Virus genome (UHGV): UHGV-1731069
Source of the DNA: a virus
Length of the DNA stretch: 14,852 nt
Reading direction: 5' to 3' (one strand)
Positions 1 to 14,852 of this stretch are shown in pieces. The translations under genes were made by a program, and so were the position numbers. The notes below the pieces were generated by a model that was not told the origin of the DNA, searched no databases, and saw only the letters and a program-made list of their open reading frames with translations. How positions within the stretch are numbered: the stretch's first letter is position 1; the number at the start of each line of letters is the position of its first letter.

Positions 1-566
1 CCTATTTTGAATCGGGAGTCAGAATTCATAAAACCTGAGTTAGATAACATTGGCGTCCCACCACTAGATGTACTTCCTTTAGAGAACGGACTCCACGTCC
101 CACCAAACATCTGGTACGCACCGTATGCCTTCAGAGGCGCAGTGAGCAATGTTGTTGCTGCTCCCACATTCCCCTGTTTACGGGCTGAACTGGCTTCTGC
201 TTTATAGTTGGCAGCCTGAACCTGATAACCGTAAGCCTCGCGTTGCGCGTTATTCACCGTCGTCAGCGAATCAAGAGCGCCAAACTGGGCAGTGTCGCCA
301 AATATATCCAGCGCGTTACCTGTAGATAAATCAGCGCCGGTAGCCCCCATTGTCGCCGCCTGTGTACCAAGCCGCTGTCGGGTCTCTCTGCGTCGTTGCT
401 CAGCTTCAGCGTTACCTCTGTTTATTGCATCATTTGCCTGAGCAGTGGCTATATCTGCGTTCGCTTCTGCAACCTTCGAGGCATACTTTCCCTGTTGGTA
501 CTGGGTGTATGCCTGAATGCCACTCATGGCGAGCATTGCACCACCAGCAATAACCGGATCGCACAT
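1..566 (-). CDS. Internal virion protein, N-terminal part (T7 gp14-like by recollection); truncated by window edge
   Basis: Minus-strand ATG at 566..564 overlaps the TAA stop of the upstream gene (TAATG) with GGAGA 8 nt upstream. I translated the frame by hand: 188 codons with no stop to position 1 (MCDPVIAGGAMLAMSGIQAYTQYQQGKYASKVAEANADIATAQ...). Absent from the ORF track because it has no stop in the window. Ala/Gln-rich with an MC start, like podovirus internal virion protein B; fits gene order after the tail tubular genes. Confidence 0.5.
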   Translation of the reverse strand, partial: MCDPVIAGGAMLAMSGIQAYTQYQQGKYASKVAEANADIATAQANDAINRGNAEAEQRRRETRQRLGTQAATMGATGADLSTGNALDIFGDTAQFGALDSLTTVNNAQREAYGYQVQAANYKAEASSARKQGNVGAATTLLTAPLKAYGAYQMFGGTWSPFSKGSTSSGGTPMLSNSGFMNSDSRFKI

Positions 567-1030
567 TATTTTCTCTCCATGTGAAATCTGTGGAAATTAA
601 GACCAAGAGCACCATAAGGCGCGGCTTCTTCAAGCCTGAATCCAAGCCAGTGCAGCCATGCTTTGGCAACATGGTTTCGCTCGTCGACGTAGTTTTCCAG
701 GCGCGGATAAACTGCCAGCATCTGCTGCAATACAGGGCGGCAGTGGCGCAGAAATGTCTTCTGATATTTTTCAATACGGCTGGTTCCGACCAGCCAGGGT
801 GTACCATTGCCACCGATCATTGACGCCGGAGATACACCAAACATGGTTACCAGTTCTCCGTTCGCGAACCCTGACCAGGCCATAGTCGCAGTGCGAAGAC
901 CAACACGCAGCGCATCTTCGGTAGTCATCAGCGATACCGCATACAGTTCGTCAATATCAGCCTGACGAACATCCGGCAAAATCATCTGAAGATGCTCTTC
1001 GGTGGCGGGAATAATTCGAACATCGATCAT
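566..1030 (-). CDS. Hypothetical virion-module protein (positional equivalent of podovirus internal virion protein A)
   Basis: 154-aa ORF with ATG start at 1030 overlapping the upstream stop (ATGA), and its own stop overlapping the next start. The product is not recognisable from sequence; the call rests on position and translational coupling. Confidence 0.5.
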   Translation of the reverse strand: MIDVRIIPATEEHLQMILPDVRQADIDELYAVSLMTTEDALRVGLRTATMAWSGFANGELVTMFGVSPASMIGGNGTPWLVGTSRIEKYQKTFLRHCRPVLQQMLAVYPRLENYVDERNHVAKAWLHWLGFRLEEAAPYGALGLNFHRFHMERK

Positions 1031-3501
1031 CAGAATCCCCCAACAGTAAGACGAGGAATAACGGCAAGAACAGACAGCGGCAACGGATCGAGCTGACGGA
1101 TTTTTACACGTCCGTTTTTGCCCCAGTTACTGTCCAGTTTCACTTCTACTTTTCCGGTAGCGTCATCAACAGGATCATCGTAGAACTCGAATTCACGCTG
1201 TGGATATTCGTACCATTTACCGCCGGGCGTAGTCGCCCAGATGCCGCGACTGGCATTCACAACAAGAGTAACGGACGGGATCACCTGTTTTTTGTCCAGC
1301 AGCGTTTCCTGTCCGTTAATGTTGATATCCAGTGTTTCGAATTCAGCAGTTATTGGCAGGCCGATGTGCACAACAGCCCCAGGTGATTCCAGCGTGACGG
1401 CACCTCCGGAAACCACTTTCTGTGGTTCCACGTTCGCATCAGAGAGAATGTTTACGGTCTGGCCTTCAAGATGAGACAGGCCTCCAAATGTCCGGCGCGC
1501 CATCTGCCAGTACGTGGTGGCCACATTCCTGAGGGATGGCGGGACGTTCCTGTTAGCACGAACCACTACAGCGGTATTGCTGGTTACAGAAATAATGTCG
1601 CAACGTAATTCTTTTGACACCTCATCGCCAGTATCAGGAGCAGTTCCGGTATAAGGGAACTGTAGTTGCGCGCCGACATCACTACTGGTGAAGTACGCAC
1701 CACCAGAAACACTGATTGTATATTCCGCACGGTAATCCCATTCACCAGAACCACCAGTGATGGTCATCGTTCTGTCAGACGTATTTCTTCCATCATAGCT
1801 AAGGCCAGAATCAACAAAGAAAGCATCTTCATCGCTGGTAAATAAACGGCTGGACAGTCGCTCTATGTATCTCACTGTTTGCCCGTTAACGGTTCGGTTA
1901 ACGACGAAATACACCGCATCTTCATTGCCTTCGCTGATACTGCATGTGCTTTCATATTTTCCGGTACTGGATTGTGGTGCCCATGCAAAAACCTGCTGAT
2001 CACGCAAATAGGTCATCACCAGTAATTTACCGTCATCACGAATGCAGAAGGCGCTGGAGTAAGGGACAATCGAGAAGCACCAGTCAACAATGCTGTGCTT
2101 CTGAAAAAGATGATTGGCAAGGATGGTCAGGTCGTTCCCCTGATAGCCGTCAACATCGAATGAGTAGGCCAGATCACGGACAACACTGCCTTTCTCCTGG
2201 ACGAACAGAGCAATATTCGCCACGGCAATTGGTGGGACATTGCTCGAGCCATTTGATCCCTGAGAGCTGAATGCAAATGATGATGGGGTTAATACTTTGT
2301 TCTGGTCGCCGGTGATGACGTACTCACCTCCGGAAGTCAGCGCCACCAGCGAACCAACATCAATCAGGTGGCGGATCTCATTAACCTGACGCCCGGCATA
2401 GGTGTAGATAATTCTGTCGTCATCCTGCGTAGGATTGCTTTTGCCAAAATCCTTATAATCCCCAGTACGGCTGGCCCAGATAGTCTGAGGGAATGCTGTC
2501 GATGCGGCGAAGTAAAGACGTTGTTGATAATAAACAACAGTGCCAGGATAACCGTTAACACTATTCCAGGCATATTTAGCCCATTTATAGCTGGCATTAT
2601 CCTCGCCAACTACCTGCGAAGGGATATAGGAAATCACCTCAGCAGTTGCAGTAGTTCCATTTGCAGCAGAGATACGGGCAATGCCAAAACCACTGTGCAG
2701 ATACTCCCACTCAATGCCAGTATCATCATCACCGGATCCACCCCAGCCATCCCATGATGTGCCTTCTGTATGCGAAGGGCGCAAAGTGCCTGTTTTGCCT
2801 GCTGTAACGGCGCGATAGTAGTTACTGTCTGCACGGCGAATATCGCCAATCGACGTACTCTTACTGGTTTCCCATACCGGCACTGAATCCACTGCAGGCT
2901 GTTCCAGATAGAACAATTTGCCTACCTGCTCCGCGCCAAAAATAGAGGCGCTTGCCGTTAACGTAATTGTCCCGGTGCTGGCGCTGGCATAAACCGTCAC
3001 TGACTCGTCAATATTGATATCTTCAAATGGCCCGTTCTTCGTTACCACATCAACCAGTTGCCAGTTGTCATGCGCATAGCGGCGCAACTCTTTCGGCTGG
3101 TATGCCGGGTGAACCAGCGTAAGCACGTCGGCGCTTTGCGTGAATTTAATTCGGAACAGATCGGCTTCAGTATATGGCGTGGCAATTTCATAAATAACAT
3201 TGCTGCTGTTCAGCACCAACGCACCATCTTTGATAACGCGCATGTACTGGTGTCCGAACTCCAGAGCATAGGTCTGAACCGTCGAGAACTGGAACGGGAT
3301 CAGGCGGCATTTCCGATTTGGGTATTTGGCGGCACCGACAAAACGCGTACCAGGTCGATTCTCAACGCCGCCATACTGCCGCACGATAAAGTTATCGCAC
3401 TTGCGCAATGCCACCTGGTACTTCGCCATGTCGATACGACCGTACAACGACGGTCCAATCTCACCACCGGCAAAGCTGGGCTGGATCCAACTGATAGCCA
3501 T
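1030..3501 (-). CDS. Tail tubular protein B-like (T7 gp12-type) large tail protein
   Basis: 823-aa ORF, ATGA-coupled to neighbours on both sides. N-terminus MAISWIQPSFAGGEIGPSLYGR resembles the gp12-type N-terminal motif as I recall it; size and position immediately after the adaptor-like gene fit. Confidence 0.55.
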   Translation of the reverse strand: MAISWIQPSFAGGEIGPSLYGRIDMAKYQVALRKCDNFIVRQYGGVENRPGTRFVGAAKYPNRKCRLIPFQFSTVQTYALEFGHQYMRVIKDGALVLNSSNVIYEIATPYTEADLFRIKFTQSADVLTLVHPAYQPKELRRYAHDNWQLVDVVTKNGPFEDINIDESVTVYASASTGTITLTASASIFGAEQVGKLFYLEQPAVDSVPVWETSKSTSIGDIRRADSNYYRAVTAGKTGTLRPSHTEGTSWDGWGGSGDDDTGIEWEYLHSGFGIARISAANGTTATAEVISYIPSQVVGEDNASYKWAKYAWNSVNGYPGTVVYYQQRLYFAASTAFPQTIWASRTGDYKDFGKSNPTQDDDRIIYTYAGRQVNEIRHLIDVGSLVALTSGGEYVITGDQNKVLTPSSFAFSSQGSNGSSNVPPIAVANIALFVQEKGSVVRDLAYSFDVDGYQGNDLTILANHLFQKHSIVDWCFSIVPYSSAFCIRDDGKLLVMTYLRDQQVFAWAPQSSTGKYESTCSISEGNEDAVYFVVNRTVNGQTVRYIERLSSRLFTSDEDAFFVDSGLSYDGRNTSDRTMTITGGSGEWDYRAEYTISVSGGAYFTSSDVGAQLQFPYTGTAPDTGDEVSKELRCDIISVTSNTAVVVRANRNVPPSLRNVATTYWQMARRTFGGLSHLEGQTVNILSDANVEPQKVVSGGAVTLESPGAVVHIGLPITAEFETLDININGQETLLDKKQVIPSVTLVVNASRGIWATTPGGKWYEYPQREFEFYDDPVDDATGKVEVKLDSNWGKNGRVKIRQLDPLPLSVLAVIPRLTVGGF

Positions 3502-4106
3502 CAGGACAACCTCGCAATGGTAAACTCGTCAACCGGTGGCTGTGGTTCCTGTGATTCATTCTGGCTATGCGAGCCAGCACTAAGAATCACGCGATTGTAC
3601 ATATTGAGGGCAAACGTACCGAGGTCTGCATTCCCAGTCAGCGCCATGTTAATAGCTGCCGCAAGACGCCAGGCCAACGCCTCCATAAAAATGGCATCAA
3701 ACATGTTCACATCTGAAACGCGAGAGACATACTTGAGCCATGCCTGCGGCTGGTCTGTGTAGATCAACTTTCCTGTTCCGTTGGTGTCTGCACCAACTTC
3801 GTACTGAACGCGCATTGCTGCTGTTGGATTGCGTACACCAGGAAGCATAATTTCAGTAATGCGCAGACAATCAGACGGGTACTGGTACGCATATTCCCAG
3901 TCAGGCGGTGGATTGCTCGTATCTGCAAGCGCCACGCGTTTGGTAGCAAAGTTCCAGTCAAAATCAGAAAGCACAGCATCACGGCAGGCCTCAAAGTGCA
4001 GCGAACATTCCCCCGCTTCCTTGCTGGCTTCCGTCAGGCTGTTAATGCTGCGGCTGTTGCCAATATTGGACAGCGCACGATTGCAGATCTCTACTACAGA
4101 GGCCAT
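3501..4106 (-). CDS. Head-tail adaptor / tail tubular protein A-like (T7 gp11-type)
   Basis: 201-aa ORF with ATG at 4106 overlapping the upstream stop. N-terminal ICNRALSNIGNSRSINSLTE is reminiscent of the gp11-type adaptor N-terminus; size about 200 aa and position directly before the large tail tube gene. Confidence 0.5.
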   Translation of the reverse strand: MASVVEICNRALSNIGNSRSINSLTEASKEAGECSLHFEACRDAVLSDFDWNFATKRVALADTSNPPPDWEYAYQYPSDCLRITEIMLPGVRNPTAAMRVQYEVGADTNGTGKLIYTDQPQAWLKYVSRVSDVNMFDAIFMEALAWRLAAAINMALTGNADLGTFALNMYNRVILSAGSHSQNESQEPQPPVDEFTIARLS

Positions 4107-4429
4107 TACTCACCCCCATTGCCGTACAGAGTTTCAGCCGCTGATTTTTCTACATCACCGGAAACAGGAGCGATTGCCATATCAGTGATCTGCAGATCGG
4201 CGCTGCGATTAACGCCATCGTCAGTTTCTCTGGCAGACAGGCCTCGAATAACAGCCTTTGCAGTTATCATCACTTCTGTTCCGACGCCCTGAGGTTGCGC
4301 CTTCAGCTTATTCAATGTGTCGTTATTCAGCGTGATGCACAGCCCCCATGGGTATTCATCGCGAGTTCTGGTTTCTCCGCTCTCATCCTGGTAGCTGTCA
4401 GTGCCGGTTTTGAGGTTTACGAGTTCCAT
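4106..4429 (-). CDS. Hypothetical phage protein
   Basis: The ORF track starts at GTG 4435, but the ATG at 4429 has AGGAG 5 nt upstream. Sits just after a terminator-like hairpin; stop overlaps the next start. Confidence 0.5.
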   Translation of the reverse strand: MELVNLKTGTDSYQDESGETRTRDEYPWGLCITLNNDTLNKLKAQPQGVGTEVMITAKAVIRGLSARETDDGVNRSADLQITDMAIAPVSGDVEKSAAETLYGNGGE

Positions 4430-4445
4430 ATACACTCCTGCAATA

Positions 4446-4463
4446 AAGGGGCCGAAGCCCCTT
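4446..4463 (-). terminator. GC-rich hairpin with UUCG tetraloop and short U-run, likely partial terminator or RNA stabiliser
   Basis: Plus-strand AAGGGGC-cgaa-GCCCCTT. In the minus-strand transcript this is a 7-bp stem with UUCG loop followed by UUUAUUG, lying between the stop at 4480 and the next SD. Confidence 0.4.
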
Positions 4464-4479
4464 GTCTGATTCGCGAGGC

Positions 4480-4815
4480 TTACACGCCCAGTTCTTTACG
4501 CTTATCTGCGATCTTCTCGCGGAGCGTTTCAGCTTTGGCGTTATGGTGTGGCTTCTCGTTAAAGAGCAATTCGTACTCTTCACGGAGCTTATCCAGTTCA
4601 CCATCATCTGACACATCGTTGATGATTTTGGTGCTGGTTGCTGCCATTGACACCTTTCCTGCAACTTTTGCTTTTGCCTGTCTGGCTGCATCGTTAACAG
4701 GTTCCAGTGCGCTACCAGGCTCACCTTCGTATTCGATTTCTGCCCCCTCCGGCCACAGAGTGTTATGGATATGAGAGAGGCGCAGAACGCGGTATCTTGG
4801 TTTCTCACCTGACAT
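4480..4815 (-). CDS. Hypothetical phage protein
   Basis: The ORF track starts at GTG 4824, but the ATG at 4815 is preceded by AAGGTGA with a 5-nt spacer. Lys/Glu-rich C-terminus; no recognisable family. Confidence 0.5.
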   Translation of the reverse strand: MSGEKPRYRVLRLSHIHNTLWPEGAEIEYEGEPGSALEPVNDAARQAKAKVAGKVSMAATSTKIINDVSDDGELDKLREEYELLFNEKPHHNAKAETLREKIADKRKELGV

Positions 4816-4825
4816 CGATATCACC

Positions 4826-5263
4826 TTAACCAGTTACTTTTGAGCGGATCGGATACGGCGTATTGGCATCAACATCAAGACTGATACCAGCAGTGAATTC
4901 GCCAGCCGTTAGTGGGCCAGTTGCGACGGAGTAGTTAACACGCAGATATCGCTGAACACCGGCAGGCACCTTTGCAGAAACAACTCGTTTACCTGCTGTC
5001 AGGGCGGTCTTTGCCAGTGCGCCACTATCATAAATAGTGGTCCATGAGCTGTTATCCTCACTCGTCTGCAACTGGATGTTTACAGTTGCATCACCGCTTG
5101 CCGCGGCGGCTGTGTTAACCAGCGCCCAAAACTCAAGCGGGTAACCCACGCCGATATCACGACGTTTTCCGTCAATTGGACCGAGATCGATTACGTCAGT
5201 AGAAGCCGCGGTATTCGTAACCGCCTGAGCTTCGGAGAACATCAACAGTTTGTCGGTGATCAT
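4826..5263 (-). CDS. Hypothetical virion protein, possibly a capsid accessory or decoration protein
   Basis: 145-aa ORF immediately downstream of the major capsid gene, ATG at 5263 with GGAG 8 nt upstream. Gly/Ala/Thr/Val-rich, beta-rich-looking composition. Function is inferred from position only. Confidence 0.45.
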   Translation of the reverse strand: MITDKLLMFSEAQAVTNTAASTDVIDLGPIDGKRRDIGVGYPLEFWALVNTAAAASGDATVNIQLQTSEDNSSWTTIYDSGALAKTALTAGKRVVSAKVPAGVQRYLRVNYSVATGPLTAGEFTAGISLDVDANTPYPIRSKVTG

Positions 5264-5278
5264 CTTCTTTCTCCATTA

Positions 5279-5298
5279 GTGGGTCTGTTACGACCCAC
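5279..5298 (-). promoter_or_regulatory. Perfect 7-bp stem-loop between the capsid gene and the next gene
   Basis: GTGGGTC-tgttac-GACCCAC; in the minus transcript it lies between the capsid stop (5315) and the SD of the next gene, with no U-tract. Looks like an mRNA stability or attenuation hairpin rather than a full terminator. Confidence 0.35.
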
Positions 5299-5314
5299 AG
5301 GTTAATAACAGGCG

Positions 5315-6301
5315 TTACACCACGCGGGCTTCTGTTTCCAGAAGCGCATCAGTCTCACGGATTGGTACACCACGGAATGAAGTCCACCACTCGCCTTCTG
5401 TCTCTTTTACGCTGATCGCCAGAGATGTTTTCTCCAGAGATTGCAGATCAAGAGCCTGGCCTACAGTGCGGTTCATGTAGAACACCGGGCGGCCCATGCC
5501 ACGGTTTGGAATGCGATGCAGTGCTTTAACCATCAACTTCGCAATATTTGCTGCAGAGGAAGGTTCTGAAAGATTGCTGACATCGATGTTTGCAATGCGA
5601 ACAACATAACGCCAGTCACGGAGAGCAAGCCCGTTGTCCCATTTGTAATGGGTACGGTAGCCTTCGTACTTGCCGCCATTCGCATCTTCCAGTGTCACCT
5701 GGCCTTTATCTTCCATCTGGATGCCAGCCTTCTGCCCTTTCGGGAAGATGCCATGCACGGTGTTTTCGCCCCACACCACTAACCAGATTGAGGTGTTATC
5801 TGTACCCGTGCCACCAGCATCAATGATGTTCTGAGCATTACCCGCAGACAGGCTGGAATAGCGGGAGGACAGTCCCATAAACTGCTGAGGGTTAACGCTG
5901 GAATCACCATAAAACAGCGTCTGCGCCATCTGCTGATTCATCGCTTCAATAAATGCGCGGTCTTCAGACAGGCGGAATTCGGCGGTATTGCCGTTCAGAT
6001 CAGCCAGTGACTTATCGACTTCAGCATAGGTTTCCAGCATGCCAACGGAATCGGTTACCTGCACTGTGGTTGATTTGCTTGGCTGTACGCCATAGTTCAG
6101 CAAACGCCAGGTAGCTGAAGGTAAACCAGAACGAATGGTGGTTCGGTGTCCGGTAGGAAGGTTCCCTTCGACAAAAGGCATATCCTGAAGGATCGGGTTA
6201 GTTTGACCGAGAAGCTCGATAATCTTATCGACTTTCCCGTTTGGATCGACGCGCTTACCCCAGTCAGCCAGCGTTAGCGCAGTTAAGCCTTTAACAGCCA
6301 T
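5315..6301 (-). CDS. Major capsid protein
   Basis: About 330 aa, directly after the scaffold gene in the usual portal-scaffold-capsid order. The ORF track begins at ATG 6307, but GAGG lies only 2 nt upstream of it; the ATG at 6301 has about 8-nt spacing and is the more likely start. Confidence 0.7.
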   Translation of the reverse strand: MAVKGLTALTLADWGKRVDPNGKVDKIIELLGQTNPILQDMPFVEGNLPTGHRTTIRSGLPSATWRLLNYGVQPSKSTTVQVTDSVGMLETYAEVDKSLADLNGNTAEFRLSEDRAFIEAMNQQMAQTLFYGDSSVNPQQFMGLSSRYSSLSAGNAQNIIDAGGTGTDNTSIWLVVWGENTVHGIFPKGQKAGIQMEDKGQVTLEDANGGKYEGYRTHYKWDNGLALRDWRYVVRIANIDVSNLSEPSSAANIAKLMVKALHRIPNRGMGRPVFYMNRTVGQALDLQSLEKTSLAISVKETEGEWWTSFRGVPIRETDALLETEARVV

Positions 6302-6315
6302 TGTCATTTCCTCTC

Positions 6316-7011
6316 TTATTTGCCATAGAGCACTTCGGCCGCACTACGCTGGCCTTCATTACCACCGGTGACCATGCCATCTTCAGACATCGCCTTTCCG
6401 ATTTTCACGAACGTCTTGACCAGATCAGGGTGATTACCCAGTCCGGTGGTGTTCAGATATTCTTTGAGCTCAGGTGTCCCGAACTGGTCAAGCGCACGCT
6501 GCGCGGCGCTAAGGTTAGAAATCAACTTGTCGCCACCGATTTCTTTGTCAGCTTTTACATCAGCAGCCCACTGCTCGGTTGTTTTCTGCCAGGCTTCTGC
6601 CTGGCGCTGCTGAACACCTGCCAGAATCTTCGGATAAGCATCAACCAGCTTTTGCGCTTGCTCGTTGGTCAGGTTTAGTTCTCGCGCCACCGGCTCGAAT
6701 TCCTTCAACGCTTCTGTATCCAGCTCTACGCCTTCGGCAGCCTGAAACTCGTACTTCTCAGGCGCACCCTCTGGTTCATCGCCGTCCTTTTTTTCATCCT
6801 GCTTATCGTTTTCAGGCTTTTTGTCAGCAGCAGGTTTATCGCCATCAGCAACAGGTTGTGGCTTATCACCTTCCTGTTGTGATGGATCACCAACTGGAGC
6901 AGGGTTATCACCTGCAGGCGCTGACGGTTCTGACGCAGCCGGAGCTGCTCCACCATCGACTGGTTGCTCATTGCAAAGACGGCTATACAGCAAACGCTCA
7001 AATAAATTCAT
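6316..7011 (-). CDS. Scaffolding protein
   Basis: Acidic, low-complexity, Pro/Ala/Asp/Glu/Lys-rich protein between portal and capsid genes. The ORF track starts at GTG 7017; the ATG at 7011 has AGGAG with a 5-nt spacer. Confidence 0.6.
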   Translation of the reverse strand: MNLFERLLYSRLCNEQPVDGGAAPAASEPSAPAGDNPAPVGDPSQQEGDKPQPVADGDKPAADKKPENDKQDEKKDGDEPEGAPEKYEFQAAEGVELDTEALKEFEPVARELNLTNEQAQKLVDAYPKILAGVQQRQAEAWQKTTEQWAADVKADKEIGGDKLISNLSAAQRALDQFGTPELKEYLNTTGLGNHPDLVKTFVKIGKAMSEDGMVTGGNEGQRSAAEVLYGK

Positions 7012-7013
7012 GA

Positions 7014-7310
7014 TCACTCCTGTTCACTGGCCTCTTTGGCCATCTTCAAATACTGTTCAGGGCAATGCGCCATAACGCGCTGAAACAGTTCCAGCGCCAG
7101 ATTGCGTTGCCCCTCATTAAATGCCATTGCCATAGCGTCCATCGGCGAGATAGCGGAAAACACACGGCCTTTCTCCAGTACCGACCAGACAACCCGACGC
7201 CCCTGTTCACAGCTCATGACAAAGCGAATGTCATCAATTTCACGCTGTGCCATGTCACGTTGCTTACGGGCGTTTTCTTCTTTCAGTTGATCGTCTTCGT
7301 AATCTGTCAT
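7014..7310 (-). CDS. Hypothetical phage protein between portal and scaffold
   Basis: 98-aa ORF, ATG at 7310 overlapping the portal stop (ATGA), GGGTGGG upstream. No recognisable motif. Confidence 0.5.
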   Translation of the reverse strand: MTDYEDDQLKEENARKQRDMAQREIDDIRFVMSCEQGRRVVWSVLEKGRVFSAISPMDAMAMAFNEGQRNLALELFQRVMAHCPEQYLKMAKEASEQE

Positions 7311-8986
7311 TGTGATTGCCCACCCTGACCACTAACTGCATTCGCCATAGCTGACAAAACACTCGGATCCGAAGTTTTAGCTTCGCTTAGCGTCTTGGCC
7401 CCCTGTGCCGCCGCCATCCCCATCGCCATCATTTGTTGCTGCTGTTGCTGCTGTGCCCGTTGCTGGCGAGCCTGCTCAACCTGTTCCTGCGGAACAATGA
7501 CGGTTGGAGACACTCCGGACATATCAGCGAATGCATCGATCGCCTGATCAACGTTGAGTTTGTCGAGAGCTTCTGGTTTCGCTTGCGCAAGTTGACCAAT
7601 GAAGTTAACCGTGGACGCCAGACTGGACAGGCCGATAGACTTCTGCGCCTGAGCCATGACGGAAATGTATTCGACCTTCAGGGGCATGCCTTCCATCGCG
7701 TCAGGCGGTGGCGGCAGCATGTTTTTACGCACCATCATCGAGAAAGCGCGGTCAATGAGAGGATTAAGACATTCGTCGTTCAGACGCTCCAGAACCGGCC
7801 CCAACATCAGAAGTTTTTCTTCTTTCATTTCGATCACCGCTTCAACAGGCATCGAGCGGGTATTGATGTTCTGCAACATCATGAACAGATCGACAAAGTA
7901 GGCGCTGTTAATGATTTGACGAGTGTCCTGAATGTCTGCCACCAAATCTGCTGTACTGGGGTTAACCAGATAAGCAGGCCTGAAGCCATCCTGACCAGTA
8001 ATCTGATCGATATACGTGATGTCGCCAGGAAGAAGGGAGGCGCGCTGATTCTTGAGGGAAGTCGGAGCAACCATCGGCGGATTGGTGGCTTTATCAATCA
8101 ACTGCGACTTGCGCTTCTGGAGAAGCTGCAATGCCTTAACAGGTCCAAGCGCCAGCATGCCCGGGCATGATGATCCATAAACATCTTCACCGTTAACTTC
8201 CCAGCGCGGAGCCATAATTGGAAACTCATCGAATCCGGACTCACGCAACAACTTGTCGTTATCGCCACCAACCTCGTAATAAACCGATTTGAATGGCTTG
8301 TTCTTGCTATCCAGCTTCGATGTATCGCGGTCAATGTTCGGGTAAACCGAATGCATCACGTCAATCCACTTCTCGTAGATGCCGCTTTCCCACATGCTTT
8401 TTACGGATTCGCTGACGTTATTTAGCCCGAACTCCTGAACAAGCTGACGAACAGTCATAGAGAACTTGCGAAAACAGGTGTCAACACTGCCACGAGGTGA
8501 GTTAGCCAGGTAGTAACTGCCTATCGGGAATGGCATTGTGCGAATGATGTCCTCATCATCCTCCAGTACCGCCATTGCACCGGTGCTGTATGTGCCGAGG
8601 CTTCCGTATAACTGCGGCAGCGACTGATAGAGATTCGACTTATTGAACATATCGTTCATGCGGTTCTGCACCGCCTCAAGCCACAACTTAACAGGGCCAT
8701 AATCCATCATTTCAGGATCTGGCGTAGCCAGGCGAAACCACGGACGCGCGGGGCTTGTGATGCCTGACATCATGCCGCTGGCGAGAGTGCGCGCCGCCAT
8801 AGTCCCGGTCGAATCAATAATGTGTGTATTGCGCCGATCGTTACGGTTGGCCTCAGAAGTCAGAAAGCGGGAACCACGCGGGTTGATGTAATCACTCAAC
8901 TCGCGCCAGTGCGGCTCGAACGACTGACGCTCGCTTTCAAGTTGTGCGAACTGTTTGTTCAATCGCTCTTTAGTTGTTTCCGCCAT
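7307..8986 (-). CDS. Portal (head-tail connector) protein
   Basis: 559-aa ORF, ATG at 8986 with GGAG 8 nt upstream. Size, position after the terminase and a Gln/Met/Ala-rich C-terminal tail (QQQQQQQMMAMGMAAAQGA) resemble the T7 gp8-type connector as I recall it. Confidence 0.75.
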   Translation of the reverse strand: MAETTKERLNKQFAQLESERQSFEPHWRELSDYINPRGSRFLTSEANRNDRRNTHIIDSTGTMAARTLASGMMSGITSPARPWFRLATPDPEMMDYGPVKLWLEAVQNRMNDMFNKSNLYQSLPQLYGSLGTYSTGAMAVLEDDEDIIRTMPFPIGSYYLANSPRGSVDTCFRKFSMTVRQLVQEFGLNNVSESVKSMWESGIYEKWIDVMHSVYPNIDRDTSKLDSKNKPFKSVYYEVGGDNDKLLRESGFDEFPIMAPRWEVNGEDVYGSSCPGMLALGPVKALQLLQKRKSQLIDKATNPPMVAPTSLKNQRASLLPGDITYIDQITGQDGFRPAYLVNPSTADLVADIQDTRQIINSAYFVDLFMMLQNINTRSMPVEAVIEMKEEKLLMLGPVLERLNDECLNPLIDRAFSMMVRKNMLPPPPDAMEGMPLKVEYISVMAQAQKSIGLSSLASTVNFIGQLAQAKPEALDKLNVDQAIDAFADMSGVSPTVIVPQEQVEQARQQRAQQQQQQQMMAMGMAAAQGAKTLSEAKTSDPSVLSAMANAVSGQGGQSQ

Positions 8987-9000
8987 TTCAATGACTCCGG

Positions 9001-9207
9001 TTACTGACCAAGCAGCGTTTTACCGCTGGTATTAGCAGTTGATGTGTCGCCCTGAGAACCGGTAAGCAGCGTAGAACTACGACCAGCAGCAGCGCGACGG
9101 CGACGTGTTTCTTCGTCGCGGGCATCAACAACGGCGGCATCCTGCTCCTGTGGTGCTGCCTGAACTTCTGGTGTTGCAGGCACTGATGGTGAGCTACCCA
9201 TGCACAT
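9001..9207 (-). CDS. Small low-complexity protein upstream of portal (possibly a gp7.3-like virion protein)
   Basis: 68-aa ORF with ATG at 9207. Its translation initiation region (CGGAGTCATTGA then ATG) duplicates the portal's over 12 nt, which supports real translation. Ala/Pro/Gln/Ser/Thr-rich with an RRRR cluster. Confidence 0.4.
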   Translation of the reverse strand: MCMGSSPSVPATPEVQAAPQEQDAAVVDARDEETRRRRAAAGRSSTLLTGSQGDTSTANTSGKTLLGQ

Positions 9208-9275
9208 ATCAATGACTCCGTACGCAATTAAATTATTACCAATTTAACCACATATGATTTATTTATCGTAGGTAG

Positions 9276-9304
9276 TTGACATTTAACGCACGAATTATTA
9301 CCTT
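9276..9304 (+). promoter_or_regulatory. Candidate sigma70-type promoter reading toward the tRNA
   Basis: Perfect -35 TTGACA (9276-9281), 17-bp spacer, then TACCTT (9299-9304), which matches the three most conserved -10 positions. Lies in an AT-rich tract with a 10-bp direct repeat AATTATTACC at 9231-9240 and 9293-9302. Confidence 0.25.
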
Positions 9305-9635
9305 TCAGGTAAGTAAAGGGTTCATTCCGGTTATTAACCTGACTGGCTTGTCGTTAAATTGAACAGGTGGAGTGAGCTTTTATTTTGAGCAGTACGGCGT
9401 ATGGCACATGCGCCGATAGCGGTCTGGATACGTTTAAGGGGCACCCTCCCTTGCTCGGGCAAACGAACCAGGTAGCTGGAATGTGCAAGTCGAGCGGTTT
9501 TATTCCGCGCGCGGGGATTCACCATCCCGGCGATTCGGTGTGACGCCTCGGAAGAGACGAGGGTACAACGATGAGAGCATTTATGGAGCTGCGACAAAGT
9601 GTGGCGCACTTAACAGGCTAAGTGCTCTCAGCGTT

Positions 9636-9712
9636 GTGGCATTAGCTCAGTTGGACAGAGCAACCGCCTTCTAAGCGGTTGGTCGCAGGTTCGAATCCTG
9701 CATGCCACGCCA
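9636..9712 (+). tRNA. tRNA-Arg (anticodon TCT, reads AGA), argU-like, phage-encoded
   Basis: Hand-folded cloverleaf: acceptor GTGGCAT/ATGCCAC, D-stem GCTC/GAGC, anticodon stem ACCGC/GCGGT with loop CTTCTAA (anticodon TCT), T-arm GCAGG-TTCGAAT-CCTGC, discriminator G and encoded CCA. Closely resembles E. coli argU as I recall it but with a different acceptor stem. Confidence 0.9.
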
Positions 9713-9755
9713 GAATCACGCCTAAGGACCGTGATGCCAGAAGTTCCAGGGGCTT

Positions 9756-9797
9756 GGCGGTGATGGTTTCCCTTGAAGGACTATCACCGCCCTTTTT
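9756..9797 (+). terminator. Intrinsic terminator-like hairpin downstream of the tRNA
   Basis: 9-bp perfect stem GGCGGTGAT / ATCACCGCC with an 18-nt loop, followed by CTTTTT. Confidence 0.45.
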
Positions 9798-9875
9798 ACA
9801 GCAGGACGCCATTGCGATGACTTCATGCTGTAAACCAGTACAGCCACGGAAGGCATAACTCATTGCTTCCAGTTC

Positions 9876-9899
9876 GCCCGGTTCGCCGGGCATTTTTTT
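9876..9899 (+). terminator. Intrinsic terminator-like hairpin immediately upstream of the 139-aa ORF
   Basis: GCCCGG-ttcg-CCGGGC (UUCG tetraloop), then A and seven T. The SD AGGTGA (9901-9906) and ATG 9911 follow directly. Confidence 0.55.
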
Positions 9900-9910
9900 A
9901 AGGTGAGATC

Positions 9911-10330
9911 ATGAAGACAATTGATATGTTGGCTAAGTATCTAAATGAATGGCCATTAAAATATTCTCGTATCGTTCAGGCTGAAGACTGCATTTTTTAT
10001 GGCGTTTTTGCTGATAATGAAATGCATTACGAAGTAATTCAGAGTGAGGGACTGGCCGGGTTAACTCTTAGCGAAGACCATGGTACTAGCGTTACGTTCC
10101 ATGACTGGATAACAGCACAACGTTCTGAAATGGAAAAAGGCGATGTGTTTGATATTTCTCGCGCTGTTTACGCTAAAGCAAAAAGTGATAATGATTACAT
10201 GAGCGAACACTTATACAACATGAAGTTACAATGCCTGCATGCGGCGCTTATTCAGAATGGGCACTTCGATAAAACAAGTGCCATCAATATTGCGGAAGCC
10301 ATCAACGCTGGATTTAATGCCATTAAATAA
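9911..10330 (+). CDS. Hypothetical protein, moron-like accessory gene of unknown function
   Basis: 139-aa ORF on the opposite strand to all flanking genes, with SD AGGTGA 4 nt before the ATG and its own downstream terminator. Hand count gives about 30-37 percent G+C over the first 110 nt, clearly below the flanking structural genes. No recognisable catalytic motif or transmembrane segment. Confidence 0.6.
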   Translation: MKTIDMLAKYLNEWPLKYSRIVQAEDCIFYGVFADNEMHYEVIQSEGLAGLTLSEDHGTSVTFHDWITAQRSEMEKGDVFDISRAVYAKAKSDNDYMSEHLYNMKLQCLHAALIQNGHFDKTSAINIAEAINAGFNAIK

Positions 10331-10333
10331 CAC

Positions 10334-10347
10334 CGTGACATGTCACA
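10334..10347. repeat. CGTGACATGTCACA, containing the perfect 12-bp palindrome GTGACATGTCAC (copy 1)
   Basis: Read directly; lies between the stop of the 139-aa ORF and its terminator, 74 nt from the large terminase stop. An identical 14-mer is at 12599-12612. Confidence 0.6.
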
Positions 10348-10350
10348 AAC

Positions 10351-10377
10351 AGCCAGCCGATGAGCTGGCTTTGTTTT
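10351..10377 (+). terminator. Intrinsic terminator of the 139-aa ORF
   Basis: AGCCAGC-cgatga-GCTGGCT followed by TTGTTTT. Confidence 0.6.
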
Positions 10378-10420
10378 ATCCTCATCAGAGGATATCAACG
10401 ACATTATCCCCACCAGCGGA

Positions 10421-11896
10421 TTAAGCATAGGGATCGTAATCTGTGATGGCCTTGCCTTGCTGGTTCTGCTGCCCGGGAATTCGCAGACGCTTCGACACAG
10501 GAAAAGCAAACGTCAGCAGTAGCGCATCGCCTTTACCCGGCGAACGCCCAAGCCGCTCCTTGATATCTTCCTTCGGTTCGATAACGATTTTACCGTCCAC
10601 GCGAACTTTGTACTCTGCCGCCGACAGGTCGTCTGCAGTTTCCTGGTCATCCAGCATGCCGCCCAGCCTCAGCCATGTCTTACATGAGTTGAACATCTCC
10701 CCACGCTTGTTGAGCATCTGCGGGTCAGTAGACGCGCCACCGAACGGAACAAGTTGCCATGTACGACCCCAGCCGTCACCGATTGACTTCAGACCAGTTC
10801 CGTAACCGAAGTCGATGAACACTGCGTCAGCCTGGTACTGGTCTTCAAAGTCAGCGATACGCTTCGCCATAATCAGATCGTCAGTGGTCTTGTTGCCAGT
10901 CCACAGCACCTTACTGTGCAGCCCCTGCCGCAGGTATATCACAGCGTCATCAACGCCTGAGTATGCCGGGTCAACGCCGATTATCACCGGAGCATGTGCA
11001 ACCTGCGCAGCGGTGACCACCCGTTTCATTGCCTCGTCAGTAAGTCCGGTAGGGATAAACTGCAATTCAGATGCATCCGGGAATATGCCGCGCACACGGA
11101 TTTTAACGAAGTCGCTGTCTTCCCCGTAGTCATCAACCCATTTCTGCAACTGCTGTTTGTTGGTGCCTTCCACCGTCCGGCTGTCAATCTGCGCAGTTTT
11201 CCAGCGGTGTTTATATTTGCGGAAACATTCGCGGAAACGTCCGGTATTACGCGTCGGGTTTCCGAACGCCACCCAGATAATCTCAGTGTCTTCGTCCGTA
11301 AGCGCACCCTCAGCAACTTCCCACACCAGATCCGCAATGTTCGACGCTTCATCGAATACCACGATGATGCGTTTGCGCTCGTTGTGTAGTCCGGCGAATG
11401 CCTCAGTGTTGTGCTCAGACCAGGGGATTGCGTCAGCTCGCCACCGCTTGTCGTGCCCAGGATCATTGCTGTACATCGCGGTAGCGGTACAGGTAAACCA
11501 GTCTTTCGTGATAGCAAGGTTCGACCACTTGATAATTTCCGGCCAGGTCTTCGTTCGTAGCTGGTTGTCGGTGTTGGCAGTCACCACGACCTTACAATCC
11601 TCGCAAGTGGACATGCCCCAGTTGATCAGCATTGAGATGAATGCGGATTTACCAATACCGTGACCAGAAGCGCGTGCCAGCATAAGCGGCTGATAGCGCG
11701 TCTCTGGATTCTGCAGGTGATCACGTATCTCTCGGAACGCATCAGCCTGCCACTGACGTGGGCCGGTGGCATGTGCCAGTTCAGTCCCCTCTTCCCCCCA
11801 CGGGAACGCATAGAGGGCATAGCCAAGCGGATCGTGAGTGAACCCTGCAATATCCTCGATCAACTGCTCTTCAGGAGATAACGCTGTATCTGTCAC
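10421..11896 (-). CDS. Terminase large subunit
   Basis: 491 aa with Walker A-like ARASGHGIGKS, Walker B-like IIVVFDEAS, and a C-terminal nuclease-like region (VIIGVDPAYSGVDDAV). GTG start at 11896 overlaps the small subunit stop (GTGA); there is no in-frame ATG nearby. Confidence 0.85.
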   Translation of the reverse strand: MTDTALSPEEQLIEDIAGFTHDPLGYALYAFPWGEEGTELAHATGPRQWQADAFREIRDHLQNPETRYQPLMLARASGHGIGKSAFISMLINWGMSTCEDCKVVVTANTDNQLRTKTWPEIIKWSNLAITKDWFTCTATAMYSNDPGHDKRWRADAIPWSEHNTEAFAGLHNERKRIIVVFDEASNIADLVWEVAEGALTDEDTEIIWVAFGNPTRNTGRFRECFRKYKHRWKTAQIDSRTVEGTNKQQLQKWVDDYGEDSDFVKIRVRGIFPDASELQFIPTGLTDEAMKRVVTAAQVAHAPVIIGVDPAYSGVDDAVIYLRQGLHSKVLWTGNKTTDDLIMAKRIADFEDQYQADAVFIDFGYGTGLKSIGDGWGRTWQLVPFGGASTDPQMLNKRGEMFNSCKTWLRLGGMLDDQETADDLSAAEYKVRVDGKIVIEPKEDIKERLGRSPGKGDALLLTFAFPVSKRLRIPGQQNQQGKAITDYDPYA

Positions 11897-12489
11897 TGAT
11901 TACCATCCTGACGTTCTTTGAGTCGCTTCCTGGCTGCTGCTATGCGATCAGCAATTGTCACATTCACATTAACATCCAGACGTTCTTTGAACGCGTTGAC
12001 ATCAACATGCTTACCAATCAGCTCAAGGTTCTTCACCTTGTCAGGCCATTTAATTTTTTTGAGGATTGTCTCTATCGAATCCTCGTTCATGTTCATGATG
12101 GTCGATGACAGATCAAAGCCACTAAGCGTAGTGCGCCAGATTTTCGGCCACTCACGGATTGGTTTAAGGCTCCCATCGTCGTTGAGGATATCGATCACGT
12201 CCATCTGGTCGATCTCCACCAGGCGCATGAGAACGTAATCAGCACTGACGCGCATTCGTTTGTTGCGCTCCTCCATCAACTCGGCAATCCGTTTTTGAAT
12301 GCGTTCATCGCGCATCATGACACTGGCTTTAACTGCCGCTGTATTTGGGGAGAATCCTGCATTAATCGCTGCCTGAGTCTGGTTTTCAGGCGTTTTGATG
12401 TATGACTGGCAATAAGCCTCCTGCATTGCTGTTAGTGGCTTAAATTGCGTTGATTTGCGTTTATAGGTTTTAGGTTCAGCAGGCATCAT
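11893..12489 (-). CDS. Terminase small subunit (Terminase_2-like)
   Basis: Helix-turn-helix region QEAYCQSYIKTPENQTQAAINAGFSPNTAAV...RIQKRIAELMEER is typical of Terminase_2-type small subunits as I recall them. The ORF track starts at TTG 12567, but that extension contains a terminator hairpin and direct repeats; the ATG pair at 12489/12486 follows GGTGG. True start is probably 12486 or 12489. Confidence 0.75.
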   Translation of the reverse strand: MMPAEPKTYKRKSTQFKPLTAMQEAYCQSYIKTPENQTQAAINAGFSPNTAAVKASVMMRDERIQKRIAELMEERNKRMRVSADYVLMRLVEIDQMDVIDILNDDGSLKPIREWPKIWRTTLSGFDLSSTIMNMNEDSIETILKKIKWPDKVKNLELIGKHVDVNAFKERLDVNVNVTIADRIAAARKRLKERQDGNQ

Positions 12490-12496
12490 AACCACC

Positions 12497-12525
12497 GTGG
12501 TAATAGTTACCGTTGTGGTAATAGT
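12497..12525. repeat. Two 11-bp direct repeats GTGGTAATAGT just upstream of the terminase small subunit start
   Basis: Copies at 12497-12507 and 12515-12525, between the upstream terminator and the start codon. Could be protein-binding sites; function unknown. Confidence 0.4.
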
Positions 12526-12530
12526 ACCAT

Positions 12531-12558
12531 GCAAAATAAAGCCGCCATAGTTGGCGGC
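12531..12558 (-). terminator. Intrinsic terminator separating the accessory operon from the terminase genes
   Basis: In the minus transcript: GCCGCCA-acua-UGGCGGC followed by UUUAUUUUG. Confidence 0.55.
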
Positions 12559-12598
12559 AGTATTCAAAACCCATCAAATTCATCATGCATAATCTACT

Positions 12599-12612
12599 CG
12601 TGACATGTCACA
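12599..12612. repeat. CGTGACATGTCACA, containing the perfect 12-bp palindrome GTGACATGTCAC (copy 2)
   Basis: Identical 14-mer to 10334-10347; overlaps the TGA stop (12608-12610) of the upstream minus-strand gene and lies upstream of the terminator and terminase start. Confidence 0.6.
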
Positions 12613-12946
12613 CTATTAATTTCGTTTCATGCCAGCCTTTAGTCACCCAGCATTGCGAGTCACCATTACACGGGCATGAATTCACAGGAACTCTCTCGCC
12701 GCACTTACCGCAACGTTTTCTGCCGATCGATTTTATACGCCCGTGCGCGCGAGCATCATCCTGGCGGATAAGTAACGCAATATACTCACCAAATTCGTAA
12801 GGCACACGCCCGGGGCGACGCGTGGCGCAGTTCCGCTCCAGCATTTCAATTTCCTGAGCATCAAGCACAATCTCCAGCTTACGTACACCGGATGCAGCTT
12901 GTCTGGCTCTCTGAGCGGCTTTGCGCTCTGCTGCTGATTTAGCCAT
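12608..12946 (-). CDS. Putative small DNA-binding protein: ribbon-helix-helix-like N-terminus plus C-terminal Cys-rich zinc-ribbon-like tail
   Basis: 112 aa, ATG at 12946. RKLEIVLDAQEIEMLERNCATRRPGRVPYEFGEYIALLIRQD has the strand-helix-helix pattern of RHH (Arc/CopG-type) domains; the C-terminus has CGKCG...CPCNGDSQC. Family assignment is pattern-based and tentative. Confidence 0.45.
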   Translation of the reverse strand: MAKSAAERKAAQRARQAASGVRKLEIVLDAQEIEMLERNCATRRPGRVPYEFGEYIALLIRQDDARAHGRIKSIGRKRCGKCGERVPVNSCPCNGDSQCWVTKGWHETKLIV

Positions 12947-13289
12947 TCTGATTTTCCTGCATCATGAGAAATACAATCATGGCGGCTCGGAGTGGATTAT
13001 TCGCATGAAAGCAAATGTTCTCAGCATTAAAAACAGCTGACCACTCACCGCGAGAGTGGTGGCAGGTTAGACTGATTTTATTATCAACAATAATAGGCCA
13101 TGCATCCGATGGATTATTGCAGTAGTCAGGTAAAGGGTTTAATGGCTCAAAAGTTGTATCAGTATTTCCGTAATACCATTTGTTGGTGTTATTCCCTGAT
13201 GTTTCCGGTTTACACGCCCAAAGGCCTTTAAAAATTATGTCTCCTACCATTCTGTTAATTTCAAAATCACTTAACTGTGAATAGTCCAT
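12939..13289 (-). CDS. Hypothetical small Cys/His-containing phage protein
   Basis: The ORF track starts at GTG 13292; the ATG at 13289 overlaps the upstream stop (TGATG) with GGAGG 7 nt upstream. Overlaps the downstream gene by 8 nt. Vaguely resembles small DUF-type proteins of lambdoid nin regions, but not confidently. Confidence 0.5.
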   Translation of the reverse strand: MDYSQLSDFEINRMVGDIIFKGLWACKPETSGNNTNKWYYGNTDTTFEPLNPLPDYCNNPSDAWPIIVDNKISLTCHHSRGEWSAVFNAENICFHANNPLRAAMIVFLMMQENQNG

Positions 13290-14179
13290 CACTTCACCTC
13301 CTGCGGCGGTTCTGGTAGAGGCATCCAGTGAGTTACATGTGCCCCGTAATGATTCCAGAACGACGCAACTGGCGCACTGTCTCCATCAGGGACAACCCAG
13401 TAATCGTGATGAACTTTATTATTAAGCCCATCAAACACCAGATACTCTTTACAACTTCCGGGAATGTTCTCAGGCATTCGCTCACTACAGCTTATCCAAC
13501 CATCCGGAGTTACCGGAACTTGCGGAATGGCTGTCTGCTCTCGAACGTCATTAGGCGCTATAGGTTCTGCTGCCAACTGACTGGCATATTTGTTAATGGT
13601 AACGATAAGCTCTTGCTCAGCCTCATCCAGACAATCACCGATACCTCGCCTGTCACCGTCAAAATCATCGAAATCGGCACGAATCTTGGCAACCTTCTGG
13701 ATTGCGGACAACACCTCACTAGGAATTACCGGATAGTTGGTTGACGTTTCCGCGATTTCCCGAAAATTATTGGTTGACGAATTCTTGTTTTCCCGAAAGT
13801 TTCCGGACTGAAGCATGGCGGCGCGGCAGGCGTTCCAGCCTCTCACCTCTGCAATAGCGGCAACAGCATCAACCGCGTACATGCTAAGAGGATTAGGCAT
13901 TGGTTTTTCTTCCGGTACTACTGGAACGGGGGGAGCGGCGTAGACCTCAATAATTCCATTATCAATAGGCCATTCTCCATCCTTGAGGTAGTCACTTGTG
14001 CCGTCAACTTGCTGTTCTGCAATGTGGAATGCACCTATTGGTTTTGCTTCCAGCGATGCCAGAGCAATTCGTGCCAGTTCTTCCGCTTCTTCTGCTGGCA
14101 GTACAACGTTGCTATCAGGTCCGTATGTTTCGCGCCACTGCTTGATTGTCAGCAGTCGCTCTTTGGTAATAGTGGTCAT
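13289..14179 (-). CDS. DUF551-like phage protein
   Basis: 296 aa, ATG at 14179 with AAGGAGAG upstream. The C-terminal motif WNHYGAHVTHWMPLPEPP matches what I recall as the hallmark of DUF551 domains in temperate-phage early regions. Confidence 0.55.
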   Translation of the reverse strand: MTTITKERLLTIKQWRETYGPDSNVVLPAEEAEELARIALASLEAKPIGAFHIAEQQVDGTSDYLKDGEWPIDNGIIEVYAAPPVPVVPEEKPMPNPLSMYAVDAVAAIAEVRGWNACRAAMLQSGNFRENKNSSTNNFREIAETSTNYPVIPSEVLSAIQKVAKIRADFDDFDGDRRGIGDCLDEAEQELIVTINKYASQLAAEPIAPNDVREQTAIPQVPVTPDGWISCSERMPENIPGSCKEYLVFDGLNNKVHHDYWVVPDGDSAPVASFWNHYGAHVTHWMPLPEPPQEVK

Positions 14180-14180
14180 A

Positions 14181-14819
14181 TCACTCTCCTTTGATGCGAA
14201 TGCCAGCGTCAGACATCATATGCAGATACTCAACTGCATCCTGAACCCATTGACCGCCAATCCCGTAATAGCGATGCGTAATGATGTCGATAGTTACTAA
14301 CGGGTCTTGTTCGATTAACTTCCGCAGAAACTCTTCCAAGTCACCAGTGCAGTGCTTGATGACAGGAGTTTTCCCAGGATGGCGAACAACAAGAAACTGA
14401 TTTCCGACTTCACGGACTTCGTTGCTTTCCAGTTCTGCAATGCGCTTCTCTGCGGCTTCCAGCTTCTCGCGCATATCGTCAACGTACTCGACCAGAGATC
14501 CGCCAGCAGGAATTTCGCATTCCTCGACCAGTTGGAAGTAGATATCAACTGCGGCCCGTGTGTTGCTATGCCTAGCGTCGCCCATCTCACCTTCACGAAG
14601 AGCATCGCGTTCGGCGGTAAGATTGGCTATTTTGCTGTCTTTGCCTTCCAGCTCAACGCGCAGCCTCCCAACCGTAAGCGCAATATCCTCGTTCTCCTGG
14701 TCGCGGCGTTTGATGTATTGCTGGTTTCTTTCCCGTTCATCCAACAATACCAGCGCGATATCTGGCGAAAAGTGCTTCATAAAATCGTTAAGCGCATTAA
14801 TTCGCTGATCGAAAGGCAT
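14181..14819 (-). CDS. Coiled-coil phage protein, possibly Ead/Ea22-like; may extend beyond the window
   Basis: At least 212 aa from ATG 14819, but the frame stays open to the window edge (11 further codons, no stop), so the real start may lie outside. Central heptad-like segment LRVELEGKDSKIANLTAERDALREGE. Confidence 0.4.
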   Translation of the reverse strand: MPFDQRINALNDFMKHFSPDIALVLLDERERNQQYIKRRDQENEDIALTVGRLRVELEGKDSKIANLTAERDALREGEMGDARHSNTRAAVDIYFQLVEECEIPAGGSLVEYVDDMREKLEAAEKRIAELESNEVREVGNQFLVVRHPGKTPVIKHCTGDLEEFLRKLIEQDPLVTIDIITHRYYGIGGQWVQDAVEYLHMMSDAGIRIKGE

Positions 14820-14852
14820 TACAGGTGCTTCACCAGCAATTTTTGTTTTTTC

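Follow-up and report, generated by a model that had tools for sequence, protein, structure and literature searches.

The window, that is, the whole 14,852-nucleotide stretch of viral DNA analyzed here, is almost certainly the packaging and virion-assembly (late) operon, together with a few accessory genes from the end of the early region, of a phiV10-type Uetakevirus. Phages of this type are temperate, O-antigen-specific podoviruses that frequently occur as E. coli prophages. The layout is therefore already known, being the design of a common, well-studied group and not a new or unusual hybrid. A mosaic reading had been proposed in the preliminary description; this was abandoned because the structural proteins turned out to belong, in exactly the same order, to Uetakevirus (epsilon15, phiV10), a temperate group that is well characterised.

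Gene content and close relatives

Using megablast, 97-98% identity across 82-92% of the window was obtained with HEMP4, TL-2011b, ZX5, PAS61, phiv142-3, O157 typing phages 9 and 10, and phiV10. The minus strand carries, in order, the genes for Ead/Ea22, DUF551, NinX, the regulator, TerS and TerL, followed by the portal, a 233-aa scaffold-like protein, the major capsid protein, the adaptor, the nozzle and two internal virion proteins; every gene named in the preliminary description is present on this strand. The features are as follows.

14181-14819, minus: Ead/Ea22-like coiled-coil accessory protein, 212 aa (Pfam PF13935, E 7e-14; phrog_250)
13289-14179, minus: DUF551-domain accessory protein, 296 aa, modular (Pfam PF04448, residues 227-293, E 7e-14)
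12939-13292, minus: NinX-family protein, 117 aa (Pfam PF10765, E 1e-16)
12608-12946, minus: putative transcriptional regulator, epsilon15 gp49/phiV10 p55-like, 112 aa (phrog_536, E 3e-53)
12541-12558, minus: terminator-like hairpin, GCCGCCAACTATGGCGGC then a T-run, between regulator gene and TerS
11893-12567, minus: terminase small subunit, TerS (Pfam PF03592 Terminase_2, E 1e-29)
10421-11896, minus: terminase large subunit, TerL, 491 aa (phrog_2, E 1e-52)
10351-10370, plus: terminator-like hairpin between the convergent plus-strand ORF and TerL
9911-10330, plus: opposite-strand ORF, 139 aa (phrog_4846, E 3e-88)
9756-9791 and 9876-9891, plus: hairpins with T-runs after the tRNA-Arg
9636-9712, plus: tRNA-Arg, anticodon TCT (ARAGORN; Rfam RF00005, 73 bits)
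9001-9207, minus: epsilon15 gp3-like small protein, 68 aa (phrog_831)
7307-8986, minus: portal protein, T7 gp8 family, 559 aa (Pfam PF12236, E 5e-187)
7014-7310, minus: Bbp19-like small head-region protein, 98 aa (Pfam PF25181, E 2e-16)
6316-7017, minus: 233-aa protein with database label 'protease' or 'peptidase' (phrog_458 'protease')
5315-6307, minus: major capsid protein, epsilon15 gp7/BPP-1 type, HK97 fold (Pfam PF20911, E 2e-149)
4826-5263, minus: Bbp16-family capsid cement protein, 145 aa (Pfam PF21190, E 3e-47)
4480-4824, minus: epsilon15 gp9-like protein, 111-114 aa (phrog_590)
4106-4435, minus: epsilon15 gp10-like capsid staple/decoration protein (Pfam PF21628 Gp10-like, E 1e-51)
3501-4106, minus: head-to-tail adaptor, 201 aa, with the fold of T7 gp11/tail tubular protein A (AlphaFold and Foldseek)
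1030-3501, minus: tail nozzle, 823 aa, counterpart of T7 gp12/tail tubular protein B (phrog_376)
566-1030, minus: internal virion protein A (IVP-A), 154 aa, in the T7 gp13 position (phrog_308 'internal virion protein')
1-566, minus: internal virion protein B (IVP-B), T7 gp14 family (Pfam PF24072, E 4e-8)

From the regulator to IVP-A, gene order equals that of the phiV10 group, with per-gene amino acid identities of 96-100%. Salmonella phage epsilon15, the type species of Uetakevirus and a cryo-EM model phage, is collinear with the window at per-gene identities of 36-95%. At least 80% of the window is present in 488 of 5,426 complete E. coli genomes. Integrase, repressor and att site were not found within the window, so that the temperate lifestyle is deduced from the near-identical relatives. 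A complete prophage of the phiV10 type comprises integrase, repressor, replication genes, late operon, tail fiber/tailspike and lysis genes, and an attP core was located in the phiV10 and epsilon15 loci. For ZX5 and phiV10, temperate lifestyle, integrase and attP were shown experimentally (PMC9782041).

The DUF551 and coiled-coil Ead/Ea22 genes that had been reported upstream of the terminase were confirmed there, and the conclusion holds up that the accessory genes in this region are drawn from a common pool of enterobacterial temperate phages. The Ead/Ea22-like protein varies across relatives (coverage 29-76%). Three distinct PHROG segments lie along the DUF551 protein, of which 20-38% alone is covered in the nearest Uetakevirus relatives; the top E. 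coli DNA matches of its gene are plasmids of ~94 kb, one with a Phd/YefM antitoxin gene. NinX is 99% identical to its counterpart in the E. coli A_5 prophage and 72% to that in TL-2011b, and is missing in phiV10 and epsilon15. The regulator gene, the last ahead of the packaging genes, encodes a protein with 97% identity to phiV10 and 75% to epsilon15. Among complete E. coli genomes, the exact accessory-gene combination of the window was not found in one piece.

It is unlikely that the window derives from a prophage remnant that is decaying and no longer inducible instead of from a functional phage. Partial matches are indeed widespread in E. coli (3,439 genomes with some match, only 488 of them reaching the 80% level), and related prophages hold pseudogenes in the accessory and antirepressor regions; however, all 19 of 19 operon genes are intact ORFs that equal those of plaque-forming phages in length and share 96-100% amino acid identity with them, and frameshifts or insertion elements were not seen in the window.

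Terminase genes and recent joints

TerS is 100% identical to phiV10 in amino acids. Its longest ORF has 224 aa, from TTG; the true start is probably the ATG at 12486, giving 197 aa; a 594-bp version is annotated in TL-2011b, and the hairpin at 12541-12558 falls within the long version. Rho-independent terminators are annotated at the equivalent position in epsilon15 and phiV10. TerL (99% identity to phiV10, 95% to epsilon15) gave no Pfam match, in contrast to T7 gp19, which matches PF22530 and PF03237; it is not of T7 type.

The terminase had been placed immediately upstream of the portal, but ~1.4 kb separates TerL (end 10421) from the portal (start 8986) and holds the plus-strand ORF, the tRNA-Arg(TCT) and the 68-aa gene. 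The gp3-like product of this last gene is 100% identical in the phiV10 group and 88% in epsilon15. Annotations of O157 typing phage 9 and of E. coli prophages include the tRNA-Arg, and window positions 9316-9761 gave no blastn match in epsilon15. In phiV10, a terminator is annotated where the window has the hairpin at 10351-10370. The opposite-strand ORF had no match in Pfam, NCBIfam or PADLOC. Around it, DNA alignments with phiV10, TL-2011b, typing phage 9 and the E. coli A_5 prophage stop at 9899-9915 and restart at 10326-10351, and all four carry an unrelated 348-372-bp ORF in this slot. Among phages, the version of the window occurs only in HEMP4 (84% amino acid identity), PAS61 (69%) and Tyrion (C-terminal part); it is present in 114 of 5,426 E. 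coli genomes.

The interval was also considered as a recombination joint between T7-like and lambdoid parts. This was rejected, since TerS and TerL follow the same relatives as the portal and tail genes do (97-100% amino acid identity in the phiV10 group, 77-95% in epsilon15), and a TerL-portal breakpoint with different partners on either side was not seen in close relatives.

Recent mosaicism is limited to three places, and breakpoints against relatives coincide with gene boundaries. These places are the accessory genes, with joints at about 12946 and 13290 (upstream of 12946-13330), the opposite-strand ORF (9911-10330) between TerL and portal, and the left end, where the outermost 84 bases (positions 1-84) differ from phiV10 and TL-2011b and match the E. 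coli A_5 prophage. The palindrome element that had been said to coincide with the junctions was not found in the window, which contains only three weak inverted repeats, and no such element marks any junction. Perfect hairpins with a stem of at least 8 bp number 3, versus 2.85 in shuffles, and terminator-like sites 20, versus 14.3 +/- 4.4; the intergenic hairpins are ordinary terminator-like stem-loops.

Head, tail and core proteins

The portal matches PDB 8ck0_A 'Portal protein' (E 2e-178), and T7 gp8 likewise falls in PF12236 (E 3e-113). Its C-terminus is Gln/Met-rich, as had been noted (QQQQQQQMMAMGMAAAQG), and resembles that of T7 gp8 (KQQKMAQQSMQMGMDNGAAALAQGMAAQ). The 233-aa protein is probably the scaffolding protein. 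Its gene is located between those for portal and capsid, like T7 gp9; the N-terminal 90 residues are Pro/Asp/Glu-rich, and the whole protein contains 1 His and 1 Cys. It matched no protease family in Pfam or NCBIfam and gave no meaningful match in PDB, and the 'endoprotease' label in epsilon15 derives from similarity to an unverified Salmonella annotation.

The major capsid protein scored higher against PDB 3j4u (major capsid protein chain, 433 bits) than against 3j40 (epsilon15 gp7, 290 bits); T7 gp10A, unlike it, belongs to PF21703. RefSeq names the homologues of the cement and gp10-like proteins 'Bbp16 family capsid cement protein' and 'capsid staple protein', respectively. The gp9-like protein is 99% identical in the phiV10 group and 40% in epsilon15. 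Four head genes (Bbp19-like, Bbp16-type cement, gp9-like and gp10-type staple) were additional to those listed in the preliminary description.

The adaptor was modeled with AlphaFold (pLDDT 85.7) and searched against PDB with Foldseek, matching 8ck1_E of the Carin-1 phage (E 4e-16), T7 gp11 7box_M (E 3e-6, probability 1.00, TM 0.58) and KP32 tail tubular protein A; a Pfam match to PF17212 was not obtained. The nozzle matches PDB 8ck1_A 'Tail Nozzle' (E 2e-217) and is 88% identical to epsilon15 gp12, with no direct match to Pfam PF25675. In HMM-HMM comparison, a match classed as strong (E < 1e-10) was reported between the epsilon15 tubular tail B group (gp12) and the T7 group (Hardies 2016, PMC4819975). 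IVP-A is a standard homologue in syntenous position according to the same study (PMC4819975); epsilon15 gp13, its homologue, is annotated with a GNAT fold. The IVP-B ORF continues past the left end of the window, with 188 of about 191 codons inside; T7 gp14 also matches PF24072, and a RefSeq homologue is named 'virion core protein, T7 gp14 family'.

As to operation, minus-strand transcription proceeds from the accessory genes (Ead/Ea22, DUF551, NinX) through the putative regulator and the terminator-like hairpin to TerS and TerL. Going by their families, the terminase subunits would package DNA via a dodecameric T7 gp8-family portal into a head built from the epsilon15 gp7-type HK97-fold capsid protein, with the scaffold-like protein aiding assembly and the gp10-type staple and Bbp16-type cement proteins strengthening the shell. 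The gp11-like adaptor and gp12-like nozzle would seal the portal and make the short tail, and the gp13- and gp14-like proteins, presumably with larger internal virion proteins encoded past the left end, may form an ejected core that becomes a trans-envelope channel.

Comparison with T7 and with the epsilon15/BPP-1 group

Resemblance to T7 is real for part of the module. Shared with T7 are the order portal, scaffold-position gene, capsid, adaptor, nozzle, gp13-position gene and gp14, the Pfam families of portal and IVP-B, the adaptor fold and the Gln/Met-rich portal C-terminus. For portal, adaptor and one internal virion protein, the T7-type virion module that had been claimed stands. The capsid protein and its decoration proteins are of non-T7 type, as are the large and small terminase subunits. 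The Pfam families of capsid protein, scaffold, TerS and TerL differ from those of T7, whose terminase genes come last in the late region instead of upstream of the portal. Unlike T7, the window has extra cement and staple genes; it belongs to a temperate phage, and the annotations of near-identical complete genomes include no RNA polymerase gene. In direct pairwise comparison with T7 proteins nothing was significant (best, portal versus gp8, E 1e-3 in a set of 12 proteins), so that the relationship rests on profiles, predicted fold and literature, and any common origin is ancient. The distant T7 relationship of portal, tail and internal-virion genes holds up.

The idea of a novel, recent hybrid, in which a virion module of T7 type (Autographiviridae) had been fused to terminase and accessory genes of P22/lambdoid kind, the joints being marked by a palindromic element, has next to no probability and is already refuted by database matches: although portal and one internal virion protein belong to T7 Pfam families, the adaptor has the gp11 fold, the terminases are not T7-type, and DUF551, Ead/Ea22 and NinX are common to lambdoid phages and the ~94 kb plasmids, the proteins from TerS to the internal virion proteins are 96-100% identical to those of numerous phage isolates within a single genus, their genes are collinear with epsilon15, similarity to T7 lies below pairwise detection, the capsid and decoration proteins are of another type, the palindromic repeat is missing, and the arrangement was published before. 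Of the proposed temperate podovirus hybrid, the temperate nature and the mixture of T7 and non-T7 families stood, its novelty did not.

The phiV10-type assignment is borne out by phiV10 and its kin (TL-2011b, HEMP4, vB_EcoP_ZX5, PAS61, phiv142-3, typing phages 9/10), in which the genes from the gp49-like regulator to the internal virion proteins follow one another just as in the window and the tRNA-Arg region agrees; they differ in the accessory genes upstream of about 12946-13330, phiV10, TL-2011b and the typing phages also in the version of the opposite-strand ORF, and phiV10 in the IVP-B C-terminus. Epsilon15 agrees gene for gene, with Ead/Ea22, DUF551, gp49, terminator, TerS, TerL, opposite-strand gene and gp3, then portal gp4, gp5, gp6, capsid protein gp7 and gp8 to gp14. 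Identity to the window is 95% for TerL, 88% for nozzle, 85% for adaptor and 80% for portal, but merely 36-43% for the capsid-shell genes (capsid protein, cement, gp9-like, staple), and epsilon15 lacks the tRNA-Arg region and NinX.

More distantly, an annotation note in the epsilon15 RefSeq record assigns PDB 3j4u to Bordetella phage BPP-1, and the Bbp16 and Bbp19 families occur in the window, which has no diversity-generating retroelement or tropism cassette (compare BPP-1 and epsilon15-group podoviruses). Carin-1 chains 8ck0/8ck1 and Legionella LME-1 entry 9efk match its portal, adaptor and nozzle. BPP-1, Carin-1 and LME-1 have other hosts and far lower identity (e.g., adaptor 32% versus Carin-1). 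That the tail of the epsilon15 group is T7-like while its terminase and capsid are not was already described (Hardies 2016, PMC4819975). The whole epsilon15/BPP-1 group combines T7-related portal, tail and core proteins with terminase and capsid of non-T7 type, an ancient trait and not the product of recent recombination.

Gene content and genus assignment

All substantial genes are carried on the minus strand, the exceptions being an ORF at 9911-10330 and a tRNA-Arg(TCT) gene at 9636-9712, both on the plus strand. Assignments are listed below in plus-strand coordinates (TerS and TerL, terminase small and large subunits; IVP-A and IVP-B, internal virion proteins at the T7 gp13 and gp14 positions).

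Features of the window, with coordinates, strand, product and supporting match
14819-14181, minus: Ead/Ea22-like protein (Pfam PF13935)
14179-13289, minus: DUF551 protein (PF04448)
13292-12939, minus: NinX (PF10765)
12946-12608, minus: gp49-like regulator (phrog_536)
12567/12486-11893, minus: TerS (PF03592)
12558-12541, minus: terminator-like hairpin (terminator scan)
11896-10421, minus: TerL (phrog_2)
10420-9208: 1.2-kb interval with plus-strand features
10351-10370: hairpin with T-run, between TerL and portal
9911-10330, plus: ORF in the TerL-portal interval
9876-9891 and 9756-9791, plus: hairpins with T-runs, same interval
9636-9712, plus: tRNA-Arg, same interval
9207-9001, minus: gp3-like protein (phrog_831)
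8986-7307, minus: portal (PF12236, E 5e-187)
7310-7014, minus: Bbp19-like protein (PF25181)
7017-6316, minus: 233-aa 'protease' (phrog_458)
6307-5315, minus: major capsid protein (PF20911, E 2e-149)
5263-4826, minus: Bbp16 cement protein (PF21190)
4824-4480, minus: gp9-like protein (phrog_590)
4435-4106, minus: gp10-type staple (PF21628, E 1e-51)
4106-3501, minus: adaptor (fold match, Foldseek)
3501-1030, minus: nozzle (PDB 8ck1_A)
1030-566, minus: IVP-A (phrog_308)
566-1, minus: IVP-B, T7 gp14 family, cut off by the window end (PF24072)

The gene list of the preliminary description proved essentially correct, with family support far beyond chance. An NCBIfam scan of ten proteins without Pfam assignment gave nothing useful, TerL had no match in a sequence search against PDB, and an Rfam scan of the window returned the tRNA alone. 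The phiV10 record annotates TerS as the longest ORF, which has a TTG start, encodes 224 aa and encloses the terminator-like hairpin (12541-12558); the 197-aa form of the TL-2011b record, beginning at the ATG at 12486, more likely has the true start.

Megablast against phage genomes gave 97-98% identity across 82-92% of the window for HEMP4, TL-2011b, vB_EcoP_ZX5, PAS61, phiv142-3, O157 typing phages 9 and 10, and phiV10 (together, the phiV10 group), and ~77% nucleotide identity for Salmonella phage epsilon15. According to their annotated records, these relatives are members of Uetakevirus or close kin. By ICTV convention the genus-level threshold is 70% nucleotide identity, and the identity to Uetakevirus exceeds this value over the 14.9-kb window, as opposed to a whole genome. 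Every protein between the regulator and IVP-A, these two included, is 96-100% identical in amino-acid sequence to its counterpart in the phiV10 group. In the annotated records of phiV10, TL-2011b and epsilon15 the late operon is collinear with that of the window and each gene has its counterpart, in the order TerS, TerL, gp3, portal, gp5, gp6, capsid protein, gp8-gp10, gp11, gp12, gp13 and gp14. The epsilon15-type capsid protein (PF20911) and the gp10-type staple (PF21628) are both present. At least 80% of the window was found in 488 of 5,426 complete E. coli genomes (~9%).

The window thus represents a known phage genus and is ordinary within it. As a discovery it carries little weight; its worth lies in the corrective outcomes. 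Epsilon15 serves as a model phage for cryo-EM, and its group is among the better-studied temperate podoviruses; phiV10 is a phage of O157:H7, whose O-antigen is acetylated by the O-acetyltransferase of the phage. The whole-window megablast also matched 64 Synechococcus phage records, probably through the tRNA-Arg segment, and more than 200 records of Stx-converting phages, probably through the accessory genes.

The terminase-portal interval and the 233-aa protein

That the terminase lies immediately upstream of the portal is true only loosely, the TerL stop being at 10421 and the portal start at 8986. Besides the plus-strand features, the interval holds ~400 bp of non-coding DNA and the gp3-like gene; this arrangement recurs in epsilon15 and phiV10, where the terminators are annotated. 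TerS and TerL are 99-100% identical in amino-acid sequence to those of the phiV10 group and 77-95% to those of epsilon15. The portal and tail genes are equally close to both, so the interval does not join modules that differ in ancestry.

A palindrome element, previously placed at the junctions, was not recovered above chance by inverted-repeat search, by a perfect-hairpin scan with shuffles or by a terminator scan. The first returned three weak pairs only, the second 3 hairpins with a stem of at least 8 bp (2.85 in shuffles) and the third 20 terminator-like sites (14.3 ± 4.4 expected). The convincing stem-loops (12541-12558, 10351-10370, 9876-9891 and 9756-9791) are intergenic, ordinary and terminator-like, and the first three match terminators annotated in epsilon15 and phiV10. 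Two minus-strand ORFs of 83 and 91 aa (9642-9893 and 9334-9609) overlap the tRNA-Arg gene and the non-coding leader. The 83-aa ORF, listed in phiV10 (p04) and TL-2011b (gp24) as encoding a hypothetical protein, is probably spurious because it is antisense to the tRNA gene.

The plus-strand cassette (9636-10370) consists of tRNA-Arg(TCT), two T-run hairpins, a 139-aa ORF (phrog_4846) and a further hairpin. Blastn alignments to relatives stop at 9899-9915, at about the ORF start codon, and resume at 10326-10351, just past the stop codon. In phiV10, TL-2011b, typing phage 9 and the A_5 prophage (a complete related prophage of E. coli strain A_5, NZ_CP195580.1), the slot is instead occupied by an unrelated 348-372-bp ORF, 'Gp49 family' or Sf6 gp66-like. 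The 139-aa version of the window is also found in HEMP4 (84% amino-acid identity), PAS61 (69%) and, partly, Tyrion, and in 114 of the 5,426 E. coli genomes. Only 19 nt separate the second hairpin from the start of this ORF.

The 233-aa protein, encoded between the portal and capsid genes, is labelled protease, peptidase or endoprotease in databases. No protease family was matched in Pfam or NCBIfam, and the search against PDB sequences gave one weak, biologically unrelated match (E 0.065). The protein has one His and one Cys; its N-terminal third is acidic and rich in Pro, Asp and Glu, and the remainder has much Ala, Glu, Leu and Lys, a composition that suggests helical structure. It occupies the position of the T7 scaffold, gp9. 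The widespread 'protease' label is probably wrong, the protein probably being a mis-annotated putative scaffolding protein, and this is one corrective outcome. By the missing protease family, the composition and the gp9 position, the earlier scaffold call is more plausible than protease. The opposite-strand slot could tentatively be read as a conserved exchange site of Uetakevirus prophages whose ORF versions might be prophage-expressed host-benefit or superinfection-exclusion factors, a reading that we consider rather unlikely.

Recent joints and lysogeny functions

Joints were mapped by blastn of the window against five relatives, resulting in four break places, of which the one around the plus-strand ORF is described above. 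The breaks at 12946 and ~13330, counted as one place, delimit the NinX gene; past them, the DUF551 and Ead/Ea22 genes are only partly shared. Another, at 1-84, lies in the IVP-B C-terminus, and that at 4115-6352 was seen against epsilon15 only. In epsilon15, the capsid-shell genes (capsid, Bbp16 cement, gp9-like and gp10 staple) are 36-43% identical in amino-acid sequence to those of the window, whereas the flanking genes (portal, TerL, adaptor and nozzle) are 80-95% identical. The window capsid protein scored 433 bits to the capsid protein of PDB 3j4u, compared to 290 to epsilon15 gp7. On sequence comparison, these values point to the shell genes having been replaced long ago within the genus.

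The accessory genes match in pieces in 3,426 of the 5,426 E. coli genomes; their exact combination in one piece was found in none. For DUF551 and Ead/Ea22 (13285-14852), the best E. coli matches (93-98% identity) are ~94-kb plasmids, not Uetakevirus prophages. One ~94-kb plasmid carries a Phd/YefM antitoxin gene, and pEC13-3 (NZ_CP060930.1) was examined as the plasmid locus. By PHROG matches, the DUF551 protein is itself a mosaic of three segments. The accessory genes move among temperate elements of very different kinds, and joints of this sort, at gene boundaries, are familiar from the accessory regions of temperate enterobacterial phages. Recent mosaic joints are those of the accessory genes and the small opposite-strand slot. 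PADLOC, run on the accessory proteins and the opposite-strand one, gave nothing meaningful, a weak PglZ match (15.8 bits) being dismissed.

The A_5 prophage, one of those with at least 80% of the window, shows the complete element. Its first genes encode integrase, RecT, nuclease functions, a repressor-type helix-turn-helix protein and replication proteins (DnaT-like and P), with the accessory genes next. Beyond the late operon come transglycosylase, a large uncharacterised protein, antirepressors, tail fiber/tailspike, holins and endolysin, and a spanin-region gene is last. For ZX5, phiV10 and epsilon15, experiments have documented temperate growth, a functional integrase and the attP core (PMC9782041). 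The core was located in the phiV10 and epsilon15 loci; it is absent from the window, as expected because the window stops short of the lysogeny module. The tyrosine integrase, the repressor and the O-antigen-specific tailspike expected of Uetakevirus are likewise encoded beyond the window and occur in its relatives. In ZX5, the attgagtgggaatgatt core has been shown to integrate at the 3′ end of guaA. The A_5 prophage is flanked by two autotransporter adhesin gene fragments, the right one annotated BigA, and is without the attgagtgggaatgatt core reported as phiV10 and epsilon15 attP; the group therefore uses more than one integration site.

Relationship to T7 and origin of the mosaic

The designation 'T7-type virion module' held for the portal with its C-terminus, the adaptor, the nozzle and IVP-B, but not for the capsid, the scaffold-position protein, TerS or TerL. 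Portal family PF12236 is common to both phages (T7 gp8, E 3e-113), as is the gp14 family PF24072 of IVP-B, and the Gln/Met-rich C-terminus of the portal resembles that of gp8. For the 201-aa adaptor, a structure was predicted from an alignment of 31 homologues (pLDDT 85.7) and searched using Foldseek. The predicted fold groups with podovirus adaptors (Carin-1 8ck1_E, E 4e-16; LME-1, E 2e-9; PhiM1, E 1e-6) and matches T7 gp11 (7box_M, E 3e-6, probability 1.00, TM 0.58) and KP32 tail tubular protein A.

The 823-aa nozzle matched the deposited 'Tail Nozzle' of Carin-1 (8ck1_A) at E 2e-217. Its link to T7 combines 88% identity to epsilon15 gp12 with the published strong HMM-HMM match (E below 1e-10) between the epsilon15 tubular tail B group, gp12, and the T7 group (Hardies 2016, PMC4819975). 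The same study describes epsilon15 IVP-A and IVP-B as 'very standard' homologues in syntenous position. The phage name Carin-1 was taken from the fold-search description, and a literature search on PDB codes 8CK0, 8CK1 and 8CJZ found no relevant paper.

The remaining components differ from those of T7: the capsid protein is PF20911 (T7, PF21703), TerS is PF03592 (T7, PF11123), and neither TerL nor the 233-aa protein matched a Pfam family (T7 TerL, PF22530; T7 scaffold, PF05396). When every window protein was compared directly with T7 gp8-gp19 by phmmer and BLASTP, no match was significant, and the relationship is therefore ancient. The weak best matches were to syntenic counterparts (portal-gp8, E 1e-3; 233-aa protein-gp9, 0.037; IVP-A-gp13, 0.025; IVP-B-gp14, 0.09), a placing that is suggestive only.

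T7-type portal, adaptor, nozzle and core proteins occur in many podovirus groups, and membership of Autographiviridae therefore does not follow from them. No phage-encoded single-subunit RNA polymerase was found within the window, and the complete relatives phiV10 (near-identical) and epsilon15 (collinear) list none and encode integrase and repressor. A P22-like or lambdoid hybrid was rejected, as the sole family matched was PF12236 for the portal and PF20911 for the capsid protein, neither of P22 type, and only the accessory genes NinX, Ead/Ea22 and DUF551 are common to that pool.

Overall, the preliminary observation was confirmed in part and its interpretation, a temperate podovirus-like hybrid, partly supported. 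A hybrid out of the ordinary was not upheld: Uetakevirus is a well-characterised temperate group with this same gene order. [quoted passage not shown] It is not particular to the window, having been published for the whole epsilon15 group, and what looks like a hybrid is the architecture ancestral to the epsilon15/BPP-1 group.

Follow-up and report, generated by a model that had tools for sequence, protein, structure and literature searches.

A conserved structured RNA, a tRNA-Arg and an exchangeable gene slot interrupt the head-gene operon of an epsilon15/phiV10-like prophage

The minus-strand late (head-gene) operon of an epsilon15/phiV10-like (Uetakevirus) prophage is broken once, by plus-strand features at positions 9208-10420 of the 14,852-nt stretch of DNA that we analyzed (hereafter the window), and the most unusual of these features is a conserved structured RNA. 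One complete E. coli genome in three carries it; it displays clear covariation and has no entry in Rfam. In the window it directly precedes a tRNA-Arg(UCU), and further downstream lies a gene slot whose occupant differs among near-identical phages. The 1,213-nt interruption is probably a self-contained accessory transcription unit, antisense to the late operon. In order, a predicted promoter of the sigma-70 type (approximately 9276-9304) is followed by a leader RNA of about 245 nt, the tRNA-Arg(UCU), two terminator-like hairpins and finally the gene slot.

Setting and architecture of the interruption

The genomes of phiV10, TL-2011b, SPN1S and other Uetakevirus members match the region, which is also matched in 526 of 5,426 E. 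coli genomes. The interruption separates the gene of the large terminase from that of a 68-aa gp3-like protein (Table 1) and is the sole one in the window. All remaining minus-strand intergenic gaps measure 51 nt or less, and the majority are overlaps of 1-4 nt, in agreement with a preliminary description made from the nucleotide sequence, in which this was the single break in the coupled morphogenesis genes. The same description had placed here an argU-like tRNA-Arg(UCU) and, on the opposite strand, a 139-aa open reading frame (ORF139) with its own Shine-Dalgarno sequence and terminator, all of which are present. It had further noted a low G+C content, which is correct for the ORF (39.5%, compared with 50.5% in the window overall; the lowest 300-nt segment has 0.39), but its hand count of 30-37% is too low for the ORF as a whole. 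Overlooked in that description were the structured RNA, the 430-nt conserved non-coding sequence upstream of the tRNA, the hairpins T1 and T2, and the abutment of T2 on the Shine-Dalgarno sequence.

Table 1. Features of the interruption and of the flanking minus-strand genes (window coordinates).
Feature	Position	Strand	Remarks
Portal gene	7307-8986	-	
68-aa gp3-like gene	9001-9207	-	just upstream of portal gene
Predicted sigma-70 promoter of the accessory unit	9276..9304	+	hexamer conservation
Structured leader RNA, ~245 nt	9394..9637	+	covariation; absent from Rfam 15
RNA helix P1	9395-9399 with 9411-9415	+	
RNA helix P2	9419-9420 + 9423-9426 with 9465-9468 + 9471-9472	+	encloses variable hairpins
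RNA invariant single strand	9471-9489	+	GGUAGCYGGAAUGUGCAAG
RNA hairpin P4			variable
RNA helix P5	9516-9520 with 9526-9530	+	GGGAU/AUCCC
RNA helix P6	9547-9551 with 9559-9563	+	CCUCG/CGAGG, loop GGAAGAG
RNA helix P7	~9568-9578 with 9623-9636	+	CAACG + GAGAGCA with UGCUCUC + CGUUG; encloses variable hairpin
RNA candidate pseudoknots (two)			GCACAU with AUGUGC; CACC with GGUG
tRNA-Arg(UCU), argU-like	9636-9712	+	anticodon TCT, CCA encoded; ARAGORN, Rfam
T1, terminator-like hairpin	hairpin 9756-9791; with tail 9756..9799	+	14-bp stem, then CUUUUUAC; downstream of tRNA
T2, terminator-like hairpin	hairpin 9876-9891; with tail 9876..9899	+	GCCCGG-UUCG-CCGGGC, then U7; between tRNA and ORF
Variable cassette	9900..10330	+	Shine-Dalgarno AAGGTGA (9900-9906) and 139-aa ORF (9911-10330)
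ORF139, 139 aa	9911-10330	+	family phrog_4846
T3, terminator-like hairpin	hairpin 10351-10370 + T-run, 10351..10378	+	TAACACCGTGACATGTCACAAACAGCCAGCC...; unit end, conserved right cassette boundary
Large terminase	10421-11896	-	

The predicted promoter combines a -35 hexamer TTGACA (9276-9281) and a -10 hexamer TACCTT (9299-9304) with a spacer of 17 nt, and transcription from it would start near 9311. Neither hexamer differs between E. coli (window and phiV10) and the Salmonella phage SPC32H, in an alignment in which the spacer has diverged. Because the -10 hexamer agrees at only three of six positions, the promoter is absent from the list returned by a consensus scan.

Two terminator-like hairpins separate the tRNA from the ORF. 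RNAfold gives folding energies of -22.8 kcal/mol for T1 and -20.5 kcal/mol for T2. The T1 stem is preserved in SPC32H through compensatory changes, and the counterpart of T2 in the same phage, GCCCAC-TTCG-GTGGGC, differs by two compensatory pairs. A hairpin resembling T1 (TTGGCGGT...ACCGCyCTTTTTAC) also follows the RNA element in the lambdoid phage mEp460. The U-run of T2 directly abuts the Shine-Dalgarno sequence of ORF139, and a promoter scan found no promoter-like site between T1 and this ORF; its sole candidate promoter lies about 600 nt upstream, ahead of the RNA and the tRNA. At the other end of the unit, the sequence from the stop codon through T3 is conserved in phiV10 and SPC32H, despite their unrelated ORFs.

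The structured leader RNA

The structure of the leader RNA was derived from 45 representatives with less than 93% identity, drawn from 147 unique copies. For the 31 named pairs, 96.7% of the cells were paired, compared with 27-45% when the partners were slid, and 12 pairs had changed on both sides. Compensatory cells numbered 96, as opposed to at most 21 after sliding, and the covariation score was 0.230 against 0.064 or less in the control. The G.U pairs fix the plus strand as that of the RNA. A covariance model built on this structure (R1) scored the copy in the window at 155 bits, and its matches, usually one per locus, ranged from 127 to 183 bits. The fold z-score of the single sequence is modest (-1.9), and the RNAalifold consensus on its own recovered part of the structure only. 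RNAalifold also proposed long-range pairs for the invariant GCACAU/AUGUGC, a candidate pseudoknot that lies outside the covariation support.

When the window was searched against Rfam 15 (E up to 1), the tRNA alone was matched and nothing was found at the RNA element; nor did the element give a match in the P1, lambdoid 1720a-02 and PAT1 loci (E up to 0.1). The RNA represents a family unrecorded in Rfam, which may be mentioned in the literature on put RNAs. A degenerate tRNA array was rejected as an explanation for the conserved stretch, ARAGORN having detected no tRNA within it.

Could the 245-nt stretch be conserved as a short protein-coding gene, or because it acts at the DNA level, for instance as a binding site, an origin or a recombination boundary? 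It is found at mosaic junctions, minus-strand ORFs are annotated across it in some records (mEp460_037), and in the window a 91-aa minus-strand ORF covers 9334-9609. However, the indels between homologues (35, 19, 12, 1 and 56 nt) are not multiples of three, the variation is concentrated in compensatory pairs, of which the G.U pairs work on one strand only, and the conserved blocks are interleaved with hairpins of varying length. The indel pattern and the compensatory substitutions speak against the protein-coding reading, and we regard this whole group of explanations as extremely improbable. Spurious ORFs, such as phiV10p04 and mEp460_037, are annotated over the RNA and the tRNA in several deposited phage genomes.

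Of 5,426 complete E. coli genomes, 1,827 contain the element, and none of the 30 matches that were sampled carried an annotation for it. Its carriers are lambdoid, P1-like and epsilon15-like, with P1-like plasmids and Stx-converting phages among them, and its orientation always agrees with that of the downstream genes. In lambdoid phages the element lies just after PL; in P1 it precedes ban, and in both P1 and P7 it begins directly after the CCA end of a tRNA-Ile. The order in mEp460 is the cI stop codon, the cI terminator, OL-type operators that repeat the OR operator, the RNA element, a terminator and the first gene, and at another locus (L173) the element is followed by a strong terminator, xis and int. 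A terminator was predicted between the RNA and the next ORF in 27 of the 45 representatives, by a crude test that had no background control, and none lies between the element and ban in P1. Model R1 found no second, putR-like copy near the cro/PR operon of lambdoid loci, and two copies were present at one locus only (L108).

By analogy with the put RNAs of HK022 and HK639, we tentatively propose that the leader RNA may be a put-like antiterminator acting in cis, which would carry RNA polymerase past T1 and T2 to the cassette; we regard this as a serious possibility rather than as probable. As with put, the lambdoid copies represent a protein-free site at the start of the early-left transcript, after OL/PL, and the element is situated upstream of intrinsic terminators that precede the operon genes, is oriented with these genes, is usually present once per operon and has a compact fold with conserved unpaired bases. 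The GenBank record of HK639 contains a “putL-like antiterminator RNA” at the same position after pL, and the window shares this placement, with the order promoter, element, tRNA, T1, T2 and ORF. There are also echoes of put motifs in the element, namely the stem ACGGCG...CAUGCGYCG and the loop GGAAGAG/GGAUGAA. On the other hand, the element measures about 245 nt, has six or more helices as well as probable pseudoknots, and is about three times as long as put, which comprises about 70 nt and two stem-loops in HK022 and 126 nt, as annotated, in HK639. Unlike put, it is not confined to lambdoid early operons but occurs in the head-gene island of epsilon15-like phages and in the ban operon of P1 as well. 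Moreover, the read-through caused by put is factor-free and depends on the zinc-binding domain of the beta-prime subunit, whereas antitermination by the element is predicted only. Homology to the put RNAs of HK022 and HK639 was rejected: model R1 had no match in either phage at E up to 10, and local alignment of the element with their put sequences remained at the chance level given by shuffling.

Alternatively, the structured RNA could be a stand-alone, stable RNA acting in trans, as a decoy or inhibitor of a host factor or of an immune system, or as a regulator. It would then be made together with the tRNA so that tRNA-processing enzymes trim its ends, and T1 would be its terminator. The precise abutment on a tRNA in two unrelated phage types (tRNA-Ile in P1/P7, tRNA-Arg here) is in line with this reading, and the long invariant single strands, together with the candidate pseudoknots, look like a surface for specific binding. 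The RNA also has counter-defence genes as neighbors, and it persists in four relatives that retain RNA and tRNA with an empty slot, so it must have some value without a cassette. We nevertheless consider a role in trans rather unlikely. It has no known target, and the neighboring tRNA is lacking in many epsilon15-like and in all lambdoid copies. Furthermore, the lambdoid copies stand at the very start of the early-left operon, and after them come a terminator and genes served by the same promoter, such as xis and int, a placement that calls for read-through.

If the RNA is an antiterminator, it would explain how early-left genes are expressed in many lambdoid phages that, judging from their first ORFs, seemingly have no N-type gene after PL, and a mechanism known from one family would gain a second class of RNA. 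A more far-reaching version, which we think unlikely, holds that the RNA is a widespread new class that reprograms the host polymerase and that the 139-aa protein of the cassette is the founder of a new family of immune inhibitors. The RNA would in that case be a second, structurally unrelated route to protein-free processive antitermination in lambdoid, P1-like and epsilon15-like phages, and in the window it would drive a plug-in counter-defence cassette past both T1 and T2.

The tRNA-Arg(UCU)

The tRNA predicted by ARAGORN matches the Rfam tRNA model RF00005 with 73.3 bits (E 1e-15; gathering score 29). It is identical to argU of E. coli K-12 at 64 of 77 positions (83%) and shares with it the anticodon, the anticodon loop, the D arm, the T arm and an encoded CCA end. 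The acceptor and anticodon stems are altered, with every difference being compensatory. In contrast to E. coli argU, its 5' end is fused to the tail of a structured RNA, and its first four bases (GUGG) at the same time close the conserved tail of the leader RNA. RNase P would release the tRNA from the same transcript, and this cleavage may in addition define where the leader RNA ends on its 3' side.

AGA codons are used at a frequency of 4.0 per 1000 in the genes of the window, concentrated in small early genes, and are completely missing from ORF139 and from the capsid, portal and terminase genes. These codon counts give no sign that the late genes depend strongly on AGA decoding, and the tRNA may be a plain supplement for a rare codon. 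The preliminary description had raised the idea of a counter-defence device that replaces host tRNA-Arg cut by an anticodon nuclease. Phage tRNAs counter tRNA-targeting defences in other systems, which provides a precedent, and the tRNA shares its island with a presumed counter-defence cassette. Its anticodon loop, however, is the same as that of argU, and therefore a nuclease directed against the loop would cut the phage tRNA as well. In addition, all differences from argU are compensatory stem changes, the tRNA is missing altogether from many related islands, and the moderate use of AGA suffices to explain a supplementary tRNA. We consider the counter-defence role quite improbable; the tRNA appears to be an ordinary copy of argU, and nothing indicates nuclease evasion.

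The exchangeable gene slot and ORF139

In a three-way alignment, the window, phiV10 and SPC32H are nearly identical up to TTTTTTTAAGGTGA and again from TAACACCGTGACATG, while the ORFs in between are unrelated. The same holds for relatives with a 99-100% identical large terminase, in which conservation extends from the gp3 side as far as the Shine-Dalgarno sequence and resumes from the stop codon through the terminator, with the intervening ORF replaced wholesale. A census of 78 islands selected at this level of terminase identity yielded 37 alleles of the Acb4 type, 17 of the phrog_4846 type, 10 with transmembrane (TM) or coiled-coil segments and 4 empty slots; the rest were of a 110-aa type (4) and a 115-aa type (2), stubs (2) and tandem arrangements (2). 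The slot thus holds at least seven allele classes, empty included. We propose that different small genes are swapped into the slot by recombination, for which the Shine-Dalgarno sequence would be the fixed left edge and the stop codon with the terminator the right one.

The preliminary description had interpreted the island as a horizontally acquired moron. Like morons of the Hendrix type, it is an opposite-strand insert in a tightly coupled operon, with lower G+C content and a terminator of its own, and it shows presence/absence polymorphism among near-identical phages. The interpretation holds for the ORF, which is horizontally exchanged between constant flanks, but not for the tRNA and ORF as one acquired block, because the tRNA is found at the same place in 76 of 77 close relatives, irrespective of the ORF that they carry, and is missing from several more distant ones that do possess the leader RNA and an ORF in the cassette. 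Unlike in a typical moron, only the ORF is exchangeable, and it sits behind two terminators; and unlike a moron with its own promoter, the ORF apparently borrows that of a longer conserved RNA/tRNA unit.

The slot ORF of phiV10 (phiV10p03) matches PF13876 (E 6e-35), and that of the Klebsiella phage ST512-KPC3phi13.3 matches PF11195 (E 4e-26). PF13876 is the Acb4 family of anti-CBASS sponges and PF11195 is Tad2 (10.1101/2024.12.30.630793, 10.1101/2025.07.12.664507). Compared directly, the Acb4-type protein of phiV10 and the Tad2-like protein of the Klebsiella phage show no relation. Since the commonest occupants are sponges for nucleotide signals (Acb4 against CBASS, Tad2-like against Thoeris), we infer that the slot is a counter-defence cassette, and the earlier guess at a function in defence or counter-defence is strengthened. 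The membrane and coiled-coil alleles comprise proteins of 282 aa and 246 aa and the 138-aa TM protein of SPC32H. Some of them resemble exclusion or abortive-infection genes more than sponges, and hence the slot is not purely devoted to counter-defence. It constitutes a natural exchange site at which, among otherwise near-identical prophages, Acb4 and Tad2 alternate with five or more small proteins that are uncharacterised. New inhibitors or exclusion functions may therefore be sought with good prospects among the phrog_4846, 110-aa, 115-aa and membrane/coiled-coil alleles, and all alleles can be tested together in one phage backbone.

ORF139 is an acidic protein (pI 5.1) with a predicted α/β N-terminal domain (residues 1-75) and a predicted C-terminal helical hairpin (residues 93-137). 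The earlier impression that it has no recognisable family was borne out by searches of Pfam (no family at E up to 1, neither PF13876 nor PF11195), of the PADLOC-DB defence models (no family at E up to 10), and of NCBIfam and PDB sequences (no match). A Foldseek search of the PDB with a first, weaker model gave no match, and the BFVD returned unnamed viral proteins only. The outcome of a profile search across 1.8 billion representatives was governed by an additional module at the C-terminus, which is absent from ORF139 and came from a few alignment rows of the profile. It also provided more distant full-length relatives, and the pLDDT of the monomer model rose from 69 to 82.5. Similarity to a known sponge, anti-defence or defence protein was found neither in sequence nor in fold.

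Because the commonest occupants of the slot are nucleotide-signal sponges, ORF139 most likely inhibits a host immune system as well and would be made soon after the DNA has entered the cell, although this argument from position alone leaves the reading slightly short of probable; that it is a new anti-defence protein is plausible. Its precise slot, Shine-Dalgarno sequence and terminator are those used in sister phages by Acb4 (in phiV10 and many prophages) and by Tad2 (in the Klebsiella phage ST512-KPC3phi13.3). It is likewise small, soluble and modular, and there is recombination between its modules and other small ones, a behavior reported for sponge domains (10.1101/2025.07.12.664507). It differs from both in having no sequence similarity or fold match to them. 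Viral nucleotide sponges are homo-oligomers with a positively charged pocket for an immune signalling nucleotide; ORF139 was modelled as a monomer.

A second interpretation would be that ORF139 is a prophage gene for defence or superinfection exclusion, which shields the lysogen rather than countering host defences. Temperate-phage morons often encode exclusion functions and supply precedents, and other alleles of the slot are membrane or coiled-coil proteins. The predicted promoter is of the sigma-70 type and the unit lies outside the late operon, so that it could be expressed from the prophage. Nevertheless, approximately half of the alleles are sponges of the Acb4 family, to which the Tad2-like protein of Klebsiella is to be added, and these act for the phage. 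ORF139 itself is small, soluble, acidic and modular, and has no PADLOC match. An exclusion function therefore seems unlikely to us. Homologues of ORF139 from Leclercia, as well as relatives that share only its C-terminal module, occupy the same slot.

Gene setting of the island and its tRNA

The 1.2-kb island between the large terminase gene and the gp3-like gene matches Escherichia phage phiV10, TL-2011b and the O157 typing phages 9 and 10, as well as Salmonella phages of the SPN1S group, and matching prophages occur in 526 of 5,426 complete E. coli genomes. In phiV10 and in a RefSeq-annotated twin (98.8% identical) the minus strand reads small terminase, large terminase, island, 68-aa gp3-like gene, portal, protease and major capsid protein, and therefore the window is the morphogenesis region of an epsilon15/phiV10-like (Uetakevirus) prophage. 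As the preliminary description had it, the coupling of the minus-strand genes is broken here alone, every other minus-strand intergenic gap being 51 nt or less. The gp3-like gene, whose family is of unknown function, is conserved in all relatives; its product is rich in Arg, Ala and Thr and appears disordered. Two minus-strand ORFs within the island are probably spurious calls; deposited genomes annotate their counterparts as genes (phiV10p04, mEp460_037).

ARAGORN confirmed the tRNA-Arg as the sole tRNA of the window, with a TCT anticodon; against the Rfam tRNA model its score is 73 bits. It shares 64 of 77 positions with K-12 argU, including the D and T arms, and its acceptor and anticodon stems differ through compensatory changes. 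AGA makes up 4.0 per 1000 codons in the genes of the window, roughly twice the E. coli average, and is concentrated in small genes and absent from the capsid, portal and terminase genes and from ORF139, the 139-aa ORF of the island. This fits a plain rare-codon supplement. The proposal that the tRNA replaces a nuclease-cleaved host tRNA found no support, the anticodon loop being identical to that of argU. The tRNA is already annotated in relatives. Among the 77 relatives with near-identical large terminase, 76 have it at the same place in the island; several more distant epsilon15-like phages carry the island without any tRNA.

Features of the island and of related loci (locus coordinates refer to fetched sequences)
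Feature	Location	Strand	Remark
gp3-like gene (epsilon15 gp3-like, phrog_831)	window 9001-9207	-	68 aa; between island and portal gene
Two minus-strand ORFs	window 9642-9893 and 9334-9609	-	overlap tRNA-Arg and structured RNA
tRNA-Arg	window 9636-9712	+	TCT anticodon
Conserved spacer	window 9800-9875	+	78 nt, between terminator hairpins
ORF139	window 9911-10330	+	139 aa
P7-hairpin insert	L004 (SPC32H) about 2800-2870		
P7-hairpin insert	L091 (phage 1720a-02) about 2700-2770		
Two structured RNA copies	L108 3982-4153 and 4788-4958	-	133 and 175 bits
M3-like RNA	L214 (HK639) 37910-37969		HK639 record annotation, after cII-like gene
C4 antisense RNA and isrK	L091 208-409	-	Rfam, 82 bits and 59 bits

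A swappable gene position and ORF139

In a three-way alignment of the island with those of phiV10 and Salmonella phage SPC32H, the left flank (gp3 side and tRNA, up to TTTTTTTAAGGTGA) and the right flank (stop codon, TAACACCGTGACATGTCACAAACAGCC and terminator) are near-identical, and the ORFs between them are unrelated. We then excised the islands from 80 IMG/VR loci selected for a large terminase at 99-100% identity to that of the window, giving 78 islands with the window's own included. The slot holds a PF13876-type ORF of 112-125 aa in 37 islands, an ORF139-like allele in 17, a membrane and coiled-coil protein of 246/282 aa in 10, a 110-aa ORF in four, and a 115-aa ORF, a 61-aa stub or two ORFs in tandem in two each; four slots are empty. 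ORF139 is thus one allele of a swappable cassette, in agreement with its earlier description as a moron.

Published work equates PF13876 with Acb4, a family of anti-CBASS sponges, and PF11195 with the anti-Thoeris sponge Tad2 (10.1101/2024.12.30.630793, 10.1101/2025.07.12.664507). Because phiV10p03 matches the former (E = 6e-35) and the slot ORF of Klebsiella phage ST512-KPC3phi13.3 the latter (4e-26), the slot probably serves mainly counter-defence genes. Both families are known; we found no published account that treats the position between terminase and portal as a place where counter-defence genes are exchanged. The membrane and coiled-coil alleles, with weak PADLOC matches to the coiled coil only, could be exclusion functions. 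The Acb4-type alleles share their N- and C-terminal parts around at least five distinct middle segments, which looks like one sponge surface diversifying.

ORF139 has the Shine-Dalgarno sequence (AAGGTGA, seven bases before ATG) and the terminator (hairpin and T-run past the stop codon) attributed to it. Its G+C content is indeed low (39.5% versus 50.5% for the window), although the hand-counted 30-37% was too low for the whole ORF. As expected, no family could be recognised: Pfam, NCBIfam, PADLOC and PDB-sequence searches returned no match, and phrog_4846, where the protein is catalogued, is uncharacterised and of unknown function. Homologues form about 100 clusters, exclusively from Enterobacteriaceae. 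An N-domain (residues 1-75) is followed by a C-terminal helical hairpin (93-137), which also occurs on 123-aa proteins with another N-domain; some relatives have a third module. The same slot houses a Leclercia homologue and the 123-aa relatives. Since the searches gave no match and homologues occupy this slot, we take position as our guide: a new immune inhibitor is the most likely reading, at somewhat under even chances, and the main alternative, a prophage defence or exclusion gene, appears improbable.

Some relatives of ORF139 (P0012, P0068, P0102, P0104) carry an extra C-terminal module (KWLxENxHPHxSVIV...EL..G), which has several hundred matches in a 1.8-billion-protein library and no Pfam family, and which recombines with other small phage modules (P0124, P0129).

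A conserved structured RNA upstream of the tRNA

Between gp3 and the tRNA lie 430 nt that are 81-84% conserved in Salmonella and Klebsiella relatives and contain a structured RNA that the preliminary description missed. Positions 9394-9635 are also matched in non-epsilon15-like phages (mEp460, cdtI, Stx2c- and Stx2a-converting phages, P1 and P7), with no annotation in any of them. Scanning IMG/VR for the invariant motif GGTAGCYGGAATGTGCAAG yielded 120 loci; pooled with earlier loci, these comprised 147 unique copies, from which 45 representatives sharing less than 93% identity were taken. In their alignment (31 named pairs, six helices), 96.7% of cells are paired, versus 27-45% with partners slid by 1-3 columns; compensatory cells number 96 versus at most 21, and the covariation score is 0.230 versus at most 0.064. 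Twelve pairs show changes on both sides, and pair 8-20 is A-U in 24 representatives and G-C in the remaining 21. From its G.U pairs the RNA can be assigned to the plus strand, that of the tRNA and ORF139. An additional helix (P7; CAACG+GAGAGCA/UGCUCUC+CGUUG, with a variable hairpin inside) carries the RNA as far as 9637, where its 3' end runs into the start of the tRNA. Two candidate pseudoknots pair a loop with a strand: GCACAU/AUGUGC, which is invariant, and CACC/GGUG, which is replaced by AACC/GGUU in four representatives out of 45, each of them a lambdoid-type copy.

The window, P1, lambdoid and PAT1 copies match nothing in Rfam 15. A blastn search of 5,426 complete E. coli genomes located the core in 1,827 of them, with 2,448 matches in total (542 on plasmids), and none of 30 sampled matches overlies an annotated feature. 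We found no published description of the RNA, the 2011 HK639 paper lying outside our coverage. The main value of the island lies in this widespread, unannotated and well-supported RNA and in a ready-made set of candidate immune modulators.

In two copies the variable P7 hairpin is enlarged by 56-70 nt of inserted sequence containing two T-arm-like motifs (GGTTCAATTCC, GGTCAGTTCGATTCGGAC), which may be tRNA fragments. One locus alone, L108, has two RNA copies, on one strand and separated by about 800 nt.

Possible roles of the RNA

Could the RNA act on transcription? In lambdoid phages it lies 110-170 nt past a cI-type repressor gene, on the same strand. In mEp460 it would sit at the start of the PL transcript, as the preceding interval is filled by the cI terminator and two operators repeating the OR operator sequence, and a strong hairpin with T-run and then the first gene follow. 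The position in lambdoid phages is that of HK022 putL, and the HK639 GenBank record has a "putL-like antiterminator RNA" there. In another locus (L173) the RNA is followed by a strong terminator, xis and int; in the window it is followed by tRNA-Arg, two strong terminators and the cassette ORF, with no promoter-like site found between the first of these terminators and the ORF. An RNA acting in cis to render polymerase terminator-resistant would explain all three gene orders. The conserved spacer between the terminator hairpins is shared by E. coli and Salmonella relatives, with no promoter or ORF to account for it.

We hold this put-like model only tentatively, because of several counter-arguments: the RNA is about three times longer than put with no detectable relatedness, no second copy was found in the PR operon, a crude scan detected a terminator between the RNA and the following ORF in just 27 of the 45 representatives, P1 has none between the RNA and ban, and four empty-slot islands retain the RNA. 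The RNA lies directly 3' of tRNA-Ile in P1 and directly 5' of tRNA-Arg in the window, which favours a stable trans-acting RNA with ends trimmed by tRNA-processing enzymes, a reading we consider somewhat less likely than the put-like model. As a whole, the island is best read as a moron or counter-defence cassette, possibly with a put-like RNA.

The "M3-like RNA" of HK639 is unrelated to this RNA. The C4 and isrK RNAs adjoin the antirepressor gene of lambdoid phage 1720a-02 and are ordinary P1/P7-type immunity RNAs.

Follow-up and report, generated by a model that had tools for sequence, protein, structure and literature searches.

The window analysed here, the whole 14,852-nt stretch of the UHGV virus genome UHGV-1731069, contains a candidate promoter with an operator-like palindrome, a leader, a structured region, a tRNA-Arg gene, two intrinsic terminators and an ORF of unassigned function (Table 1). 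An earlier, sequence-only reading of the part between promoter and tRNA (9305-9635) had described it as a non-coding stretch with several hairpins that could be an sRNA, a riboregulator or a long tRNA leader. Comparison with relatives shows that positions 9395-9636 of the plus strand encode a member of a conserved structured-RNA family of enterobacterial phages. This element comprises a core of ~170 nt with five helices and long invariant junctions (P1, P2/P3, P4, P5 with an H-type pseudoknot, and P6), which is followed by a long hairpin, P7; core and P7 together measure about 240 nt. Of the extent originally proposed, 9305-9394 is only a lineage-specific leader, and while the helices are real, speaking of several hairpins was too modest for an RNA that also has a pseudoknot and long invariant junctions.

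Table 1. Features at the RNA locus (positions are those of the window).
Feature	Position	Strand	Details
Candidate sigma-70-type promoter	9277..9305	+	-35 TTGACA 9277-9282, 17-nt spacer, -10 TACCTT 9300-9305
Operator-like palindrome TTACCTttcAGGTAA	9298..9312		Overlaps -10 and start site
Lineage-specific 5' leader	9306..9394	+	Common to Uetakeviruses only
P1 hairpin	9395..9415	+	CGGCGTATG-gca-CATGCGCCG; 9 pairs
P2 helix	9419-9427 with 9468-9476	+	Encloses variable P3 domain 9428-9467
Invariant GGTAGCyGGAATGTGCAAG	9471..9489	+	End of P2 plus junction J2/4
P4 short variable hairpin	9494..9508	+	GCGG-uuuuauu-CCGC; pairing read in the window only
P5 hairpin and H-type pseudoknot	9514..9540	+	9514-9517 with 9525-9528; CACC 9520-9523 with GGTG 9537-9540
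P6 hairpin	9546..9562	+	CCTCG-gaagaga-CGAGG; covariation
P7 long hairpin	9566..9636	+	Base helix 9566-9581 with 9621-9636; hypervariable loop 9582-9620
tRNA-Arg	9636..9712	+	Anticodon TCT (UCU), encoded CCA; ARAGORN, Rfam tRNA model
Hairpin after tRNA	9715..9735	+	ATCACG-cctaaggac-CGTGAT
Intrinsic terminator T1	9756..9799	+	14-bp stem then CTTTTT; -22.8 kcal/mol (terminator scan)
Intrinsic terminator T2	9876..9899	+	GCCCGG-ttcg-CCGGGC then ATTTTTTT; terminator scan
Downstream cargo ORF	9911..10330	+	139 aa, PHROG 4846, function unassigned; neighbour, outside the RNA

The stretch is confirmed to be non-coding and to be structured beyond chance. Three ORFs lie over the element (9334-9609 on the minus strand, 9385-9543 and 9483-9674 on the plus strand), and none of them has a Pfam match or a conserved frame, which bears out the non-coding claim. 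The frame of the minus-strand ORF is not kept, because only 28 aa align with its mEp460 counterpart, and core lengths among relatives differ by non-multiples of three. A protein-coding reading was thus rejected for want of reading-frame conservation and of a Pfam match. Predicted folding is better than that of shuffled sequences both for 9290-9640 (z = -2.5) and for 9300-9800 (z = -4.2). The Rfam scan that had been recommended gave no family match over 9305-9635: at the gathering threshold of Rfam 15 only the tRNA passes in the whole window, at E <= 10 the sole match to 9305-9635 is a 16-bit chance match to PrrF at 9212-9352, and the mEp460 copy yields nothing relevant. Mimicry of ribosomal RNA was considered as well, given a 13-nt identity with 23S rRNA positions 1822-1834, and was discarded, since aligning eight family members locally to the rrnB operon gave nothing better than shuffles, and neither did duplex energies of the invariant junctions against rrnB.

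The structure is carried by covariation. In an alignment of 80 distinct relatives, 96% of the cells are paired, compared with 25-48% when partners are slid, changes on both sides occur in 14 of the 30 pairs, and the observed covariation values were reached in none of 500 shuffles. By mutual information, the top nine pairs all belong to the Watson-Crick pairs of the model, eight of them listed and one in P3, and they include the pseudoknot. The fifth pair of helix P1, which ranks second in mutual information, swaps between G-C and A-U (42 versus 35 sequences), and P2 shows a C-G/U-A swap (57 versus 22) next to two nearly invariant G-U/U-G pairs (79/80 each). These nearly invariant G-U pairs would be A-C on the opposite strand, and the plus strand is thereby fixed. 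Both-sided changes affect four of four pairs in P5 and four of five in P6 (e.g., C-G in 46 versus G-C in 25 sequences), and the pseudoknot pair, 99% of whose cells are paired, reads C-G in 68 sequences and A-U in 12; P5 and the pseudoknot are both among the top mutual-information pairs. Variation is found in the length and sequence of P3 between groups and in those of the P4 region across the alignment. The 19-nt invariant stretch that ends P2 and forms J2/4 is unchanged in 40 cluster representatives and served as the search pattern for genome scans. The invariant top of helix P1 and the equally invariant ATGTGC of J2/4 are complementary, so that an alternative conformer is possible.

The proposal of a structured RNA is thus supported by the covariation check across relatives that it had called for, helices and pseudoknot covarying on the plus strand, and the hairpins whose loss in relatives was to speak against it, P5 and P6, are conserved. 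Among the individual inverted repeats, CCTCG/CGAGG lies exactly where it was placed (9546-9550/9558-9562) and corresponds to P6. GGGAT/ATCCC is real and corresponds to P5, but lies at 9514-9518/9524-9528, about 8 nt from the position given. The palindrome CCGCGCGCGG was found again at 9505-9514, in the variable hairpin P4, which contains its first four bases. GCACTT/AAGTGC is present (9606-9611/9620-9625), but it is not kept in relatives and its 3' arm belongs to P7.

On the 3' side, the tRNA-Arg scores 73.3 bits with the Rfam tRNA model (9636-9709; gathering score 29), and its first base is the last base of P7. The same P7/tRNA-Arg junction occurs in 25 further loci, and in three more a longer P7 sets the tRNA at a greater distance from the core. 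Of 129 loci, 48 have a tRNA immediately next to the RNA; in P1-like phages it is a tRNA-Ile that ends 18 nt before helix P1, i.e., on the 5' side of the RNA. The suggested link with the tRNA therefore holds for the window, where the RNA lies directly 5' of the tRNA in a shared predicted transcript, but most relatives carry the element with no tRNA or downstream of a different one (as in phage P1). In many relatives the 3' tRNA is swapped for another module with identical boundaries, between P7 and the ATCACG..CGTGAT hairpin, which also follows the replacement module in the tRNA-less relatives L043, L062, L069 and L086. In this module a closing helix of 7 bp is followed by 2 nt, by a 4-bp stem capped with an 8-nt loop and, immediately ahead of the 3' strand, by a hairpin. 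The module has no match to the Rfam tRNA model, and its layout suggests that it may be tRNA-like. Other relatives carry tRNA-like pieces inserted within or after P7.

Hairpin P7 itself combines a base helix maintained by compensatory changes across 32 distinct stem versions with loops of 31-172 nt that are unrelated among phages with an identical stem; it is missing from P1-like copies. An antisense role of the hypervariable loop was rejected, as the longest matches of 14 different loops within 4 kb (8-11 nt) are not above those of shuffled loops, and trans action by base-pairing to nearby phage transcripts is consequently not supported. A boxA/boxC-like reading of the P7 3' strand was also set aside, the motif being base-paired and covarying away from the boxA consensus. 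Beyond the 3' module, T1 is conserved in Uetakevirus relatives and T2 is found also in epsilon15 and L069, while the downstream cargo position is occupied by different ORFs in different relatives. In L069, promoter, RNA, replacement module and terminators are kept and the ORF is reduced to an 8-codon remnant, so that the RNA is a unit independent of the downstream ORF. Conversely, epsilon15 has kept the ORF and lost the RNA; since this phage lives without it, the RNA is not essential.

Upstream, the TTGACA promoter candidate of the sequence-only reading was recovered with its -10 element TACCTT 17 nt further, although a stricter consensus promoter scan does not list this pair at 9277-9305. The TTGACA-17-TACCTT/TACCCT layout recurs 5' of the RNA in Uetakevirus relatives and is found also in epsilon15. 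The window has no other exact copy of the palindrome TTACCTttcAGGTAA; its counterpart by homology in epsilon15 is labelled a repressor binding site ('lysogeny') in that phage's record, and the operator is kept in L069, L076, L125 and L054. The leader matches only Tyrion, PAT1, epsilon15 and phiV10-like phages (query 58-140) and is missing from lambdoid and P1 copies. Promoters were found upstream of helix P1 in most clusters, those of non-P1 contexts being of the sigma-70 type and 7-150 nt upstream of the RNA, and at the Uetakevirus and mEp460-type loci examined this promoter is overlapped by operator-like palindromes. Phage mEp460 carries two operators of the TTGCGnnnTnnGCAA form upstream of the RNA and has this form between cI and cro as well, and the record of phage P7 annotates C1 control of the ban operon. 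Because the promoter of the RNA appears to be operator-controlled, early expression would be expected.

The family is widespread. The core is found in 1836 of 5426 complete E. coli genomes (34%) and the family in about 17 Enterobacterales species, confined to Enterobacterales phages; half of the 48 matches of the pattern scan of a genome collection are chance matches in unrelated phyla that fail the model. All confirmed copies reside in phages or prophages, among others P1, Stx phages and phiV10, and three unrelated phage groups share the core at about 80% identity amid unrelated flanks. Because of this wide spread, a module addressing a host part fits better than one with a phage-specific partner. 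Lambdoid pL leaders make up 64 of the 129 loci, and at least half of the loci have no detectable tRNA within 1.5 kb. In lambdoid phages the RNA heads the pL transcripts: it lies 0-55 nt beyond a pL-type promoter whose operators match those of OR, the copies starting 7-55 nt past the -10. In mEp460-type members, pL is followed by the RNA and a terminator before the first early-left ORF begins, and no other promoter was seen along this stretch; in several lambdoid clusters the terminator scan shows none after the RNA. P1-like phages carry the RNA between trnI and ban, inside the C1-controlled ban operon, and in P1 the core, at 71,023-71,191 of AF234172, lies 90 nt upstream of ban, after leader tRNAs and with no terminator. 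In Uetakeviruses it forms a promoter-to-terminator cassette with its own promoter and two terminators, facing a convergent terminase gene. The RNA is always co-oriented with the promoter and the neighbouring tRNA. Downstream genes differ among these contexts and share no family, and a fixed protein partner was rejected since flanking genes are context-dependent and downstream families unrelated. The RNA is annotated in none of the inspected records, several of which bear spurious CDSs over the locus. Its conserved strings were found in no paper, a preprint on the P1 transcriptome does not mention the region, and a catalogue of ~10,000 candidates from IMG/VR (PMC10690425) could include the family unnamed.

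Several known systems share part of this architecture. The C4 RNA of phages P1 and P7, the CI RNA of P4 and the CA RNA of N15 are small RNAs cut from phage operon leaders via tRNA-like features, with a conserved scaffold and variable specificity loops. The window RNA likewise abuts a tRNA or tRNA-like module and has a hypervariable P7 loop. However, the C4, CI and CA RNAs are antisense repressors of 70-80 nt with targets in the same transcript, whereas the window RNA has a much larger, pseudoknotted core and no P7-loop target within 4 kb. Rfam, which presumably includes a C4 model, gave no C4 match over the region. Their maturation by RNase P would be paralleled here in geometry only, with the module starting at the last base of P7. 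In MALAT1-mascRNA, RNase P generates the 3' end of a long non-coding RNA by cutting at a tRNA-like element further down, and the geometry is the same in the window, where P7 adjoins base 1 of tRNA-Arg; the eukaryotic system is unrelated in sequence. GOLLD and ROOL are structured, protein-independent RNAs of phages and prophages with no assigned function, which have variable peripheral domains and lie near tRNAs or embed them. The window family is similarly phage- or prophage-borne and next to tRNAs. In contrast, GOLLD and ROOL (structures in 10.1101/2024.12.08.627333) are Rfam families of 500-800 nt that come mainly from Firmicutes and environmental phages, while the window RNA is three times smaller, has no Rfam match and occurs in Enterobacterales phages only.

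Two further systems act on transcription itself. The eps-associated RNA (EAR) of Bacillales is a conserved pseudoknotted leader that helps transcription past distal terminators and needs no dedicated protein. Unlike EAR, which is found in one type of host operon, the window family moves between phages and can stand alone, and it matches no Rfam model, Rfam 15 presumably containing one for EAR. The put RNA of HK022 lies just 3' of pL in an N-less lambdoid phage, depends on no dedicated phage protein and is followed by terminators (PMC9378689); the lambdoid copies of the window family also lie just downstream of pL. However, put measures about 70 nt, has two stem-loops and is present in two copies, one per early operon, whereas the window family has its ~170-nt pseudoknotted core plus P7, is single-copy and is also found outside lambdoid phages. 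A search of the whole mEp460 genome at E <= 10 gave a single match, with no second copy and none downstream of pR. No sequence or structure homology to putL or putR was found, and homology to put was rejected because a search of the HK022 immunity region (L130) with the family model (R1) at E <= 10 found nothing.

We tentatively favour, with somewhat less than even confidence, a stand-alone early non-coding RNA that would be released by RNase P and act in trans on a conserved host factor. The RNA would be made in the first minutes after repressor loss, at the head of a short untranslated transcript, and would be freed by an RNase P cut where the tRNA or tRNA-like module begins. In the window, the freed RNA would have a length of ~240 nt and end at 9635. 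It would be stable and trans-acting, and its invariant single-stranded junctions may bind an Enterobacterales-conserved component, for example a defence protein or part of the machinery for transcription, translation or RNA processing. The tRNA would then be co-cargo and a processing handle and not the reason for the RNA. Several observations weigh against this reading. The pL-RNA-terminator-ORF layout of mEp460-type phages is equally expected of a cis-acting leader, the core near ban in P1, with no terminator, resembles a 5' UTR element, and no terminator follows the RNA in several lambdoid clusters. Moreover, the replacement module is not scored by the Rfam tRNA model, the P7 loop has no antisense target within 4 kb, and epsilon15 is viable without the RNA.

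The main rival to this trans-acting RNA is a cis-acting leader that would modify the elongating RNA polymerase, a case of processive antitermination or read-through that is put- or EAR-like and homologous to neither; early transcripts would then pass the terminators and untranslated stretches 3' of the RNA. We regard it as a serious, if unlikely, explanation. Lambdoid copies occupy the nutL/putL position after a pL-type promoter with cI operators, the mEp460-type terminator intervenes between the RNA and the first ORF with no other promoter visible, mEp460 has neither an annotated N-like gene nor an Arg-rich N-like ORF near pL or pR, and in the window two terminators separate the RNA from the downstream ORF. 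EAR also provides a precedent for a pseudoknotted antiterminator RNA. A put-like RNA in N-less lambdoids has been guessed by others (PMC12315714). However, each genome has a single copy, and the pR side of mEp460 lacks one, while HK022 has both putL and putR (PMC9378689), and the family model is blank in the HK022 immunity region. L069 has nothing downstream to read into, read-through in all Uetakeviruses would run antisense into the terminase gene, the P1 copy stands after leader tRNAs and is not followed by a terminator, and such a job would require neither the variable loop of P7 nor a tRNA or tRNA-like module.

Other explanations account for less of the evidence. That the RNA is a structured 5' leader or spacer with no function of its own, aiding tRNA folding, processing by RNase P or RNase E, or stability, agrees with its abutting tRNA-Arg in the window and 25 loci, with its position after tRNA-Ile in P1-like phages and with the tRNA-like pieces in or after P7 of other relatives. 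This is nevertheless improbable: no tRNA is detectable within 1.5 kb of at least half of the loci, 64 of 129 being lambdoid pL leaders, the same core stands 5' of one tRNA type and 3' of another and is conserved at about 80% amid unrelated flanks, and a 19-nt invariant junction plus a conserved pseudoknot exceed the needs of a leader. A riboswitch-like sensor, with a junction/pseudoknot pocket for a host metabolite or signal whose occupancy decides early termination, seems quite improbable. With P7 and the tRNA or tRNA-like module in between, the terminators are 190-300 nt from the core, so that no expression platform overlaps it, the unrelated downstream genes are not a functionally coherent set, P1-like copies have no terminator, L069 has no regulated gene, and no Rfam riboswitch matches; this is set against invariant unpaired junctions, pseudoknot and variable peripheral helices that are typical of ligand-binding RNAs, the many loci where it is a 5' leader with a terminator after it, and the possible conformer switch between helix P1 and J2/4. 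Lastly, it is very improbable that the locus is not an RNA at all and represents a minus-strand gene for a small protein (9334-9609) or a DNA site such as a single-strand initiation signal or recombination site. GenBank records, including those of mEp460 and BUCT709, do show hypothetical minus-strand CDSs over the locus, and the P1 copy adjoins the helicase gene ban. Yet the minus-strand translations of window and mEp460 align over just 28 aa, core length differences are not multiples of three, Pfam is blank, helix changes are compensatory with two invariant G-U pairs that read A-C on the other strand, and the element is always co-oriented with promoter and adjoining tRNA.

Few phages have been studied as well as P1, the lambdoid and Stx-converting phages and the epsilon15/phiV10 group, and still this RNA is unannotated in the inspected records. 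Should the RNA act in trans, phages would have a new route for handling the host with RNA alone, and this in the most tractable models. If it is instead a cis antiterminator, it would explain transcription of the early-left operon in N-less lambdoids, including Stx2c and some Stx2a phages, and would have a bearing on prophage induction in pathogenic E. coli. Either way, a covariance model and boundaries are supplied for annotation, a recurrent "hypothetical protein" is explained, and a conserved site is flagged in phiV10-type reporter phages and P1 vectors that it would be unwise to disrupt blindly. A broader reading, possible though on balance doubtful, is that these loci represent a new class of phage early RNA: a mobile, protein-independent, pseudoknotted module of ~170 nt in unrelated enterobacterial phage lineages, carried by temperate and possibly some virulent phages, which would be directly repressor-controlled, matured by the host tRNA-processing machinery, and would either disarm a host defence or bind a core host machine and reprogram it. 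Were this true, the family would constitute an enterobacterial and experimentally tractable counterpart of the GOLLD/ROOL-type phage RNAs.

The ~330 nt between promoter and tRNA contain a member of a new, widespread and strongly supported family of structured RNAs of enterobacterial phages, with a pseudoknotted core of ~170 nt (helices P1-P6) that is mostly followed by a hairpin, P7. Repressors control it, tRNA or tRNA-like modules accompany it, and neither Rfam nor genome annotation contains it. The sequence-only reading had suggested a structured RNA over 9305-9635; in the leader (9305-9394) blastn similarity is confined to Uetakeviruses, whereas 9394-9640 has ~80% identical copies in phages that otherwise share nothing with the window. 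The observation stands and deserves more interest than it was first given. The window is an E. coli phage or prophage of the phiV10/epsilon15 (Uetakevirus) type; over 9200-9910 it matches phiV10, TL-2011b and O157 typing phages 9 and 10 at 98-99% identity, and likewise ~500 E. coli chromosomes. The plus-strand cassette sits between two minus-strand late gene blocks, on the portal side (7307-9207) and the terminase side (10421-12567). The ORF behind its two terminators (PHROG 4846, without Pfam match) is variable cargo, and relatives have unrelated ORFs at this place (e.g., a 262-aa protein of PHROG 4780, of unknown function).

Features of the cassette and of the RNA, in window coordinates; the last column names the alignments in which a helix is found
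Feature	Position	Strand	Alignments
Promoter TTGACA / 17 nt / TACCTT	9277-9282 and 9300-9305	+	
Palindrome TTACCTttcAGGTAA	9298-9312		
Stretch without credible ORF	~330 nt, between promoter and tRNA		
P1	9395-9403 with 9407-9415	+	A3, A4
P2, enclosing variable P3	9419-9427 with 9468-9476	+	A3, A4
Invariant junction GGTAGCyGGAATGTGCAAG	9471-9489	+	
P4, variable hairpin	9494-9508	+	
P5	9514-9517 with 9525-9528	+	A3, A4
Pseudoknot, P5 loop CACC with GGTG	9520-9523 with 9537-9540	+	A3, A4
P6	9546-9550 with 9558-9562	+	A3, A4
P7 base helix	9566-9581 with 9621-9636	+	A3, A4
tRNA-Arg(TCT)	9636-9712	+	
Hairpin ATCACGcctnaggacCGTGAT after tRNA	9715-9735	+	
Two intrinsic terminators	9756-9799 and 9876-9899	+	
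ORF of 139 aa, then third terminator	9911-10330	+	

The structure was assessed in two alignments of relatives, one of 40 representatives (A3) and a model-based one of 80 distinct sequences (A4). Standard pairs occupy 95.8% of A4 cells, compared to 25-48% after a shift of the 3' partners by 1-3 columns, and 14 of the 30 pairs change on both sides (189 cells); the observed pairing, both-sided changes and covariation score were reached by none of 500 shuffles. An alignment not fitted to the model gives the same picture of pairing and covariation, and the nine best pairs of a model-free mutual-information scan all belong to the structure model, the pseudoknot and a P3 pair among them. Alternations include G-C (42 sequences) and A-U (35) at the fifth P1 pair, C-G (57) and U-A (22) in P2, C-G (46) and G-C (25) in P6, and C-G (68) and A-U (12) in the pseudoknot, where the mEp460 group has AACC/GGTT instead of CACC/GGTG. 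On the opposite strand, three G-U pairs that hardly vary (two of them in P2, one in P1) would read A-C, and therefore the RNA is the plus strand. The top of helix P1 (ATGGCACAT, 9400-9409) does not vary, and within it GCACAT is the complement of ATGTGC, an invariant part of junction J2/4 (9482-9487); RNAalifold favours this long-range pairing over the P1 hairpin, and it may represent an alternative conformer or a tertiary contact.

Several hairpins had been picked out before by eye. CCTCG/CGAGG lies exactly where it was placed (9546-9562) and is P6, and GGGAT/ATCCC, though ~8 nt away from its proposed position (at 9514-9528), is P5; both are genuinely conserved helices because compensatory changes occur in the alignments. 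GCACTT/AAGTGC is present at 9606-9625, but its pairing is not kept in relatives and its 3' arm is part of P7; the palindrome CCGCGCGCGG is found at 9505-9514. Folding energy is below that of shuffles (z = -2.5 for 9290-9640, z = -4.2 for 9300-9800). The absence of a convincing ORF was borne out: Pfam matches none of the ORFs located there, and a protein-coding reading was rejected, the longest ORF (9334-9609, minus strand) having only 28 residues alignable with the mEp460 ORF at the same place. GenBank phage records leave the region blank or overlay it with hypothetical CDSs, e.g., mEp460_037 (2443-2811 of its locus, minus strand), BUCT709 WCS67766.1 (2323-2613, minus), mEp390_036 (2511-2753, plus) and Tyrion gp54 (2711-2872, plus). 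The two minus-strand calls, of which mEp460_037 alone was compared directly, are probably artefacts of the conserved RNA.

The proposed Rfam scan (Rfam 15, gathering thresholds and E <= 10) returned nothing but the tRNA. A covariance model of the core scores every family member at 100-170 bits and does not recognise the HK022 immunity region, which contains putL and putR. RefSeq has no annotation under the 2113 matching E. coli records, and a search of a collection of papers with conserved strings and phage P1 gene names found no description, although a large IMG/VR catalogue of candidate RNAs might include the RNA unnamed.

Carriers include lambdoid phages (mEp460, cdtI, mEp390, Ayreon, 2H10, 1720a-02, Stx2c phages and some Stx2a phages), P1-like phage-plasmids (P1, P7, D6, SJ46, RCS47), and Klebsiella and Enterobacter phages. 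The 19-mer GGTAGCnGGAATGTGCAAG (9471-9489) retrieved at least 120 IMG/VR contigs, forming 43 clusters at 93% identity. Of 5426 complete E. coli genomes, 1836 carry the core, at 1914 chromosomal and 551 plasmid places; most of these plasmids are presumably P1-like. With one representative genome per species, the core model accepts 23 loci, all of Enterobacterales except for a 1753-bp MAG contig, assigned to Bacillota by binning and probably a contaminant; the remaining pattern hits failed the model and are chance matches. The only other copy outside Enterobacterales comes from BUCT709, a phage deposited under Stenotrophomonas, and hardly differs from enterobacterial copies; the host assignment or, for the MAG contig, the binning may be wrong. 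One lambdoid contig (L026) has two cores on the same strand (minus of the locus; 3993-4153 and 4800-4958), ~650 nt apart and both downstream of cI, the only double copy seen.

Three genomic settings recur: lambdoid, P1-like and Uetakevirus. The lambdoid setting (64 of 129 loci) has a cII-like gene and cro (divergent), then cI, the RNA and finally the early-left genes; in some phages an extra gene follows cI and the RNA remains on the early-left side. In mEp460, cI and its terminator are followed by palindromes TTGCGCATTATGCAA and TTGCGAGATATGCAA flanking a promoter, with the RNA starting ~45 nt beyond. This operator type recurs between cI and cro, which identifies the promoter as pL and the RNA as the first thing transcribed. 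From -10 to P1, lambdoid distances range from 7 nt (RNA start at about +1) to ~55 nt. In P1-like phages, the core begins 18 nt past tRNA-Ile(CAT) and ends ~90 nt short of ban, within an operon under C1 operators according to the annotation of the phage P7 record. The Uetakevirus palindrome at the promoter is the site annotated as repressor binding site in the epsilon15 record. Judging from these promoter and operator positions, the RNA should be made early after repression is lost in all three settings. The family is not confined to them, since Klebsiella phage SopranoGao (Lastavirus, 61 kb) has the RNA near its genome end (2438-2603 of its locus), after the lysis genes and distant from any repressor gene.

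In the window and 25 other loci, tRNA-Arg(UCU) starts at the last P7 base. Many tRNA-less relatives have a replacement module at exactly this place, consisting of GTGGTGA, 2 nt, GCGC-aggctgat-GCGC, a variable middle, GCCGG-agatcagca-CCGG and directly TCACCAC, the layout of a cloverleaf with an expanded middle; ATCACGcctnaggacCGTGAT follows it as it follows the genuine tRNA. Because the Rfam tRNA model does not score the module, it is only putatively tRNA-like. The P7 base helix, absent from P1-like phages, occurs in 32 stem versions with pairing maintained by compensatory changes, and its loop (31-172 nt) is unrelated among phages with the same stem. Some loops hold T-arm-like hairpins (CTGGTTCAATTCCAG, GTCCGTTCAATTCGGAC; after P6 in 1720a-02, Stx2a_1447 and locus L012) or a whole tRNA-like insert (with GAAAGGTTCGATTCCTTTC; locus L105), in none of which ARAGORN called a tRNA. 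The P7 3' strand and following bases (9621-9639, AGTGCTCTCAGCGTTGTGG; AGTGCTCTTTCCGTTGTGG in relatives) resemble rrn boxA (TGCTCTTT) and then a GT-rich box; a boxA-type Nus site found no support, as the motif is taken up by P7 pairing and its covariation departs from the boxA consensus. The P7 loop as antisense RNA to sequences near the locus found no support.

Whether the RNA acts on its own or as a leader can be weighed from these arrangements. A stand-alone, trans-acting RNA is our tentative reading, held at somewhat below even chances. In Uetakeviruses the unit carries a promoter and two terminators of its own and is opposed by a convergent late gene, and downstream ORFs vary among relatives, belonging to unrelated families of unknown function. 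Epsilon15 and an IMG/VR Uetakevirus contig (L069) are opposite deletions. In the contig (4721-5400) everything is intact from promoter and operator through the RNA, the tRNA-like module and the hairpin to the two terminators, leaving the unit alone before the convergent terminase gene with a downstream ORF of only ATG and seven codons. Epsilon15 (2550-2653 of its locus, ~window 9395-9800) retains promoter, operator and leader as well as P1 and some of P2/P3; its deletion took the remaining, larger part of the core together with the tRNA and first terminator but spared the second terminator and the ORF behind it, so that epsilon15 can do without the RNA. A cis-acting leader working as antiterminator, which we consider unlikely, would agree with the nutL/putL position of the RNA, the mEp460-type terminator between the RNA and the ORF that opens the early-left genes (a second promoter was not seen there), the lack of an apparent N-like gene, and the phage P1 copy within the 5' UTR of ban; however, it fits poorly with the complete L069 unit before an ORF cut to eight codons. 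The two roles need not exclude each other and could coexist, in different phages.

For the trans-acting RNA, a possible course is early synthesis once repression is lost, formation of defined ends by tRNA-processing enzymes at the flanking tRNA or tRNA-like module, and an encounter with a conserved host partner. Ends made by such enzymes are known for P1 C4 RNA, P4 CI RNA and eukaryotic MALAT1, and the adjoining tRNA or tRNA-like module would be expected if the RNA described here were processed likewise. A 13-nt identity to E. coli 23S rRNA (9536-9548, CGGTGTGACGCCT; rRNA 1822-1834), with looser likeness around it, was noted; neither rRNA mimicry nor rRNA pairing found support, and local alignment scores of family members against rrnB are within shuffle range. 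Two observations point to a partner that would be conserved among enterobacterial hosts: long unpaired stretches do not vary (GGTAGCyGGAATGTGCAAG, GGCGnnnnGGTGTGAC and the GAAGAGA loop), and the sequence stays almost unchanged between phages of Escherichia, Salmonella, Klebsiella, Enterobacter, Kosakonia, Citrobacter and Erwinia.

Follow-up and report, generated by a model that had tools for sequence, protein, structure and literature searches.

The window analysed here, 14,852 nucleotides of the virus genome UHGV-1731069, is an epsilon15-like (Uetakevirus) prophage whose late genes lie on the minus strand, with a tRNA gene and ORF139 forming a plus-strand island between terL and gp3 (the gp3 protein is of low complexity). 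The stretch flagged in an initial annotation, 9756-9913, is the 3' end of a conserved, mostly non-coding plus-strand unit that occupies this terL-gp3 interval and runs, in order, from P+ through Domain A, tRNA-Arg, T1, H2 and T2 to the SD and ATG of what we call the cargo gene (Table 1).

Table 1. Features of the plus-strand unit and of the cargo slot, in window coordinates.
Feature	Position	Strand	Description
Putative promoter P+	9276-9304	+	-35 TTGACA 9276-9281, 17-bp spacer, -10 TACCTT 9299-9304
Palindrome ATTACC-N5-GGTAA	9297-9313 (match 9298-9312)	.	overlaps P+ -10 and start site
Domain A	9395-9562	+	structured RNA, ~170 nt, pseudoknotted
Domain A stem S1	9395-9399/9411-9415	+	
Domain A stem S2	base 9423-9427/~9466-9470	+	
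Domain A stem S4	9514-9517/9525-9528	+	
Domain A pseudoknot	9520-9523/9537-9540	+	CACC with GGUG
Domain A stem S5	9546-9550/9558-9562	+	
Stem B	9565-9637	+	ACAACG..GAGAGCAUU paired with AGUGCUCUC..CGUUGU
tRNA-Arg (UCU)	9636-9712	+	ARAGORN; Rfam tRNA 73.3 bits
P0 hairpin	9715-9735	+	ATCACG/CGTGAT, 9-nt loop
T1	9756-9797	+	hairpin GGCGGTGATGGTTTCCCTTGAAGGACTATCACCGCC 9756-9791, 14 pairs, then CTTTTT (U5); terminator scan
H2	9795-9834	+	lower stem UUUACA/UGUAAA, internal loops of invariant bases, apical CAU-UNCG-AUG
Mini-ORF	9817-9858	+	13 codons, MTSCCKPVQPRKA, ATG 9817, TAA 9856-9858
H3	9848-9870	+	weak 5-bp hairpin, GGAAG 9848-9852/CTTCC 9866-9870, mini-ORF stop in loop
T2	9876-9899	+	GCCCGGTTCGCCGGGC 9876-9891, A, T7 9893-9899; terminator scan
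SD and cargo ATG	9900-9913	+	SD AAGGTGA 9900-9906, ATG 9911; conserved left junction of cargo slot
ORF139	9911-10330	+	cargo gene, phrog_4846, function unknown
Right border of slot	10335-10370	.	palindrome GTGACATGTCAC 10335-10346 and hairpin T3 10351-10370, before terL

The module at 9713-9913 is common to epsilon15-like phages of Escherichia, Salmonella, Klebsiella, Enterobacter, Citrobacter, Erwinia and others, its leader being conserved as far as the cargo ATG while the cargo itself differs from phage to phage. Over the T1/H2/T2 region 95.6% of alignment cells are paired overall and 53 are changed on both sides; none of 500 shuffles attained these values, slid controls were 37-52% paired, and the G-U pairs of the module are compatible with the plus strand only. 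At the gathering threshold of Rfam 15 the tRNA is the sole family to pass in the window, with GOLLD, ROOL, C4, STnc100 and RyhB all below it, and E-value scans of 9200-10420 and of 12 related loci gave no match for the leader. The nearest sub-threshold match is that of STnc100 to a Pantoea tRNA-like module (32 bits, against a threshold of 47), and the STnc100/PasD literature concerns another RNA, a lambdoid late-region sRNA. No description of the leader was found in the literature on its invariant sequences, on Uetakevirus transcriptomes, on SPC32H operators or on put-like RNAs. The window does contain a LexA box, CTGT-N8-ACAG at 9828-9843, which is read as a chance occurrence because neither the Salmonella nor the Klebsiella types conserve it. 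A repeated "GUCGUUAAAU...GGAGUGCGC" module was also noted, as judged by eye.

Where the unit ends, a slot for exchangeable genes begins. In 86 of 109 distinct junctions the SD and ATG follow the U-run by 7-16 nt, mostly by 11-12, and homology between phages stops at the cargo start codon. On the far side, the palindrome GTGACATGTCAC recurs after unrelated cargo genes, and T3, a plus-strand hit of the terminator scan, has a homologous hairpin that phiV10 annotates as a terminator on the terL strand. At least 14 unrelated protein families occupy the slot, among them PF13876 (N4 gp49/Sf6 gp66) and PF11195 (Tad2-like). The occupant in the window, ORF139, matches PHROG 4846 at 2.9e-88, with all of its homologues labelled 'hypothetical'; it has no Pfam match, and AlphaFold2 models it at a mean pLDDT of 61, the confident part being a C-terminal helical hairpin only. 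On the comparison of these loci, T2-SD-ATG on the left and palindrome-T3 on the right are the fixed junctions of what reads as a swappable accessory-gene cassette, and the conserved SD and ATG imply that the cargo is expressed. Phage morons and anti-defence hot spots offer an obvious likeness, for they too consist of a small accessory gene in opposite orientation within the structural region, with a terminator downstream (here T3) and variable contents. Unlike a moron, however, ORF139 lacks a promoter of its own and lies behind terminators at a conserved T2-SD-ATG junction; the own-promoter feature, absent at 9713-9915, is present in 17-19 other loci that have a promoter after T2.

Two hairpins followed by T-runs had been reported between the tRNA and ORF139, and the terminator scan finds both of them at the places given. 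T1, with a predicted stability of -22.0 kcal/mol, is 93.7% paired over 8 counted pairs, 2 of which are changed on both sides. The T2 stem, GCCCGG/CCGGGC, comprises six G-C pairs under a UUCG loop (predicted -11.2 kcal/mol) and is 99.4% paired, and both partners of two of its pairs are substituted (GG..CC to AC..GU) in 11 of 30 sequences; the GenBank record of epsilon15 already annotates it as a rho-independent terminator. Terminator-like sites number 4, against 1.8 ± 1.7 in shuffles, a count that is not significant alone, and it is the conserved module and its compensatory substitutions, not the raw number of sites, that set T1 and T2 beyond chance. Both display the stem-loop and U-tract, the compensatory substitutions and the strand specificity of intrinsic terminators, and by these sequence signatures we take them to be genuine, conserved ones that would set the 3' ends of the unit's RNAs. 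In 19 distinct loci T2 is directly trailed by an operator-like palindrome, and in 17 of these an xTGACx-16/18-TAnnnT promoter follows T2 and drives the cargo. Known intrinsic-terminator attenuators and insulators (the epsilon15 terminator by the terL-adjacent gene, for example) have the same sense-strand GC hairpin and U-tract with compensatory changes, and the same placement between an upstream promoter and a downstream gene. The present arrangement differs from these in being a tandem pair with a non-terminator, H2, in between, in having T2 fused to the SD and ATG of an exchanged gene, and in having neither a competing antiterminator structure nor a sensing ORF.

It had also been stated that no good promoter lies between the first terminator and the ORF139 ATG, and indeed none is found there even at 7/12 matches; the same holds for the whole tRNA-to-ORF139 interval. 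A sigma-70-like promoter scan of 9000-10600 returned nothing at the tool's threshold. Hexamers that might conceal a promoter, namely TTTACA (9795), TTGCGA (9812) and TGTAAA (9829), have no partner at 16-18 bp on either strand. The best promoter-like match on the plus strand is P+ (9/12), which is also the sole conserved plus-strand promoter-like element and lies some 600 nt upstream of ORF139. Among 11 phages its TTGAC and TACC(T/C)T are invariant and its spacer is constant at 17 bp with a variable sequence, and the arrangement recurs in prophages of about 10 further genera. The -10 hexamer, TACCTT, is weak. From this pattern of conservation we infer that P+ works as the promoter of the unit. 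The palindrome that overlaps it is of an operator type for which the window holds 3 matches where 0.2 would be expected. The homologous site carries a 'repressor' binding annotation in the GenBank record of epsilon15, and epsilon15 has eleven such palindromes, including clusters that flank the repressor gene on both sides; we presume the palindrome at 9297-9313 to be an operator of the phage repressor.

The reading that we favour, with a probability of roughly 0.55, is that of a plus-strand unit transcribed from P+ in which T1 and T2 would gate a swappable cargo, with ORF139 reached by read-through and the mini-ORF incidental. Transcription would most likely start at TTGACA-17-TACCTT and, because the presumed repressor operator overlaps P+, the unit would stay off in the lysogen and be activated early once infection or induction has begun, a timing deduced from that overlap. 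The polymerase would make the Domain A RNA and tRNA-Arg and would then meet T1, H2 and T2, with T1 and T2 acting as an attenuator or insulator that sets the level of ORF139. The initial annotation had proposed that ORF139 depends on read-through from upstream, and this part of it stands: with no promoter of its own and two terminator-like hairpins ahead of it, the gene needs upstream transcription, and it would then be made only by those polymerases that read through both T1 and T2. On the other hand, T2 looks strong (six G-C pairs, UUCG, U7), and passive leak might therefore yield very little ORF139. In lambdoid phages a T1-type hairpin separates PL from the early genes, which hints that read-through may be actively promoted.

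Any such promotion could draw on the RNA that lies between P+ and the tRNA. Domain A is an unannotated phage RNA, absent from Rfam (no match was obtained). An alignment of 51 non-redundant sequences has 97.0% of its cells paired and 13 pairs changed on both sides (101 cells), values attained by none of 500 shuffles; slid controls are 28-48% paired. The element is present in 1826 of 5426 complete E. coli genomes, about a third, and P1/P7 and lambdoid phages, Stx phages among them, carry it too, with one copy per phage genome. In three unrelated phage groups it comes directly after an early promoter under repressor control. It lies behind PL, where lambda has nutL/N, in mEp460 and the lambdoid phages of Stx2c type, and inside the C1-controlled ban operon in P1. 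In 36 of 43 non-redundant contexts, which take in lambdoid phages, Domain A has a same-strand terminator-like hairpin 3' of it and early genes beyond, and most of these hairpins are T1-type, at about -20 kcal/mol; the P1-type contexts have no terminator after Domain A.

Between Domain A and T1 lie stem B, the tRNA slot and the P0 hairpin. Stem B encloses a variable hairpin and abuts the tRNA, and inspection of alignments and loci by eye gives the compensatory variants GAGAGC/GCUCUC, AAGAGC/GCUCUU and AAAGAGCG/CGCUCUUU; a boxA-like "UGCUCU" upstream of the tRNA belongs to a covarying stem, of which it forms the 3' strand. Epsilon15, Tyrion, PAT1 and others lack the tRNA, other phages carry tRNA-like modules or small inserts in its slot, and these variants are bracketed, again by eye, by GUGGUG...CACCAC. 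The P0 hairpin is almost invariant in phages with and without the tRNA. GOLLD and ROOL are likewise phage or prophage structured RNAs that neighbour a tRNA or tRNA-like element and whose function is unknown. Here, though, neither of the two Rfam models is matched, Domain A is smaller at ~170 nt, and the hosts of the element are enterobacterial temperate phages; the likeness is one of genomic context only.

The foremost alternative, which we regard as possible but doubtful, is active processive antitermination, whereby polymerases leaving P+ would be rendered terminator-resistant by Domain A, in the manner of HK022 put or Bacillus EAR, or by a phage or host protein bound to H2, in the manner of lambda N at boxB; T1 and T2 would then stop unmodified polymerases only, with strong cargo expression at the early stage of infection. 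The placement of Domain A behind repressor-controlled early promoters in three phage groups, and ahead of a terminator-like hairpin and early genes in most contexts, speaks for such a mechanism, as does a T2 that seems too strong for useful passive leak, and the invariant internal-loop bases of H2 recall protein- or polymerase-binding RNAs. Some of the cargo, moreover, is Tad2-like, and Tad2-like sponge proteins need high early expression. Lambda N/nut, HK022 put and Bacillus EAR share with Domain A the order of a structured RNA after a repressor-controlled promoter and before terminators and early genes. This put-type placement is seen in the Uetakevirus P+, lambdoid PL and P1 Pban contexts, and the element of mEp460 and Stx2c-type phages stands at the very place of nutL/putL. 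A blastn comparison of 9208-9915 with the HK022 immunity region, putL included, gave chance matches only (17 nt or less), and so no homology to put, a two-stem element of roughly 70 nt. Domain A is much larger than these elements and comes with a tRNA or tRNA-like partner. Each genome has a single copy and not one for every early operon, and both early operons therefore cannot be served. Further weighing against antitermination are the P1-type contexts, where no terminator follows, three prophages (L137, L157 and L140) that keep T2 and cargo while missing T1 and H2, and the 19 loci in which the cargo has acquired its own promoter after T2. That Domain A, its tRNA or tRNA-like partner and a T1-type hairpin together make up an undescribed cis-acting early-operon RNA, the third RNA-only processive antiterminator after put and EAR, is a more tentative proposal still and would rank as rather improbable.

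H2, which the initial annotation missed, is the best-conserved block of the module. Its 13 pairs are 99.2% paired and covary at 9805/9824 (G-C to A-U in 11 sequences) and at 9806/9823 (A-U to G-C or G-U), and its apical loop appears as UGCG, UCCG, UACG or UUCG. TTTACA at 9795-9800 is invariant, yet contig L127 lacks it and keeps the rest of H2. H3 is only 84.1% paired and shows practically no covariation, its sole double change being confined to one sequence; it is deleted in PAS61, which carries an ORF139 homologue, and is different in the Klebsiella and L058/L081 types. An invariant primary sequence in H2 is what one would see in seed regions, and a conserved, partly single-stranded region with hairpins that ends in a GC hairpin and U7 could describe a small RNA. 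H2-H3-T2 (~9795-9899) would on this account be a trans-acting sRNA of ~100 nt, cut from read-through transcripts and targeting host or phage mRNAs, with ORF139 simply located behind its terminator, an arrangement compatible with the gated plus-strand unit that we favour. T2 does close the unit where a new promoter comes next, and there is a RyhB-like architecture match, albeit weak and non-significant (18 bits, E = 2.1). We nevertheless consider an sRNA unlikely, in that the segment has no promoter of its own, the invariant bases fall mostly within a covariation-supported hairpin as opposed to an open seed, and some prophages are without H2.

The mini-ORF, whose start codon lies in H2, is where it had been placed, with AGGA (9803-9806) 10 nt upstream of the ATG, and the 5-bp hairpin with the stop codon in its loop is likewise as described. 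These features, together with tandem Cys codons (UGC UGU at 9826-9831), had prompted the speculation that the leader is a Cys-sensing attenuator, that is, one in which Cys or Cys-tRNA shortage would be read by stalling at the Cys codons, which would decide whether T2 forms. The ATG is invariant, as such a model would like. Starting from the conserved ATG, the 109 distinct leaders encode MTSCC (75), MTLRC (29), MTLCC (2), MTLFC (2) or MAFCC (1), the 29 MTLRC leaders thus being without Cys-Cys, and many phages have AGAA or AGAG in place of AGGA, so that the SD is not conserved. We followed the fate of the ORF in the 86 loci with a cargo start directly after T2: in 33 it ends ahead of T2, in 31 it passes T2 and has its stop no later than the cargo ATG, in 8 it continues in a frame other than that of the cargo, and in 14 it is fused in frame with the cargo, so that an alternative long cargo start may be available there. 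With a length that ranges from 13 to more than 170 codons, and with conserved leader nucleotides that are read in different frames in different phages, neither length, frame nor stop position follows a pattern; in PAS61 the stop codon is lost together with H3.

What is conserved can be accounted for by RNA structure. The ATG is the 3' strand of the CAU/AUG stem closed by the UNCG tetraloop, and the UGC UGU codons are a strand of the H2 lower stem, with UUUACAGC as partner. The mutually exclusive terminator and antiterminator folds that an attenuator would use do not appear: T1, H2, H3 and T2 coexist in the minimum-energy and centroid folds, no upstream sequence is complementary to an arm of T2, and the RNAalifold consensus has no helix that competes with it. 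Attenuators of the trp/pyrBI type also have a short ORF ahead of a terminator in a 5' leader; here, in contrast to these and to the his type, the length, frame and key codons of the ORF vary, its start is buried in a hairpin, alternative pairings are lacking and the cargo genes are unconnected to cysteine metabolism. Cys sensing is, in our estimation, very improbable. The mini-ORF is, on this comparative evidence, no conserved coding feature, its ATG and Cys codons being apparently incidental to the H2 hairpin.

Equally hard to credit is the notion that the conservation reflects a minus-strand protein gene (an 83-aa ORF at 9642-9893, annotated as PhiV10p04 and the like; gene callers place minus-strand ORFs here in phiV10, TL-2011b, SPN1S, SPNIS2 and BUCT711) or a promoter within H2 with the invariant TTTACA as its -35, given that the ORF overlaps the tRNA, the longest open frame across the core varies (frame 2 in 18 phages, frame 1 in 12) and the flanking residues are unrelated, while TTTACA has no -10 partner 16-18 bp away on either strand, is dispensed with in L127 and is explained as the H2 lower stem and T1 U-tract.

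For annotation, the plus-strand unit replaces spurious minus-strand ORFs and N-terminal extensions of cargo proteins through the terminator. The landing pad that it forms with the right border, filled by at least 14 cargo families whose number includes a Tad2-like anti-Thoeris protein, should aid the mining of anti-defence genes as well as phage engineering. Were Domain A to act as an antiterminator, T1 and T2 would be conditional gates, and accessory and anti-defence cargo would be silent save in transcripts from repressor-controlled early promoters. In Uetakevirus, P1/P7 and lambdoid phages, Stx phages among them, Domain A stands first in early operons under repressor control, and should it govern elongation or RNA processing, it would fill a gap in how N-less lambdoid phages and P1 are understood to regulate their early genes.

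By sequence, the window derives from an E. coli prophage of the epsilon15-like (Uetakevirus) type: HEMP4, phiV10 and ZX5 are 94–98% identical to it, and prophages in several E. coli chromosomes exceed 99%. The gap between terL and gp3 holds a ~1.2-kb island in the opposite orientation to the structural genes, which carries a tRNA-Arg gene and ORF139. A candidate minus-strand ORF (PhiV10p04-like) was rejected, as its frame is not conserved and the ORF overlaps the tRNA.

Features of the terL–gp3 island and the neighboring structural genes
Feature	Position	Strand	Description or basis
portal	7307-8986	minus	structural-gene strand
gp3	9001-9207	minus	structural-gene strand
Candidate -35, TTGACA	9276-9281	plus	invariant in terL–gp3 alignment
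Palindrome ATTACC-N5-GGTAA	9297-9313		overlaps promoter-like elements
Candidate -10, TACC(T/C)T	9299-9304	plus	terL–gp3 alignment
Domain A	9395-9562	plus	~170-nt RNA downstream of putative promoter; four stems and a pseudoknot
tRNA-Arg(UCU)	9636-9712	plus	terL–gp3 island
T1	9756-9791 + CUUUUU	plus	terminator scan
H2	9795-9834	plus	hairpin
AGGA	9803-9806	plus	upstream of mini-ORF
Mini-ORF	9817-9858	plus	product MTSCCKPVQPRKA; ORF reading
H3	GGAAG 9848-9852 / CTTCC 9866-9870	plus	mini-ORF stop codon in loop; sequence reading, fold
T2	9876-9891 + A + U7	plus	terminator scan
ORF139	9911-10330	plus	terL–gp3 island
Palindrome GTGACATGTCAC	10335-10346		perfect 12-bp; right border, conserved 3' of unrelated cargo genes
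T3	10351-10370		terminator scan; right border, conserved 3' of unrelated cargo genes
terL	10421-11896	minus	structural-gene strand
terS	11893-12567	minus	structural-gene strand

The initial annotation described two terminator-like hairpins with T-runs between the tRNA and ORF139 (T1 and T2) and a small hairpin with a stop codon in its loop (H3); the terminator scan confirms the coordinates of the former, and H3 is likewise present. The number of terminator-like sites is by itself not beyond chance (4 vs 1.8 ± 1.7 in shuffles); the case for terminators is carried by comparative data. Across 30 non-redundant leaders, the structure made up of T1, H2 (a hairpin overlooked by the initial annotation), H3 and T2 is paired in 95.6% of cells, as against 37–52% in slid controls, and both-sided changes occupy 53 cells, as against 18 ± 3 in shuffles, with 0 of 500 shuffles reaching the observed value. 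T2 takes the form GCCCGG..CCGGGC or GCCCAC..GUGGGC, with two pairs switched in 11 of the 30 sequences, while T1 covaries at two pairs and has G-U pairs compatible with the plus strand only. H3 is weak, with 84% pairing and covariation essentially nil (one double change, confined to one sequence), and PAS61 has it deleted with the ORF139 homologue retained. We interpret T1 and T2 as genuine terminators, which would close a mainly non-coding early unit.

The stretch 9713–9913 is common to Uetakevirus phages of Escherichia, Salmonella, Klebsiella and Enterobacter, and inter-phage homology ends at the start codon of the cargo, the exchangeable accessory gene that is ORF139 here (blastn and alignments). 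Profile searches extend this leader module to prophages of Citrobacter, Erwinia, Pseudocitrobacter and Superficieibacter, and a pattern scan of IMG/VR yields at least 120 loci with at least 110 distinct leaders. Among the matches listed, 86 of 109 distinct leader-junction sequences have an SD and ATG 7–16 nt (mostly 11–12) after the T2 U-run; of the other 23 in these matches, 19 have an operator-like TACC-N5-GGTA palindrome 3' of T2; in 17, T2 is followed by an xTGACx-16/18-TAnnnT promoter, which then drives the cargo. We interpret T2, SD and ATG as the constant left-hand junction of a cassette that carries the cargo. At least 14 protein families occupy the slot, including PF13876 (N4 gp49/Sf6 gp66) in phiV10 and epsilon15 and PF11195, a Tad2-like domain, in a Klebsiella phage. 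Since the phiV10 record marks T3 as the terL terminator, it may be active in both directions. In Enterobacter phage Tyrion, the cargo gene is directly followed by an int-alpA RNA motif (L004 1766–1830; RF02996), which at 44 bits exceeds the gathering score.

In an alignment of the whole terL–gp3 intergenic region, the candidate -35 and -10 elements are always 17 bp apart, but the spacer sequence varies. The palindrome that overlaps them is a "repressor" site in the GenBank record of epsilon15, which has 11 copies, including clusters flanking the repressor gene on both sides, and the arrangement of promoter and palindrome also occurs in prophages of ~10 further genera. We infer that the plus-strand unit would be repressor-controlled and early. 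Two more operator-type palindromes (TAACC/TTACC-N5-GGTAA, 12489–12503 and 12507–12521) lie within the annotated 5' end of terS; in epsilon15 the corresponding site precedes terS, which is shorter there. The start of terS in the window may therefore be mis-called, and the terS–terL unit may be under direct repressor control.

Between the tRNA and ORF139 no promoter-like site is found, even when the threshold is lowered to 7 of 12 matches, which upholds the earlier claim that a promoter is absent and supports the dependence of ORF139 on upstream read-through. Because it has no promoter of its own, we interpret ORF139 as expressed only in this way. Read-through might be active, with Domain A or a factor that binds H2 promoting it, as is suggested by a T2 that looks strong, by the position of T1 ahead of early genes in lambdoid phages, and by the invariant loop bases of H2. 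Simple termination with passive leak, on the other hand, is suggested by the fresh promoter after T2 in many loci, the absence of H2 from some prophages, the single Domain A copy per genome and the lack of similarity between Domain A and put.

H2 itself is 99.2% paired in the 30 leaders and covaries at two pairs (G-C to A-U in 11 sequences; A-U to G-C or G-U), and its apical loop, UGCG, UCCG, UACG or UUCG, bears the UNCG tetraloop signature. The short Cys-Cys ORF with an upstream AGGA, proposed earlier as part of a Cys-sensing attenuator, is indeed present in the window. Its invariant ATG (9817–9819) supplies the 3' side of the CAU/AUG stem at the apex of H2, and its UGC UGU codons make up GCUGUAAA, the partner strand of UUUACAGC; H2 accounts for the mini-ORF. 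Among the matches listed, the ORF from the conserved ATG begins MTSCC in 75 and MTLRC in 29 of the 109 distinct leader junctions, and in the 86 direct-cargo loci it ends before T2 (33), crosses T2 to stop at or before the cargo ATG (31), is in frame with the cargo (14) or continues out of frame (8). Because these fates vary, the frame read over conserved nucleotides differs from phage to phage, the SD is not conserved, and the minimum-energy fold contains T1, H2, H3 and T2 at once, no competing, mutually exclusive antiterminator being found, we reject Cys-sensing attenuation.

ORF139 is a member of PHROG 4846; Pfam gives no match to it, and every homologue is annotated "hypothetical". Its C-terminal ~45 residues are conserved (KSDxDYxxEHLYNMKLQCLHAALIQxGxFDKTNAxNIAEAINAGFDAIK; alignment A6) and are common to proteins with other N-terminal halves, such as the Tyrion cargo; an AlphaFold2 model (mean pLDDT 61) is confident only in this C-terminal part, a helical hairpin. 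A modular protein with this hairpin as its constant part is suggested. Divergent versions of the segment occur in Superficieibacter and a 'Pseudomonas lundensis' contig. Solely by analogy with other slot occupants, an anti-defence role might be suggested. Some homologues (P0012–P0014, P0028, P0067–P0069, P0079, P0085, P0094; 172–204 aa) have starts called upstream, so that the reading frame runs through T2 and H2; the extra N-terminal residues are probably artefactual.

What stands at the tRNA-Arg position varies: in other phages there are tRNA-like modules or nothing (by eye), with slots homologous to window 9636–9712 in L004, L009, L011, L137, L139, L144, L157, L183 and L184. By eye, the modules have GUGGUG...CACCAC ends, a D-arm-like hairpin (GCGC-AGGCUGAU-GCGC) and a hairpin like a T-arm, which in L137 has the canonical GGUUCGACUCC; they carry long variable inserts, some phages have two, and ARAGORN calls no tRNA in them. 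Relative to SPN1S (L005), epsilon15 (L003 1150–1250) is missing the tRNA and the greater part of the leader; by eye, the cause is a deletion between direct repeats GGTTCCCTTGATGCT, one located in the leader and the other in the loop of T1, so that the remaining T1 is a weakened hybrid. An RNA module, (A/G)AAGCGCRY ... GUCGUUAAAU ... GGAGYGCGCUUY, recurs in window 9311–9394 and in L188–L190, L204 and L210; since it lies 5' of Domain A in Uetakevirus and after Domain A or T1 in other phages, the leaders appear to be mosaics of shuffled RNA modules. Between a T1-like terminator and the next genes, L210 and L253 have short hairpins in arrays, their loops being of the GGAAAGAC type (e.g. CCCGGAAAGACGGG, GCCGGGAAAGACCGGC); these resemble the Domain A S5 loop (GAAGAGA) and are reminiscent of boxB-like protein-binding hairpins.

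Domain A is 97.0% paired across 51 non-redundant sequences (28–48% in slid controls), with both-sided changes at 13 pairs (101 cells) and 0 of 500 shuffles reaching the observed value; in its pseudoknot, loop CACC pairs with GGUG, and a C-G to A-U change is seen in four sequences. It matches no Rfam family. Domain A directly follows PL in lambdoid phages (mEp460, cdtI, 2H10, Stx2c or Stx2a), whereas the P1 and P7 copies belong to the C1-controlled ban operon, with trnI on one side and ban on the other; its positions include L183 ~1336–1523, L184 and L279 2495–2680 (P1 71023–71191). A same-strand terminator-like hairpin, mostly of T1 type, lies 3' of it in 36 of 43 non-redundant contexts, followed in lambdoid phages by early genes. 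Among complete E. coli genomes, 1826 of 5426 contain Domain A, and it is annotated in none. The element combines intrinsic terminators in tandem with a cassette for accessory genes, both of known kinds; the phage RNA attached to it, Domain A, is widespread and apparently undescribed, and of the two it is the more interesting lead.

Follow-up and report, generated by a model that had tools for sequence, protein, structure and literature searches.

The half-sites of the phage element described here are those of matS, whose E. coli consensus, GTGACATTGTCAC, is a 13-bp GTGAC[AG]N[TC]GTCAC with a 3-bp spacer (PMC3603311, PMC3116907, PMC8669397), and this consensus is the phage site plus one T, that is, one central base. 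Prophages have been reported to avoid matS (PMC3603311), and the sites of MatP and SlmA share their flanking 4 bp (PMC3116907).

Short palindromes beside the gene of their binding protein are also typical of the ribbon-helix-helix (RHH) regulators Arc, Mnt, CopG and those of the ParD/MazE type, dimers of a beta-alpha-alpha fold with an antiparallel two-stranded sheet, whose operators overlap the promoter at the 5' end of their own operon. An operator may also lie at the other end of a gene, as LacI reportedly forms a roadblock at the 3' end of lacI that leads to truncated lacI mRNA and SsrA tagging. In cis-site/trans-protein pairs such as parB-parS the site is typically linked to the gene. Integron cassettes each end at their 3' side in attC, an imperfect inverted repeat recombined by the integrase IntI.

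The element and its surroundings

The window analysed here is the whole 14,852-nt stretch of the virus genome UHGV-1731069. A scan finds two exact copies of the 14-mer CGTGACATGTCACA on its + strand (Table 1), and the inner 12 bp, GTGACATGTCAC, form a perfect palindrome. The preliminary description of this DNA had reported this identical element and judged a chance identity very unlikely, and both statements are borne out: with up to two mismatches to the 14-mer, there are five strand-matches in the window against 0.15 expected, and none of 200 shuffles reaches five. The repeated element is real and far above chance. The same description saw no other copy in the window, which proved wrong, as a near-copy with 13 of 14 positions matching (CGTGACATGGCACA) lies on the - strand at 7246-7259, within a coding region. 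We left this match out of the system on the grounds that it is coding, has one half-site broken and is missing from epsilon15. The order of stop codon, element and terminator hairpin had been read correctly for both copies.

Copy 1 stands at a position between TerL and the gp3/portal genes where the cargo varies and is here a 139-aa accessory ORF. The terminator that follows (RNA fold of -15.5 kcal/mol, z = -2.6) is common to this ORF and to TerL, a convergent gene with its end at 10421. At copy 2, the terminator lies 41 nt downstream on the - strand, and its epsilon15 homologue has been annotated as a rho-independent terminator. The eight-codon ORF in between is what an internal deletion has left of a ~70-aa ORF, which in relatives stands immediately after the palindrome (palindrome, SD, ATG). 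A single promoter-like match (9/12, - strand, 12611-12582) occurs near copy 2, and no equivalent was seen, on inspection by eye, in relatives with differing downstream sequence.

Table 1. Positions of the palindrome copies and neighbouring features in the window.
Feature	Position	Strand	Remarks
139-aa accessory (moron) ORF	9911..10330	+	PHROG 4846, function unknown; 3' end bears copy 1; TAA at 10328-10330
Copy 1	10334..10347	.	palindrome 10335-10346; 3 nt past TAA of 139-aa accessory ORF, 3 nt ahead of terminator stem
Intrinsic terminator right after copy 1	10351..10378	+	stem-loop 10351-10370, then T-run TTGTTTTA
Intrinsic terminator after copy 2	12531..12558	-	stem-loop 12558-12541, then T-run TTTATTTTGC; between regulator gene and terS
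Eight-codon remnant ORF (MHDEFDGF*)	12564..12590	-	between copy 2 and terminator
Copy 2	12599..12612	.	palindrome 12600-12611; - strand reading TGTGACATGTCACG; holds TGA stop (12610-12608) of the 112-aa regulator gene
Gene of 112-aa candidate site-binding protein	12608..12946	-	PHROG 536; family of epsilon15 gp49, phiV10 p55 and N15 gp46
ATTACC-N5-GGTAAT motif	12506-12522, 9298-9312		

Two other signals of these phages were considered and set apart from the palindrome. The operators of the epsilon15 'repressor' are a different motif, ATTACC-N5-GGTAAT, present in the epsilon15 immunity region as well as upstream of terS, gp3, gp20 and gp43, and a TTGACT...TACTGT promoter lying past the site in some relatives is the LexA-box promoter of an inserted umuD'-like moron. 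The ZX5 paper treats repressor, antirepressor and integrase only, and no searchable paper was found on the N15 gp46/PHROG 536 family or on the string GTGACATGTCAC. As to frequency in hosts, the matches listed from a scan of species-representative genomes are scattered over phyla at about chance level, together with a few Enterobacterales prophage contexts.

Conservation and linkage to the gene of the 112-aa protein

The preliminary description had named conservation at these junctions in close relatives as one test of the element, and conservation is what we find: of 79 close relatives, 77 have copy 2 unchanged, and an exact core of copy 1 is kept in 61 of the 70 relatives that share the TerL end. 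Epsilon15, at ~81% DNA identity, retains the exact copy-1 14-mer next to a terminator stem that has diverged, and TL-2011b lacks copy 1 and carries a different accessory gene and terminator in its place. Epsilon15 has three perfect copies, one each at the end of gp49, gp18 and p50. The same three positions are occupied in phiV10, where two copies are perfect and that of p55 has a single mismatch (GTGACATGTTAC). All copies in these two genomes adjoin terminators, the third lying at the end of the structural operon, ~17 kb from terS. Many of the loci compared were gathered by exact 14-mer search, and that part of the sample is biased. Of 58 distinct contexts, 50 have the end of the palindrome 0-4 nt ahead of the terminator stem, and in 30 its start lies 4 nt past a stop triplet. 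Phages without a stop-embedded site at the regulator have the exact 14-mer a few kb away instead.

The protein encoded beside copy 2 combines a basic helix at the N-terminus, a predicted RHH-like strand-helix-helix segment and, at the C-terminus, a Cys4 motif (C79, C82, C91, C99), and the four cysteines are invariant in its family. Its structural neighbours are RHH antitoxins and CopG-family regulators, with MatP-matS as the top match, a weak one. Profile searches of Pfam, NCBIfam and PDB yielded no significant hit and matched no Pfam RHH family, no Q-family match was found in Pfam, NCBIfam or PHROGs, and comparison with MatP yielded an hhalign probability of 0.1%, with no detectable sequence homology. 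The PHROG 536/N15 gp46 family comprises about 700-900 clusters in public data, all labelled 'hypothetical' or generic 'transcriptional regulator', and its hosts by tblastn with the regulator are Enterobacterales, Vibrio and Aeromonas. No conserved partner gene was found downstream of the regulator, where the neighbours are N15 gene 47, the ~70-aa ORF, or a umuD'-like, tum or AlpA-like gene.

The association of gene and site reaches well beyond these relatives. In N15-like siphoviruses the stop codon of N15 gp46 (35% identity) falls within GTGACTGGTCAC, and in a Yersinia P2-like myovirus that of gp11 (41%) falls within TGTGACGCGTCACA; in both groups homologues only 35-42% identical have their stop inside GTGAC-N2-GTCAC and the site repeated elsewhere in the genome. 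The stop-embedded site was seen in 19 distinct contexts of the N15 type and ~30 of the Yersinia P2-like type, and in 6/6 homologues picked by protein similarity alone. Besides N15 and the Yersinia P2-like phages, epsilon15, SPN1S, PAT1, BUCT711, BUCT554, Omnitron and Klebsiella 020009 show the same arrangement; the homologues Vibrio K303, L109, L116, L184, L317 and L319 have no site at the stop. The TGA stop lies within the palindrome, and gene and site are therefore inherited together. Two records that were unmatched in the regulator tblastn, LPST10 and Brookers, lack the site at their accessory genes of the gene-66 family.

Spacer length is fixed. A scan of the four complete genomes epsilon15, phiV10, N15 and YenM06.16-2 for GTGAC-Nx-GTCAC returned nine N2 sites against 0.15 expected, and no site with N0, N1 or N3-N7; true matS, with its N3 spacer and 13 bp, is accordingly absent from all four. 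The centre of the spacer is TG in N15 and GC in Yersinia phages, each lineage having its own variant, and N15 carries its variant three times against 0.08 expected. Because the central dinucleotide also varies within clades, strict covariation of protein and site cannot be shown. Only one of the three N15 sites has an annotated terminator downstream (at ~115 nt) and another lies inside repA, so a terminator-linked mechanism is not general. The site is real, conserved, specific for a 2-bp spacer and linked to the gene.

Readings of the element

We interpret the element as a DNA-level protein-binding site with the core GTGAC-N2-GTCAC, predicted to be the cognate operator of the phage's own 112-aa RHH-like/Cys4 protein, and assign this reading a probability of about 0.55. 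Gene and site are found as a pair in three unrelated groups of phages, and the protein that binds the palindrome is most likely its uncharacterised neighbour. That the 112-aa protein binds it is probable, judging from gene-site linkage and co-occurrence; that binding would serve as a transcriptional roadblock or boundary control, and not architecturally, is a tentative proposal. An operator for a dimeric regulator, with the 112-aa protein as candidate, had been suggested at the outset, and the suggestion has gained comparative support from the stop-embedded site in three phage lineages with lineage-specific variants, and from the lack of a site at homologous accessory genes in the two regulator-unmatched records; the binding itself is a prediction from sequence.

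Under the operator reading, the 112-aa dimer, made late in the early-right operon, would bind site copies at the 3' ends of transcription units: its own gene, the accessory gene downstream of TerL and, in complete relatives, the last gene of the structural operon. The bound dimer might then affect RNA polymerase where operons end, either as a roadblock or by modulating termination. Binding at its own stop codon could bring about negative autoregulation and control of read-through towards terS, and binding at accessory genes could silence or insulate them in lytic growth.

The preliminary description offered two further roles. One was a recognition site for packaging or a nuclease, and the two copies do flank terS and TerL exactly in the window. 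This flanking is incidental, however, as complete relatives have a third perfect copy ~17 kb away; the terminase module seems bracketed only because of how far the window reaches, and the element is not part of that module. Copy 1 is moreover missing in TL-2011b and some other relatives with the same terminase, and the same site occurs in N15, with cos ends and a lambda-like terminase, and in P2-like phages, whose terminases are unrelated and whose terminase genes lie far from it, so that we regard a pac or terminase site, at which terminase initiates cutting and whose position is tied to the terminase genes, as the remotest of the alternatives. A physical genome end (cos/pac) was rejected as well: the phiV10 record starts inside the site by convention and ends at the p55 stop codon. 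The other suggested role was a site at which terminase cassettes recombine, and it holds only in part: gene 3' ends and terminators are indeed reassorted across the palindrome, but the cargo consists of small accessory (moron) genes, not of terminase. A crossover point for accessory cassettes or modules, without a regulatory protein of its own, would account for the variety of sequences joined via the same palindrome in related phages (21 gene 3' ends, 12 terminators), for ORF types 4, 6 and 7 each occurring with two or three terminator types, and for tandem cassettes that each end in palindrome and terminator (L034), and RecE/RecT-type recombinases are encoded by epsilon15 and phiV10. It leaves unexplained the stop-embedded copy in phages of the N15-like and P2-like types, which showed no cassette exchange, and the sites inside N15 repA and the 151-aa gene. 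Furthermore, the indel beside copy 2 falls within the downstream ORF, as an internal deletion, and is not a break at the palindrome, right-hand cassette boundaries lie beyond the terminator (L018), and crossovers would arise as a by-product at any 14-mer that selection conserves; reassortment across the palindrome is the pattern expected of any conserved 14-bp island. We consider a mere recombination linker very improbable. An RNA role for the palindrome is unlikely, and a small 3' UTR hairpin aiding termination, processing or mRNA stability is highly improbable: the element always lies in transcribed 3' ends beside terminators and its 4-5 bp hairpin does form in minimum-free-energy folds, yet that hairpin alone is worth -1.2 kcal/mol with z = 0, like shuffled sequence. 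The half-sites are conserved in sequence without compensatory changes, with arms fixed across clades and a centre that varies; sites occur in coding regions and in both orientations, and no Rfam family matches. The same folding values led us to reject the palindrome as itself the G+C-rich stem that a U-run follows in an intrinsic terminator, the terminator hairpins being separate and adjacent.

The remaining alternatives concern the identity of the binding protein or the effect of its binding. A host protein, MatP or another factor, might bind the sites in place of the phage protein, near-matS sites serving to recruit or titrate MatP. The half-sites and flanking central bases fit the matS consensus save for one deleted base, but every site has the 2-bp spacer, with no N3 site in epsilon15, phiV10, N15 or the Yersinia phage, and the TG and GC centres of N15 and Yersinia phages fit RNY minus one base in no consistent way. 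The site also follows the stop codon of a phage gene across lineages and is absent from the accessory homologues of the two regulator-unmatched records, and prophages are reported to avoid matS (PMC3603311); a host factor is thus very unlikely. Somewhat less so, though still unlikely, is a phage-private matS/MatP-like system, in which the 112-aa protein would bind the sites for an architectural and not a transcriptional purpose, be it to bridge or condense the genome of the phage or to deal with host SMC (MukBEF) or the divisome as MatP-matS, the organiser of the Ter macrodomain in E. coli and relatives, does at the chromosome terminus, the 2-bp spacer keeping it orthogonal to host MatP. Half-sites identical to those of matS, with one T making up the consensus, speak for it, as do the few (1-3 per genome), widely dispersed sites away from promoters, one of them inside N15 repA, and the physical linkage of site and gene familiar from cis-site/trans-protein pairs. 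MatP itself is present in the clade covering Enterobacterales, Vibrio and Aeromonas, with which the hosts of the 112-aa family coincide. Against an architectural role stand the lack of MatP sequence homology noted above, a Cys4 tail where MatP has its four-helix bundle and coiled coil, and the tight geometry of stop, palindrome and terminator, which is more naturally transcriptional, though it may simply reflect free non-coding space.

Comparison with known systems

For three well-known groups, epsilon15/phiV10, the N15-type telomere phages and the P2-like phages of Yersinia, the PHROG 536 family can now be assigned a candidate DNA site and a function open to test. Like Arc, Mnt, CopG and the ParD/MazE-type regulators, the 112-aa protein is small, with a predicted strand-helix-helix core, a short palindromic target and its gene beside the site. 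It differs from them in its extra invariant Cys4 module and in matching no Pfam RHH family, and its site lies at the 3' end, on the stop codon, with other copies before terminators, instead of overlapping a promoter. Such a position is odd for an operator and suggests either control at operon 3' ends or a role outside transcription. Operators usually sit at promoters, whereas these sites do not, and this counts against the operator reading. The likeness to LacI lies in an operator at the 3' end of the regulator's own gene, where binding can halt RNA polymerase ahead of the stop codon and thereby influence the protein's own synthesis by feedback; this is an analogy only, the protein families being unrelated.

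By position the gene also recalls lambda Q. In the epsilon15/phiV10 group it closes the early-right operon, behind NinX-like genes, and site, terminator and the late genes terS-TerL come next. In Q-type antitermination the site (QBE) lies between the -35 and -10 elements of a late promoter upstream of a terminator. The 112-aa protein, by contrast, has no homology to Q families, no conserved promoter was seen over the site when relatives were inspected by eye, and two of the three sites are without downstream late promoter context, which sets the locus apart from lambdoid Q-type antitermination; besides the protein of the 112-aa family, N15 and the P2-like phages also encode late regulators of their own, of Q or Ogr-like type.

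The tandem ORF-palindrome-terminator units (L034) bear a likeness to attC. An integron attC was nevertheless rejected, as epsilon15 and phiV10 have no IntI-like gene, the site is 12 bp long and crossovers fall between ORF and terminator instead of exchanging whole units. As a joint for reshuffled accessory genes and terminators, the conserved 14-mer bears on how moron cassettes spread. With the SlmA-binding site (SBS), whose consensus we take to be the 12-bp palindrome GTGAGTACTCAC, the phage site shares only the outer four bases of each arm (8/12 positions), and the central GTAC versus CATG difference between the two presumably affects positions important for SlmA, so that the resemblance is a lead only.

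The phage site is matS minus one base and is paired with an RHH-like protein, while prophages are reported to avoid true matS (PMC3603311), which raises the question of an orthogonal MatP-like system. A bolder and doubtful proposal would cover both transcriptional and architectural options: an undescribed widespread family (RHH-like plus Cys4; PHROG 536, N15 gp46) might use a private version of matS, its spacer one base shorter, without cross-talk with MatP, the stop-embedded site guaranteeing co-inheritance and the other sites marking operon or cassette ends, and might serve phage genomes as a MatP-like organiser or a device for handling SMC, or else work through a 3'-end stop-codon operator with a roadblock before the stop. 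If true, the mode of action would be new for temperate phages either way. The 112-aa protein does not have the architecture of MatP (four-helix bundle, RHH and coiled coil, ~150 aa), carrying a Cys4 tail without the four-helix bundle and the coiled coil, and the phage sites differ from matS in lying at stop codons and terminators on phage genomes, one of them inside the protein's own gene, and in their strictly 2-bp spacer.

Two copies of a palindromic element in an epsilon15-like genome

The window is part of a temperate podovirus of the epsilon15/phiV10 (Uetakevirus) type with its late genes on the minus strand. Its terS and portal genes match PF03592 and PF12236, and the region is 96-98% identical in DNA sequence to E. 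coli phages HEMP4, ZX5, TL-2011b and phiV10, and about 81% to Salmonella phage epsilon15. The preliminary description had reported two identical 14-bp elements here, and both were found as exact copies of CGTGACATGTCACA, whose inner 12 bp (GTGACATGTCAC) form a perfect palindrome of the form GTGAC-N2-GTCAC (see the table). It had also judged chance identity very unlikely, with which our counts agree: the window contains five strand-matches with up to two mismatches against 0.15 expected, a number reached in 0 of 200 dinucleotide-preserving shuffles. The placement of each copy just past a stop codon and before a terminator hairpin was likewise accurate, with the refinement that copy 2 contains its stop codon. 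That no other copy had been noticed is correct for exact matches, but a 13/14 copy lies on the minus strand within a 98-aa ORF. This copy is kept in E. coli relatives and was not found in epsilon15; with one half-site broken, it probably has no functional role.

Features of the window that surround the element
Feature	Coordinates	Strand	Remarks
98-aa ORF	7014-7310		PHROG 528, epsilon15 gp5 homologue; contains 13/14 copy
13/14 copy	7246-7259	-	CGTGACATGGCACA, in frame (R-D-M-A)
Second palindromic motif, TTACC-N5-GGTAA	9298-9312		Upstream of gp3 homologue
tRNA-Arg (anticodon TCT)	9636-9712	+	Strand opposite late genes
Two terminator-like hairpins past tRNA-Arg	9756-9791; 9876-9891 plus T7	+	
139-aa accessory ORF	9911-10330	+	TAA end just 5' of copy 1
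Element copy 1	10334-10347		Starts 3 nt after TAA of 139-aa ORF; hairpin 3 nt further on
Terminator after copy 1	10351-10370 plus T-run		Common to 139-aa ORF and convergent TerL
TerL gene	10421-11896	-	Convergent with 139-aa ORF
Longest terS ORF	11893-12567	-	Follows the phiV10 annotation (TTG start at 12567)
Second palindromic motif, ATTACC-N5-GGTAAC	12506-12522		Upstream of terS
Terminator after copy 2	12558-12541 plus T-run	-	41 nt beyond copy 2
Eight-codon ORF	12564-12590	-	Internally deleted remnant of a ~70-aa ORF
Element copy 2	12599-12612	read on -	Holds TGA stop (12610-12608) of 112-aa ORF
112-aa ORF	12608-12946	-	Stop codon within copy 2

Past copy 2, the minus strand carries in order the terminator, the operator-like motif and terS. 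A motif of this ATTACC-N5-GGTAAC type is annotated in the epsilon15 record as a prophage ‘repressor’ binding site, with further occurrences there ahead of gp20, ahead of gp43 and within the immunity region; this distribution suggests that the late operons are served by repressor-controlled promoters of their own. As terS read from TTG 12567 would span both terminator and motif, a start at ATG 12486 (the TL-2011b RefSeq annotation, 197 aa) is more plausible. The eight-codon ORF (MHDEFDGF) is represented in some relatives (e.g. locus L008, 3113-3325) by a ~70-aa ORF with its own SD directly after the palindrome, and its C-terminal DEFDGF resembles the end of the epsilon15 accessory protein p50 (KDEFDRF). 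The tRNA-Arg is annotated at the same place in related phages, and the SD and ATG of the 139-aa ORF directly follow the hairpins beyond it.

Operon ends in complete relatives and in a wider sample

That the element brackets the terminase module proved to be an artefact of the window. The complete epsilon15 genome contains exactly three perfect copies: one overlaps the TGA stop of gp49, the homologue of the 112-aa protein; a second closes the accessory gene p50, which lies downstream of TerL in reverse orientation; and the third, abutting an annotated terminator, covers the TGA stop of gp18, with which the long structural operon ends. In phiV10 the same three positions are occupied, twice perfectly and at the p55 stop with one mismatch (GTGACATGTTAC). 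The window thus holds two of three operon-end marks, the third lying outside it. Where the lysis operon of epsilon15 ends, a degenerate copy (GTGACATGGCAT, two mismatches; L205, 26618-26629) covers the TGA stop of the Rz spanin gene; no counterpart was found in phiV10, and this copy may be the relic of a fourth site or have arisen by chance. The phiV10 record begins within copy 2 because its depositors closed it at the p55 stop codon, and we rejected this deposit convention as a physical genome end.

Among close relatives gathered through TerL (n = 80), the element is conserved at both junctions: copy 2 is exact in 77 of 79, while the core of copy 1, in the 70 sharing the TerL end, is exact in 61, has one mismatch in seven and is missing in two. 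Copy 1 is doubled in locus L034, where two tandem accessory genes are each closed by palindrome and terminator, and TL-2011b lacks it, having a different accessory gene and terminator at that position.

A scan of viral contigs returned a sample of at least 128 exact 14-mers; among the matches listed, 40 marked the 3' terminus of a gene homologous to that of the 112-aa protein (50-96% identity), 28 had a terminator immediately on the ...TCACA side (one on the other), and 59 fell in coding or unrelated GC-rich contexts, about the level given by chance and database redundancy. Pooling all loci gave 58 distinct terminator-adjacent contexts, in 50 of which 0-4 nt separate the palindrome from the terminator stem that follows and in 30 of which the palindrome starts 4 nt after a stop triplet. 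At this one palindrome 21 different gene 3' ends meet 12 different terminators, with three ORF types each paired with two or three terminator types, and reassortment has therefore taken place across it. In species-representative genomes over all phyla the exact 14-mer is at roughly chance level among the matches listed. A regulator homologue lies within 8 kb at five of the at least 120 host-genome loci listed, four having the 14-mer at the regulator 3' end and Rouxiella having it in a 151-aa gene; at least three of the five are Enterobacterales (Serratia, Rouxiella, Pseudescherichia).

Linkage of the site to one protein family

The 112-aa protein is a member of PHROG 536 (E = 3e-53), a family that carries the label ‘transcriptional regulator’; it has no significant sequence match in Pfam, NCBIfam or PDB, and database entries for its family are essentially all ‘hypothetical’. 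Aligned across clades, the family has a basic stretch at its N-terminus, a short hydrophobic segment resembling a strand, and two helices; four cysteines are invariant (C79, C82, C91, C99; CxxC-x8-C-x7-C). AlphaFold monomer models of modest confidence (pLDDT 62 and 69) place helices at 5-18, 30-42 and 52-75 and an extended segment at 19-29, the predicted pattern being that expected of a ribbon-helix-helix (RHH) protein without its dimer partner. RHH membership is probable.

Searches with tblastn found homologues in N15 (gp46), phiKO2, and Yersinia P2-like, Aeromonas and Vibrio phages. The stop site reads GCG-TGA-CTGGTCAC, i.e. GTGACTGGTCAC, in N15 gp46 (35% identity to the window protein), TGTGACGCGTCACA in Yersinia vB_YenM_06.16-2 gp11 (41%) and a degenerate TGACATGGCAC in Aeromonas 85AhydR10PP (32%); Vibrio K303 (31%) has no site at the stop. 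A stop-embedded site is present in 19 of 19 distinct N15-like sequence contexts (49 loci) and in essentially all of 53 Yersinia-type loci, shifted by 9 nt in one. Six further homologues picked on protein similarity alone (Tyrion, BUCT554, PAT1, BUCT711, Omnitron and Klebsiella 020009) all carry it, followed variously by a terminator, a small ORF or a moron (accessory gene) with a LexA box and a umuD'-like gene; the site therefore travels with the regulator gene and not with its downstream neighbour. Conversely, copy 1 of phiV10 is carried by phiV10p03, a member of the N4 gp49/Sf6 gene 66 family, which is very widespread. The phiV10p03 homologues (68-75% identical) in Skatevirus LPST10 and Lederbergvirus Brookers, both absent from the organisms with a tblastn match to the regulator, have no such site past their stop codons.

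Several arrangements accompany these sites. The moron of BUCT554 (L324) and BUCT711 (L326), at ~430-520 in these two loci, and of L115-type contigs is inserted between the stop-embedded site and terS. Its promoter, TTGACT-N17-TACTGT, is overlapped by a LexA box close to the consensus (TACTGTTTAAATGTACAGTA), and the umuD'-like ORF (MGFPSP...) comes next. In Yersinia P2-like loci L264-L308 a conserved half-site (TGTGACGYG or GCGCGTCACA) lies 20-25 nt past the regulator stop and its full site, across an AT-rich spacer, an arrangement that looks like a composite operator; beyond it come a hairpin of terminator type and tum, the antirepressor gene. Loci L109, L116 and Rouxiella L337 lack the site at the regulator stop and have the exact 14-mer a few kb off, near the 3' end of a 151-aa gene with no assigned function (L109 1499, L116 1398, L337 1547; also L108 6847), where it is in frame (R-D-M-S-H/Q) and kept although the codons on either side have diverged strongly. 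The start of a QuuD-like Q gene (MRDMSQ...) is covered by the 12-bp palindrome in L153, whose regulator stop lies within GTGACCTGTCAC.

Spacing is also constrained. In four complete genomes (epsilon15, phiV10, N15 and Yersinia phage YenM06.16-2; 155 kb) GTGAC-Nx-GTCAC occurs nine times with x = 2 and never with x = 0, 1 or 3-7, against 0.15 expected for each; N2 counts in three locus sets were 139, 105 and 58, and those of any other spacer 0-3. The element is a conserved, 2-bp-spacer-specific DNA element that is genetically coupled to one protein family; stop codons are its regular position, with a terminator immediately following in the epsilon15 group.

Candidate function and likeness to matS

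Among the roles proposed earlier, the comparison favours an operator of the adjacent RHH-like protein, as the stop-embedded site is kept in three phage lineages. That the 112-aa protein binds the element as a dimer has in our estimate a probability of about 0.65. Once bound, it may impede or modulate RNA polymerase at operon ends, which would provide autoregulation and control of read-through into late genes and could silence or insulate accessory genes in lytic growth. We prefer this reading because of the tight stop-palindrome-terminator geometry, the Q-like position of the regulator gene (the last early-right gene before terS) and the precedent of LacI, which acts as a roadblock at the 3' end of lacI. 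Its link to terminators is not general. N15 has its own site variant three times (0.08 expected): one copy lies at the stop codon of gp46, another separates gene 33 from the terminator that precedes the antC/B/A operon, and the third is inside repA; the two away from gp46 are conserved in N15-like contigs, and only one of the three has an annotated terminator downstream, ~115 nt away.

Reassortment across the element agrees with part of an earlier suggestion, a recombination site for terminase cassettes, but it is accessory genes that are exchanged; recombination is a by-product, and a pure recombination linker is disfavoured. So is a packaging site, for which proximity to the terminase genes might speak: the third copy lies at the structural-operon end. 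An RNA element is disfavoured as well: by itself the palindrome has a folding energy of -1.2 kcal/mol (z = 0), the terminator hairpins are distinct from it, and the tRNA was the sole Rfam match.

The main alternative is an architectural, MatP-like role of the protein-site pair. The E. coli matS consensus GTGACATTGTCAC, within GTGAC[AG]N[TC]GTCAC (PMC3603311, PMC3116907, PMC8669397), has half-sites identical to those of the phage element, which lacks one central base, and MatP-matS is the weak top structural hit of the 112-aa protein, a combination too pointed to ignore. However, the spacer of the phage sites is strictly N2, comparison of the family profile with E. coli MatP gave no significant similarity (hhalign probability 0.1%; MatP sequence verified against 4d8j), and the architectures differ, so element and protein are not members of MatP/matS. 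Binding by host MatP itself is disfavoured; the four complete phage genomes contain no true matS, in agreement with the published avoidance of matS by prophages (PMC3603311). The likeness may stem from a remote shared ancestor, from convergence or from a ‘private matS’ that is orthogonal by design. The family, its site and this likeness are apparently undescribed in the literature searched. A small regulator with a palindromic operator is a known kind of system; the placement of the proposed operator at the 3' end is what is unusual.

Follow-up and report, generated by a model that had tools for sequence, protein, structure and literature searches.

The stretch of DNA analyzed here (14,852 nucleotides, referred to as the window) belongs to an epsilon15/phiV10-like (Uetakevirus) prophage, and all of the elements described below are read on the minus strand. 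The prophage region is matched in 503 of 5426 complete E. coli genomes, and the 301-bp region upstream of terS, the small terminase gene, is 100% identical between the window and a prophage of E. coli IAI39. For the terS control region, the comparison set comprised 13 non-redundant relatives (loci) from about ten enterobacterial genera, with conservation expressed as the mean share of the majority base across the 13 loci. Ten prophage loci were compared, including those named L013, L015, L017, L019, L021, and L022. The window contains neither the immunity region nor a rep gene; the repressor context was taken from phiV10, epsilon15, and the IAI39 prophage.

Directly upstream of the terS control region lies a gp49-like gene (12608..12946), whose 112-aa product has a Cys-rich C-terminus. 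This protein matches PHROG 536, 'transcriptional regulator' (E=2.9e-53), and its counterpart carries the same label in the epsilon15, phiV10, and TL-2011b records; neither Pfam nor NCBIfam gave a match. The gene is the last of the early-right operon, which is closed by an intrinsic (rho-independent) terminator at 12531..12558. The terminator stem begins 49 nt past the gp49-like stop codon and pairs 12558-12552 with 12547-12541 (GCCGCCA-ACTA-TGGCGGC, 12558-12541; 7 pairs, 6 of them G-C) around a 4-nt loop, ACTA; TTTATTTT comes next, and a GC completes the element at 12531. A terminator scan of 11800-13400 returned 6 terminator-like sites, compared to 1.2 expected, and ranked this one top, confirming together with the sequence a hairpin that had been noticed at 12531-12558 in an earlier note on this DNA. 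The hairpin also forms in the minimum-free-energy fold (-33.8 kcal/mol for the whole 96 nt, z -4.2). Its stem is kept in 10 of the 10 loci that have the terminator, the sole changes being G-U or U-G wobbles; the other 3 of the 13 loci have a umuD-like gene in its place. Covariation was looked for among the loci (10 with the terminator), and no compensatory double changes were seen in this stem or in the leader hairpin discussed below. In epsilon15, the counterpart that follows gp49 is annotated as a rho-independent terminator (39646..39672). An Rfam search of the region gave no family match; its sole hit, rseX, was below threshold (27.8 bits compared to a gathering score of 50, E=0.21) and driven by the terminator, and was rejected as the identity of the region.

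The longest open reading frame for the small terminase (11893..12567) starts with TTG and encodes 224 aa. The earlier note had argued that the true start lies further downstream and that homologues should reveal where conservation begins. Pfam Terminase_2 (PF03592) matches the long frame (E=1.4e-29, 103.9 bits, cut-off 26.1) only from residue 45 to residue 200, corresponding to residues 18-173 of a 197-aa form, and the match to PHROG 51 (E=8e-58) begins at residue 3 of this short form. The short form (11893..12486, 197 aa plus stop) begins at the second ATG of an ATGATG (12489-12484); use of the first, at 12489, would add one Met. A Shine-Dalgarno-like GGTGG (12492..12496), largely conserved among relatives, is located 5 nt before ATG 12486 and 2 nt before ATG 12489. 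The second ATG is the sole universal start, and ATG-CC is invariant in 13/13 loci. Deposited phage records differ, giving TerS as 197, 198, 222, 223, or 224 aa: TL-2011b and Tyrion carry the 594-nt form of the gene, and the long form appears in phiV10, SPN1S, PAT1, and VB_ST_E15 as well as in RefSeq/PGAP. Judging from the conserved codon, the real start is the ATG pair and most likely its second ATG, 12486, which would yield a 197-aa protein. The TTG extension (12567 down to 12490), the GGTGG (12496-12492), and the double ATG that the note described are all present. Its figure of a 26-codon shortening is correct for the distance from TTG to the first ATG (12489), but with the second ATG, the one conserved in relatives, the shortening is 27 codons.

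The TTG-initiated extension (12487..12567) is non-coding and a spurious product of the longest-ORF rule. Stop codons or 1-2 nt indels break its frame in 7 of the 13 non-redundant relatives, with the DNA elements conserved. Such stops or indels occur in L013, L015, L017, L019, and L021, and Klebsiella phages ST512-KPC3phi13.3 and Kp4865-1 have an in-frame TAA inside the operator described below; both keep a perfect ATTACCTAAAAGGTAAT, whose TAA is the in-frame stop. The start codon of the extension is TTG, ATG, or ACG depending on the phage, with ACG in epsilon15 and Tyrion, and in epsilon15 an in-frame TAA stands just upstream of the start-codon position. That the 224-aa frame is nevertheless the real TerS, with the hairpin and repeats inside its coding sequence, could be argued from the frame being open in the window, phiV10, epsilon15, SPN1S, PAT1, and others, from the records cited above that annotate the long form, and from the similarity of the translated extensions between phages (NYGGFILHGTIT... 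compared to DYGGFVLRVTIT...). We give this reading practically no weight, given the broken frames, the unconserved start codon, and the onset of family homology downstream of the ATG; it would also place a strong terminator within the gene. The earlier note had named conserved residues in the extension as grounds for abandoning the shorter start. Such similarity is indeed seen, but it does not count against the shorter start, since the terminator and operator DNA beneath it is conserved and accounts for the apparent amino-acid conservation. On this comparison of sequences, 12487-12567 is an intergenic control region before the terminase operon and lies outside TerS.

Between the terminator and the start codon are two exact copies of the 11-bp sequence GTGGTAATAGT, at 12497-12507 and 12515-12525, which the earlier note had reported; they are offset by 18 bp. 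Allowing up to 1 mismatch, the window has 3 matches compared to 0.13 expected, and none of 200 shuffles reached 3. Each repeat consists of ACT, an ATTACC half-site, and the first two bases of a spacer. A motif scan showed that the half-sites belong to two operator-like dyads of 17 bp, each 1 mismatch from ATTACC-N5-GGTAAT: O1 at 12506..12522 (ATTACC-ACAAC-GGTAAC; ATTACCACAACGGTAAC) and a second, weaker one, O2, at 12488..12504 (ATTACC-ACGGT-GGTTAT; ATTACCACGGTGGTTAT). These stand in tandem, 18 bp apart, with the repeat at 12525-12515 overlapping the left half of O1 and that at 12507-12497 overlapping the left half of O2. The tandem arrangement of two copies of one dyad operator thus accounts for the two 11-bp direct repeats. 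O2 spans the Shine-Dalgarno GGTGG and the first ATG, and an operator that overlaps the ribosome-binding site right before the ATG is also found at epsilon15 gp43 and phiV10 p45.

O1 aligns with, and is orthologous to, the epsilon15 protein_bind feature 'repressor' at 12..27. In L013-L021 a dyad with no more than 1 mismatch lies 36-38 nt before the ATG, and in L022 it lies further upstream. Across the 13 loci, conservation is 0.97-0.98 for the O1 half-sites and 0.71 for the O1 spacer, compared to 0.88 and 0.71, respectively, for O2. O2 has 2 mismatches in epsilon15 and, by our own count from the sequences, about 4 in the two Klebsiella phages named above; it appears degenerate outside the E. 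coli group, and its conservation may partly reflect the Shine-Dalgarno sequence. Only in the E. coli/Klebsiella ATCC 13883 lineage are the two 11-bp copies perfectly identical, and they differ in epsilon15, Tyrion, and others, as might be expected of a functionless repeat that arose by chance or by recent local duplication. Given the shuffling result, the conservation of both half-sites across about ten genera, and the membership of the motif in a genome-wide family, however, we regard such an origin as very improbable.

The sequence TGG-TACTAT (12521..12529) lies directly past the terminator T-tract, and its terminal AT doubles as the start of O1. In the general form TGnTAnTAT, the TG, TA, and TAT are invariant in 13/13 loci, whereas the n position and the third base of the hexamer vary; the invariant bases thus include the TG, T-12, A-11, and T-7 of an extended -10 element. 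The sequence is retained in the 3 loci that have an unrelated upstream gene and no terminator. This conservation is not a property of the operator, since other copies of the operator have unconserved left flanks. The same register is found at the PL promoters, where the -10 ends in the AT of ATTACC with a consensus TTGACA -35 at 17 nt. An extended -10 sigma-70 promoter has TGn directly before a TAnnnT hexamer and can work without a -35. TGG-TACTAT has both of these elements, TACTAT agreeing with TATAAT at 4 of 6 positions; no recognizable -35 was found for it, and a two-hexamer promoter scan did not report it. We infer that TGG-TACTAT is the extended -10 promoter element of terS-terL, so that TGGTACTAT would have promoter activity, with transcription predicted to start near 12514, about 7 nt downstream and inside O1. 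Another candidate, which the same generic scan did report, GTGACA-18-CATGAT (12611-12582), was rejected, its -10 not being conserved in L017 or L019.

The dyad is not restricted to terS. With no more than 1 mismatch, ATTACC-N5-GGTAAT occurs 3 times in the window (compared to 0.0 in simulated sequences, none of which gave such a dyad), 9 times in phiV10 (0.05), and 11 times in epsilon15 (0.03). The third copy in the window, CTTACCTGAAAGGTAAT (9297..9313), lies about 90 nt upstream of a gp3-like gene (9001..9207) and matches in position the annotated epsilon15 repressor site 2931..2947 and phiV10 3251..3267, both upstream of the gp3 homologue. In the epsilon15 RefSeq record, the terS-proximal repressor site and 6 further sites share ATTACC-N5-GGTAAT. 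The motif was intergenic in every case checked, including 8 of 8 sites in the IAI39 prophage, which flank rep and precede a DUF1064 gene, terS, and the gp3-like gene. Copies stand before terminase, head, tail-fibre, lysis, and replication-side operons. At the repressor gene itself, epsilon15 has three sites on each side, and phiV10 and IAI39 have two downstream plus one in the rep-cro gap; the motif there flanks rep (2311..2895), with sites at 2176, 2238, and 2950. In every one of the nine prophage loci that extend into the immunity region, a Rep homologue is encoded next to the site clusters.

The phiV10 Rep (p40 / WP_000836290.1) is a full-length homologue of SPC32H Rep (PDB 5D50; E=4e-42), and the IAI39 prophage repressor is likewise homologous. 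According to a published summary (PMC9638917), Rep forms a tetramer and recognizes palindromic operators, and another (PMC9986798) describes its tetramerisation domain as of the DNA-looping type. The N-terminal domain of Rep, including an L[VI][NS]RW motif that we take to be the recognition helix, is better conserved than the rest of the protein. The dyad is unchanged in all 10 prophage loci although Rep identity falls to 36-45%, which speaks against Rep as the binder. Dimeric helix-turn-helix repressors typically have dyad sites whose spacer varies. On balance, the evidence suggests that O1 and O2 are likely prophage-repressor sites to which Rep would bind. The earlier note had envisaged binding of the repeats by a regulator or by the terminase itself. 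The first of these is supported by the finding that the repeats are the left halves of a dyad annotated as a repressor site in epsilon15; the second fits poorly with at least 9 sites per genome that cluster around the repressor gene.

A role of the repeats in packaging, as a pac site bound by the small terminase in the manner of SPP1 pacL/pacR near the start of gene 1, has some attraction. Pfam and an HHpred note in the epsilon15 record place TerS in Terminase_2, alongside SF6 and SPP1 G1P; phages of this kind have pac sites within or adjoining terS, with short repeats in them; and several genome records begin only a little upstream of here, although by convention and not from mapping of ends. 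Nevertheless, a pac site should be a sequence specific to the locus where packaging initiates, and we find the motif at 9-11 sites per genome, beside the repressor gene and before unrelated operons, in the dyad form expected of a repressor; furthermore, Cronobacter phage phiES15, whose terS is 60% identical, lacks the motif upstream of that gene. We therefore consider a pac site made of these repeats highly unlikely, though a separate one may lie close by or within terS, and terminase binding to the repeats is, on the sequence evidence, unlikely. As for which regulator binds, Rep, Cro-like, and gp49-like genes are present in every locus that covers the relevant region, and since all three co-occur with the motif, co-occurrence cannot name the binding protein. 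The Cro-like and gp49-like proteins are the more conserved (57-78% identity compared to 36-99% for Rep), as an invariant motif would lead one to expect; the position of the gp49-like gene, directly upstream, resembles that of late regulators in other phages, and in lambda, Cro and CI share operators. Either of these two, rather than Rep, could thus be what mainly binds at terS, acting as a repressor in the lytic cycle or as an activator of late genes. We judge this improbable, because site clusters immediately flank rep in the manner of classical OL and OR, the DNA-binding domain of Rep is conserved, and in epsilon15 the annotation attributes the sites to the repressor. Moreover, sharing of the operator by Cro would add to the role of Rep, not replace it. 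A heteroimmune relative with the same terS and a different operator was not found among the 10 prophage loci.

It is also conceivable that the repeats act in RNA. In a read-through transcript, ACCAC of repeat 1 could pair with the GGUGGU Shine-Dalgarno region, and UAU and GGUA with the AUG region, so that a leader hairpin would mask the terS ribosome-binding site and only transcripts starting inside O1 would be translated. In agreement with this, the 66-nt leader is predicted to fold into a masking hairpin (-16.9 kcal/mol, z -2.4; 4 of 200 shuffles were as good), while in RNA starting from 12514 the AUG codons are unpaired and part of GGUGG lies in a weak stem (-9.3 kcal/mol, z -1.0). In Kp4865-1, which has no terminator, the hairpin that encloses the ribosome-binding site is stronger (-21.9 kcal/mol, z -2.7). 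However, the epsilon15 leader has no equivalent fold (z -1.3), covariation is absent, and, as noted above, there is no Rfam family match. In addition, tandem copies of a dyad must yield such complementarity, and the fold may be a by-product. From these modeled folds, we see a small but real chance that the repeats work in this way.

Our preferred reading, which we consider quite probable given the conserved elements, is that 12487-12567 is a control region composed of the terminator, the extended -10, and O1 and O2 as sites for Rep, with TerS starting at 12486. Transcription of the early-right operon would end at the terminator, past the gp49-like gene, and directly beyond the T-tract would lie the -35-independent extended -10, overlapping O1; 18 bp further on, O2 would overlap the ribosome-binding site. 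In a lysogen, tetrameric Rep, of the family of SPC32H Rep, would occupy O1 and, more weakly, O2, occluding the -10 and the predicted start region and keeping terS-terL silent. Upon inactivation of Rep, the terS-terL promoter would fire.

This arrangement could be part of a genus-wide switch of three layers, which as a whole we hold to be speculative and doubtful. The first layer would be direct silencing of a dedicated, -35-independent terminase promoter by Rep through tandem operators, as part of a distributed regulon whose operator has stayed the same across some ten enterobacterial genera even as Rep identity dropped to about 36-45%. In the second, read-through RNA would be translationally silent through the Shine-Dalgarno-masking hairpin formed by the operator sequences. 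The third would draw on a conserved 8-codon mini-ORF (MHDEFDGF), whose end, in the E. coli-type variant, lies 5 nt short of the terminator stem; a ribosome terminating there could modulate transcription termination.

The closest known counterpart is in epsilon15, whose genome was reportedly the subject of a 2007 study by Kropinski et al. (Virology, volume 369, page 234). In its RefSeq record (NC_004775.2), the same position is occupied by the terminator after gp49 and by the 'repressor' feature about 20 nt before terS (47..643), and the consensus ATTACC-N5-GGTAAT is shared with the window. The window differs in having one mismatch in O1 (GGTAAC) and an O2 that is nearer to consensus (1 mismatch compared to 2), yielding a perfect 11-bp direct repeat and the second ATG. 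In the epsilon15 record, O2 and TGnTAnTAT are unannotated and the repressor sites are themselves predictions. The paper on vB_EcoP_ZX5 does not discuss operators at terS, and literature searches by keyword, aimed at the operator sequence and at pac or termini in Uetakevirus, yielded no useful result.

The Rep-Ant immunity system of Salmonella phage SPC32H/SPN1S is reportedly the subject of work by Kim and Ryu in 2013 and by Kim et al. in PNAS in 2016, with Rep structures 5D50 and 5D4Z in the PDB. Homologous Rep proteins are present in phiV10 and the IAI39 prophage, and the looping type of tetramerisation domain, as described in PMC9986798, fits the paired sites at terS; in contrast, the window has no rep gene, and the Rep operator at terS is predicted. 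As with OL/OR and CI/Cro of lambda, the dyads form clusters flanking the repressor gene and share bases with the -10 of PL- and PR-like promoters, and repression would act by promoter occlusion. Unlike in lambda, extra copies precede the terminase, head, tail-fibre, lysis, and replication-side operons, which suggests that the repressor controls late genes directly. In the terS region, no single late promoter of the lambda type was recognized. The 'stoperators' of gp71 in mycobacteriophage L5 are asymmetric 13-mers in one orientation that act on elongating polymerase. They resemble the present sites in being many repressor-site copies dispersed through the genome outside the immunity region, whereas the dyads here are symmetric and the terS site overlaps a putative -10, pointing to control of initiation. 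The pac region of SPP1/SF6 adjoins the small terminase gene and, like the region studied here, has short repeats at the 5' edge of a Terminase_2-family terS, but the repeat family here is not specific to terS.

The terS control region is thus ordinary and essentially already known, its counterpart being annotated in Salmonella phage epsilon15. The main value of the comparison is for annotation, in that it fixes the TerS start at a conserved ATG where phage records disagree. RefSeq/PGAP carries the over-long 224-aa small terminase WP_001090120.1 in E. coli IAI39, the one genome inspected. The case also illustrates a trap, since an N-terminal extension can look conserved in its amino acids owing to conserved regulatory DNA. 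For the epsilon15-like phages, the distribution of the dyads suggests that the repressor would act at the terminase operon and at several others, a modest extension of the epsilon15 annotation.

The window comes from a temperate podovirus of the epsilon15/phiV10 type (genus Uetakevirus) whose genes lie on the minus strand. Over 11850-13000 the window shares 97-98% identity with Escherichia phages HEMP4, vB_EcoP_ZX5, TL-2011b and phiV10, and of 5426 complete E. coli genomes 503 contain a match, in many cases 100% identical, to the 301 bp around the small-terminase (terS) control region. The genes run in the order ead/Ea22-like, DUF551, NinX, a gp49-like 'transcriptional regulator' (12608..12946, minus strand, 112 aa), TerS (Pfam Terminase_2, E=1.4e-29) and TerL. 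A tRNA-Arg (anticodon TCT), also annotated in the E. coli IAI39 prophage, lies between terL and the head genes at 9636-9712 (+), oriented against the late genes. For comparison we used 13 non-redundant loci from phages and prophages, the latter taken from one genome scan (Pseudocitrobacter, Citrobacter, Erwinia, Scandinavium, Superficieibacter, Pseudescherichia and Buttiauxella).

By the mechanical longest-ORF rule, terS spans 11893..12567 (minus strand) and starts at a TTG. Public records are at odds over this start: a short 594-nt gene is annotated in TL-2011b and Tyrion and its equivalent (597 nt) in epsilon15, while long forms appear in phiV10, VB_ST_E15, SPN1S, PAT1 and, by RefSeq/PGAP, IAI39. 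In IAI39, the one genome among the 503 whose annotation was read for this, the long 675-nt form is WP_001090120.1 (NC_011750.1 2780357..2781031; L024 9114..9788). ST512-KPC3phi13.3 carries an over-short 534-nt form.

The earlier note had proposed that terS begins 26 codons downstream of the TTG, and every element it named (hairpin, repeats, GGTGG at 12496-12492 and the double ATG, ATGATG, at 12489-12484, all on the minus strand) is present. Sequence comparison indicates that the extension is non-coding. In two Klebsiella phages the operator is perfect, ATTACCTAAAAGGTAAT, and its TAA stops the extension frame; in five prophages the extension contains stop codons or indels of 1-2 nt. As the codon that would start it, the E. 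coli group has TTG, SPN1S and PAT1 have ATG, and epsilon15 and Tyrion have ACG, preceded in epsilon15 by an in-frame TAA just upstream. A shorter gene is thus nearly certain, though probably not from the first ATG (12489, 198 aa), which is found only in the window lineage and in Erwinia dacicola, where a G follows the terminal T of the right half of O2, the second of the two dyads described below. Because ATG-CC, the window's second ATG, is the sole start invariant among the 13 loci, we place the start at 12486, giving 197 aa. Translated extensions do resemble one another between phages (…NYGGFILHGTIT… versus …DYGGFVLRVTIT…), since the DNA elements inside them are conserved; conserved residues across the extension, which the earlier note would have counted against the short start, would therefore have misled.

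Within the extension, the hairpin GCCGCCA-ACTA-TGGCGGC plus TTTATTTT at 12558-12531 (minus strand) was ranked the best terminator-like site in the region, and the epsilon15 RefSeq record has a rho-independent terminator at its very end, after gp49. A terminator here is very probable; it would stop early-right transcription after the gp49-like gene. No Rfam family matched the region; a sub-threshold rseX (sRNA family) match at 12534-12619 (minus strand; 27.8 bits where the gathering score is 50; E=0.21) ends at the terminator and is probably driven by it alone.

Just upstream, at 12564-12590 (minus strand), lies a conserved 8-codon mini-ORF (ATG CAT GAT GAA TTT GAT GGG TTT TGA, MHDEFDGF*). Its stop codon shares bases with the spurious TTG start and precedes the terminator stem by 5 nt. 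Orthologues read MRDEFDGF (L017), MTDEFDGF (L019), MLDEFDGF (L021) and MHDEFDVF (TL-2011b); most differences are synonymous (GGG/GGT/GGA, TTT/TTC, GAT/GAC), and each copy has a purine-rich stretch 4-6 nt upstream. The mini-ORF is missing from epsilon15-type loci. It may be the remnant of a longer ORF, as the same DNA forms the 3' end of one in L014 and ST512; alternatively, it could encode a leader peptide, and a ribosome terminating on it would then sit over the terminator's 5' arm. At 12602-12613, GTGACATGTCAC forms a perfect 12-bp palindrome that overlaps the gp49-like stop codon. Every related locus examined that contains the gp49-like gene end has it, unchanged or with a single change, even where the downstream gene differs; it could be a protein-binding site. 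Three loci (L007:540-610, L013:9545-9615 and L015:9530-9615) have, in place of the terminator, a promoter with a perfect LexA box (TACTGT-N8-ACAGTA) and a umuD-like gene. This insertion separates the gp49-like gene from terS, and directly after the umuD-like stop codon come a TGnTAnTAT element and O1, the first of the two dyads.

The 11-mer GTGGTAATAGT occurs exactly twice, at 12497-12507 and 12515-12525, and none of 200 shuffles reached the observed number of matches. Each copy consists of 'ACT', the left half-site of a dyad and two spacer bases. The epsilon15 RefSeq record annotates a 'repressor / lysogeny' protein_bind site at 12..27, about 20 nt before terS, and six further such sites; all seven share ATTACC-N5-GGTAAT. 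O1 (ATTACCACAACGGTAAC, 12522-12506) and O2 (ATTACCACGGTGGTTAT, 12504-12488), both on the minus strand, each match this consensus with one mismatch, and the motif scan found a third copy upstream of the gp3-like gene (9297-9313). Sites with at most one mismatch far outnumber those in simulations (window, 3 versus 0.0; phiV10, 9 versus 0.05; epsilon15, 11 versus 0.03). The IAI39 prophage is identical to the window across the 301-bp terS upstream region, and 8/8 of its copies are intergenic: two just downstream of the repressor gene rep, one between rep and a cro-like gene, two before a DUF1064 gene, two before terS and one before the gp3-like gene. Across the 13 loci the O1 half-sites are near invariant (0.97-0.98) and the spacer varies freely (0.71). 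O2 is weaker (half-sites 0.88, spacer 0.71), and we rate it as slightly less likely than not to be functional.

Operator pairs exactly 62 bp apart, centre to centre, recur in epsilon15 (35906/35968), phiV10 (31952/32014 and 35069/35131), L013 and IAI39 (L024 2176/2238 and 5274/5336), which suggests cooperative binding or looping by a tetrameric repressor. A second conserved motif, (C)ATATGTGGTT, lies at 9246-9255 (minus strand) in the window, at 2989, 19941, 24752 and 35954 in epsilon15 and at 3309, 20922 and 24740 in phiV10, with four copies per genome against about 0.7 expected. It follows the operator by about 30-45 nt before the gp3, tail-fibre, lysis and gp43/p45 operons, and at p45 it takes up the spacer that separates a TTGATT -35 from an operator-overlapping -10. 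It is absent at terS, and may be part of a shared late-promoter architecture.

In L013-L022, prophages from about ten enterobacterial genera, the half-sites ATTACC/GGTAAT are unchanged relative to phiV10 and epsilon15, while Rep, the prophage repressor, is only 36-99% identical; temperate phages normally diversify their immunity specificity, which makes this unusual. Both phiV10 and the IAI39 prophage encode a repressor homologous over its full length to SPC32H Rep (PDB 5D50, E=4e-42). Overall Rep identity falls as low as 36-45%, but the N-terminal domain, in which an L[VI][NS]RW motif is taken to be the recognition helix, is better conserved (mean pairwise identity 0.60 versus 0.48), making an unchanged operator plausible. 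Published work describes Rep as a tetramer binding palindromic DNA (PMC9638917) and its tetramerisation domain as of the DNA-looping type (PMC9986798).

A 9-base element, TGG-TACTAT (12529-12521, minus strand), lies just upstream of O1 and runs into it; TG, TA and TAT are invariant in 13/13 loci, with variation at the 'n' position and at the third base of the hexamer. This is the pattern predicted for an extended -10 promoter, a reading whose activity we consider an evenly balanced call. The element lacks a -35 and was not reported by a generic two-hexamer promoter scan. TGnTAnTAT is kept in the Kp4865-1, Pseudocitrobacter and Erwinia loci, where a LexA-box-controlled umuD-like gene stands in place of the terminator and the DNA further upstream is unrelated. 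Other operator copies show no conservation of their left flanks, so conservation of TGG-TACTAT is not a property of the operator. In the PL promoters of epsilon15 and phiV10 a consensus TTGACA -35 lies at 17 nt and the -10 ends in the 'AT' of ATTACC, which puts that -10 in the same register relative to the operator.

That a regulator or the terminase itself binds the repeats had been suggested; the match to the epsilon15 repressor-site consensus favours the regulator, and we think it probable that the dyads are sites of the immunity repressor. A pac site is unlikely, as the motif is not specific to terS and is missing in front of the phage phiES15 terS, which is 60% identical. Co-occurrence would equally fit a Cro-like or gp49-like protein at the dyads. 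The repeats might instead act in RNA, by a hairpin masking the Shine-Dalgarno and AUG region: in read-through RNA repeat 1 pairs with that region (-16.9 kcal/mol, z -2.4), in RNA from 12514 the AUG codons are unpaired, though part of GGUGG pairs weakly, and in Kp4865-1 a hairpin enclosing the ribosome-binding site is even stronger. However, epsilon15 has no equivalent fold, covariation is absent, and tandem copies of one dyad necessarily yield such complementarity. With Rep as the binder, the terS-terL operon would have its own weak promoter; in a lysogen, Rep on O1 (and O2) would cover the -10 and the predicted start region, and inactivation of Rep would release the promoter.

The terS control region is ordinary and essentially known: epsilon15 has a terminator and an O1 site annotated at the orthologous place, and several RefSeq phage records already use the short start. 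What we add is small: an account of the direct repeats as tandem candidate operators, the conserved extended -10 element, decisive evidence against the long ORF, and the observation that this long form stands in the RefSeq/PGAP annotation of IAI39, the E. coli genome inspected.

Follow-up and report, generated by a model that had tools for sequence, protein, structure and literature searches.

A phage ribbon-helix-helix protein with a Cys-rich tail, and a palindrome at transcription-unit ends that looks like its binding site

Results

Organization of the locus

The analysed stretch of DNA (the window) comprises 14,852 nucleotides of the viral genome UHGV-1731069, and all of its long open reading frames lie on the minus strand. 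When compared with podoviruses of the epsilon15/phiV10 type (genus Uetakevirus), it was 92-97% identical to ZX5, HEMP4 and TL-2011b. In the sense orientation, the genes for an Ead/Ea22-like protein, a DUF551 protein, NinX, the 112-aa product studied here, terS (PF03592) and terL follow one another; beyond them come a moron on the opposite strand and, after it, the portal and head genes. The 112-aa gene (12608-12946, minus strand) is an ATG-started ORF of the phiV10 gp55/epsilon15 gp49/N15 gp46 family (PHROG 536). Its product matched PHROG 536 with an E value of 2.9e-53; the family is labelled 'transcriptional regulator' in databases, and N15 gp46, which is 35% identical to the 112-aa protein, has no function assigned in its record. 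Searches of Pfam and NCBIfam gave no match above cutoff, and none was found among PDB sequences. Clustering of the homologues gave 696 groups at 90% identity and 186 at 50%, from phages of Enterobacterales, Vibrionaceae and Aeromonas, and since length and residues are conserved among them, the ORF is a real gene.

The TGA stop codon of this gene (12608-12610) lies inside a perfect palindrome, GTGACATGTCAC (12600-12611), as had been noticed in a preliminary description of this DNA. The same description had placed the gene last before a terminator and the terminase, and this order was confirmed. A predicted intrinsic terminator, T1 (GCCGCCaactatGGCGGC plus a T tract; 12532-12560, minus strand), closes the early operon, with a stem at 12558-12541 followed by TTTATTTTG; it is kept in other genera, including a compensatory variant (ACCGCC/GGCGGT). 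The terminase small-subunit gene terS (11893-12486, minus strand; PF03592, E = 1.4e-29; start as annotated in relatives) is the first gene of the transcription unit that follows the 112-aa gene. Between the palindrome and T1, the window retains a 23-nt remnant, ATGATGAATTTGATGGGTTTTGA (12564-12586, minus strand), of the 3' end of a 62-aa ORF. The full ORF is found there in many close relatives, and a group of relatives at 84% identity carries a different ORF at this place.

Two tandem 17-bp palindromes of the ATTACC-N5-GGTAAT type (12488-12504 and 12506-12522) are located within 12488-12522, and the GTGGTAATAGT repeats are overlapping halves of them. This motif is annotated as prophage-repressor sites in the epsilon15 record. 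In both epsilon15 and ZX5 it is clustered on both sides of the repressor gene and also found before terS, the portal operon and the tail-fibre gene, and the window has a further site of this type at 9297-9313, ahead of the portal operon. Because they match the annotated epsilon15 repressor sites, the GTGGTAATAGT repeats are assigned to the repressor's system and not to that of the 112-aa protein; the palindromes at 12488-12522 are probable prophage-repressor operators, and their distribution suggests that each late unit has its own repressor-controlled start. The repeats were accordingly rejected as a target of the 112-aa protein or as an RNA structure. The tandem palindromes are invariant across genera, and the predicted leader hairpin is invariant as well, so that covariation says nothing about it either way.

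On its upstream side, the 112-aa ORF overlaps by 8 nt an ORF (12939-13292, minus strand) that belongs to the NinX family (PF10765, E = 1.2e-16). The proposal that the 112-aa protein is the antitoxin-like half of a two-gene module with this overlapping ORF did not survive the comparison. NinX was absent from all of 80 diverse loci and its place in phiV10 is taken by an ASCH-domain gene; moreover, no adjacent partner of the family gene was conserved in any lineage compared, and PADLOC gave no match. The identity of NinX and its absence from the 80 loci refute a conserved toxin-antitoxin module with the upstream ORF, and an antitoxin-like role within such a pair is extremely improbable.

Architecture of the 112-aa protein

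An initial AF2 model from a shallow alignment was poor (pLDDT 60.6) and was superseded by a model based on a 64-sequence alignment spanning 27-96% identity (pLDDT 85.3). The latter comprises, in order, a basic helix (residues 5-18), an extended segment (approximately 21-28), two helices of which the second is long (30-42 and 52-74) and, at the C-terminus, a compact Cys-rich module, with a pLDDT of about 90 over residues 70-100. On the minus strand of the window, the N-terminal basic helix (about residues 4-19, with R8, K9, R13 and R15 conserved) is encoded at 12890-12937, the ribbon-helix-helix (RHH) core, consisting of the strand and the two following helices, at 12749-12889, and the predicted Cys4 zinc-binding module (C79-x2-C82 ... 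C91/C93 ... C99) at 12650-12712. C79 and C82 were present in 56 of 56 sequences and C99 in 55, and at least one further Cys between them was found in all 56; a conserved W100 and GWHE follow the module. The model shows the beta-alpha-alpha fold of the RHH superfamily. The AF2 model and the conserved Cys pattern thus support the earlier view of an RHH protein with a zinc ribbon. Judging from conservation, the Cys-rich tail is a Cys4 site, and the protein is presumably dimeric via its RHH part. Members of the RHH superfamily act as obligate dimers that place a two-stranded sheet in the major groove at a repeated or palindromic site; for the 112-aa protein, the perfectly symmetric and strictly spaced palindrome described below would be indirect evidence of such binding.

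RHH regulators are well known, and the same strand-helix-helix arrangement after a basic arm is found in P22 Arc and Mnt, CopG, ParG/omega and the N-domain of TraM; a short palindromic site fits dimer binding in these proteins, as it would for the 112-aa protein. The 112-aa protein differs from them in that no curated RHH model of Pfam or NCBIfam passes its threshold (weak RHH_5, RHH_1 or RepB-RCR_reg matches occur in only one or two of 56 family members), in the unusually long loop between the RHH helices (RRPGRxPY), in the fused C-terminal Cys4 module and in the position of its putative operator, which is placed at the gene's 3' end, with further copies at the ends of other operons. MatP was the top structural match, and Foldseek searches against PDB and BFVD returned no informative neighbour for the Cys module or the protein. 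The three best PDB profile matches were YbiI and TraR, at non-significant E values of 0.06-0.08, in an alignment that covers the long helix and CxxCGxxxP...C. The relation to TraR/DksA is weak and is taken as no more than a lead: the hhalign probability was 20%, the Cys spacing is unlike CxxC-x17-CxxC, PF01258 was not among the listed Pfam matches and the fold searches gave no support for DksA/TraR.

A palindrome linked to the family gene

A second exact copy of the palindrome (10335-10346) is located between the terL terminator and the stop codon of the opposite-strand ORF139. In the window alone, three palindromes were found when up to two mismatches were allowed, against 0.79 expected, which is not significant (12 of 200 shuffles reached three); across genomes, the enrichment was overwhelming. 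We scanned 80 prophage loci from different species, with homologues of 50-79% identity, and found 80 copies of GTGAC-NN-GTCAC in 68 loci, compared to 11 copies of the next commonest palindrome of the 5-N2-5 form and a mean of 0.92 over all half-sites. Most of the copies were located 0-40 nt past the stop codon of the homologue. About 15% of loci had no palindrome within 5 kb. With eight loci added to the 80, a palindrome was found from -15 to +120 nt of the stop codon in 50 of 88 diverse loci. The spacer was strictly 2 bp (80 copies versus none with 1, 3 or 5 bp), the centre was AT in 67 of the 80 copies, and the flanks extended the symmetry to Y...R, giving a 12-14-bp extended form, YGTGAC-AT-GTCACR. 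The position of the 12600-12611 palindrome is kept in close relatives, and a palindrome also covers the stop codon in the Enterovibrio homologue (locus L092, 31% identity) and in N15 gp46. Three exact copies per genome were found in ZX5, epsilon15, N15 and Vibrio phage K303, where about 0.04 or fewer would be expected by chance.

The association was also examined in reverse, with 120 viral-contig stretches that were picked solely for GTGACATGTCACGG. A family protein was encoded within the stretch in 46 of these, and the other 74 had no homologue there; a further 20 of the 120 resemble ZX5 or N15. In unrelated contigs of this set (L181-L300; for example L189, L218 and L281), GTGACATGTCAC was also found inside the coding sequence of C-V-T-C-H-G zinc-knuckle motifs, so the raw motif counts include coding coincidences. 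The genes neighbouring the family gene turn over completely, a Terminase_2-type terS being next in only 16 of the 80 loci. Since a symmetric site and a DNA-binding protein stay adjacent in spite of this mosaicism, the palindrome is most simply explained as the protein's operator, and it looks like the binding site of the 112-aa protein. No clear covariation was seen between the beta-strand residues and the presence of palindromes, and one subgroup with a different beta-strand sequence still carries them.

The half-sites of the palindrome are identical to those of matS, the site of MatP, the organiser of the E. coli Ter macrodomain (13-bp consensus GTGACRNYGTCAC; PMC6907758), but the spacer of the phage site is 2 bp instead of 3 bp (80 versus 0 sites). 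Homology to MatP was not detected: hhalign probabilities were 0.2% and 0.07% (PF06303/PF17414), for a MatP profile that was itself shallow, the homologue search having given only near-identical sequences, and MatP_C was not among the 25 listed of the 40 Pfam families matched by family members. Unlike MatP, the 112-aa protein is phage-encoded within an early operon, and it has one N-terminal helix and the Cys4 module in place of a four-helix bundle or coiled coil.

Location of the sites relative to genes and terminators

Of the three sites of epsilon15 and ZX5, the first is located at the stop codon of the homologue of the 112-aa gene, upstream of T1. The second follows the terL terminator closely and is 4 nt away from the stop codon of a convergent moron, and the third covers the stop codon of the last gene of the structural operon, directly before an annotated terminator. 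Read along the gene that ends there, the order is stop codon, palindrome and terminator in all three cases. In the window, terminator T2 (10351-10370, plus strand), common to terL on the minus strand and ORF139 on the plus strand, lies 4 nt from the palindrome at 10335-10346. Many relatives keep the post-terL copy in place but differ in the cargo that follows it. Of the palindromes in the 80 loci, 49% had a terminator-like site no more than 60 nt away, compared to 17-19% of random positions or ORF stops. Distances between palindrome and terminator ranged from 23 to about 230 nt, and no conserved promoter or pause element was found between the two in the relatives compared. Other palindromes are located 9-20 nt 5' of a start codon, including that of terS in Vibrio phages.

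The DNA beyond the gene-adjacent palindrome is hypervariable and contains terminators, LexA-box promoters, AlpA-like or DUF4224 genes, small ORFs or terS. LexA-box (CTGT-N8-ACAG) promoters of umuD-like and other morons were observed directly 3' of the palindrome in several genera (L099, L100, L105, L106, L129, L133, L136, L137, L141 and L176). In N15 (L179/L180), sites of the form GTGAC-(TG/CA)-GTCAC occur at record positions 28550, 33237 and 39269; one covers the gp46 stop codon, one is inside repA, and the third lies between gene 33 and a terminator upstream of the anti-repressor operon. Two promoter-related readings of the palindrome were rejected. GTGACA-N18-CATGAT, in which the palindrome would serve as the -35 element, was the single 9/12 promoter match in the window, but its -10-like piece lies in the deletion remnant, where many relatives have an ORF, so it is not a conserved promoter. 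Distances from palindromes to candidate promoters vary from approximately 44 to 800 nt, which excludes an upstream activator site at a fixed distance.

Discussion

A candidate regulator at transcription-unit boundaries

Gene and palindrome form a conserved cassette, placed where the early operon ends. The gene product would be a small sequence-specific DNA-binding protein, made up of a basic helix, an RHH, a long helix and a Cys4 zinc module. The analysis shows its fold class, its conserved Cys pattern, the linkage between gene and palindrome, and the number and positions of the copies; its dimerisation, its binding to the palindrome and the direction of its effect on transcription are inferred. 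The reading that we favour, although tentatively and as somewhat short of probable, is that of a site-specific regulator at transcription-unit boundaries which would promote read-through into the late genes. The protein would build up as the last early product and bind the palindromes at the ends of transcription units, often just before intrinsic terminators; once bound, it would change what RNA polymerase does there, most probably by letting it read through the adjacent terminator or terminators to the late genes. The logic would be that of DNA-loaded antitermination, as for lambda Q or AlpA, with the zinc module as a candidate polymerase contact. AlpA-type proteins are small DNA-loaded antiterminators.

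The lambdoid Q cassette, consisting of Q gene, binding element, promoter and terminator, shares part of this layout: an early gene in last or last-but-one place is followed at once by its DNA site, the first late gene comes after an intrinsic terminator, and the moron cargo beyond is hypervariable. Consistent with a Q-like role, the family gene is the last or last-but-one early ORF with its site directly downstream, and a strong terminator precedes the first late gene not only in the window but also in phages of Serratia, Enterovibrio, Vibrio and Salinivibrio that lack a recognised Q. Gene position and terminator are as in a Q cassette in the window and in L005, L007, L091 and L092; in these four loci, no promoter reached the scan threshold, and promoter-like sites were seen below it. 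Within the early regions that were compared, the Serratia locus has no protein in common with the Vibrio-type loci other than the family protein; the palindrome and an ACCAC(G/A)AAATG motif next to a -35-like hexamer are likewise present in both. The motif, ACCAC(G/A)AAATG or CAC-N5-GTG, occurs in two copies that abut a -35-like TTGAC, followed by a leader, a strong terminator and then the holin gene (L005, 5640-5700; L007, 5415-5460; L091, 4580-4625; L092, 4420-4480). ACCAC(G/A)AAATG was not found in the window, ZX5 or N15.

Several observations weigh against a Q-like role. No promoter lies in a constant arrangement relative to the palindrome, the site lacks the conserved promoter or sigma-dependent pause of a Q cassette, and extra sites lie far from promoters. 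The family has no sequence or fold relation to the Q families (PF03589, PF06530, PF06323), and no similarity to any known antiterminator was detected in Pfam comparisons. Since a canonical Q is present as well in N15, in Citrobacter (L089) and in Dickeya (L090), the family is not simply 'the' late antiterminator. The varying distance from palindrome to terminator, the hypervariable DNA beyond the palindrome and the roughly 15% of loci that have no palindrome within 5 kb also count against the favoured reading. Finally, read-through of T1 may not be required, as palindromes resembling repressor operators are found at the start of each late unit in epsilon15-like phages, which suggests that these units have repressor-controlled promoters of their own.

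Alternative explanations

The half-sites shared with matS, together with the structural match to MatP, would also fit a DNA organiser or bridging factor that would bind the two or three palindromes for compaction, for help in replication or packaging, or for interplay with the host nucleoid. As the spacing differs and homology is lacking, a MatP-like role is a rival explanation and not a family assignment; we consider it unlikely, and the intergenic location near terminators would then be incidental. That the protein is a conventional operator-binding repressor or activator of nearby promoters, or an autoregulator, appears quite unlikely. The RHH fold is typical of the phage repressors Arc, Mnt and CopG, the database label agrees with such a function, and in L099, L100 and L106 the palindrome is separated by 2-7 nt from a -35 hexamer downstream of it. 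However, the promoters of these three loci are strong LexA-box moron promoters at variable spacing, and the distance from the palindrome to the candidate late promoters also varies, from about 90 to 800 nt. Classical autoregulation is unlikely because the site is located at the 3' end of the gene and not at its 5' end. The order of stop codon, palindrome and terminator, which includes two convergent junctions, would also fit a roadblock or termination enhancer, i.e., an insulator at which the bound protein halts RNA polymerase at operon ends and shields convergent units. The proximity to terminators and the indifference to the downstream content agree with this, but intrinsic terminators are already there, and palindromes 9-20 nt before terS or other start codons leave no room for a promoter, so that a bound protein would block essential genes. 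We find such a role improbable, and a permanent roadblock is unlikely where the site directly precedes terS.

The remaining two explanations concern the palindrome itself. It could be the site of another phage or host factor, or a recombination boundary that hitch-hikes with the gene, in agreement with its occurrence at junctions of conserved and variable DNA, with the 74 palindrome-bearing viral stretches that lack a homologue and with the subgroup that keeps palindromes next to a different beta-strand sequence. The linkage to the stop codon nevertheless lasts across Enterobacterales, Vibrionaceae and N15 despite the complete turnover of neighbours, and many of the stretches without a homologue are short, belong to further copies from the same types of phage or arose by coincidence in coding sequence; this explanation has a slim chance of being correct. 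It is very improbable that the protein regulates at the RNA level in an N-like or Com-like manner, with the basic helix and/or zinc module binding a GUGA-CAUG-UCAC hairpin. The palindrome is part of transcribed 3' UTRs, directly ahead of terminator hairpins, and often adjoins the Shine-Dalgarno sequence of the next gene, and the N terminus is rich in arginine and lysine. Against this, the site is perfectly dyad-symmetric, its bases are invariant and do not covary in a compensatory manner, centres that are not palindromic are found either way round (GT in five copies versus AC in three), the RHH is a DNA-binding fold, and a 4-bp stem would be very weak. We retain the boundary regulator that favours read-through as our preferred, still tentative, reading.

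Novelty and implications

The literature search returned no paper with the palindrome motif, nothing on N15 gp46 or the ZX5 gene and nothing on the function of the family; no description was found of the RHH-Cys4 fusion, of an operator at the 3' end of its gene, of two to three copies at operon ends or of matS-like half-sites. It is possible, but on the whole doubtful, that the family and its GTGAC-NN-GTCAC sites constitute an undescribed widespread phage system, either a new class of small antiterminators or a phage counterpart of MatP/matS. In the former case, the proteins would load onto RNA polymerase from DNA sites at operon ends; in the latter, matS half-sites would be used at an orthogonal spacing. 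The range of the system covers epsilon15-like podoviruses, N15-like telomere phages, Vibrio siphoviruses and many enterobacterial prophages.

For phages of the epsilon15/phiV10 type, which include E. coli O157 and O103 prophages, no late-gene switch is annotated in the records examined, and the operon-end cassette of protein and site offers a concrete, testable candidate for the handling of the early-to-late boundary. The 12-bp motif may also serve as a practical annotation marker for such prophages and marks junctions that accumulate morons (tRNA genes and genes under LexA control, for example umuD-like genes). That its half-sites are those of host matS invites the question of cross-talk with the Ter-organising system, or of its deliberate avoidance.

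Additional features of the window

The opposite-strand moron between terL and the portal operon spans 9208-10420 and holds a tRNA-Arg(UCU) gene (9636-9712, plus strand) and several plus-strand terminators. ORF139 within it (9911-10330, plus strand) belongs to PHROG 4846, of unknown function, and its stop codon is followed by 4 nt, the palindrome and the terminator. On the other side of the 112-aa gene, the DUF551-containing ORF at 13289-14179 (296 aa) gave a weak PADLOC match to PglZ (E = 8e-4), which is probably spurious. It contains a 32-nt imperfect direct repeat at 13737-13801 (TTGGTTGACG...TTTCCCGAAA, 78% identity). The ORF looks mosaic, with DUF551 at the C-terminal end and N-terminal segments that match several different PHROGs.
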